Part shown: one piece after another, positions 1-30,932 of the stretch
How positions within the stretch are numbered: the stretch's first letter is position 1
Layout: the number at the start of each line of letters is the position of its first letter
Origin: a virus
Taxonomy: Duplodnaviria; Caudoviricetes
Length of the DNA: 30,932 nt
IMG/VR virus record: IMGVR_UViG_3300017903_001358
Span: 1-30,932 of that record
Reading direction: 5' to 3' (one strand)
Program-made: the position numbers and the translations under genes
The notes under the pieces: model-generated
What the model was told of the DNA's origin: nothing
Seen by the model: only the letters and a program-made list of their open reading frames with translations
Database searches by the model: none

Positions 1-37
1 CGCTAAGATTGTCTGCTATCTAAAACTAACTGTTGCA

Positions 38-128
38 GCTCGCGCTACGCGCTCGCTCCCCGATTGCACCGATAAAAAATATTTATACAGGGCAATCATG
101 ATCAATAAATAGAGCGAGCGTAGCGAGC
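38..128. repeat. Imperfect inverted repeat in AT-rich non-coding, genome-end-like region
   Basis: 38-58 GCTCGCGCTACGCGCTCGCTC vs 112-128 GAGCGAGCGTAGCGAGC (reverse complement GCTCGCTACGCTCGCTC); inner GATTGC (62-67)/GCAATC (92-97). Confidence 0.6.
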
Positions 129-240
129 GGGCTAATTATAATAACGACAACATAGATTAATCGGTATTTGTAATGCCCCCAATGGGGGATTTATTAGTAA
201 TTCTTATTAACAAAGAGGGTTCACAAATTTTTGTAATTTT

Positions 241-870
241 TTAAGGCCATACTGCCTTTGAAATGAGTGGGAACGCCTGTTGAAAGGCAAGTTTCGCCTG
301 TTGAGCGACAAGTTTATGTTCATATTGAGTACCATTTGCGGTACGGAGGTCAATATAATGAATCCAGGAGCGGAGAGTACCGTTCATATAGAGAGTAGTA
401 GGTGTTGAGAGGGGGAGAATATCTCTTGCACATTCTTTTGCGACACCTGCTTGTAACATTTCATTGTATAAGTTTTCAGTAAGATCAAATAGGCTATTAA
501 TTTTAACATTAAAGTCTTTAACAGTTATTGGATCTAAGTCATCAATACTATTCTGTCTATTTTGTGTATCTTGCCGTCGTAGCATGGGTATAGCGGCAGG
601 TTTAGTGACTTTAGCGTAACGTTGACTAAATTCTTGAAAGCTAAAGGAGCGATGACGGATAATTTGAGCAGCAACACTTCGGGTTGTCTCAATTTGGACA
701 CACATATTAACCATTTCAAATGGTGACCAATGTTTATGTTTAATAAGGTATTTAATCAGACGTTCACTGTTAGGGTTATCTTGATTAGCGGGGTTAGATA
801 CCCTAGCCATATATGCTACTAAGGATTCAGCATCTGGGGTGGTATGTACTAATGATACTGTATGATACAT
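241..870 (-). CDS. thyX: FAD-dependent thymidylate synthase ThyX
   Basis: Signature RHRSFSFQEFSQRY, HWSPFE, GVAKECAR.ILP, GTLRSWIHYI.LR. Confidence 0.96.
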   Translation of the reverse strand: MYHTVSLVHTTPDAESLVAYMARVSNPANQDNPNSERLIKYLIKHKHWSPFEMVNMCVQIETTRSVAAQIIRHRSFSFQEFSQRYAKVTKPAAIPMLRRQDTQNRQNSIDDLDPITVKDFNVKINSLFDLTENLYNEMLQAGVAKECARDILPLSTPTTLYMNGTLRSWIHYIDLRTANGTQYEHKLVAQQAKLAFQQAFPLISKAVWP

Positions 871-930
871 GTAATAGTAGTTTAGAGTAGTTAGTGGTAG
901 TATTTACAGGATGAACGGAAACGAATCATC

Positions 931-977
931 AAGTAAAGAAGGAAGGAGTGTCTTTTTAGACACGAGTTCCTTCCTTC
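931..977 (-). terminator. Long hairpin followed by TTTACTT between terL and thyX; terminator-like or processing site
   Basis: Minus strand GAAGGAAGGA-ACTC-GTGTCT-AAAA-AGACAC-TCCTTCCTTC-TTTACTT (10 bp + 6 bp stem with a 4-nt bulge). Confidence 0.5.
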
Positions 978-1010
978 GCAGAATTCGGGTCCACCCTTCC
1001 CTCCTCCTGT

Positions 1011-1025
1011 ATACGGTGGCCCATA
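1011..1025 (-). promoter_or_regulatory. Candidate phage RNA polymerase promoter downstream of terL
   Basis: TATGGGCCACCGTAT followed by purine-rich ACAGGAGGAGGG; 10/15 to the Syn5 promoter as recalled (ATTGGGCACCCGTAA); position analogous to T7 phiOR. Confidence 0.4.
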
Positions 1026-1039
1026 AAAGTTAAATCTTC

Positions 1040-2764
1040 TTAAATCCAGGTGGGGACTGAATTATTTGAATTGTTTTTAGCTTGTTGTCTTTGCTCATAA
1101 TTCATGCCCAAAACCATGTGATTTGCGGAGGATTGTGGGTCATCAATAAACTCTTCTAGCATTTGATTCCATTCCATACGTTTACGTTCTTTAATAGCTT
1201 CTTGGGCTGAGATACCCATTGCATCTGTAAAGTATTGGACACCTTGTGCTAGACAGTCAATTCTATCGTCGTGTTTCACTGCACCTTTTTCACGGCACAT
1301 GCGACTCATTTGATAGAAGAGCATATACATTAGTCTTCGTTCGGGAGCCTCATCTGGATTAGATTTGAAGTCCCATTCAATAACTCCTTTATCGACGACG
1401 AGTCGATGTTGGTTAAGGACGGGTTCGAGAGAATCGATGATTCGATCTTCTTTTCGAACTGTTGCACGCACTTCTTCAACGTCAATTCGTTGGTTTGTTT
1501 GTTGGAGGTGTTTGCGGAACAACTCGCTAACAATACCGTCACCAAAGTTAGTTTCAATGACAAGTTTAGATACTTCATACTTTTTACAACCTTTTAGAAT
1601 GTCCAAGAGCGTTTTGTCAGAGTATCCGTCTCGATAAGCACGCATTTCGTGCAAGTACAGAATACCGTTTCTTTGGGAGATATAAGCTGCCGTTGTCTCA
1701 TCTGAGCCACGACCCGACGGATCAACACTGCAGATTGTTTCTGAGTAAGAATCCCATGTTCCTTGTAACTGCATTGGAGAGTAGAAATAATCTCCAGGTA
1801 GTCCGACAGTGGGGAGTTCTTTGATAACGTTTTGCGGATCTGAGCACCAGATAACGGACTCAGGAGCAGTAGTAGGATTGATACTGGTAACGACCAGATC
1901 AGAGCATTTAAGGGGAAATTTGTCAGCATCGGATAAACTGGTATCTAACATGAACTGCAACATGAAGTTGCTACGACCCATTGATGCTTCACGTTCAATC
2001 AGGTCATCATTATCAAACCTATCATCTGTTGGTTCCCATTTTTCAGCACCGTTATCAATGTCTTCGACCAGCTGAGGCGCTAGAAGGCCCTCGTAATTAC
2101 TTGTCTTACGTGGGTATCGTGCAGGCCAGACAAAGGGCTTGTAAGAGCGTTCTGCAAGCCTCTTATAGACCGTAAAGGTAGTTTGGGGTGTACCTAAGTA
2201 CATGATACGAGAATCATCTTTTGGTGTAAGGATAGATTCAGCTTCTGTACAAAGTTGTAGCAGCTTCTCCCGCATCATTTCAGTCATTGAGTTACCGGGA
2301 ACTTCAATGTCATCGAGAATCATGAGGTCAGCACGAGAACCGGTAAGCTGACCTGTAATACCCACTGATTTAACAGAAGGTGCTTGGTGAGGGGAACAGT
2401 TAATGTCAAATGATACCCGTGACCAACGGGAGTCATCAGATTTAGGGCGCATATGCACCAACCAGGGTGTTTCAATGATTAATTTCTGTAAGAAGATTGA
2501 CATGTTATCCGCCCGTTCTTTAGAGGCGGAGATAATCATTATCTTTTTTTCAGCGTTATTAAAAAGCGTCCACAGAACAAAGGCTCCAGTAATCCAGCTC
2601 TTTCCTACTCCACGGAAAGCTTGTATTTGAAGACGTTTAGGTCCATGCTGAAGATAGTCTGCGATTGCATATTGTGCACGGGTAGGGTTAGGTAAACCAA
2701 GCTCTACCCACAAAGCCTGTAGGAAGAGCTTGAAATCGCCTCTAAGGAGGTCTAAAGTATTCAT
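1040..2764 (-). CDS. terL: Terminase large subunit (T7 gp19-like, DNA maturase B)
   Basis: Walker A AFRGVGKS, GITGQLTGSRAD, Walker B ILDDIE, LGTPQ, nuclease VDPSGRGSDET and HDDRIDCLA. Confidence 0.97.
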   Translation of the reverse strand: MNTLDLLRGDFKLFLQALWVELGLPNPTRAQYAIADYLQHGPKRLQIQAFRGVGKSWITGAFVLWTLFNNAEKKIMIISASKERADNMSIFLQKLIIETPWLVHMRPKSDDSRWSRVSFDINCSPHQAPSVKSVGITGQLTGSRADLMILDDIEVPGNSMTEMMREKLLQLCTEAESILTPKDDSRIMYLGTPQTTFTVYKRLAERSYKPFVWPARYPRKTSNYEGLLAPQLVEDIDNGAEKWEPTDDRFDNDDLIEREASMGRSNFMLQFMLDTSLSDADKFPLKCSDLVVTSINPTTAPESVIWCSDPQNVIKELPTVGLPGDYFYSPMQLQGTWDSYSETICSVDPSGRGSDETTAAYISQRNGILYLHEMRAYRDGYSDKTLLDILKGCKKYEVSKLVIETNFGDGIVSELFRKHLQQTNQRIDVEEVRATVRKEDRIIDSLEPVLNQHRLVVDKGVIEWDFKSNPDEAPERRLMYMLFYQMSRMCREKGAVKHDDRIDCLAQGVQYFTDAMGISAQEAIKERKRMEWNQMLEEFIDDPQSSANHMVLGMNYEQRQQAKNNSNNSVPTWI

Positions 2765-2810
2765 AGGTACAATCTAGCGTGGGAGGGGTGGAAGAGGCTT
2801 ACAGAGGCTT

Positions 2811-3980
2811 CTAGTAGCCAAATAGAATTGCCCCACCTATAGCTTTAAGACCACCAAGAACTTGTTTGCCTACATATTCAAGTTCATTCATTGGGTCGTT
2901 AAAAATTTTATCGGCGGCAGTTGGCGTTGCTTTTCGTTGTTTGGCTTTTTGTAACTCTAGTTCTGTCCGTTCTTGACCGCCAGTACCTATAGCTGCAGGA
3001 TCAGCAGTAAAAATGTCACCTACAACAGGTACTTCACCAACAGCGGTTTCAAATGCAGTAACTTTAGCTGCTTCAGTTTCTCCAGCTATAGCTTGCTGAC
3101 CTGCAACAATGCCGCCAACAACAGCACCTGCAAATGGAACTAACCCAGCGGTACGTCTAAGTACAGCTTTACCGCCTGAAAATTCAAAAGATTCAGCAAA
3201 TCTTTGAGGTATGTCAGTTTGTTTAATTTCCTTTTTAATTTGCTGAATACGTTCAATTGATGTATCAGGAGAAAATGCTTCTGGGTAACCAGCTTGAGTT
3301 AATACAGAACGTTGTTGTTGTACAATAGGGTCTTGAGAAACAGTTTCAAAAATGTTTTGCTGTTTAACAATTTCTGGTTTTAAAGCTTCCGCAATTTCTG
3401 CAGGACTGCTTTGTAAAATTAAAGGGTCTTTACCAAGTTTAGTGCCGAAATCTTTAGTACCAGGACCGTGAAGAATAGGAGATCTACTAGGATCTGCCGG
3501 ATCACCATATCCTAATTCAGGGTCAAACACAGAACCTTTAGCTCCAGGTCTACCCAAATGTGAACGCTCATCAAACTGACTTGCGGCGTTTAAATTAGCA
3601 ATACCATTACCAGGGCGTGCCCCTGTTGCATCAAAAACACGCTCTTTTACTTCTTCCCAAGTATCAACTGGCAGTCTAAGACCAAGATCACCCCCAGTCC
3701 TGTTAGCAATAATGTGATGAAGTGGTATTTTATCGATAACCCCCCATTTTTTCATAAAACCGTCTTCTGTTTTTCTCAAAAGACTCATTAAAGTTTTATC
3801 GTCAACAGTGGGTTTTTCAAGAATTTCTGGATATACTGTAGGATCCCAAGAAAAAGCAGCACCAAAACGACGCCATCTTTTTAGTGAAGAGTCAGGTTTA
3901 TCCAAAGCTTCGAGGCGATCGATCTGTCCAACAATACGTTGACGAATAATTTCGTACGCTACTTTTTGTTCTTTATCCAT
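2811..3980 (-). CDS. Hypothetical protein; possible His-Me/LHH-like motif plus C-terminal Gly/Ala-rich hydrophobic segments
   Basis: 389-aa ORF coupled to the upstream HNH gene by a TAATG overlap; IPLHHII motif; GLVPFAGAVVGGIVAG and GGLKAIGGAILFGY. Confidence 0.75.
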   Translation of the reverse strand: MDKEQKVAYEIIRQRIVGQIDRLEALDKPDSSLKRWRRFGAAFSWDPTVYPEILEKPTVDDKTLMSLLRKTEDGFMKKWGVIDKIPLHHIIANRTGGDLGLRLPVDTWEEVKERVFDATGARPGNGIANLNAASQFDERSHLGRPGAKGSVFDPELGYGDPADPSRSPILHGPGTKDFGTKLGKDPLILQSSPAEIAEALKPEIVKQQNIFETVSQDPIVQQQRSVLTQAGYPEAFSPDTSIERIQQIKKEIKQTDIPQRFAESFEFSGGKAVLRRTAGLVPFAGAVVGGIVAGQQAIAGETEAAKVTAFETAVGEVPVVGDIFTADPAAIGTGGQERTELELQKAKQRKATPTAADKIFNDPMNELEYVGKQVLGGLKAIGGAILFGY

Positions 3981-4309
3981 TAAGAAATATGCTCCAATAA
4001 AACTTTTTCACGGAGTCTATTAACTCCAAATTTACGCCGCATCCAATCTAAGACGGGCGTACTTCCTTTTTCCTGATTACAATTGGTACAAGCACATACG
4101 ACATTCGTTGCAATATCTTCTCCACCACGAGAGCGAGGGTGAACATGGTCAATAGATAGTTGAGATAAGTCATAAGTCTTTCCGCAATAAATACAAGTGT
4201 GGTCGAAATGTTCCTTAATGCTGCGCCTCCAAAGGCGCTTCGCTTCTGGAGAGGTCATAACGATTAAGTTGTAAAGGTAGTCGTCAGGAGTAGGAAGTAA
4301 GGGAGTCAT
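3980..4309 (-). CDS. HNH endonuclease (McrA/HNH_5-like, Zn-binding)
   Basis: CIYCG...SIDHVHPRSRGG...NVVCACTNCNQEKG. Confidence 0.92.
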   Translation of the reverse strand: MTPLLPTPDDYLYNLIVMTSPEAKRLWRRSIKEHFDHTCIYCGKTYDLSQLSIDHVHPRSRGGEDIATNVVCACTNCNQEKGSTPVLDWMRRKFGVNRLREKVLLEHIS

Positions 4310-4542
4310 GCGCGTCCTTTTCGGGCTCGGTTTTTAGATGCTTTTTCTAAAAATGTTTTACCATTCTTTTTGTGTGATACATCTTTACCATCACGATTAC
4401 CATATGTACCGCGTTTGCGGTTTTCCTTATTTAATTCAGATCGTTTTTTGATCTGTAGTTTAGATGAATCGTACTTCTTTTGGTACGATTTGTAATTACC
4501 GTTAGCGTATTTAGGACCGCTATATTTAGACATTCGGGCCAT
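4306..4542 (-). CDS. Small basic protein with minimal HNH-like motif
   Basis: Lys/Arg-rich; DGKDVSH...SKNRAR resembles compact phage HNH-like proteins; overlaps both neighbours. Confidence 0.65.
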   Translation of the reverse strand: MARMSKYSGPKYANGNYKSYQKKYDSSKLQIKKRSELNKENRKRGTYGNRDGKDVSHKKNGKTFLEKASKNRARKGRA

Positions 4543-4774
4543 TTAACCTCCGTTGCACAAGTTCGGGGTCTACTTTCGGCATAACTGCAGCTAATTTAGA
4601 AAGAGGGCTGCCATCCATAGCAACCCCACTAATGTCATTCGTTTTCAACCAATCACAAGCTGCTTTGAGATCAGCTGTAGAAGCCTCACCCGATTTGATA
4701 CGGGCGAGGAACTCCTTAGTAACTAGATTGTGTAGTTCGTTAAATTGGTCTTCTGTAGCCTTTTTCTTAGACAT
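4526..4774 (-). CDS. terS: Terminase small subunit (T7 gp18-like, DNA maturase A)
   Basis: KATEDQFNELH...L.RIKSGEA..ADL.AA..WLK.NDI; likely start is the ATG at 4774 (MSKKK) rather than the TTG at 4807. Confidence 0.85.
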   Translation of the reverse strand: MSKKKATEDQFNELHNLVTKEFLARIKSGEASTADLKAACDWLKTNDISGVAMDGSPLSKLAAVMPKVDPELVQRRLNGPNV

Positions 4775-5021
4775 TTCGGAGTACAATTTGATCAAGTTTG
4801 GTTTCAATGCGTACCATATGATCTTCCATCCGACTTAACAGTTTGGCTAACTCAGACTTCTTAACATAATCAGAAGCCACAGTAAGCTCGATGTGGTCAA
4901 TTCGGCGGTCAAGCATATTAATACGTTGATGAACATTGTTTACTCTCGCATGTAACCTGCTATTTAGCGCGGCACCAGCTGCAACAGCTGCAATCGATAC
5001 GCTTACTATGGCTTCAATCAT
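4767..5021 (-). CDS. Small membrane-anchored coiled-coil protein (possible lysis/holin-like)
   Basis: N-terminal hydrophobic helix then heptad-like segment ending RIETKLDQI; position between fibre and terS as for T7 lysis genes. Confidence 0.7.
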   Translation of the reverse strand: MIEAIVSVSIAAVAAGAALNSRLHARVNNVHQRINMLDRRIDHIELTVASDYVKKSELAKLLSRMEDHMVRIETKLDQIVLRNV

Positions 5022-5182
5022 TTGTTGTTAGGGAAAAGTCCGTTACGAATAAATTCTACAGCTTGATCATCAATATCGTTGTCGGTAGATTCAGCAAGCT
5101 TGCTAAGCAGGTCAACAATAAGACGCTTAACTTGTTCAGATTGGAGGAAGGCAAAGAGGATTGGACGGATAAGCTTAATCAT
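5018..5182 (-). CDS. 54-aa small protein not in the ORF track (MIKLIRPILFAFLQSEQVKRLIVDLLSKLAESTDNDIDDQAVEFIRNGLFPNNK)
   Basis: Manually translated; fills the gap exactly, ATGA overlap with next gene; amphipathic with a TDNxIDD motif typical of small cyanophage proteins. Confidence 0.85.
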   Translation of the reverse strand: MIKLIRPILFAFLQSEQVKRLIVDLLSKLAESTDNDIDDQAVEFIRNGLFPNNK

Positions 5183-5187
5183 GATAA

Positions 5188-5634
5188 TTAGTTATTAGGT
5201 TTAGGAGGCCAAACAGGGTTGGCTGGATCGATTGTGTTAGCAGGAAGATCTCTCAAAGCTTGGCGGTAAACCCGCATTTCTTCAGTAAGAGTCTGATCTG
5301 TTAAAGCAAGGTAATCTGTTTCAGCTAATTCATAGTCTCTATCTCGACGTAAATATGCCCAATGATCTTCAATAGTAGGTACATATTCAGGCTCGGGCTC
5401 TGGAACATCAATATCTTCTGCAGGCTGGGGGTCTGGTTCCACTACGGGCGGAGGAATCAGTTCAATATCCCATAACTCTCCATCCCAGCGAGCGTGAAAA
5501 TCTTCACCATATTCAGGTACTTCTACAGCAGTTGCCTTTGCAGGAATCAAAAATACACCTGGTTCTAAAGGGCTTTCAGTGGCCTCAGTAGAACCAATGT
5601 AAATCCCTTCATCGTTGTAATGATAAATTTGCAT
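5188..5634 (-). CDS. Tail fibre assembly chaperone (Tfa-like)
   Basis: N-term IYHY...YIG...ESPLEPGVFLIPA.AT (Tfa-like); C-term LRRDRD..LAETDY...YRQALRDLP...WP; directly downstream of fibre. Confidence 0.85.
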   Translation of the reverse strand: MQIYHYNDEGIYIGSTEATESPLEPGVFLIPAKATAVEVPEYGEDFHARWDGELWDIELIPPPVVEPDPQPAEDIDVPEPEPEYVPTIEDHWAYLRRDRDYELAETDYLALTDQTLTEEMRVYRQALRDLPANTIDPANPVWPPKPNN

Positions 5635-5636
5635 AA

Positions 5637-8594
5637 TTAATACTTAATACAAGCTAACAGAGCCATGTTTTGTGGCCGGGCTTCGGTGCCACCGTCGTCA
5701 GTAATAGTCGTTGAGGTGCTGATTGTCAGATTGCCACTGTTGTTAACGGTAATAGGGTGCTGGTGCCCGTTGTGAGAGCTAGTGCCGTAAGTAGTATCAT
5801 TGTCAAAATCGTTTCGGGTTTCAAGCAGGTTGGCTGAGGATCCCTGCTCGGGATCGGGGCTGACGCCTCTAAGGACAGTGTGGCTGTGTGCGCCACCGGT
5901 TCCTACGCTTGCAGGGTGGTTGTGGTTGCCTCCTGTTGTAGTTGAAGTTGCTGTGTGACTGTGAGATTTGTTTTGGCTTGATTGTGTTGTGCCAACCGCA
6001 AGGGTACTACTAGAGCCTCGAATAAATTCGTCTCTTAGATCAGGTATGTTAAAAGTAGTTGAACCATTACCGGCACCATAAGTAGTACCGATTGCTGCAA
6101 ACAAATCCGCATAAGTTGTACGACTGATAGCAGCGCCGTCAGCAGCTAAATACCCAGTAGGTGCTGTTGTCCTAGCACTTAAAATAACGGTTCCAGCAGG
6201 AGTAGTATAATTATCTACATACGCTTTAGTAGCTGCATCTTGATCGGAAGTAGGGTCAGTAACATTAGTAATACGGCTAGTGCTTACATTAACAGTACCA
6301 GTCCCATCGGGATTAAGAATAATGTCGTCTTCGCCGGTACTAATAATCTCTCTATCATTAACATCCAAATTACCACCAAGTTGTGGTGTTGTATCATCTA
6401 CAAGATCGGATGAAATTCCATTAATTTCTGCATCAACGTAAGCTTTAGAAGCAGCTTCGGTACTAACCGTAGGTGTTGCAGGGAGACCAGTAATAGTATT
6501 ACCGTTGACATCTAGGTCACCACCAAGTTGTGGCGTCAGGTCAGACAAAAGGTTGAACGCAATAGAACCTTCAGGAATGGTTACAAAACCACGTTGCTGA
6601 TCCACTTCAAAGAACGGGTCATCTGTTTGGTTACCACCAACTTTGAACTTACCGTTGTGGTCGGTAACTGCAGTCCAAACTTTACCGTTGTTAAGTTCAG
6701 TAATCTGTGCGGTCTCATCTGGTACACCTCCGTTTTCAGGTAATGCACGATAATCAGTACCACTACCAACGTATTCCATGGTGTGACCGCTAGATGCGAT
6801 CATAGAGCGGAGGTAGAAGGACACGGCAGCATCATCAGAGATAGCGCCGTTAAGACCAAGGTTAGTGCTGCGGTTGTTAGGATCAGGACGACTAATCGTC
6901 ACAGTCCAACCACTGCCACCCTCACTATCGGTGTTTGCAGTGGCAGACAGAATAGGATAAATGACACTGTTTACTTCGACCAGCATGTTATTTGCAGGTC
7001 GTTGGGTATCACCAAACCAGCCAGTACCAGCAGTAGGTTCATTAATATTAAAGGAAACATCTCCACTGCTAGCAGCACCATCTACGTTAGACGTAAAAAT
7101 AGCAGTAGTAGATTTACCGTCTGCAACCAAAGCTTTTTCACCAAAATCAGTAGTAGATGCAGCTAGGTTAGCCTGACCACCGTTCAAACATTTGATGTGA
7201 TATTTGTTAAAAAACGCATAGCTAGAGGTACACTGTGCATAACCGTTGTTAGTGACAAGAATACCAGGACCATTAAGACCAACGTGAGTATAACTGTCAC
7301 AAACCATAGACCGCAAAGGACTCGTAGTTGCAGGCACAGAGCCATCAATCAGCAGACCACCACCAGTAGGAGCAGAATCAGTATCACCAGCCAAACCACC
7401 AGCAGGGGTGATTACATTAATGTTACTGTTGTCAATCTCAGAGTCTGAAAAGTTAGTACAGTTCTGAATATACGGAGACTTGGTGATCGTGCAGTTAGGA
7501 TAGAACGCTACGTTCCAACCTTGTGTAGTAGGTAGGGTAGAATCAAGGGTGTTGCCTGTTCCAGTACCAGCCTTTACACCAGTAAAGGTAAGGTTCTGCA
7601 AGAATGTACCGCTGTTAACACGGAACATCACATTTGTTTCAGTTGCTACTGTAGGATGAATGATGCAACTACGAAGTGCAGTACCAACAATAGAAACATT
7701 AGCCTTTTCAATGTCAATAGGACATGCTTCTTGATATGTACCAGGTGCAACTACAACGACACTACCATCACCAAACGTAGCATCGTTGTTAATCTGCTGA
7801 ACAGCAGCTTTAATTGTTAGCTTAGGGCGGCTAATACGGTGACCATCGTTACTATCATCACCAGAACTAGCGTCTACATAAACAACTTTAGGTTGGTTAG
7901 TAAACGTACCACCAGACACAACACCAGTCCATGCAGAACCATTCCAAATAGAAAGGGTTAGATCATCATCGTTTTGCAGCCAAGTTTTGCCAGTCGGATA
8001 AGTACCAGTTGGTGTTGTAGTCTGTACAAGAGTAGAATAATCAATATCAAATTGTTGCTCTTGTGCAGCAATAGTAGCAATACTTCTGTCCTTGACACTC
8101 GCATTAGTAGGCCAAGTTTCGCCTACATAGTAAGTGCTGTCAAACTTTGACCAGTAATAATCTCTTAGATATTGATCTAATGTTTCAGTTGGCGCTTCAC
8201 CGCAATTAAGCTCCTGAACAGCATACAAAAATTGCTCAAAGTTTTTATTAAGATCATTAGACCGGATAGCAGAGCCCGGATTAAACAACGCACGGATGTC
8301 GTCCACTTTTGTGATACGACGGATCTTAACGTTGTCAACTGTACCTTCACCAGGAAATGAAGGGGCAGCAGGGGCTGGCGGTGCAGTCCCTGTAAATTCT
8401 ACCGTAGTTGGGTTAGCTTCAGGAATTTGCCAAGGGTAGGTGGCATCCGTCGTGAGCTTTTCTTCCCATTCTTTAGTTGTTGCGTTCCAAAAATAAACGT
8501 GAATTTCAGATTCTAAAATATACGGAAAGTTAAACGAAAAAGTTAGTTTACTTCCGTCTCCAGCTTTAATTGTTTCTACGTTAGCGCACGACAT
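5637..8594 (-). CDS. Tail fibre (T7 gp17-type N-terminal adaptor, beta-helix body, collar, His-x-His tip)
   Basis: GDGS..FSFNFPY...IRRIT...F..GS.IRS.DLN.NF.Q.LY..QE adaptor; VYVD..GDDSNDG...TIKAA...APGTYQE beta-helix entry; TPQLGG.LDVN x2; collar PAGTVI...PTGYL.ADGA.ISRTTYADLFAAIGTTYG.G.GSTTFN.PDLR. Confidence 0.92.
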   Translation of the reverse strand: MSCANVETIKAGDGSKLTFSFNFPYILESEIHVYFWNATTKEWEEKLTTDATYPWQIPEANPTTVEFTGTAPPAPAAPSFPGEGTVDNVKIRRITKVDDIRALFNPGSAIRSNDLNKNFEQFLYAVQELNCGEAPTETLDQYLRDYYWSKFDSTYYVGETWPTNASVKDRSIATIAAQEQQFDIDYSTLVQTTTPTGTYPTGKTWLQNDDDLTLSIWNGSAWTGVVSGGTFTNQPKVVYVDASSGDDSNDGHRISRPKLTIKAAVQQINNDATFGDGSVVVVAPGTYQEACPIDIEKANVSIVGTALRSCIIHPTVATETNVMFRVNSGTFLQNLTFTGVKAGTGTGNTLDSTLPTTQGWNVAFYPNCTITKSPYIQNCTNFSDSEIDNSNINVITPAGGLAGDTDSAPTGGGLLIDGSVPATTSPLRSMVCDSYTHVGLNGPGILVTNNGYAQCTSSYAFFNKYHIKCLNGGQANLAASTTDFGEKALVADGKSTTAIFTSNVDGAASSGDVSFNINEPTAGTGWFGDTQRPANNMLVEVNSVIYPILSATANTDSEGGSGWTVTISRPDPNNRSTNLGLNGAISDDAAVSFYLRSMIASSGHTMEYVGSGTDYRALPENGGVPDETAQITELNNGKVWTAVTDHNGKFKVGGNQTDDPFFEVDQQRGFVTIPEGSIAFNLLSDLTPQLGGDLDVNGNTITGLPATPTVSTEAASKAYVDAEINGISSDLVDDTTPQLGGNLDVNDREIISTGEDDIILNPDGTGTVNVSTSRITNVTDPTSDQDAATKAYVDNYTTPAGTVILSARTTAPTGYLAADGAAISRTTYADLFAAIGTTYGAGNGSTTFNIPDLRDEFIRGSSSTLAVGTTQSSQNKSHSHTATSTTTGGNHNHPASVGTGGAHSHTVLRGVSPDPEQGSSANLLETRNDFDNDTTYGTSSHNGHQHPITVNNSGNLTISTSTTITDDGGTEARPQNMALLACIKY
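5656..5995 (-). repeat. Fibre-tip cassette, copy 1 (direct repeat of 24766-25105)
   Basis: Ungapped alignment at offset 19,110; 266/340 identical by manual count; 5656-5739 81/84; 5970-5995 26/26. Confidence 0.95.
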
Positions 8595-8608
8595 AATTGT
8601 TAATAATT

Positions 8609-11600
8609 TTAATAGCGTGTATCAAGAACGGATGGATCAAAAACTTCACCTGCTGTAGAAAATTCTTCTTGCAAATCTTTTTCAACTTGTCTCAGTTCAA
8701 TGGCTGCATACATATCTGCATCCATTTCAGCATAAGCGAACTCTTCTGCAGCACGTCTAGCTTCAGACAACCTTGCATGAATATCATGCCATTTTTTAAG
8801 TGACACTTCATCGGATTTATAGCCTTGGTTACGTAGTTCACGTAACTGTTCAATACTTTTCCAATCCCCAGCGTCACGCATAATTTCTGCAATTGCATCT
8901 TTAAAAAAGCCACGTTGACCCATCAAACGGAATAATTCAGACCGTTCTTTAGTAAGCAAACGTACTCCATCTTTTGACCTAAACGTAGTGTTTACATCAA
9001 ACTCCATATCTTGTAGAAACTTTTCTTCAGGAGATTGTTCAGCATGGACCTGAATTGGACTATAGGCATTCCAAAGTCGTTGGAACATTCCGTAACCATT
9101 AACCTTCTCACCAGTAACAGGACTGTAAATATACGGTTGACGGTTGCTATCAAATATTGCACCGACAAACCTGTTACGGTTGTTAAGTTGAGACATAAAG
9201 TCAGACTCAACTTCCTGCAATCCTTCAGAAAGAATACGTGAAAAATCACCACGTAATGCAGACAAAGGTCCAAGGCTGTTTACAAAACCAGCAGTCCATC
9301 TATTAATTGCAGCACCATTACCGCTTGTAATATCCATCAAAGGTTTGATAGAAGATAGCGTGGTACGATTAGTAATAGCTGCACTTAAGATGAAAGACAT
9401 CTTTTCACTAAGCTGTTCCATCTTAGCGGAACCAATAGTATCAAAGTTATCACCGATGTTTGCAGCAAGTGCTAGCCAATCAGCAAGGGGACCAAGTTGA
9501 TCATAAGAGTAGAACTTACCATCCAATCCTTTAATGCTGCGTGGCTTCCAATTAGAATTCTTAACACGAGACATTTGAGTCTCTTTATCAAAGAATCCAT
9601 CACCAGTAATGCGATCATTTAGCAAAAGGTTATAAGTGCCAAGCATAGCAAGGGCACCAATTGCCTTACGACCACGTGTCATGTATTTAAGATCAGCAAG
9701 TTTATTCTGCTTAGCAATAACATCCATATTTTCTATGTCAATGTTACGTGATTTAAGCAGTTGATTTACACGATCTTCATCTGCTAGTAAATTAGCAAGA
9801 GGTACATAAGCAAGTTCATTAACATCACGTTGGAACGGCACCCATGGTCCATACTTACCCATAATATCAATAGCATTGATAGTAGTATTTTGGAACATCA
9901 TGAATGGTTTAATACCAGGCAATAATCTAGTAAGATCATTAATGCCTTGCGCCATTGGTGTGTCGATGTTAAGTGCCATTTCATCTGTAGCATACTTAAC
10001 AGCTTTATCGTTTAGCAAACCATCTTCGCTAAACATTTCCTTGTAGTATTTATTAGCAACAGGTTGAACATTTTCTTTTGTAATGGGCTTACCAGATGAA
10101 ATAAGCTCATCCATTGCACGAAAACGTGCTTCAGCAGATGCATTAAATACACCAGTAAAACCGTCCATTGCAGTCATGGCATTAGGACCAAAACGCAATA
10201 CAGGGTCTTTTGCAAGATCATTGAGAAGTTCAATTTGGTTTACAACATACTGCAAACCAGGATTACCTTCTGCAGCTTGACGACGTGCAGACATCTTAAG
10301 AAAGTCTAACTCACGTTCAGATTGCAGTAGCAAGTCAATACGTGTACCAGCACGTACACTTTCTGGCTCACGTGAAGCACGTAAGAACACATCACCAGCA
10401 TAAGGCAATGCACGTTGGAGTGTTTCACCCAAAGAACTATAAGCTACCCAACCACGTTGAATTGCTTTTAGATCCATAGACATCAAAGCACCAGCAAAGT
10501 GTGCAGTAGGTTGAGCAATAATACCACCCATGTTACCCACAAGTGCTTTAACACTAGAACCAAGTCCAAGGATACTATTATAAATATTGGACCAAACACC
10601 TGCAACAATTTTATTCTGTACTTCAGGGTTTAGATTGACAATAGCCTTACCTAAATCTAATGTCTGTTCATCAATCCACTTATTCATTTTAACAATGGTA
10701 TCAATATTACCATCGGTAAGTTCATAAGCAAATAGAAACTCATCCATCAGTTGTGGCTGATTGGTTGCAATTTGACGCATAGTAGACGCAAACCGCTGAG
10801 AGTCTTTAAAAATACGTTGAGCGGTTTCACCAGCTCCCACTACAGTTGCTTCATTATATGCCGCGATGTTTTTAAATCCACTCTTTACCTGTTGGATTAG
10901 ACCCATCTTGCGATTCTTGTAGTATTTAGCAGAAGCAGATAGTTGATTGATATATTGCATCATATCAACAATCTTATCCTGTGCTTCACGTACTGCGCTA
11001 GTACCAGACATCAGACGTGCACCCTCAGAAAGGTCTGAGATGCGTCCAGAAAGGCTTCCAGCAAGCAAAGACTGTGCTCTTGCTACATCCATACTAGACA
11101 GCTCTGAACCGAAGCCACGGAGCATTCTAGCGGCCATTGAGAAGCCGCCTTCAGCTAGACGTTCGGTGCCATCTGCTTCACGGAAAATATAAGGTTCAAG
11201 CACTTGTCGTACATCTGCTTTTGTCATACGGGGATCGAACAATTGAATTGCAAGATCTTCGTTAGCATCGAGTACATCATCAAAGGTAACTTTCCAACCA
11301 TTACCTTCCATGCCAATACGACCAGCTTGCTTAAGTTGATCAGCAAGACCAAGTACAACATCTTGAGCAGCATCCCCATTAGTAAGAGCGTACTTCATAG
11401 CAGGCTCAGACAGCATGTTACCAATACGACCGTATACTGTATCAAGATTACGTGCAATACGTGCATTATCAATAGCAGCACCCACAACACCAAAATCATC
11501 CACAGTACGTACACCAACTTCGGTGTAATCGTACATATCATGAATACCTTTGATAGGCTGATCAAGGTTAGGATTTTGCATGTAACCATACATACCTACC

Positions 11601-12601
11601 TCATCCAACGCTTCCTCTTGCTTAAGAGCAGATCTAGTAATAGCATCTTCAGGATCTACAGCCTTTTCAGCAGGTTTGTTTTCTTTCAACCAAGCACGTG
11701 ATTCAGGTGTCTCACCTACTAATTGGTTTGATTTACGTAAGGCACCTTTAGCATCAAAAAGGGCATTTACAAAACGTACTGAACCAATAGAAAGGTCTGT
11801 TACAAAACCCATACCAAGGTCTTCATAGATATTCTTCTGACGTTTGGTATCTGCATCATCTTCATCCAAGGTAGCCATGCTATCTGGAATAAAGTCGAAT
11901 GTTTTAGGGAATGACTTTTTTAGAGTACCAGCCAAATTATCTTCAGTGTATTCACTACTAACAGCACCAACAACAGCACCAGAAGCAGCTTCAATACCAC
12001 GTTCGCCCATCCATTGTACAAATTTGTTTTGTCCAACAGACCATCCTACTCGTGTATTAGCAGCAGTACCAAGAGCCTTACCAGCTCCCTGCAACATAAG
12101 AGTAGGTGCAACAACAGCAGAAATCTGCCTTACTGCTTGAGAAACTTCATCTTCAAAATCAGTAGGTTTACGAATGTTGACACCAGGAATATTATTGAGT
12201 AAGTCAATGCCGAAATCAAAAATACCCTGACCAATTGCACTGGTGCGTTCACGGACTTGCTGTGTAAATTCAGCTGGATCTTGTCCAAGGATAGTCCCTT
12301 GATCTTCACCGTATTTAGCCCGTGCTTCACGTTTTACAAAAGGATTACCATTGACATATTCAATGTCAGCCTTATCATAGACCTTTCCACCTAGTTCAAT
12401 AGTTTCACCAGGTTCTACTTCTTCCGTAGAAGGAGCTTCGGGTTGAGGCAGTTCAGGTTGTTCTCCCGTAGGAGCTGGATCTTCCAGTAAAGCAGCGGCT
12501 TCTTCAGCCTCCTGTTGGAGCTGCAACTGACTGTTAAAATCAGAAGACAGCTCCAGTTCACCAGGATCCTCCCTAAACCTCTCGTTAGGATCGTATTCCA
12601 T
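8609..12601 (-). CDS. Internal virion (ejection) protein, T7 gp16-like
   Basis: 1330 aa, helical composition, syntenic position immediately before the tail fibre. Confidence 0.8.
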   Translation of the reverse strand: MEYDPNERFREDPGELELSSDFNSQLQLQQEAEEAAALLEDPAPTGEQPELPQPEAPSTEEVEPGETIELGGKVYDKADIEYVNGNPFVKREARAKYGEDQGTILGQDPAEFTQQVRERTSAIGQGIFDFGIDLLNNIPGVNIRKPTDFEDEVSQAVRQISAVVAPTLMLQGAGKALGTAANTRVGWSVGQNKFVQWMGERGIEAASGAVVGAVSSEYTEDNLAGTLKKSFPKTFDFIPDSMATLDEDDADTKRQKNIYEDLGMGFVTDLSIGSVRFVNALFDAKGALRKSNQLVGETPESRAWLKENKPAEKAVDPEDAITRSALKQEEALDEVGMYGYMQNPNLDQPIKGIHDMYDYTEVGVRTVDDFGVVGAAIDNARIARNLDTVYGRIGNMLSEPAMKYALTNGDAAQDVVLGLADQLKQAGRIGMEGNGWKVTFDDVLDANEDLAIQLFDPRMTKADVRQVLEPYIFREADGTERLAEGGFSMAARMLRGFGSELSSMDVARAQSLLAGSLSGRISDLSEGARLMSGTSAVREAQDKIVDMMQYINQLSASAKYYKNRKMGLIQQVKSGFKNIAAYNEATVVGAGETAQRIFKDSQRFASTMRQIATNQPQLMDEFLFAYELTDGNIDTIVKMNKWIDEQTLDLGKAIVNLNPEVQNKIVAGVWSNIYNSILGLGSSVKALVGNMGGIIAQPTAHFAGALMSMDLKAIQRGWVAYSSLGETLQRALPYAGDVFLRASREPESVRAGTRIDLLLQSERELDFLKMSARRQAAEGNPGLQYVVNQIELLNDLAKDPVLRFGPNAMTAMDGFTGVFNASAEARFRAMDELISSGKPITKENVQPVANKYYKEMFSEDGLLNDKAVKYATDEMALNIDTPMAQGINDLTRLLPGIKPFMMFQNTTINAIDIMGKYGPWVPFQRDVNELAYVPLANLLADEDRVNQLLKSRNIDIENMDVIAKQNKLADLKYMTRGRKAIGALAMLGTYNLLLNDRITGDGFFDKETQMSRVKNSNWKPRSIKGLDGKFYSYDQLGPLADWLALAANIGDNFDTIGSAKMEQLSEKMSFILSAAITNRTTLSSIKPLMDITSGNGAAINRWTAGFVNSLGPLSALRGDFSRILSEGLQEVESDFMSQLNNRNRFVGAIFDSNRQPYIYSPVTGEKVNGYGMFQRLWNAYSPIQVHAEQSPEEKFLQDMEFDVNTTFRSKDGVRLLTKERSELFRLMGQRGFFKDAIAEIMRDAGDWKSIEQLRELRNQGYKSDEVSLKKWHDIHARLSEARRAAEEFAYAEMDADMYAAIELRQVEKDLQEEFSTAGEVFDPSVLDTRY

Positions 12602-12618
12602 AGTTTAATTAATTTAAT

Positions 12619-15270
12619 TTACTGACCGGCGTAATGATAAAAATTTCCACGTGGATCAAACATTGGATCTTCCGCTGCTACTCTATTTTTTAGCATGGTT
12701 TGACCTTTAAAATCAGTCCTACCATCTAACCTTAAAAAGAATTCACGGATCTTTGCTTGACCTTCAGGTGATCTCAGTTTAGCAGCTAAATCAGGTTCAT
12801 AACGTGCTGTACCGATTGTTACTGCTTCATATTGTTGAGGTGCTCGGATGATTTCTCCAATAGTACCACCGTAGTTACCAGAAACAAGTCTAGTTAAAAC
12901 AGAAGCGGCGACACCAAACTCATCATCAGTACCTCTTGCTGCTTCACCACTCACAACATATCCTAATTCATCCCAATCAGAGGGAGTAAGTTGGCTTAAA
13001 ATATTTTCAATAGTATTAGCGTTAAACTGTTGACGAAATCTAGAGCCAACTCTCATGCTAGTTGCCTTTGCAAAACGTCTTACACCATCAGTCCTTTCAG
13101 CACCTTGAGAAAGTGCACGCATTTTTTGATTAGGACCGTTAATGTTGCTGTAAATTTGCTGACGCAATTCAGGTGATAATTCAGCATTAATATCCCTTGT
13201 AAGTTGAGGTGGTTCAAGTTCAATTAAGTTAGAAGCACGCAACTGTCGATTGATAATTGTAAATGGGTCAGTACCATTACCTAAAGTTGCAGCTGCAGTA
13301 ACATCAGCTGGAATTGTAAAACCAGGTTTACCATAATTTTGTAGAATGGCAACACCTTCTTCTTTAGTAAGAATGCTTCCTTCTTCATCTAAAACAGCTT
13401 CCAACCCTTTGTCAGCAATCTTTTTAGTTAACGCCGGAAAGTCACGTGCTACTTTAGCTGCAGCAGTAAGGTTACCTACATTTAAATTTGGAAAGTCAGC
13501 AGCACCACCTGCTTTAGATGGTTTACGATACCATTTACTTTCAGGATTTCTAGCTCCATTAGTTACTTCATTAGCCAGTTGTTGAGCAATTGTATTAGCA
13601 GCACTATTGAAATCAGCACCACCTGCTACAGCAATATCAACCCTACGGCGATAATCAGCACGCATCTGCTGTTGCAAAAAGACACTAGAAGGTGTGTTCG
13701 GTTTTTGGTTACCAAAAGAAGTTACACCATTCGCAACAGTTTTAAATGAATCAGATTGAGATTTAAAAATACCTCCATTGTATTTAGCTTCTTGTGCTTG
13801 AAAACGTTTATCTAATTCACGTGCTGCAGTTGAATCTAGTGAATTCATAAGATCAACATCTTCCTGTATAATAAAGCCATCAGGTATGTTGCTTAGACGT
13901 TCAATCTGCTCTGCTTTGAATTTAGCTTCAACTGTAAAGCTCTTTAAATCTTTGTCCAGGCCACCAGGTTCTCTACCGAAAGTTTCTAGGAACACTCTCC
14001 TACTTTCTAAAACATAAGCTTCAGTAGGATTTTCCGCGAAACCTTTTCTATAATTCTGTTCGGCTTCTTTAAATGCAAGGTTGTCGGTGTTAATTTGTGT
14101 CTGCCTGTATTTATTATCAAGGTTTGCCCTTTCACGTACAATGTCACCGTACCGACCTGGACGTGCCTCTGCATAAGGTTTTTTATCACCGGGAAGTTGC
14201 ATATTTGCTAACTTCTCTAATGGTATAATAAATGAACCATCAGCACGTTGTGCAAGAGCACGTTGTTTCAACCATTCGTGAGCCTTAGCATAACTACCAT
14301 AAGCTCTGCTAACTGCTTGAAAACTAGGAATAATGAGAGTAGAAAATTCTGCTGGATTTCCTTCAATAATTTTAGTTTCATTATCAATAGAAATCTGCTT
14401 ATTATATTTTACTTCTTCAGTCCTAATCTTTGCTAGCTTACCTTGATGGATTTTCTGAGCGGTTTCTAAAGCAGTCCGCATAGTTGCAGGTTTAAGAGCA
14501 ATACCAGTTTCTGTTCTGATACGTTCAAGGGTTCCGCCCATTAAATCTGTCATCACCGCTGCAGCTTCACTAGAAGTTAGTTGGCGGCCTGTTTCTTCTG
14601 ATTTCAGAAGTAATTGTTGTTCTACAAGTGAAGGGTATTTATTCTCAAAAAACCATGCTAATTTATACTTCTTAATTTCACGATCAACTCTAGGACTAAA
14701 ATTACGGGCTTTAGATGCAGATACTGGTTCGATAATACCTTCTGCTTCACCTACATCTATAGCCGCCTGACGCTGCTCATCTAACTCATCAACAGCAGAT
14801 TCACCTGCAATAGTTCGGATAAATTCACTTTGATCAGGATTTTCTAAAAACTTTAGTGTCTCCTCTGAAATTTGGTTATCTTCCTTTACCTCTACATAAG
14901 CACCGTAAACTTTACCTGCAGTCTCACTAATGTTAGAGATACTTTTAAAAATTTCAGCAGTAGCGTTTCGATCTGTTGCAATCTGTTGTTGACGTGCTCT
15001 AGCTTCTTGCTGAAGATTACTTAACTCTGTTTGTTGATTTTGTGTTTGAATTTGATAATTCTGTTGTCGGGCAGCTGCTTCAGCCCTTTGATTCTCCTTT
15101 ACCTCACTTAAAATTCTTTCACGGTTTTGAATCTCAGCGTCACGTACATTACGCATACCCTGAACGACACGAGCACTCTCTTCACTCATACGTGCAATGT
15201 TAGCACCGCTGATTTGAACAGGACGAAAACCGGGAGACTGTGCAGCTCTTCTAAATTTTGCTTGTTTCAT
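12619..15270 (-). CDS. Internal virion protein, T7 gp15-like, with C-terminal SleB/Hydrolase_2-like cell-wall hydrolase domain
   Basis: Synteny; Gln/Ala/Arg-rich N-terminus; C-term LGYVVSGEA.RG..DEFGVAASVL.R...YGGTI.EII.AP.QYEAV...GNFYHY. Confidence 0.78.
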   Translation of the reverse strand: MKQAKFRRAAQSPGFRPVQISGANIARMSEESARVVQGMRNVRDAEIQNRERILSEVKENQRAEAAARQQNYQIQTQNQQTELSNLQQEARARQQQIATDRNATAEIFKSISNISETAGKVYGAYVEVKEDNQISEETLKFLENPDQSEFIRTIAGESAVDELDEQRQAAIDVGEAEGIIEPVSASKARNFSPRVDREIKKYKLAWFFENKYPSLVEQQLLLKSEETGRQLTSSEAAAVMTDLMGGTLERIRTETGIALKPATMRTALETAQKIHQGKLAKIRTEEVKYNKQISIDNETKIIEGNPAEFSTLIIPSFQAVSRAYGSYAKAHEWLKQRALAQRADGSFIIPLEKLANMQLPGDKKPYAEARPGRYGDIVRERANLDNKYRQTQINTDNLAFKEAEQNYRKGFAENPTEAYVLESRRVFLETFGREPGGLDKDLKSFTVEAKFKAEQIERLSNIPDGFIIQEDVDLMNSLDSTAARELDKRFQAQEAKYNGGIFKSQSDSFKTVANGVTSFGNQKPNTPSSVFLQQQMRADYRRRVDIAVAGGADFNSAANTIAQQLANEVTNGARNPESKWYRKPSKAGGAADFPNLNVGNLTAAAKVARDFPALTKKIADKGLEAVLDEEGSILTKEEGVAILQNYGKPGFTIPADVTAAATLGNGTDPFTIINRQLRASNLIELEPPQLTRDINAELSPELRQQIYSNINGPNQKMRALSQGAERTDGVRRFAKATSMRVGSRFRQQFNANTIENILSQLTPSDWDELGYVVSGEAARGTDDEFGVAASVLTRLVSGNYGGTIGEIIRAPQQYEAVTIGTARYEPDLAAKLRSPEGQAKIREFFLRLDGRTDFKGQTMLKNRVAAEDPMFDPRGNFYHYAGQ

Positions 15271-15273
15271 AGT

Positions 15274-16116
15274 TTAACCTCCTCCGAAAAGTCCTTTCCA
15301 GTCAACTCTACCTAACGCCGAAGCAGCACCACTAACACCTGAAAATAGAGGTGCATATATGTTCTGCTGTTGTGCCGGTGCCGCCATCCCTGGGAAAACT
15401 TTTGCAGGTTCGATAAAGATTTGTGCAGGTGCTTGCGTCGGCATTGGTATATCAGGCAATGCTTCAGGTTTAATCATCATCTGTGCTTTAGCAGCTAAAT
15501 CAGCGCCATAACGTTGCATAGAAATCTGCTGCATGTTACGATTAGATTGCTCAACAGAACTAGCTAGGCTGGCATCCATGATAGAAGAATCGCGACCAGC
15601 AGCTGCCAATCTAGATTGAATTGCTTTATTTCTGCTGTTACCAGCTTGACCCAAGGCTGCAGTACCTTCCTGCTGCAAACGATCGACAAGCATACCCTGA
15701 CGATTAAAAGCATCTTCAGTCATGAGTTCGTTCAGTGATGCTTGTTCAGCAGCATAAGCATCAATTGCAGCCATACTATTAAAAGCTAGCTGATTCTCTG
15801 TGTTTTTAACTGATTGAGAATAACGCTCGACAACAGCTTTATACTCATAATCTTGGATCTGTTGATTATATCTCCAGTTCCTTAGTTCAGTGTCACGTGC
15901 CCACTTTCTATTTCTAAAATAGTTTTCTTTCTGAACTTCAAAGGCTCTTTTATTATACTCATTAGTATAATCAGCAGCTTTATCTAATGCTTCCTGTTGT
16001 TTTTTCTGTGCCTTTTTAGCTTCTTTATTAGCCTTTGATGCTGAAGAAGAACCAAAAATTCCACTGACAAGAGAAGCACCTGCACCAATACCTGCTAATA
16101 TTGTTTCAATAGCCAT
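15274..16116 (-). CDS. Internal virion protein, T7 gp14-like
   Basis: Gly/Ala-rich hydrophobic termini with Gln/Ala-rich coiled coil; synteny after tail tubular B. Confidence 0.78.
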   Translation of the reverse strand: MAIETILAGIGAGASLVSGIFGSSSASKANKEAKKAQKKQQEALDKAADYTNEYNKRAFEVQKENYFRNRKWARDTELRNWRYNQQIQDYEYKAVVERYSQSVKNTENQLAFNSMAAIDAYAAEQASLNELMTEDAFNRQGMLVDRLQQEGTAALGQAGNSRNKAIQSRLAAAGRDSSIMDASLASSVEQSNRNMQQISMQRYGADLAAKAQMMIKPEALPDIPMPTQAPAQIFIEPAKVFPGMAAPAQQQNIYAPLFSGVSGAASALGRVDWKGLFGGG

Positions 16117-16118
16117 AA

Positions 16119-18680
16119 TTAAGACCTCCTGTAATACTTATTAGAATAATTACCTTCCCACATCATTGAAACTAACGATACAGGGTATGGAAAATCACTT
16201 GTCACTTTAAGTTCAAAATTAGTGTTACGTTGATGGATAGGTAAGGTAAATACACGTTCCTGTATTACAGGATTAGTATCACCAGAATAAGTACCTGCTT
16301 CTGCAGTATGTTGTACATCTTTCCATTCGTTAGAACCTGTAGGCTTTATCTTAAAACGAATAGCGCCAGTGCGTCCGACAGACATTTTAATCCTGGCAAT
16401 ACTTAAATAAGCTGTGAAATCAGTTCCACTGTCTCCTCTAAGGTAAAACTTAGGCATTACTGCTTCTAAGTCATAACCATAACCAACTACAATACCATCA
16501 GCATAATCAGTAAAATCACCCTTTACTTCAAAGTATCGGTAATTAGTTGAAGGTTCAATACGTTCAATAGCATGAGTCCAGTAGCCTTGATCAGAATCTA
16601 ATTCAGCATCAGTACCTTTATCTGCTGTAGGCACTGTAAGGAGCATCACGGCGTCCTTATCGTCGATAGGGGTATAAGGTACATAGACCTTAGTAATGTC
16701 GTTTGTAGAGTCATATACGACTGCATCAACGTTACCTGGATCAGGACTGACAGGACGGGTAGCCATGTCAAGTGGTACATTACCAGTAAAACTAGAATCT
16801 GTAGAATAGATATTACCAGATGGTAGTTCATCCAGTTCAATAGTGCCAATGGTATATTGATTTTCCTGTAGTGATACAACAGTAACCGCATCGTCAATAA
16901 TACGTGCAGCTTGAATAGTACCAGGCAGTTCCCACTTTACCCATGCTTGGAATAGATCTTCCTTACCGTTGTTATAGAAACGATACATATACAAATAAGA
17001 TGTATCACGGTCAACCATCATAACAACAGAGTTAGGTGGACTGACAGTTAGGTCGTCTACAGTATCAGGAATCCATTCAAGCACAGCTTTACTAATGTCA
17101 ACCACAATAGGTGTCTGCTCAACATCACGGAGAGCCATGGTAAACAATTTGCTGTAACCAGGTACTCTACTAACAAATGCAACTGTAGTACCAATGTCTA
17201 CAGGTTGTACATTAGTAGCCATTTCATAGTTAGATAGCGTACGAATAACAGCAGAAGTAGGTGTCAAAATACTGGCATCTGTAGCATATACTTGAAACTG
17301 TTGTCGCTCACTAAACAACAATAAACCTTGGGGAGACGGTAGAACGTCAGACAAAATGACAGGACGCACACTAGATACGTTCAAGTCGATAGGGTCCGAA
17401 TCGATTTGAGTTAGTGCAGATCTAGAGAAGAAATTGTAACTGTCATTTGCAACACCAAAAATGACATTATCTTCAGATAGCAAACCGAACCTATTACTGT
17501 AAAAGAAAGTTGAATTAATCTTTTTACCGACAAAAGAAGGCTGAGGATTTGTGGTATCGTCACCAGTCTTTCGAGGCTTATAGTTAATAGGACCGAACGT
17601 AAATGTAGTCGCACCAGTATTCACCAGCTCATGGGGCATAGAAGCGTTATCAAGACCAGGTGATACATCACGTGCTACTGTTTCTTCCCAGTAACCACGA
17701 CCTCTGTCAATAGAAGTGTCATATGCAACAAATTTGACATAGTAATCATCTTCTTCAGAACTGCTGTTTAAAATTCTAACAACATGCCCGCCAAAGGATT
17801 CAAGAGGTAGTTTAGATATATCAGTTACATCATCTTCAAACACCTCAATACCAAGGTTACTAACACCACCTCTAGCATCAATATCAAAGGCTACAGCGTT
17901 ACCCGTAGGTGTGCTGTAGTCAGTGACAACTGCATTAGGTGTAGCATCTGTATGACGGATTACAAGACTATTGTTATAACCCTCTAGATACCACGTACCG
18001 TTAAAATCAGCATTAGATGCTGTTTGTTGTGTCTCGATAAGGTTCTTAATACCATCAATTAAATGGTGTGTATTTTGAATTTCTGAACCTGGTGTATCTT
18101 TATACAACAACATATCATCAAATGTTGTAGTATTTTGAGCCGTTACAGTAACTGATTCTCCTTCAATTGTAACCGTAAATTCATCGTCTACCGTAAGACT
18201 AATCAGTTTAAGGGTGGCTACAGAGTTAGCAACAAATGTACCAGCGGTTTGCATAGCAGTAGTTACTGTCTTATTAGTAACAATCGTAGTATCTTGAATG
18301 CTACGGAAGTGGTAGTCTTCTTGCTTTGTACCAGTAAGATAAGCTGAACCTGTACCAGTGTCTGTTACTGTACACCACGTGCCTTCATCAGCTGTCCATA
18401 CATACAAGTTTGTACCTTTGATGGCACCAATATAAGAGCCTGCAGCACCACGATCAATAAAAAACCATGCTGCATGTTCTAATTCAGTTTCGTTAAATGC
18501 AGTGCCGTCTGCCTTCTTCAGCACCTCAATGTGCTGCATCCCAGGACGTTTGAGCAAACCAAATGTAGGATCAGGATAACCGTTGACACACTCAGTCAGC
18601 TGGTTAATAAGTTTCTTGTCGTCAGTTTGGCGGGATACACCACCAAGAAAATTAGGGATCAGTTGTGTTACTGCTGTCAT
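16119..18680 (-). CDS. Tail tubular protein B (nozzle, T7 gp12-like)
   Basis: VTQLIPNFLGGVSRQ.D, GL.KRPG, GDD.TNPQPSFVG..I...FFY.NRFG.LS, D.DPID, Q.AW.KW, WEG.Y. Confidence 0.95.
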   Translation of the reverse strand: MTAVTQLIPNFLGGVSRQTDDKKLINQLTECVNGYPDPTFGLLKRPGMQHIEVLKKADGTAFNETELEHAAWFFIDRGAAGSYIGAIKGTNLYVWTADEGTWCTVTDTGTGSAYLTGTKQEDYHFRSIQDTTIVTNKTVTTAMQTAGTFVANSVATLKLISLTVDDEFTVTIEGESVTVTAQNTTTFDDMLLYKDTPGSEIQNTHHLIDGIKNLIETQQTASNADFNGTWYLEGYNNSLVIRHTDATPNAVVTDYSTPTGNAVAFDIDARGGVSNLGIEVFEDDVTDISKLPLESFGGHVVRILNSSSEEDDYYVKFVAYDTSIDRGRGYWEETVARDVSPGLDNASMPHELVNTGATTFTFGPINYKPRKTGDDTTNPQPSFVGKKINSTFFYSNRFGLLSEDNVIFGVANDSYNFFSRSALTQIDSDPIDLNVSSVRPVILSDVLPSPQGLLLFSERQQFQVYATDASILTPTSAVIRTLSNYEMATNVQPVDIGTTVAFVSRVPGYSKLFTMALRDVEQTPIVVDISKAVLEWIPDTVDDLTVSPPNSVVMMVDRDTSYLYMYRFYNNGKEDLFQAWVKWELPGTIQAARIIDDAVTVVSLQENQYTIGTIELDELPSGNIYSTDSSFTGNVPLDMATRPVSPDPGNVDAVVYDSTNDITKVYVPYTPIDDKDAVMLLTVPTADKGTDAELDSDQGYWTHAIERIEPSTNYRYFEVKGDFTDYADGIVVGYGYDLEAVMPKFYLRGDSGTDFTAYLSIARIKMSVGRTGAIRFKIKPTGSNEWKDVQHTAEAGTYSGDTNPVIQERVFTLPIHQRNTNFELKVTSDFPYPVSLVSMMWEGNYSNKYYRRS

Positions 18681-19567
18681 TAGCGTTGCAAAGTATGGAA
18701 CGGTTTATAGCTATTATAAAAATTCTGTCCTTGAGGCTCGCCAAAGAAGGAAAAGTCACCTTGATTACATTCATACTCCATAGCAATAGACCGTGCAAAG
18801 GCTTCCTTTTGCTGAAGGAACTGGTACAGGTTAGCATCACCCATGGTACGGCTAGAAAAGATAACAGCAGCTCGTGCTACGATAAATGCTTGAATAGGAT
18901 CAGGAATATATTCCCAATCAAAATACCACAAGATGTCAACATATACTTCAGCATCAGTCCACTTATAAGTATGGTTAACACGATCGTAAAGTTTACCCCC
19001 ACGGTTAATGCTATCAAATTGACGGTTACCAAACCTCTTTGAAGAAAGGTTTAGATCAACCTGTAGCATGTTATCAGAAATTATAATTTCGTTGTTTGTG
19101 TCAGGTGTAAGTTTATAGTCATATTCTTTATTAAAAGTCCATCCTTCGCTTTGTACTTCACGTGACACTTCTCTAAGAGTGTTGAGTGCAATCGCAACGT
19201 CCGGGTTGGCTTGGGTTTCAACTCTGGTTGTAACCTCATTACGAGTCAAGGTGCGTTCAGATACAGTCTGTGAAATGTTCAGAGTGTATTCATACGTAAC
19301 AGGATCGGTTGCAGGTACGGCTTCAACGCCAGCTACTGCAATAGATGTACCGTCAGTAACACCATTACCACCAATATAAGTACCAACAGGAATGTTAGCA
19401 GTTTCAGTAGTAAGTGTAGTACCCGAAATGGAACCAGTAAATCGAGAAACTTCATTAATAATAAGAGTTTCTTCAGTCGTCAACGTGGTAACAGGAGCCT
19501 GACCAACTGACGCCAGGATCTGATTAACAGCTTTAAGCTCAGTGGAGCCAGTCGATAGGTAAGGCAT
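18680..19567 (-). CDS. Tail tubular protein A (gatekeeper, T7 gp11-like) with ~90-aa insertion
   Basis: TEL.AVNQIL..VGQAPVTTL, EVQSEGWTFNKE, RGGKLYD; longer than the ~200 aa typical of gp11. Confidence 0.93.
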   Translation of the reverse strand: MPYLSTGSTELKAVNQILASVGQAPVTTLTTEETLIINEVSRFTGSISGTTLTTETANIPVGTYIGGNGVTDGTSIAVAGVEAVPATDPVTYEYTLNISQTVSERTLTRNEVTTRVETQANPDVAIALNTLREVSREVQSEGWTFNKEYDYKLTPDTNNEIIISDNMLQVDLNLSSKRFGNRQFDSINRGGKLYDRVNHTYKWTDAEVYVDILWYFDWEYIPDPIQAFIVARAAVIFSSRTMGDANLYQFLQQKEAFARSIAMEYECNQGDFSFFGEPQGQNFYNSYKPFHTLQR

Positions 19568-19601
19568 AATTGCAAATGAGTGTTATTCTCAATAAAGAAT
19601 T

Positions 19602-19628
19602 AAAAAAAGGAGCCCCCGAAGAGGCTCC
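19602..19628 (-). terminator. Intrinsic terminator after capsid gene (T-phi equivalent)
   Basis: GGAGCCTC-TTCG-GGGGCTCC-TTTTTTT just after the capsid stop. Confidence 0.93.
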
Positions 19629-19635
19629 AAAAGAA

Positions 19636-20757
19636 TCAGAATGCAGAAGGCTTCACGTTAGTAGCATAAAGCTCAACAGCAGCAGCGGGATTCAGGTAGT
19701 CAGCGCCCATGGCGAGACGGCCCAGAATCACATCACCCTGATAGATAACGGAGACATCGCCACTGGTGACTTGCACCTGGGGAGCGATGGCTTCGAGACA
19801 ACCAGCAGCTTCACGCTGGAAGATCAGACCACAAGAAGTGGCACCAACCTCAGTAGCAGTACCGTAGTCATTGTTGACACCGGTAGTAGCGCCGGAAGCG
19901 TCTTCAATGGTTTCACCAATGAAGGAACCGGTGTTACCAGGATCAGAAACAGCACCGCCGTACTTAACACCATACTTGCCGAAGAACGGAATATGCATGG
20001 ACTTGTAGATCTTGATACCAGCGATTTCCACGATACCTTGACCACCTTGCAGTGCAGTACCTTGGACATCACGGTTAACGAGACCGTTAGAACCAACAGC
20101 TTGGATCAGTTCATAATACTGACGAGGGTTCAGAACAGCAACACGGCCATCCATAGACACACCCTTTTCATCCAGAGCAGCAGCAGCATCATAGAATGCA
20201 GCAACCAGCTTGGCAGAATCATAAGCATCAGCTTCAGCACCGGTTCCAGAACCGACTTGGATCTGAGTACCACCGGGCTCAACATAGTTGGTAGCAGAGA
20301 TGGGAGATGCAGCACGTGCACCGCGAGTGATCGCACGGAAGATATAGCGGTCATACTTTTCAGCCAAAGCATAGCCGATCTTACGAGAGATCTCAGATCG
20401 CAGATCATAATGAGACAGGACTTCATCCAGCTCATATACAAACGAGGAGCTGATAAGAAGATCATCTACTGTAATGGTCTTCTCAGCCACCGGAGGTGCA
20501 TTGTTGCTGTCACCAAGGATGCTGTTTCCAGGAGTATGGAACTCACTCTTGGTACGTCCAGTGTAGATGAACTGCATGGACTTACCATTGGTCAGCGTAC
20601 GCTTCATGATCAGATCACGAGCGATCGTATTGTGTTGGAAACCTTTGAACATTTCTCCACTGAAAAGCTTCAGATAGAGAGCACGGGTATCACCCGCAAG
20701 ATTAGCCTGACCCAGCTGAGTAAGCTGAGCAGGGTTCACAGAAGATTGAAATGCCAT
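19636..20757 (-). CDS. Major capsid protein (T7 gp10-like)
   Basis: ALYLKLFSGE, RTL.NGKS.QFIYTGR, EKTIT.DDLLISS.FVY.LDE.L.HYDLR.E, QGD.I.GR.AMGA..LNP.AAVEL. Confidence 0.97.
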   Translation of the reverse strand: MAFQSSVNPAQLTQLGQANLAGDTRALYLKLFSGEMFKGFQHNTIARDLIMKRTLTNGKSMQFIYTGRTKSEFHTPGNSILGDSNNAPPVAEKTITVDDLLISSSFVYELDEVLSHYDLRSEISRKIGYALAEKYDRYIFRAITRGARAASPISATNYVEPGGTQIQVGSGTGAEADAYDSAKLVAAFYDAAAALDEKGVSMDGRVAVLNPRQYYELIQAVGSNGLVNRDVQGTALQGGQGIVEIAGIKIYKSMHIPFFGKYGVKYGGAVSDPGNTGSFIGETIEDASGATTGVNNDYGTATEVGATSCGLIFQREAAGCLEAIAPQVQVTSGDVSVIYQGDVILGRLAMGADYLNPAAAVELYATNVKPSAF

Positions 20758-20785
20758 TGTTTTTTATAAAGAGGTTTAAGCAAGT

Positions 20786-20870
20786 TCCTCTGGATCCAGA
20801 GTATTTAGTTTTATTGTGGTCTATCCCACCGTCTAGACGGTCAGAGGTATCGGCGTACCGGCTCTAACCA
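20786..20870 (-). ncRNA. Putative structured cis-regulatory RNA in capsid leader
   Basis: GGTTAGAG/CTCTGACC stem enclosing a CGG-TACG-CCG hairpin; GTCTA/TAGAC and GTGG/CCAC pairings; perfect 14-bp palindromes at 20828-20841 and 20788-20801. Confidence 0.5.
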
Positions 20871-20877
20871 ATAAGTA

Positions 20878-20900
20878 AAGAGGGGAATCGAACCCCTCTC
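20878..20900 (-). other. tRNA T-arm-like hairpin (not a full tRNA)
   Basis: GAGAGGGG-TTCGATT-CCCCTCTT: canonical TTCGA T-loop on a 7-8 bp stem. Confidence 0.7.
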
Positions 20901-20912
20901 AATGTCACCAGA

Positions 20913-21014
20913 TTACCTTTTGTACTCAACTCCACGATAACGAAGCGTATCGAGACGATAACGATCAGCCCGCTTGCGCTGGTTTTTAAGGAAACGAATA
21001 AGATTAATAGACAT
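20913..21014 (-). CDS. 33-aa DUF4278-like YRG peptide (MSINLIRFLKNQRKRADRYRLDTLRYRGVEYKR), not in the ORF track
   Basis: Manual translation; L.YRGV.Y motif; directly downstream of a glutamine-II riboswitch. Confidence 0.85.
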   Translation of the reverse strand: MSINLIRFLKNQRKRADRYRLDTLRYRGVEYKR

Positions 21015-21029
21015 AGTTCGTACAAATAA

Positions 21030-21079
21030 ACCTAGCCCCCGTTCCATGACTAGGTAACATGCGTCCCTAAGGATGAACG
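21030..21079 (-). ncRNA. Glutamine-II riboswitch (Downstream-peptide motif)
   Basis: CGUUCA-UCC-UUAG-GGA-CGCA-UGUU-ACCUAGUC-AUG-GAACG-GG-GGCUAGGU: P1 CGUUC/GAACG, P2 hairpin, 8-bp pseudoknot ACCUAGUC/GGCUAGGU. Confidence 0.88.
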
Positions 21080-21094
21080 TACGAATAATTGAAA

Positions 21095-21820
21095 TTATCC
21101 AAACACTGCGGTGGCCATTGCATCGCCTTGCTCGTTGCCGTTTAAAAAACCTCCACCGAAATTGTAATCTACAACGTAAGAAGAACCTCCAGGCGTGTTG
21201 TTATGCCCCATATCACCTGACCCATTAGCGTTAGCCAGGGCGGTTATTGTAGATTCAAGTTGATTAGTGCCGAAGGTGTGGCCGTCCGCAACTGAATAAT
21301 AACCAGCGCTAATCAACCTGCCACTGCTGAAATTAACCGTAGTTGATAAATCAGTAGTGTTTGAATTTTGCTGTTCATCAACATCTGTAGAAAGAACAGA
21401 AGCACCGCTTCCATTGATGAGCCTATAGGCCACTAATGCACTTCTGAATCCATTTGATTGATTCATGGTGAGGGATGCGTTTACAGTCGTGTCTCCGGCA
21501 ACTACTGAACCTTCAACGTAAAAAATTCCAACTCTTGCATTTCCCGCAGTATTGCTATTTGATACAGCCACGCTGGCGGTTGTACTATTAACGGTTAAAG
21601 AGAATGTTGCACCAGCACCGCTAACCGTTGGATTTGTCGATCCGCCTTCCGCAAGATAAACAAATATGGCTAAGTCGTTAGAAGTAAACACGCTTAAATC
21701 TACGTCAGTAAAGGAAACACTTGGTCCGCTGTTGTCAGCAAGACCATATACAAAATCAATATCTCCCAAAACCGAAGGAGAGTTGTAAATTTTAGTAATT
21801 AGTGCTTGGTGAATTGCCAT
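21095..21820 (-). CDS. Putative distal fibre/receptor-binding protein (beta-rich, Ser/Thr/Gly/Asn-rich)
   Basis: 241 aa, TAATG-coupled to the upstream fibre gene; MAIHQAL N-terminus; beta-sandwich-like composition. Confidence 0.65.
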   Translation of the reverse strand: MAIHQALITKIYNSPSVLGDIDFVYGLADNSGPSVSFTDVDLSVFTSNDLAIFVYLAEGGSTNPTVSGAGATFSLTVNSTTASVAVSNSNTAGNARVGIFYVEGSVVAGDTTVNASLTMNQSNGFRSALVAYRLINGSGASVLSTDVDEQQNSNTTDLSTTVNFSSGRLISAGYYSVADGHTFGTNQLESTITALANANGSGDMGHNNTPGGSSYVVDYNFGGGFLNGNEQGDAMATAVFG

Positions 21821-23022
21821 TAGGTAATCGTTCCAGTGACCACGAATTCGTTTGAACCTACGCAGAGAATAGTTGCTAAACCTCGCTGCCCCAAAGTTCT
21901 GTTGCCAGTGTTTGCAGTGCCTGCTTCGCGCAACGTCACGCTTGCGCCCTGTGTAATCGTCTGGCTAGAACCGCTGTCGTTGTAGATCGTGACGATGTTG
22001 CCTGCACTGAAGACACCGCTTGGAACGGTCACGCCGCCAGTTGTGATGCTGACGTGCTTGCCGTTATCACTTGCGACCAGCGTGTAAGCGGAGGTTTGTG
22101 CGTTTTGTGGAACATCCGTCGGGCCTTGTGGTCCGGTAGGTCCCGCTGGGCCAGCACCTGCCAAGCTAAAAATTGTGATGCCAGACTTGCTTAGTTCTGC
22201 TGTGGCAGTAATTGTGGCATCATTTCTAGTGGCAAAAACTTCAATCGTATCATTTGCGCTGGCATCAATTATGGCTGAACCTACACAAGTAAAATCTCCG
22301 TCTGCGTTGTTTCTTGAGTAAGCAGACGCGAACGAACCGGAAACCGTTGAGCCGTTTTGCCTCAACGATGTCTCAACAATAACCCTGTTGTTACCAGCGG
22401 TTTGGTCACCATCAAGACTGTATTCAACAAAATACTTAGCCGCATTCAAAATAGTGATAACACCTGTTGCGCTAACCGTAAAATCTCCAGTGCCTGTAGT
22501 TAAAACGGTTGTGTCAAAATCAACAGTAACGCCAGCAGTTGTAACCTCTTGCGTACCTGTTCCATCGGCGTGGATATATTTAACATCTTCGCCACCACCA
22601 CCGTTTGCTGCTGCGGTGATCCTGCCTTGTGCATCAACGGTGATGTCTGCCGCTGTGTACGAACCAGCGGTTACAGCTGTGTCTGCAAGCTTCGCAGCAG
22701 TAACGGCGTCGTCAGCAATCTTTGCAGTAGTAACCGCATTTGCGCCAATGTTGCCATGCTGCACCGCACCGGTGTTTATCTTGGCCGAGGTTACTGCGTT
22801 GTTGTCAATCGTCCACGTTGCGCCACTGTTGCTAACAGTTATGTCACCCTTGTCGCCGTCAGTAATACCGCCGCCACCACCAGCGCCGATTTCATGCACT
22901 GAGTTGTCGTCAAGCTTTGTAAATAGCCCGCCGTCAGTCGTATTGATCGCAAGCTCGCCTACGACTAAATCAGAGGCTCCAGGATTTGTGGTGCCCCTTT
23001 TGTGCTTGATTGTGTTGGCCAT
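21820..23022 (-). CDS. Tail fibre-like protein (Mtd-N-like start, AVT.AKI repeats, C1q/BclA-like domain, collagen triplets)
   Basis: MANTIKHKRG...L..GELAINTTDG.LF; DGDKGDITVS; AVTxAKI/L repeats; GPAGPTGPQGP; PQNAQTSAYTLVASDNGK. Confidence 0.8.
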   Translation of the reverse strand: MANTIKHKRGTTNPGASDLVVGELAINTTDGGLFTKLDDNSVHEIGAGGGGGITDGDKGDITVSNSGATWTIDNNAVTSAKINTGAVQHGNIGANAVTTAKIADDAVTAAKLADTAVTAGSYTAADITVDAQGRITAAANGGGGEDVKYIHADGTGTQEVTTAGVTVDFDTTVLTTGTGDFTVSATGVITILNAAKYFVEYSLDGDQTAGNNRVIVETSLRQNGSTVSGSFASAYSRNNADGDFTCVGSAIIDASANDTIEVFATRNDATITATAELSKSGITIFSLAGAGPAGPTGPQGPTDVPQNAQTSAYTLVASDNGKHVSITTGGVTVPSGVFSAGNIVTIYNDSGSSQTITQGASVTLREAGTANTGNRTLGQRGLATILCVGSNEFVVTGTIT

Positions 23023-23025
23023 GGA

Positions 23026-24099
23026 TTAGTAGGTGCCGCCGTCAATCTCAGCGTTTGGACTGAGGTAGTCAGTCTCGTCAACAGCAGCAGTAAAAGCTCC
23101 AGTGCCGTTGCCTTTGACCAACCCTGTAATAGTAGTCGCGCCAGTGCCGCCGTCAGCAACTGCAAGCGTTCCAGTAATTGCGGATGCGCCAAGGTCAACC
23201 GCAAGCTCAGTGGACTCAATAACCAAGCCGCCGTTGGCTTTTAGGTCAACGCTCACCGTTGAGCCGGAAACGTCAATGCCGTCGCCCGCGACTGGAGCGC
23301 CTGCCGCCGCAGCAATGGTGATTGAACCACTACCTTCGGTGATCGTAATGTTGCTGCCAGCCGTAAGAGTCGCAAGCGTGTAGCCGGTGCCGTTGCCGAT
23401 TGCCAGTTGGCCGTTTGCTGGTGTTGCGGTCAGTCCAGTGCCGCCATAAGCAACCCCGATTGCGGTGCCGTTCCAGGTGCCAGTAGCAATGGTGCCAACA
23501 GAAGTCAGGCTGGAGCCGGTAACGCCAGAGCCAAGAGTTGAGGCAGACAGCACGCTAGTGCCGTTGATCTTGAACTCTTTGCCGGAAGCCAGGTTGACGT
23601 GCTCGGAAAAATCCCAGCTGTCGCTGCTGTTCGTCCAAACAATCGTGTGATCTGTTGCACCTTTAAGGGTGATGCCGCCGCCGTCAGCAGTTGTGTCCGT
23701 AGGGGTGTCAACATTGCCAAGAACAATGTTTTTGTCTGCGACATTAACAGTCGTGCTGTCAACAGTTGTTGTCGTGCCGCTAACGGTCAGGTCGCCGGTA
23801 ACGGTAAGGTTGTTGCTAAACGTCGTGTTGCCTGAAAGCGTTGCACCGCTAAGGTCAACCGTCCCAGTAAAAGTCTTGTTGCCGCTTACGGTTTGAGCAG
23901 TGTCAAGCGTTGTGAACGCGCCATCGCCGCCAATTGCAATGACAGATGAGCTTGTGCCGTCACCGTCATCACCGAGACCGTAATAAAGCTTCCGGTCAGA
24001 GGTATTTTCGTTAAACGCAAGCTCTGATGGAGCCAAGGTGGTGGGCGCACCAGCCGATCCCGTAGCTGCACGCTTTTTGATTCGGATGGTGTTGGCCAT
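23026..24099 (-). CDS. Tail fibre-like protein
   Basis: MANTIRIKKR...L...ELAFNE; LTV.GTTTTVDSTTV.V.DKNI.LG; SSLTSVGT; VAYGGTG/VADGGTG; ends IDGGTY. Confidence 0.8.
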   Translation of the reverse strand: MANTIRIKKRAATGSAGAPTTLAPSELAFNENTSDRKLYYGLGDDGDGTSSSVIAIGGDGAFTTLDTAQTVSGNKTFTGTVDLSGATLSGNTTFSNNLTVTGDLTVSGTTTTVDSTTVNVADKNIVLGNVDTPTDTTADGGGITLKGATDHTIVWTNSSDSWDFSEHVNLASGKEFKINGTSVLSASTLGSGVTGSSLTSVGTIATGTWNGTAIGVAYGGTGLTATPANGQLAIGNGTGYTLATLTAGSNITITEGSGSITIAAAAGAPVAGDGIDVSGSTVSVDLKANGGLVIESTELAVDLGASAITGTLAVADGGTGATTITGLVKGNGTGAFTAAVDETDYLSPNAEIDGGTY

Positions 24100-24102
24100 G
24101 GC

Positions 24103-24363
24103 TTAGAAATCGCCTCCTTTGACGATTGTAGAAACGGTCCAGATGTCGTCAGCTTTGAACTGACCTGAGGCTGCGTCGTAGTAAACTACGCTCTTGTCTA
24201 CTTTAGCGGAACTGTCTAGATCAATACCCTCGCCTTTCGGGCCTTGGGGGCCAGCGGTTGTCGCGGTTACGACATTCGTCTTTGTTGTTTGGACAACAGT
24301 TGAAGTGCCGTTATGCGTAACAGTAACGGTTGGCTTTTTTGTTGTTACGTTGACGGTGGTCAT
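24103..24363 (-). CDS. Small collagen-motif fibre connector protein
   Basis: Thr/Val-rich, GPQGPKG, ends GGDF; ATGA overlap with upstream gene. Confidence 0.75.
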   Translation of the reverse strand: MTTVNVTTKKPTVTVTHNGTSTVVQTTKTNVVTATTAGPQGPKGEGIDLDSSAKVDKSVVYYDAASGQFKADDIWTVSTIVKGGDF

Positions 24364-24698
24364 GCGGTGTAACCCTCCGAAACGTAGATGACTCCTTCTA
24401 AATAATACTCTTTGATGTCGCTTTGATCCGTTAAAAGCACGTCATAGTATGCTTCATTAGGAAAATCAGCAGTCTGCGTGTCGGTCAGGCTAATGGTGAT
24501 CTTGCCTGCGCTGCGATCTGTGTAGGCGACAGCAAAATCTGCGTATTTGGTGGTGCGCTTCTTGTTCCAGGCTTGAGCTTCAGCAGTCCAACCGGTCAGG
24601 TCAATTGCGGCATCATCGCTGTCCTTGAACTGCAGCAAAACGCTGTAGTCGGCGCGGCGCTGCAACGTGATGTTGTACGTTCCAGGTTGGACAGCCAT
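24360..24698 (-). CDS. Small Ig-like virion adaptor protein (BppU-N-like)
   Basis: YNITL.R.AD...IDLTG.TA.AQ...G.ITISLT..QT...YYDVLL...YLEG; GGAGG Shine-Dalgarno upstream. Confidence 0.75.
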   Translation of the reverse strand: MAVQPGTYNITLQRRADYSVLLQFKDSDDAAIDLTGWTAEAQAWNKKRTTKYADFAVAYTDRSAGKITISLTDTQTADFPNEAYYDVLLTDQSDIKEYYLEGVIYVSEGYTA

Positions 24699-24746
24699 AA
24701 TGCACCTCCGTCTTTCTAGTTTAGGCCATAAACCGAGCTAGGCCAA

Positions 24747-25913
24747 TCAAGTCTTGATGCAGGGCAACAGAGCCATGTTTTGTGGCCGCGCTTCGGTGCC
24801 ACCGTCGTCACTAATAGTCGTTGAGGTGCTGATTGACAGATTGCCACTGGAATTAACTGAAACGCTGTGGCTGTGGTTGCCAACACTGCTTGTACCGTAA
24901 TTAGATTGATTGTCAAAATCGTTGCGGGTTTCGAGTAGTTGATCTGAGTCTCCAGTGTCGGGATCAGGGTTGCGGCCTCTAACGACAGTGTGGCTGTGCC
25001 CACCAGCTCCGGTTGTACTTGCGCCGTGGCTGTGGCTGCCGCCTGTTGTAGTTGAACTCGCTGTGTGACCGTGAGACAAGTTTTGGCTTGATTGTGTTGT
25101 GCCAATCGCGCCAGTAAGACTTCCTTGCCCTCGTAAAAATTGATTCCGCAAATCGGGCAGATTAAATGTAGTTGACCCGTCACCGGAGCCGTAGTTAGTG
25201 CCAATTGCGTCAAACAAATCGGAATAAGTTGTGCGACTAACCGCCGCGCCATTTGCATGTAAGTAACCCGTGGGTGCTGTTGTTCGTGCGCTAAAAATAA
25301 TTGTCCCAGCAGGCGTCAGGTCGGTTGCTGCTGGAATGGAGTCAATCTCATCATCTACATATTTTTTGTTTGCGGCTTGGTTGTCAGTACTTGGGTCTCC
25401 GACAAGCGTTAACGAGCCGGTCATCGTTCCACCGGCCAACGCTAAATAAGTGCTTGCAGCATCTGTAATTTGCTCGTATCGCGCATCAGCATCGGTTTGG
25501 CTTATGCCTACAGGATCAACACGAACAAAGTTTGCACCGTCATAAATTTTTAGTTCGTCTGGGTCTTGCGATGTGTCAAGCCATAATTGTCCTAATGCAG
25601 GGCTAGCAGGCGCAGATGTTCCAGGGCTTGTAGCAACTGAAGATCCGGGCAAAAAGCTCACAATCGTAAAGCTTGCGCCGTTGTAAACCTTTAGAACTGG
25701 GGGGTTTGTAGTGGTGTCTACAAAAAGCTGGCCGTTATACGGTGAAGCAGGCTCTGTCGTGCCAACGGTCAAGCCTAGCTCTACAAGCCTCAATGCCAAG
25801 TTGTTGGCGGTAATCTTACGGGTTTCGCTGCCGCTGATGCTACTGAAAGGAATAACGTCAGGGCTGGCAACAGTGGTCGCCGCTGGCAGCTGAGAGATTC
25901 TGGTATTTGCCAT
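24747..25913 (-). CDS. Side tail fibre with phage tail-collar domain and His-x-His tip
   Basis: RISQLP N-term; two P..GQL(F/W).DT...LK.Y.G repeats; YLALAGGTMTG; AANKKYVD; collar PAGTII...PTGYL.ANGA.VSRTTY..LF.AIGT.YG.GDGSTTFNLPDLR; EARPQNMALL.CIK. Confidence 0.88.
   Translation of the reverse strand: MANTRISQLPAATTVASPDVIPFSSISGSETRKITANNLALRLVELGLTVGTTEPASPYNGQLFVDTTTNPPVLKVYNGASFTIVSFLPGSSVATSPGTSAPASPALGQLWLDTSQDPDELKIYDGANFVRVDPVGISQTDADARYEQITDAASTYLALAGGTMTGSLTLVGDPSTDNQAANKKYVDDEIDSIPAATDLTPAGTIIFSARTTAPTGYLHANGAAVSRTTYSDLFDAIGTNYGSGDGSTTFNLPDLRNQFLRGQGSLTGAIGTTQSSQNLSHGHTASSTTTGGSHSHGASTTGAGGHSHTVVRGRNPDPDTGDSDQLLETRNDFDNQSNYGTSSVGNHSHSVSVNSSGNLSISTSTTISDDGGTEARPQNMALLPCIKT
24766..25105 (-). 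repeat. Fibre-tip cassette, copy 2 (direct repeat of 5656-5995)
   Basis: See copy 1; same orientation, offset 19,110 nt. Confidence 0.95.
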
Positions 25914-28900
25914 TAGTAGCCGACGATTAAAAGATCAACTAGGCCGGTCACGCCAGTCCCAGAAGAGTCTAGACACTTAATCGTAACCGAATCGCTGGCT
26001 TTTGCAGTAACCACAGCCGTAACCGCTGTTGAGCCGCCAGTCTGCAAGGCTGTGATAGACACGCTCTCAACGCTGCGGAAGGTCTTTGTCAACGACACCT
26101 GCGTTCCAGCAGCTGCAATTGCCACGTCGTTTTGCTTCTCAATAATGTCGGGGTAGTCAAGCTCAGCTGTTAGGGCGGTAAGGTTGCCCGCCGTCACGCC
26201 CCCGTCAGGGCTCTTAAATCTAGTTTCAACGCGGTAGACATCTCCGAGCAGTTTTTCAAATGGAGCGTAGGGGTGGACAACCCCGCCTTCCGCAAGCTCT
26301 GTATCAGAATAGAAACGCTGCTCTGCCAACAAGTTAAAGCCCCTGGCGGCATAGGTGCCTGACGCACTGCCAGACAACGTGATTGCGGCACCACCACTCG
26401 TAGCAGCCACCCTAAAGCTTGTGTGAGTTAAATCGGTTGTAGCCACAAAGTAGGTAACCCCAGTGCTGATTCCTGTAGGCAACGTGCCAGAAACCTCGAC
26501 AAATTCAAGCGTGTCCCCTGCGCTTAAATCATGTTGAAAAGTGGTGCCGTCCCTCTGCAGCTCAAAATCATTTGCAGACACGTCAATCACAACATCTAAA
26601 TCCTCAAGCAACAAACCGTCACCGTCTTCCTTTGAAACCACATTGTCGTTGCCAGTCAGCGCAACTAATCTGTGCTGAAATGTGGCCGTTCCAGTAGTCT
26701 CAAACAGCAAGGCACTTTCGCTGTTGTTGTTGTCAAAATTCCAAGTAAAAAAGCTGTCTAGCTCTGGGTCTGTTTGAACGAGGTTCCCGCCCGAAACTTC
26801 GCAGTTGTCATAGGTTCCAGGCCAATCGTTTGTAGGGGCATTTTTTGCATCAATCGATTGAATCGCGTTGCTTACGGGTGGAGCGCCAATGTTTACAAGC
26901 ACAAACGCTGGCACGTCAGCCCGCCACTGTGTCGCGTCAACTGCTTTGACCATGACGACAAAAGTGCCGCGATCAAACAAACTCGTTTCAAACCATTGCT
27001 GTTGAGCAGGTAAGCCGCCAGAAGCCAATTCAATCCCAGCATCCCAAGCTGCTTGCGTATTCAAGCGTCTAGAAAGATCCGCTGGCCCTGTGATTGTGTA
27101 AACGCCGGTTGCCGTCCCAGTAAAATCAATTGGATTGCCACCACTTGTTGCGCTGACTCTAAATTGTGTGCTTGTAAAATCGTCGTCAACAACAAAATAA
27201 GTTTGTCCAGACGTAACGCCTGTTGGTAGTGTTCCCGTTGTGGCCTCAAAAACAACTTCATCGCCTACGTTTATTAAATGCTGGTTCGTCCTGGTTCCAA
27301 CTACAGTTCCCGTTTTAATCAAAACAACGTTGTCTGTCAGGTTAAATTCAACTGCATTTGCAGGCAATGTGCCCGACTTAAATCTTACTTCGTAGCCAAC
27401 AACGTCTGCAACAATTTGTTGATCCCAGCTGCCATACTCTGTTAAAGGTAATTGCCAGCTAAATCGCTTTCCGCTGCTGTTTTGGTTTTCAACAACTCCA
27501 AAATTACTTGGGGTGGGTGGAGCAATTTCAGACCGCTCTACAAAATCATAAATGTAATCGTCAGGCTCCTCGCCAAAAATTGCGCTTGTAAAGTTTACCC
27601 TCACGTCGTAAGTGTCAGGTGCGTGAAAAGCAACTGTGTAATATCCAGTCAACGGGATGTCTGCCAAGAAATACCAGCCTTCTTCGTTGGGTGGTTTCAC
27701 ACCAGGGATTTCGCCGGAGCCCAAAACTCTAGGCTTGCACCAACACTTGTAACCACTGACTCGCTCAGGGATTGGCGTAGTTCCAGGATCAACAATGACA
27801 AGTTGCGTGCCATCAGGCTGGTTGGCGTGCGTAACGGTTGCAGCAAAATCAGAATCACTTAAATCTGGGATTGGGTCAAATGGATCAACGTCATATTCTG
27901 CAAACTCAGATTGTTCACCAAGGCGATCAACTGTTGCGACTTTTACTTGATACTGATTGCCAAAAACATGCGTTTGCAACGGTATGTCTATGTTTGTGTC
28001 TTGAATTGTGATTAGCTCAGACCAATTTGCGTCGTTTACTTTGCGCCATTGATACCTGTAACCACGAATGAGCAGATCAGCAGCGCCGTTGACTTGTGGG
28101 GGCTTCCAAGACGCTGAAATGTATGTTGTGCCGTTTGAATACTCTAATTTGCCTGATAAATTAACAGGCTCTGTTGGAGTGCGAACCTCAAAACGGTCTT
28201 TTGGTACTGCAATCGGCAAGTTGTTGTCAACGTACCCATACTTGCTGTTGTTATACTGAATTGCTTCTACTTGATAAACAAGAGGCTCAACCTCAGCGAT
28301 TGAAACTATTCGGTACTGTGCGGGTTTTAAGTCAATCCACTCAAGAACCCAAAGGATATTTTTCTGTGTTGGTGGAATTTGATCTGTTACCAGTGTGGTT
28401 GTAAGATCGTCAGCATCTGTTGAATCAGAAAGCACATTTGCTTTAAGCAATTTTGGCTTGTAATATTTAGTGCTATCTGGGTTTATGACTTCTTCGCCGT
28501 TAGGGATAACGATTGAAATGTCGTAAGAAATGTTATCGTCTAGGTTCAAAAGTGCGTCTAGTGTCACGCTGTTGCCGTTAACCGACTTGACTCTGCCTCC
28601 GAGCCTTTGGCCCTGCCTGACAGGATCTGCAATTTGAATAACTTCGCCAACACCAGCAGCAAGCCCTTCAGCACCAATACGGAAGCTAACCTTGTCGGTT
28701 TCATAGCGATTGCTAAATAAAGTATGCTTCGCCGCACGAAGAGCCTGGCCCCTGCTGGTTACACCAAGCAACCTTAAATCAACAGGGTTGTACCCAAAAC
28801 GCTCCAGCAGCACATCATCTTGCTGGTACTCTGCAACGGCAGCGTAATTTTGGGCCGGATCATCCCAGCTTGCGATACATACAGTTTTGCGAGCAGCGCG

Positions 28901-30175
28901 GGCAGATCCTACATAAGAAAAACAAGGACGAACAACTTTGCCACTTTCGTCAACATCTTGAATTACATTGGCCTCACTAAACTGCTGAACGGGCACCTGA
29001 GCCCTGTCTTGGGTTACATACAATTCGCCAGCGTTGTAATAAAGTAAGCCCCTAAAACATGAAGCCAATGAGTTCAGAACTTGATAAACGCTGCCAGGAT
29101 TCTGCAAATAAACATTGCAAGTAAATCTTGGCTCGTTTCCGCCCTTGCCGTCAGGAACATTTTCGTCGCAATACTGAGAAATTGTGTATAAGCTCCATTT
29201 GTCTAATTCAAGGTTTGACGCATAACGGCGAACACCATATCGCTCACTCATGCAAATATCTCTAAAGATCCAAGCGGGATTGTCCGTCCAACTGTCTACA
29301 AACGTTCCGTCCCAAACCCCTGTATAAGTTCTTGTGGTTGGGTTGTAGTTGCTTGGTATTTGAACCCGTTTGCCCTTAAGTCGCACGGTCACATCGGGAA
29401 TGGTGCTGAACTGCCGTGCATCTACCTTCACCCCAAGCACTGCAGTGTTTGGATAGGCAAGTTTTTCGTCAATAATTTCAACGAACGATTGCCAAATAAT
29501 ATCGTTAGCCAATCTTGAAGAAGAGCTGTTTGAAGTTACTCTTTCAACCCTGACCTGCCAAGGGCCATCGCCAGTAAGATTAAATTCATACGCTCGCTGA
29601 AACTCACTATTTGACTTTCCACTAATTGTTTTGTCTACAACAGTTGTGTAGACACCTCCGTTTACGCTTAGTTGGATTCTGTACCTAACACTTGTGCCAT
29701 TAATGTCGCCGTTATCGGCGTTTTGTGCTAGCAACGAGGGATGCGAAATAATAACTCGGCATCTTTCAACATCAGTATCAGTAATTGATCTAACAATAGG
29801 AGTGCCTCTCTCAACTTTTACGCCGACACTTGTAACATTTTCTGATTGGGTAAACCCTGTTAAAGCGTCTTGAGCGTTCGTGCCAGTCTTAAATTGTGTT
29901 GTAAAGCCTTCAAAATTTTCAGAACCGTCTGCGTTCTCAATAGGCACTCCATCTAAAAAAATGTCTCTATTGGCGCTTGTTGGAAAGCCTTCAATTTCAC
30001 CTTCTGACAAGGCGTAGACAGTTTTTGCAAATGCAGTTGAAAAAAGATTGTTGCGAACTTCTACCGGAGTTCTCTGCTTAGGAACAACGACCTTAGTCTT
30101 GCTCCTGCTCTTGCTGCTGCCGCCACCGCCTTGGCCAGTGACTTGGGTTTCTTTTTGATTTTTGTCAGTCATCAC
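25913..30175 (-). CDS. Lambda J-like tail tip / host-specificity protein
   Basis: GQGGGG start, ALSEGEIEG, IFLDG.PI, YPNTA..G..VDA.QF, VQIPSNYNP..RTY.G.WDGTF...WTDNPAWI, EPRFTCN, G.TSRGQA.R, G.RLGGR, FN3-like repeats. Confidence 0.93.
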   Translation of the reverse strand: MMTDKNQKETQVTGQGGGGSSKSRSKTKVVVPKQRTPVEVRNNLFSTAFAKTVYALSEGEIEGFPTSANRDIFLDGVPIENADGSENFEGFTTQFKTGTNAQDALTGFTQSENVTSVGVKVERGTPIVRSITDTDVERCRVIISHPSLLAQNADNGDINGTSVRYRIQLSVNGGVYTTVVDKTISGKSNSEFQRAYEFNLTGDGPWQVRVERVTSNSSSSRLANDIIWQSFVEIIDEKLAYPNTAVLGVKVDARQFSTIPDVTVRLKGKRVQIPSNYNPTTRTYTGVWDGTFVDSWTDNPAWIFRDICMSERYGVRRYASNLELDKWSLYTISQYCDENVPDGKGGNEPRFTCNVYLQNPGSVYQVLNSLASCFRGLLYYNAGELYVTQDRAQVPVQQFSEANVIQDVDESGKVVRPCFSYVGSARAARKTVCIASWDDPAQNYAAVAEYQQDDVLLERFGYNPVDLRLLGVTSRGQALRAAKHTLFSNRYETDKVSFRIGAEGLAAGVGEVIQIADPVRQGQRLGGRVKSVNGNSVTLDALLNLDDNISYDISIVIPNGEEVINPDSTKYYKPKLLKANVLSDSTDADDLTTTLVTDQIPPTQKNILWVLEWIDLKPAQYRIVSIAEVEPLVYQVEAIQYNNSKYGYVDNNLPIAVPKDRFEVRTPTEPVNLSGKLEYSNGTTYISASWKPPQVNGAADLLIRGYRYQWRKVNDANWSELITIQDTNIDIPLQTHVFGNQYQVKVATVDRLGEQSEFAEYDVDPFDPIPDLSDSDFAATVTHANQPDGTQLVIVDPGTTPIPERVSGYKCWCKPRVLGSGEIPGVKPPNEEGWYFLADIPLTGYYTVAFHAPDTYDVRVNFTSAIFGEEPDDYIYDFVERSEIAPPTPSNFGVVENQNSSGKRFSWQLPLTEYGSWDQQIVADVVGYEVRFKSGTLPANAVEFNLTDNVVLIKTGTVVGTRTNQHLINVGDEVVFEATTGTLPTGVTSGQTYFVVDDDFTSTQFRVSATSGGNPIDFTGTATGVYTITGPADLSRRLNTQAAWDAGIELASGGLPAQQQWFETSLFDRGTFVVMVKAVDATQWRADVPAFVLVNIGAPPVSNAIQSIDAKNAPTNDWPGTYDNCEVSGGNLVQTDPELDSFFTWNFDNNNSESALLFETTGTATFQHRLVALTGNDNVVSKEDGDGLLLEDLDVVIDVSANDFELQRDGTTFQHDLSAGDTLEFVEVSGTLPTGISTGVTYFVATTDLTHTSFRVAATSGGAAITLSGSASGTYAARGFNLLAEQRFYSDTELAEGGVVHPYAPFEKLLGDVYRVETRFKSPDGGVTAGNLTALTAELDYPDIIEKQNDVAIAAAGTQVSLTKTFRSVESVSITALQTGGSTAVTAVVTAKASDSVTIKCLDSSGTGVTGLVDLLIVGY

Positions 30176-30807
30176 GCAGAATTTTGGATCTCAAGGCCAA
30201 AAGAAACCACCGGCAACGCTCCAATTATGCGTTCCCCATAAAGGATAGCTATGGCCTCGCCTTGGGCCGTATTGGCATTTGATTTGTCAAAGGTATAGGC
30301 GTTTAACTGCTCCTCTTCGTCCCTGCCAGAGGTTGACGATCCAAAGTTTGCTGCACTTGGTACTTTTGGTGTTGGTGTCAGCAGATCTGCCACACCGCCA
30401 AAAATAAGAGAAGCACCTAAAGCGCCAATACCTACTGCTGCTGAAGAGCCTAAGGTAAAACCGAAGATACTTCCGGCTAAAAGGCCCCCTGGCGCAAAAA
30501 CGATTGCAGCCGCTACAAGTGCAACACCAGCAATAATCTTGCCAACGCCGCCACGACCCGTGGGCAATGGCACTAGCACCATCCTCTTGCTCATTGGCCA
30601 AAGCAACTGCTCTTCGTCCAAACCTTGCGGACTCTCAGTGATGACGCGCCAGGTAATCCCCTTTTCGCCTGACTCCACCAGATACTGACGCAATTCAGGC
30701 AGCTGAAGGCAAAGAGCGCGAACAGCTTCTGCAGGCGTTTTTACCGCCAGCTCGAACTGCCTACCGAAACGTCGGCCTGCCTCGCCTAGTAGCTTGATGA
30801 CCGCCAT
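30172..30807 (-). CDS. Lambda I-like tail assembly protein
   Basis: IKLLGE.GRRFG...LAV.TPAEAVRAL; G.GG.GKII.GVALVA; LTPTPK; Y.F...NT.QG..I.ILYGE.IIG. Confidence 0.92.
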   Translation of the reverse strand: MAVIKLLGEAGRRFGRQFELAVKTPAEAVRALCLQLPELRQYLVESGEKGITWRVITESPQGLDEEQLLWPMSKRMVLVPLPTGRGGVGKIIAGVALVAAAIVFAPGGLLAGSIFGFTLGSSAAVGIGALGASLIFGGVADLLTPTPKVPSAANFGSSTSGRDEEEQLNAYTFDKSNANTAQGEAIAILYGERIIGALPVVSFGLEIQNSA

Positions 30808-30932
30808 TAGGCACCTCGCCTCACGACTATATGCGTATTATTGCGGAAATAATCGGTGTATGACATTAACTCCGATTTTCTGTTGACCAAATGCTGAAAG
30901 ATCAAGTTGGAGCTTGGATCTTCGAGCACGGC
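30807..30932 (-). CDS. Lambda K-like (NlpC/P60) tail assembly protein, C-terminal fragment truncated by window edge
   Basis: Manual translation AVLEDPSSNLIFQHLVNRKSELMSYTDYFRNNTHIVVRRGA*; TAATG overlap with I; K-I-J synteny. Confidence 0.7.
   Translation of the reverse strand, partial: AVLEDPSSNLIFQHLVNRKSELMSYTDYFRNNTHIVVRRGA

Follow-up and report, generated by a model that had tools for sequence, protein, structure and literature searches.

Why do the tail fibre of a T7-like podovirus module and the side fibre of a lambda-like long-tail module end in closely similar DNA? The question is raised by a viral stretch of 30,932 nt (the window, meaning here the whole stretch analysed), in which an earlier note had described a shared receptor-tip block, reading it as recently recombined into the podovirus fibre gene from the long-tail module or a relative. 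Our answer is that the last 345 bases of that gene are siphovirus-type DNA, probably recombined in recently and encoding a predicted receptor-binding needle tip, and that on sequence grounds their likely source is the side fibre of a KBS-S-2A-like cyanosiphovirus. The features discussed are collected in Table 1.

Table 1. Features of the 30,932-nt window.
Feature	Position	Strand	Evidence
T7-like right arm: small and large terminase, HNH nuclease, thyX	241..5021	-	
Chaperone-like tail-fibre assembly gene, directly 3' of the podovirus fibre	5188..5634	-	PF16778, PHROG tail-fibre-assembly families
985-aa gp17-type podovirus tail fibre	5637..8594	-	Pfam PF03906, PF07484
Tip cassette, probably imported, podovirus fibre aa 865-980	5656..6000	-	
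Four HxH motifs (aa 878, 891, 903, 944) around variable segment aa 906-943	5757..5963	-	
Podovirus fibre collar domain, aa 801-858	6021..6194	-	PF07484
T7-like virion genes: capsid, tail tube, nozzle, three internal virion proteins	8609..20757	-	PF21703, PF17212, PF25675, phrog_6651
33-aa ORF after the glutamine-II riboswitch	20913-21014		translation
Glutamine-II riboswitch ahead of the capsid gene	21030..21082	-	Rfam RF01704, 52.6 bits
Module junction at the stop codon of the 241-aa gene	21091..21100	.	
Lateral-fibre block: LtfC-like 112 aa, 86 aa, 357 aa, 400 aa, terminal 241-aa gene	21095..24698	-	
388-aa collar-type side tail fibre, lambda Stf-like position after J	24747..25913	-	phrog_523, PF07484
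Tip of the resident siphovirus side fibre, other allele of the same cassette family	24766..25105	-	
Lambda-like tail tip genes J (1420 aa), I (211 aa), 3' end of minor tail gene	25913..30932	-	phrog_31, phrog_32, PF24801, PF06805

Judged by gene content, the first module is that of a T7-like cyanopodovirus (Autographiviridae), with capsid, tube, nozzle, internal proteins, gp17-type fibre and T7-type terminase present; portal, scaffold and single-subunit RNA polymerase genes are absent from the 30.9-kb window and may lie beyond its end. The capsid matches that of Synechococcus phage S-RIP1 (Autographiviridae, Kajamvirus) at 93%, and the two share collinear late genes, terminase, thyX and a riboswitch-type motif ahead of the capsid gene, the right arm being collinear down to window position 34. 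S-RIP1 differs in carrying scaffold, hli and psbA ahead of its capsid gene, a place taken in the window by siphovirus fibre genes, and in a fibre region that is built differently.

In the second module I, J and the side fibre stand in lambda order, as they do in KBS-S-2A (KBS2A, 40,658 bp, Synechococcus WH7803; PMC3751600), to which J matches at 62.6% and the side fibre, against its tail fibre, at 61%; blastn similarity to this phage reaches 30866, and the window ends inside the minor tail gene before I. KBS-S-2A is also the best cultured match to the podovirus collar and tip (51%). Unlike the window, however, it runs on into a lysin gene and has its own head genes, and its tip falls in another subgroup. 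The order 112-86-357-400 of the lateral-fibre genes is found in many siphovirus-type loci (the LtfC-like assignment comes from phrog_3304 and a PF23926 match below its cut-off), and positions 21093-22279 are 93.6% identical to siphovirus locus L286. The terminal 241-aa gene, we infer, is likely a distal adhesin; in the ESM Atlas it matched unnamed viral clusters only, and it has no relative in species genomes, hence no host-integrated copy was found there.

The two copies of the shared block, 5656-5995 and 24766-25105, align without gaps and are identical at 266/340 positions, as had been claimed, with the runner-up gapless placement within the window at 127/340. A recount also returned the near-identical ends (81/84 and 26/26) and, between them, three variable patches with identities of 19/42, 8/17 and 11/27; the mismatches are clustered rather than random (p ~0.0002, 5000 shuffles), and the longest exact run is 26 nt. 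Stretched by blastn, the similarity extends over 5635-6203 and 24745-25316 (75% over 578 columns). Beyond the cassette the collar stays similar in protein while its DNA identity drops, as described: 51/67 collar residues are identical between the copies, with the same codon in 25 of the 51, and within the cassette the same codon is used in 67 of 80 identical residues. The one-codon indel seen there does not mark the border: in length, the siphovirus allele L001 agrees with the podovirus copy.

Comparison with L001 places the cassette borders at 5656-6000 (345 nt), with 300/345 positions identical and exact shared runs of 41, 40, 28, 27, 24 and 23 nt. The borders, at 5656 and ~6000, are sharp, silent-site identity being confined to the inside; at residues identical with L001, the same codon occurs in 82/90 cases in the cassette, and after the cassette 1/4 identical residues use the same codon. 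A codon scan along the 985-aa gene, as the earlier note had proposed, sets the cassette apart as siphovirus-type: its siphovirus-versus-podovirus score of +0.33 bits/codon exceeds all 467 podovirus windows, its GC3 is 0.51 (59/115) compared with 0.30 (258/864) for the rest of the gene (p=1e-5), and the reported abundance of GGC codons is borne out (GGC:GGT of 7:2 versus 11:59; Fisher p=3e-4). The fibre as a whole consists of a T7 fibre N-terminal domain (aa 11-129), a cyanopodovirus body for which there are 80 IMG/VR relatives, the collar and the needle. The collar, with a GC3 of 0.21 and a position outside the siphovirus clade in the collar tree, appears to be an older acquisition with podovirus-like codons; the chaperone-like gene has a GC3 of 0.27 and, against metagenome contigs, matched nine loci, with its C-terminal part only. 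Neither collar nor tip was present in 70 complete podovirus fibre relatives (0/70). After L001 the next-best tips are only 30-37% identical, and the 985-aa protein is a singleton among ~15 billion proteins.

The tip and collar trees disagree; alignments of 66 and 133 columns underlie the pair, and P0125, on which the split rule failed, was left out. In the tip tree the podovirus tip is sister to the L001 protein (support 96/93) and nested within the KBS-S-2A-like siphovirus lineage, the branch joining it to the wider lineage being weak (83/39); in the collar tree, the four lineage members cluster without the podovirus collar (96/94). Because codon use, silent-site identity, the tip-versus-collar trees and the absence from complete podovirus relatives agree, we read the cassette as a recent import from the siphovirus side. 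The earlier proposal therefore stands as to recent import into a gp17-type fibre and as to a relative as donor, and falls as to the resident long-tail module: L001 is the better match, with 52 informative sites favouring it and 21 favouring the resident copy, and the cassette ends are thus not specially linked to the resident copy.

The resident tip is itself variable. Its middle (24843-25142) is 66-77% identical to L001 per 100 nt, and the flanking DNA mostly 92-100%; one 3086-nt contig of run X1 covers this tip with 2 differences. Five alleles of the siphovirus lineage keep both flanks and differ in their middles, and flank-anchored tip swapping is likely. Of the suggestion that the modules exchange tips through conserved flanks, the flanks and the siphovirus-to-podovirus direction hold up, and we found no evidence for exchange in both directions. 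The shared block was not found in unrelated phages.

The replacement may have come about as follows. The podovirus would first have acquired a unit of collar, needle and chaperone, whose codons have since come to match those of the podovirus. While both phages infected one marine Synechococcus, two crossovers in conserved anchors, on the TTQSSQN side and the DGGTEARPQNMAL side, would then have swapped the needle for a siphovirus allele. The siphovirus tip alleles may themselves be patchworks from recombination within the siphovirus pool, and the variable patches near the needle head would adjust receptor specificity.

An assembly artefact, in which the assembly path of the podovirus fibre strayed into the tip of some siphovirus strain occurring alongside it, is improbable. 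Multiple siphovirus strains do co-occur, the 985-aa protein is a singleton, and X3 has a different podovirus tip, all of which fit such a routing; the X3 contig carries the podovirus fibre end and chaperone start (30/30 listed letters identical), a 42-nt anchor and then the other tip. However, mis-routing needs near-identical podovirus anchors at both ends, which itself implies exchange, and X3 places the right anchor beside the podovirus end; X1 depth is 17.2 in the resident-tip bin and ~12.5 adjacent, a weak hint of a second copy. Collapse of the two copies is excluded, since they share no exact run longer than 26 bases and the podovirus copy is nearer to L001. With 30 letters only, the X3 contig suggests that the podovirus tip is polymorphic at the same border. 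Among read-derived contigs the right border alone is seen, in X3 and with another allele, and the exact tip allele of the podovirus fibre rests on the window's own assembly.

Gene conversion within one hybrid genome, the resident side fibre having been copied to the podovirus fibre and later diverged, would account for the 3' 84 nt, for the 21 sites that favour the resident copy and for a module junction that is real (see below), but the sites favouring L001 stand against it, and the resident tip must then have been swapped out afterwards; we accord it little probability. Old common ancestry, convergence or a diversity-generating retroelement is a very improbable source of the likeness, although many phages conserve the collar and the terminal RP(Q/R)N motif: silent sites match inside the sharp borders only, and exact 3'-anchor patterns gave 0 matches in metagenome contigs and in viral contigs (the viral pattern being too narrow even for L001). 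Retroelement and invertase are rejected because the differences span all four bases without favouring adenine, and the 24 scanned ORFs include neither a reverse transcriptase nor an invertase.

By its profile matches, the shared block corresponds to the C-terminal needle in fibres of the T4 gp37/gp12 type. These matches are to the T4 gp37 tip (2XGF, E 1.4e-7), gp12 (1OCY, 1.1e-10) and the cyanophage A-1(L) fibre (8KEC, 2.9e-17), the same three entries that Foldseek ranked first, at rmsd >20 A; the monomer model is of low confidence (mean pLDDT 61, head segment <50). As in those fibres, a collar (PF07484, 73-74 bits in both window proteins) precedes an HxH-bearing needle with a conserved RP(x)N-type C-terminus. 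Unlike them, the window has four HxH motifs and a shorter needle, and one of its copies is fused to a T7 gp17 anchor. The motifs sit on the outgoing and returning strands, with H81 and H83 invariant in 45 aligned sequences. For the variable segment we predict a place at the needle's distal head, a position that we assume from T4 gp37 topology, and by analogy the tip would bind the host receptor.

The module junction does not coincide with the tip repeat, as the earlier note had observed; it lies at ~21095 and is bridged by contigs from three studies. The bridge in X1 is 392 nt with 0 differences (depth 11.9), that in X5 runs 1017 nt into the capsid gene with 10 differences (depth 4.2), and that in X3 is 184 nt with 12 differences, its podovirus side only 31 letters (depth 2.8); X4 duplicates X3 exactly, and the pair was counted once. 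In X1 the sole contig covering 21110-21170 at >=90% is the bridging one. Because these contigs, with strain variants, come from three studies, the join is real, and a chimeric join at this point is ruled out. Alignments of podovirus relatives end at 21067-21102, most of these having psbA upstream, and L286 runs on past the junction site into a lysis block, where the window has the riboswitch and the T7-like capsid gene. RF01704 also occurs in podovirus loci L021 and L045 and in 0/5 siphovirus loci scanned. No terminator was found between the 241-aa gene and the riboswitch, and a promoter scan gave chance level.

A real junction does not prove that the whole long-tail module resides in a podovirus genome, because an assembler could cross genomes inside shared fibre genes upstream of it. 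That the entire lambda-like tail block shares a genome with the T7-like capsid and tail genes has, in our estimate, somewhat less than an even chance. Besides the bridging contigs, it is favoured by similar contig depth of both modules in X1, X2 and X3, by a 241-aa gene depth that is not doubled in X2, X3 and X5, by intact long ORFs throughout both modules, and by a composition that, between the junction and J, is either neutral or like that of siphoviruses. Against it, both gene sets occur together in 0/377 loci (153 podovirus-type, 78 siphovirus-tail; the capsid scan supplying part of these gave the best 80, from 18/64 parts), and the genome would reach ~55-58 kb (summed from S-RIP1 and KBS-S-2A coordinates), compared with 42.6-45.7 kb for the complete cyanopodoviruses listed. 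Differences from the window are also uneven, at 10/2882 in podovirus pieces versus 71/1206 in tail-block pieces for X3 and 82/4400 versus 80/1760 for X2; X1 depth over the 241-aa and 400-aa genes is 15-23x, ~2x that of the flanks; and a pure siphovirus of the lineage exists (L286).

The other arrangement, to which we likewise give not quite an even chance, is that the podovirus took only the last 1-3 fibre genes into a variable slot before the capsid gene, the assembler then crossing into a separate siphovirus. This is compatible with the size of the capsid, with a doubled X1 depth and with the greater tail-block divergence in X2 and X3; in relatives the slot does hold variable genes, and the 400-aa gene contains, in its middle part, a motif common to podovirus fibres (S-RIP1, 74%). 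However, the loose ends listed include no podovirus branch on the upstream side, depth is not doubled in X2, X3 and X5, and the 241-aa gene alone would seem to have no obvious podovirus docking site. More tentatively, one persistent marine cyanophage lineage may combine, within a single genome, a complete T7-like machine for short-tail ejection with a lambda-like long-tail tip and lateral fibres, as a phage with two tail systems or as a stable podovirus-siphovirus fusion, and recombine with free siphoviruses, feeding tips into the podovirus fibre; this is possible but doubtful. A cryptic double prophage is disfavoured: integration of T7-like cyanophages is reported to be transient (PMC8776855), and KBS2A is without integration genes (PMC3751600). 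The persistent podovirus-siphovirus junction is new here, and searches of open-licence papers listed none that describes a lambda-like tail block in a T7-like cyanophage. Should the whole block prove to belong to that one genome, this lineage would break the rule that a phage has a single tail machine, and particle shape and genome size become testable questions.

Tip exchange across morphotypes is already known in other hosts; the marine case at base level is new. The BASEL collection (PMC11990801) and the Klebsiella RBP atlas (10.64898/2026.05.12.724579) describe, as here, related distal binding domains across podo-, sipho- and myoviruses, with recent exchange at 87-90% identity and short conserved hotspots. 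In our case the probable hosts are marine Synechococcus, and what was exchanged is a 115-codon needle lying within a gene; the two borders can be placed to within a few bases, and there are several donor alleles to compare. Hybrid marine phage contigs (Mizuno et al., PMC3861242) resemble our case in recent large-block exchange between common-host phages, the portion available describing no T7-like tail machine with a lambda-like tail tip. Cyanopodovirus fibre genes are exchanged more than other core genes (PMC4646655), and beyond this our case supplies a donor lineage, both borders and several donor alleles. Two ideas thus become directly testable, that a 115-residue tip determines the host range on Synechococcus and that siphoviruses are a source of specificity for podoviruses.

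Both modules have marine Synechococcus phages as their closest cultured relatives, and the two modules would share a host. The shared tip thereby ties two uncultured phage groups, on sequence grounds, to a probably common host. The host strains of those cultured relatives are different ones, WH8101 and WH7803.

The end of the podovirus fibre gene and the tip of the siphovirus side fibre share a block much as the earlier note had described: 5656-5995 and 24766-25105 align without gaps at 266 of 340 positions (next-best gapless placement inside the window, 127/340), with near-identical ends (81/84 and 26/26) and three variable patches at about 5740-5781, 5831-5847 and 5889-5915 (19/42, 8/17 and 11/27 identical), and the mismatches are clustered beyond chance. 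The GGC-rich codon usage ascribed to the cassette also holds, with a GGC:GGT ratio of 7:2 versus 11:59 in the rest of the fibre gene. However, the one-codon indel noted beyond 5995 does not mark a cassette border, because the siphovirus locus L001 has the podovirus length there. The note had named two other origins for the likeness. The first, equal conservation of the anchors (the flanks of the variable middle) in unrelated phages, was not found: in cultured phages the match is confined to the collar, at 69-77%, two exact-pattern scans for the 3' anchor gave 0 (one of viral contigs, with a pattern so strict that L001 itself would escape it, and one of metagenome contigs), and the protein identity of other tips is 30-37%. 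The second, collapse of two copies in assembly, is excluded by a longest exact run of 26 nt between the window copies and by the closer match of the podovirus copy to L001. One contig from run X1 spans the resident side-fibre copy with 2 differences. The 985-aa podovirus fibre protein is a singleton, and its cassette allele is known from the window alone.

L001 is a strain of the window's siphovirus (95% identity over 4764 nt), but in the tip it matches the window at only 66-77% per 100 nt. The podovirus cassette agrees with L001 at 300 of 345 positions, the longest exact run being 41 nt, and the informative sites, arranged in blocks, side with L001 (52 sites) or with the resident copy (21 sites). 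All five lineage alleles (the window, L001, P0123, P0124 and P0125) keep both anchors and differ in their middles. One contig from run X3 contains the podovirus fibre end and chaperone start (30/30 shown letters agree with 5626-5655) and the 42-nt anchor, but a different tip beyond it; this single contig suggests that tips may have been imported at this border more than once.

GC3 is 59/115 inside the cassette and 258/864 elsewhere in the fibre gene (p=1e-5), and the siphovirus-versus-podovirus codon score of the cassette is +0.33 bits per codon, whereas the maximum among 467 podovirus windows is -0.004. The collar has podovirus-type codons (GC3 0.21) and uses the siphovirus codon in 25 of 51 identical residues, compared with 67/80 (resident copy) and 82/90 (L001) for the cassette. 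Neither the collar nor the tip occurs in any of the 70 complete fibre relatives (80 podovirus fibre relatives in all). Trees built on 20 proteins pair the podovirus tip with the L001 protein as its sister (96/93) but place the podovirus collar outside a clade of four lineage members (96/94). Together, codon use, codon sharing, absence from relatives and the trees argue that the collar was gained earlier and that the needle came in recently, from the siphovirus side. We note that the 70 complete relatives (among L206-L285) share a body to about aa 700-800 and end in many unrelated C-terminal modules of 77 to 1122 aa. Another locus, L183:333-2858, also carries a collar-needle fibre, a chaperone and a T7-type terminase, so the window is not the only T7-like sequence with a fibre of this type.

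The cassette encodes aa 865-980 of the podovirus fibre, directly after the collar domain, and contains four HxH motifs. A profile built from 45 relatives matches the T4 gp37 needle tip, T4 gp12 and the cyanophage A-1(L) fibre; the monomer model is weak (pLDDT 61), but structure ranking nevertheless puts the profile-matched entries first. By T4 gp37 topology, aa 906-943 would be the distal head; patch 5831-5847 (aa 916-922) lies inside this segment and the other two flank it. We infer that the tip binds the receptor. The chaperone-like gene appears to consist of two parts: the first 60 aa match genes that come after collar-type fibres, and the last 60 aa match cyanophage assembly-chaperone domains. 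No gene of this kind follows the resident side fibre.

Earlier reports describe distal binding domains exchanged between morphotypes in coliphages (PMC11990801) and Klebsiella phages (10.64898/2026.05.12.724579), hybrid marine phage contigs (PMC3861242) and cyanopodovirus fibres incongruent with core genes (PMC4646655). In the open-licence literature we found no report of a podovirus-siphovirus tip swap in marine cyanophages, or of a lambda-like tail block in a T7-like phage. The cassette is probably a well-resolved new case of an already known exchange process.

The window is a single contig of 30,932 bases, with GC of 0.416 in its podovirus part and 0.488 in its tail-block part; its capsid is 93% identical to that of Synechococcus phage S-RIP1, and its J is 63% identical to that of cyanosiphovirus KBS-S-2A. 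No portal, scaffold or polymerase genes lie within the 30.9 kb.

Features of the window and their coordinates
Feature	Coordinates	Strand	Remarks
Non-coding left end	1-240		matches S-RIP1 22848-23046, after thyX
T7-like cyanopodovirus late genes	241-20757		capsid, tube, nozzle, internal virion proteins, 985-aa fibre, chaperone-like gene, terminases, thyX
389-aa ORF	2811-3980		between HNH nuclease and large terminase; GC3 0.19
Chaperone-like gene	5188-5634
Cassette (podovirus fibre tip)	5656-6000	-
Direct repeat	12778-12805, 15487-15514		25/28; between two internal virion protein genes
Tail tube gene	18680-19567		295 aa
33-aa ORF	20913-21014	-	between riboswitch and capsid gene; presumably DUF4278-like
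Glutamine-II riboswitch	21030-21082	-	ahead of 33-aa ORF and capsid gene
Lambda-like tail block	21095-30932		I, J, 388-aa side fibre, lateral-fibre group
Resident copy (side-fibre tip)	24766-25105	-

Alignments of podovirus relatives end at 21067-21102, with psbA upstream in most, and siphovirus strain L286 matches 21093-22279 at 93.6% before turning to a lysis block and convergent replication genes; these limits place the junction at the 241-aa gene's stop codon. The two parent ends are alike there over a few bases only, and a riboswitch-like motif is present in 12 of the loci compared, each of them podovirus-type. The junction is spanned by contigs from three studies: one from X1, which may be the source sample (0 differences, depth 11.9), one from X5 (a 1017-nt match that extends as far as the capsid gene, 10 differences) and one from X3 (12 differences, with 31 of its letters on the podovirus side). 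The haplotypes that span it have different sets of variants in common with L286 (6/10 in X5, 7/10 in X3), and the pattern at 21119 versus 21132-21133 is not explicable by one tree, which suggests ongoing recombination with the siphovirus pool. In X1, the commoner haplotype of the 241-aa and 400-aa genes has L286-type variants (21095-22279; L286:1-1190), including a 9-nt insertion at 22128, and the window carries the minor X1 haplotype at 21203-21244.

A real join at 21095 is compatible with two architectures, which we consider about equally probable: a whole lambda-like tail block inside the podovirus genome, or a podovirus that took only the last fibre genes, with the assembler crossing into a separate siphovirus. 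Both modules have similar depth in X1, X2 and X3, as suits the former, but X1 depth doubles across the last two fibre genes, and in X2 and X3 the tail block is the more divergent of the two parts. Also in favour of the whole block, the 241-aa gene shows no doubling in X2, X3 or X5, the stretch 21110-21170 in X1 is covered by the bridging contig alone, and every long ORF is intact; however, a genome with the whole block would reach about 55-58 kb by our own sum, and the two gene sets occur together in none of 377 loci. A genome with two tail systems is a bolder, tentative proposal, somewhat doubtful in our estimation. The conclusion of a tip swap is independent of this choice.

Positions 1-240 are probably near the natural end of a T7-like genome. 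The 389-aa ORF has no Pfam or PHROG match, and only one distant match among podovirus loci. The tail tube protein has an extra N-terminal segment of ~110 aa that matches tail-fibre family phrog_38233, and many of its relatives align only from aa 119-121 onward.

Follow-up and report, generated by a model that had tools for sequence, protein, structure and literature searches.

The 30,932-nt window (the whole of IMG/VR record IMGVR_UViG_3300017903_001358, with its right end falling within K) is most probably the product of a crossover made in assembly, in which the genome of an S-RIP1-like podovirus was joined to that of a KBS-S-2A-like siphovirus. The two phages have a fibre-tip cassette of 1.8 kb in common, likely obtained by the podovirus lineage from a siphovirus. 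The headline of a two-tailed phage is probably an artefact; the contig probably marks a trade of predicted host-recognition fibre tips between short-tailed and long-tailed marine cyanobacterial viruses. The sequence-only reading had offered four options: (i) a hybrid encoding two tail architectures, (ii) a captured tail/tailocin-like module, (iii) a podovirus-siphovirus co-integrate and (iv) an assembly chimera. Of these, the assembly chimera is the best supported, while the two-tailed hybrid and the captured module are the least. The comparison material is assembled contigs throughout, and four of 20 sequencing runs (X1, X2, X3 and X5) were aligned to the window.

The contig is continuous with intact frames, and all genes lie on the minus strand. 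The gene content described from the letters alone is borne out: the left arm includes the short-tail set (gp10, gp11, gp12, gp14, gp15, gp16 and gp17) followed by TerL and ThyX, and the right arm includes K-I-J and six fibre/adaptor genes, which together with J, I and the end of K span 9,838 bases (Table 1). The TAA stop of the 241-aa gene is found at 21095 as noted, while the gap to the riboswitch is 12 bases and not 15. Codon usage differs between the arms (-0.10 to -0.19 log2 per codon in the left genes vs +0.17 to +0.42 in the genes right of 22,879), but there is no sharp step at 21,095, as the 241-aa gene is intermediate (+0.06 +/- 0.06 log2 per codon). AAYTATG starts are found in the left arm (gp11, 14, 15, 16 and 17), but the TAATG overlap described for the right also occurs on the left, at gp12.

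Table 1. Features of the window, with coordinates, strand and basis of assignment.
Feature	Coordinates	Strand	Basis or remark
T7-like cyanopodovirus structural and packaging arm (B): gp10, 11, 12, 14, 15, 16, 17, HNH, TerL, ThyX	241..20757	-	PHROGs, Pfam, S-RIP1 comparison
gp10, T7-type capsid	19636-20757	-	
Glutamine-II riboswitch	21030..21082	-	Rfam RF01704, 52.6 bits
Shared cassette (R): middle and C-terminal domains of the 400-aa fibre, plus the 241-aa gene	21093..22878	-	L123, L125 and X2 contigs
241-aa all-beta protein gene	21095..21820	-	Predicted swappable adhesin
400-aa side-fibre gene	21820..23022	-	
Hub motif, 5' edge of cassette R	22780..22921	-	Podovirus and siphovirus paths part here
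Siphovirus side-fibre cluster (C): 357 aa, 86 aa, LtfC-like 112 aa, 388-aa collar fibre	23026..25913	-	Pfam LtfC and Collar
Lambda-like tail tip: J, I, end of K	25913..30932	-	PHROG 31 and 32, Pfam FNIII-A_GpJ and Lambda_tail_I
J	25913-30175	-	
I	30172-30807	-	

The left arm keeps the order gp10-11-12-14-15-16-17 followed by a T7-type TerL, as expected of T7-like cyanopodoviruses, and is closely related to S-RIP1 (93% identity in gp10, 91% in TerL, 88% in gp16 and 86% in ThyX). The Glutamine-II riboswitch also precedes gp10 in L001 and L364; judged from these loci, a riboswitch before the capsid gene is a normal feature of these podoviruses. PHROGs/Pfam annotation reveals no T7-type portal or scaffold upstream of the capsid gene in the contig and, thus, the contig as a whole is not classed as a podovirus genome. 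In L125, portal and scaffold lie upstream of the same cassette, and in L364, L365 and L367 upstream of its relative. The contig also stops short of the early region, where a single-subunit RNA polymerase would be expected. Among the 50 gp10 loci that have at least 1 kb of upstream sequence, psbA is found upstream of gp10 in 44, and right-arm genes in none.

The right arm has the K-I-J tail tip followed by side fibres, the arrangement of lambda-like long-tail cyanosiphoviruses. The genes after J are, in order, the 388-aa collar fibre, the LtfC-like 112-aa protein, and the 86-, 357-, 400- and 241-aa proteins, and the first four recur in this order in many siphovirus loci. Only the last 41 codons of K are within the window, 40 of which are identical to the K of L081, a contig 96.9% identical to the window over 29830-30932 (a 1.1-kb overlap). 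L081 runs on from K into L, tape measure, chaperone, tube and terminator, which is an ordinary long tail, with 7.5 kb of tail genes past the overlap that include no podovirus gene. The sequence-only reading had held that a siphovirus beyond the window would refute its proposal, and L081 is an ordinary siphovirus of this kind. Identities to KBS-S-2A are 75% for tube, 75% for L and 67% for K in L081, and 65.5% for J, 72% for I and 71% for the collar fibre in the window; by these similarities, the tail tip J-I-K is derived from a KBS-S-2A-like cyanosiphovirus. The lysis genes that follow the fibre cluster in L123 and L124 are absent from the window, where the podovirus arm takes their place.

The join suspected earlier, at 21,080-21,100, proves to be genuine podovirus sequence, as 21,093 is bridged by contigs of X1 and of X2, a run from a different study (12 differences over 1,017 bases). 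No microhomology is found at this position. The questionable join is 1.8 kb to the right of it, at cassette R or within it. The next contig of X2 covers 21206-22869 and exits the cassette at 22869 into a collagen-fibre gene, with 28 of 30 letters matching the collagen-fibre gene of L125 when compared by eye. X2 has no cover in 11 of the 12 bins from 23,164 to 30,932, which is not counted as evidence. The podovirus contig L125 is 91.8% identical to the window over 22375-22878, where it follows portal-scaffold-psbA-collagen genes, and L123 is 93.6% identical over 21093-22279, after which it leaves the same stop codon into siphovirus lysis genes, with endolysin, sigma factor and PolA. L123 and L125 each end inside cassette R.

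The 400-aa fibre is composite. Residues 1 to ~48 are siphovirus-type, with an N-terminus identical to that of proteins P0008, P0126, P0127 and P0070, and residues from ~49 belong to the shared cassette. Four proteins with this siphovirus N-terminus lack the segment of residues 69-100, which in the window tracks the podovirus copy L125 instead, and three of the four end in L123-type alleles. Residues 47-145 match 85 loci and form a widespread hub motif, of which 93 bases (22780-22872) are identical to L125; the X1 depth is 54.6 over 22805-22874, and the X1 siphovirus-side contig begins at 22892. The cluster of the window's own 400-aa protein has one member, from one contig. From these alignments, the 400-aa gene is likely the site of the crossover.

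The natural podovirus order would be A-R-B (portal, scaffold, psbA and a collagen-fibre operon with R at the end of its last fibre, then riboswitch and capsid) and the natural siphovirus order C-R-D (L, K, I and J, then side fibres with R at their end, followed by lysis and replication genes), while the order of the window is C-R-B. The adjacencies A-R (L125 and X2), R-B and R-D (L123) are each found in other data, A-R'-B occurs in one piece in related podoviruses, and L124 has C, then a related fibre, then D. At repeat R, the assembler would have passed from podovirus to siphovirus sequence. The X1 depths (7.6 in the left arm, 12.6 in the near right and 19.5-22.4 in the cassette, where 7.6 + 12.6 = 20.2) are weakly consistent with such a path, being contig means only. 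The window is a warning case: its frames are intact and 21,093 is bridged in another sample, yet the contig is probably an artefact, with the break 1.8 kb further on in the shared module.

Several observations weigh against an assembly crossover. Assembled contigs would have the same appearance if the recombinant were real, and the X2 path is not a single contig but a pair (4.2x and 4.9x) with a 23-base overlap. The single visible bubble of X1 runs opposite to the prediction for a simple chimera (13.2x for the window allele, 8.2x for the L123 allele), three right-arm contigs of X1 (7.1-10.6x) are near the depth of its left arm, the X1 contig that spans 21,093 is at 11.9x, and none of the five partly aligned contigs of X1 continues into the flank of L125 or of L123. 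Pieces of both arms also occur together in X1, X3 and X5, three of the four runs aligned. This co-occurrence would also suit a real but dead-end recombinant or co-integrate, formed in a doubly infected cell by homologous recombination across the cassette and present as DNA in the sample. The cassette is 92-98% identical over 1.8 kb, and near identity of this length is ample for homologous recombination; its alleles are mosaic between strains (X2 has the alternative allele of X1 at 20 of the 30 sites listed in 21835-22393), and L125 (A-R) and L123 (R-D), whose contig names point to a single assembly, could represent the product of the reciprocal event. Such a recombinant is nonetheless unlikely: a rare molecule should not win the assembly, L123 and L125 both stop inside the cassette as contigs do at repeats, and a full co-integrate of ~85.6 kb exceeds the genomes of 44.9 and 40.7 kb and, thus, would not be packaged.

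A stable hybrid phage, propagating with the head-tail module of a siphovirus alongside a T7-type capsid/short-tail module, would be very surprising if real. The continuous contig with its intact frames, the overlap of some X1 arm depths (7.1-10.6x vs 7.6x) and the greater depth of the window allele in the X1 bubble are in its favor, but it is very improbable. The T7 capsid and gp11/gp12 need a T7-type portal and scaffold, and these belong to the displaced A side; the siphovirus head-tail module plus the window would already come to ~51 kb without replication genes, and the arms differ in their likeness to X3 (3 differences in 1,218 bases on the left, 21 in 512 on the right). Both marker sets occur together in none of 395 loci (123 with podovirus and 102 with siphovirus markers), a set that includes repeats of the same contig and in which most loci are too short to span both arms; this count also favors the assembly crossover. 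There is a similarly slim chance that C-R-B is real DNA, formed when a podovirus and a siphovirus sharing one cyanobacterial host recombined across the cassette, giving either a propagating two-tailed genome or a passenger dependent on the portal and scaffold of a co-infecting podovirus. Least probable of all is that a tail-tip/tailocin-like block of K-I-J and fibres was captured into the psbA island of a podovirus whose own portal and scaffold would lie beyond 30,932. While fibre and adhesin genes do enter the psbA island, the 97% relative L081 continues in tail genes, and the psbA-gp10 gap is 155-1,772 bases among the 44 podovirus loci, where a captured block would need >10 kb. Pattern searches have little weight here, as the closest records may lie outside the sets searched: the exact 41-base junction pattern has no match in viral contigs, the exact 24-base cassette pattern has none in metagenome contigs, and the alignment search with the 241-aa protein in metagenome contigs gave 320 pattern matches and no relatives.

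Whatever the origin of the contig, a recent exchange of the fibre tip between podovirus and siphovirus stands on sequence comparison. The fibre tip and its partner gene appear exchanged between the podovirus island and the siphovirus side fibres because the copies are 92-94% identical in DNA and the podovirus copies fall at two separate places in the tree. The 400-aa fibre domains have siphovirus-like codons, whereas the native podovirus tip in L364 has podovirus-like codons, and the podovirus lineage likely acquired R from a siphovirus by recombination. The swap would occur at short conserved domain boundaries, and the fibre tip with its partner protein would be an exchangeable host-binding module.

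The partner gene starts one base before the fibre stop. A gene start within one base of the fibre stop is found in five of five examined loci with the fibre C-terminal domain, and also in L364, L365 and L374. The partner gene of L124 shares the N-terminus of the 241-aa protein and continues into a glycine-rich domain, while the gene at the same place in L364 has no profile similarity to the 241-aa protein past the first residues (probability 0.4%). The structure model of the 241-aa protein has a pLDDT of 65 and is similar, at TM about 0.5, to predicted minor tail proteins, and the protein is predicted to be a swappable adhesin paired with the fibre tip. PDB fold matches of the model (TM 0.3 or less) were dismissed as generic beta folds. 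The protein atlas returned unnamed viral clusters only, and the 400-aa fibre has no match among solved structures at E up to 1.

Some marine T7-like cyanophages are seen, from gene order, to carry a second, collagen-type fibre operon between the scaffold and capsid genes. L364, L365 and L367 each have portal, scaffold, a collagen fibre with R-type domains and gp10 in a single contig, and L364 includes the partner gene and riboswitch between fibre and capsid. Such an operon was not found described in a literature search that left most subscription papers outside its scope. The collagen-fibre query returned mostly unrelated collagen repeats. If the operon product is a virion appendage, an abundant phage group would have a determinant of host range that has been overlooked.

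The known systems nearest to the two arms are S-RIP1 (Autographiviridae, Kajamvirus; NC_020867.1; MPP-B cyanopodoviruses) and KBS-S-2A (NC_020854.1), a lambda-like long-tail cyanophage of Synechococcus WH7803. S-RIP1 is like the window in its order from gp10 to TerL and ThyX, and ThyX is carried by Synechococcus MPP-B phages (PMC4646655). By contrast, gp10 of S-RIP1 is preceded by scaffold, hli, psbA and small genes, with no fibre operon at this place, whereas the island of the window's podovirus closes with a siphovirus-type fibre tip and partner gene. KBS-S-2A has tail, fibres, endolysin and an opposite-strand sigma factor, an order that L123 and L124 share; unlike in the window, the LtfC-like, 86-, 357-, 400- and 241-aa genes are not detectable in it. 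Repeats in mosaic genomes produce chimeric phage contigs, as PMC10104058 describes; the present, probable case is alike in that two genomes have a common module and both alternative flanks are on record, here in contigs. The cyanopodovirus genomic island II next to psbA matches the present locus in position and variability. PMC7885011, citing Labrie 2013, gives it two genes and places fibre genes in island III, whereas here several contigs have in island II a collagen-fibre operon whose tip is exchangeable. A fibre with a separate adhesin is known from T-even gp37-gp38, with glycine-rich tips in S16 gp38 and Pam3 gp24, according to PMC9608196. The window's pair has no convincing sequence or fold match among solved structures, its 241-aa allele is all-beta and not glycine-rich, and it is not classed as a member, as no homology to gp37 or gp38 was found. 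The likeness lies in a small gene immediately after the fibre, whose N-terminus is conserved and whose body varies (glycine-rich in L124) and, by this analogy, the fibre and 241-aa protein may work like gp37-gp38.

The window is a complete contig of 30,932 bases whose genes all lie on the minus strand, and annotation bears out the sequence-only reading of a T7-type short-tail set sharing that strand with a K-I-J and fibre module. The nearest isolates are Synechococcus phages: S-RIP1 for the left arm (gp10 93% and TerL 91% identity) and KBS-S-2A for the right arm (J 65.5% and I 72% identity). ThyX is reported from Synechococcus MPP-B phages (PMC4646655). The riboswitch noted earlier beside the junction stop codon is present and of the Glutamine-II type, but its spacing is 12 bases, not 15; likewise, the arms do differ in codon usage, but the shift is spread across 21,095-22,900 and forms no sharp step at the junction.

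Features of the window and of two related loci
Feature	Position	Strand	Remark
Left arm		minus	T7-type gp10, gp11, gp12, gp14, gp15, gp16, gp17, TerL, ThyX
Right arm		minus	End of K, I, J, then six fibre-type genes
Glutamine-II riboswitch	21082-21030	minus	Past stop at 21095
33-codon frame	20913-21014	minus	Right behind riboswitch; no Pfam match
Hairpin and T-rich stretch	20900-20878		Behind 33-codon frame
389-aa gene	2811-3980	minus	Ahead of TerL; no PHROG or Pfam family
gp17/collar-fibre likeness	5635-6203 and 24745-25316		DNA blocks 73-86%
Tape-measure frame	L081:2568-6187		Stops abruptly
Siphovirus ThyX	L123:3073-3705		55% identity to podovirus ThyX

The junction at 21,093 is genuine. Four of 20 available sequencing runs, all of them assembled contigs, were compared with the window. 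In run X2, positions 20221-21228 are covered by a 1,017-base contig showing 12 differences; it reaches 135 bases to the right of the junction and thus bridges it. A 392-base contig of run X1 also crosses the junction with zero differences, although X1 may be the source of the window and does not count as independent support. A chimeric join at 21,093 looked likely from the siphovirus loci L081, L123 and L124 alone; the bridging contigs speak against it.

Judged by gene order in those loci, the right arm appears to be part of an ordinary siphovirus. L081, which is 96.9% identical to window 29830-30932, continues upstream into K, L, tape measure, chaperone, a gene at the tube position (75% identity to its KBS-S-2A counterpart) and a terminator. 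L123 matches window 21093-22279 (93.6% identity) until the 241-aa gene ends at its stop codon; beyond it lie a small gene, endolysin and HNH, and the opposite strand carries ThyX, sigma factor and PolA. L124 has relatives of the LtfC-like, 86-aa, 357-aa and 400-aa genes followed by lysis and replication genes of the L123 type. In L081, no M-like gene of at least 70 aa is listed ahead of L; the abrupt end of the tape-measure frame may reflect a break or mis-join there.

The next X2 contig spans 21206-22869 and then departs into sequence unlike the window, the first 30 letters of which, compared by eye, match L125 at 28 positions. The podovirus locus L125 has the order portal, scaffold, psbA, 62-aa gene, collagen gene and collagen fibre, and the C-terminal part of this fibre is 91.8% identical to window 22375-22878. 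The cassette R (21,093-22,878; the middle and C-terminal domains of the 400-aa fibre plus the 241-aa partner gene) thus has two left and two right flanks: A-R-B in the podovirus, from the portal and collagen-fibre side to the gp10-to-ThyX arm, and C-R-D in the siphovirus, from the side fibres to the lysis and replication genes. The order in the window is C-R-B, and the R copies of the two lineages are 92-94% identical. In the database protein P0002, which comes from one contig, an unrelated N-terminus precedes the part that corresponds to residues 22-241 of the 241-aa partner, possibly another mis-join within the cassette.

A search with the 62-aa gene as positive control returned 37 loci. A single contig, L364, carries portal, scaffold, 62-aa gene, collagen gene, collagen fibre (R-type middle and tip, 63%), 231-aa partner, riboswitch, gp10, gp11 and gp12; L365 and L367 have the same portal-scaffold-collagen-fibre operon ahead of psbA and gp10, and L374 a shorter form of it. 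Among 395 loci (some contigs counted twice, most loci short), podovirus markers occur in 123, long-tail markers in 102 and both in none; upstream of gp10, psbA is present in 44 of the 50 loci with at least 1 kb there, and a right-arm gene in 0 of 50. The pre-gp10 island of other cyanopodoviruses (L036:6124-7392, L062:1242-2598, L374:574-3071, L035, L045) consists of a 62-67-aa gene followed by lectin-like or repeat-rich proteins, the lectin-like protein of L374 being a Laminin_G_3 match; this small gene may serve these phages as a shared anchor on which an optional appendage is mounted. Other podovirus-like contigs, L158-L161, encode a T7-type portal (28% to that of L125) that is immediately preceded by relatives of the 357-aa gene and the 400-aa N-terminus.

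Four database proteins (P0008, P0126, P0127 and P0070) keep the first 69 residues of the window fibre unchanged and lack segment 69-100, which the window has in common with L125; three of the four have ends of the L123-type allele. A tree was built from 68 middle-plus-tip domains: P0007-P0068, out of 120 listed hits, plus six from the window and loci. In it, the nearest to the window is the L125 copy (support 96/63), whose row fills only 27% of the columns, and two separate origins of the podovirus-island copies are required in 200 of 200 bootstrap trees. These results fit a window that tracks the podovirus version of R and leaves into C at the cassette 5' edge. That edge is a motif common to many phages, with an X1 depth of 54.6. 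Elsewhere, X1 depth is 7.6 for the left arm and 12.6 for the near right, and it reaches 19.5-22.4 within R. X1 also has a second haplotype of R, identical to L123 at all 29 sites listed.

The most likely reading, and a fairly probable one, is that the contig is an assembly crossover at the shared fibre cassette. Near-identical repeats between phages of one sample are a known source of chimeric contigs (PMC10104058), and a tip swap as recent as this one would create such a repeat. Against a crossover count the single visible bubble in X1 (window allele 13.2x, L123 allele 8.2x) and the depth of the X1 junction contig (11.9x, with three right-arm contigs at 7.1-10.6x); the A-R-B path in X2 rests on two contigs with a 23-base overlap. 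None of five partly matched X1 contigs runs into the L125 or L123 flank, although the overlap between contigs that separate at a branch is only about 30 bases, so that such contigs may escape matching to the window. Genuine recombination over 1.8 kb would yield the identical sequence, and a real but dead-end recombinant is improbable without being far-fetched. Pieces of both arms occur in three of the four runs, which a shared host would also explain.

A stable two-tailed podo-sipho hybrid is very unlikely: the T7-type portal and scaffold sit on the lost side, and the window with a siphovirus head-tail module would reach about 51 kb with the replication genes still excluded. A co-integrate would come to about 85.6 kb, compared with isolates of 44.9 and 40.7 kb, from which we infer a capsid limit. 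A literature search found no description of a two-tailed podo-sipho phage.

What stands beside the assembly crossover is the recent podo-sipho exchange of a fibre tip, together with the island fibre operon. In the podovirus lineage, a siphovirus copy would have taken the place of both the island collagen-fibre tip and the partner gene. A siphovirus origin is suggested because the codons of the 400-aa gene are siphovirus-like (three of four parts clearly so, +0.32 to +0.37; middle domain +0.09), while native podovirus parts are not (L364 tip -0.19, L125 collagen part -0.18). An older, second exchange of fibre domains probably accounts for the likeness of the C-terminal 220 residues of gp17 to the siphovirus collar-fibre C-terminus (66% identity, 148/223).

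The partner gene starts one base ahead of the fibre stop, and across loci its product keeps the first residues while the body changes, being glycine-rich in L124 and unrelated in L364. The 241-aa partner of the window is predicted to be all-beta (model pLDDT 65) and resembles predicted minor tail proteins (TM about 0.5); such a partner is predicted to be a swappable adhesin on the fibre tip. The podovirus carries gp17 besides the island collagen fibre, and there are moderate odds that the island fibre and partner form an appendage of the virion through which the phage binds its host. Our literature search found no description of this operon, whose genes may be called hypothetical in published gene tables. 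Cyanopodovirus island II is reported to adjoin psbA (PMC7885011), and variable genes behind the tail fibre to influence host range (PMC5520035). While no homology of the fibre or partner to gp37-gp38 was found, the predicted pair is arranged in the same manner as these T-even proteins, a fibre with a separate adhesin (PMC9608196).
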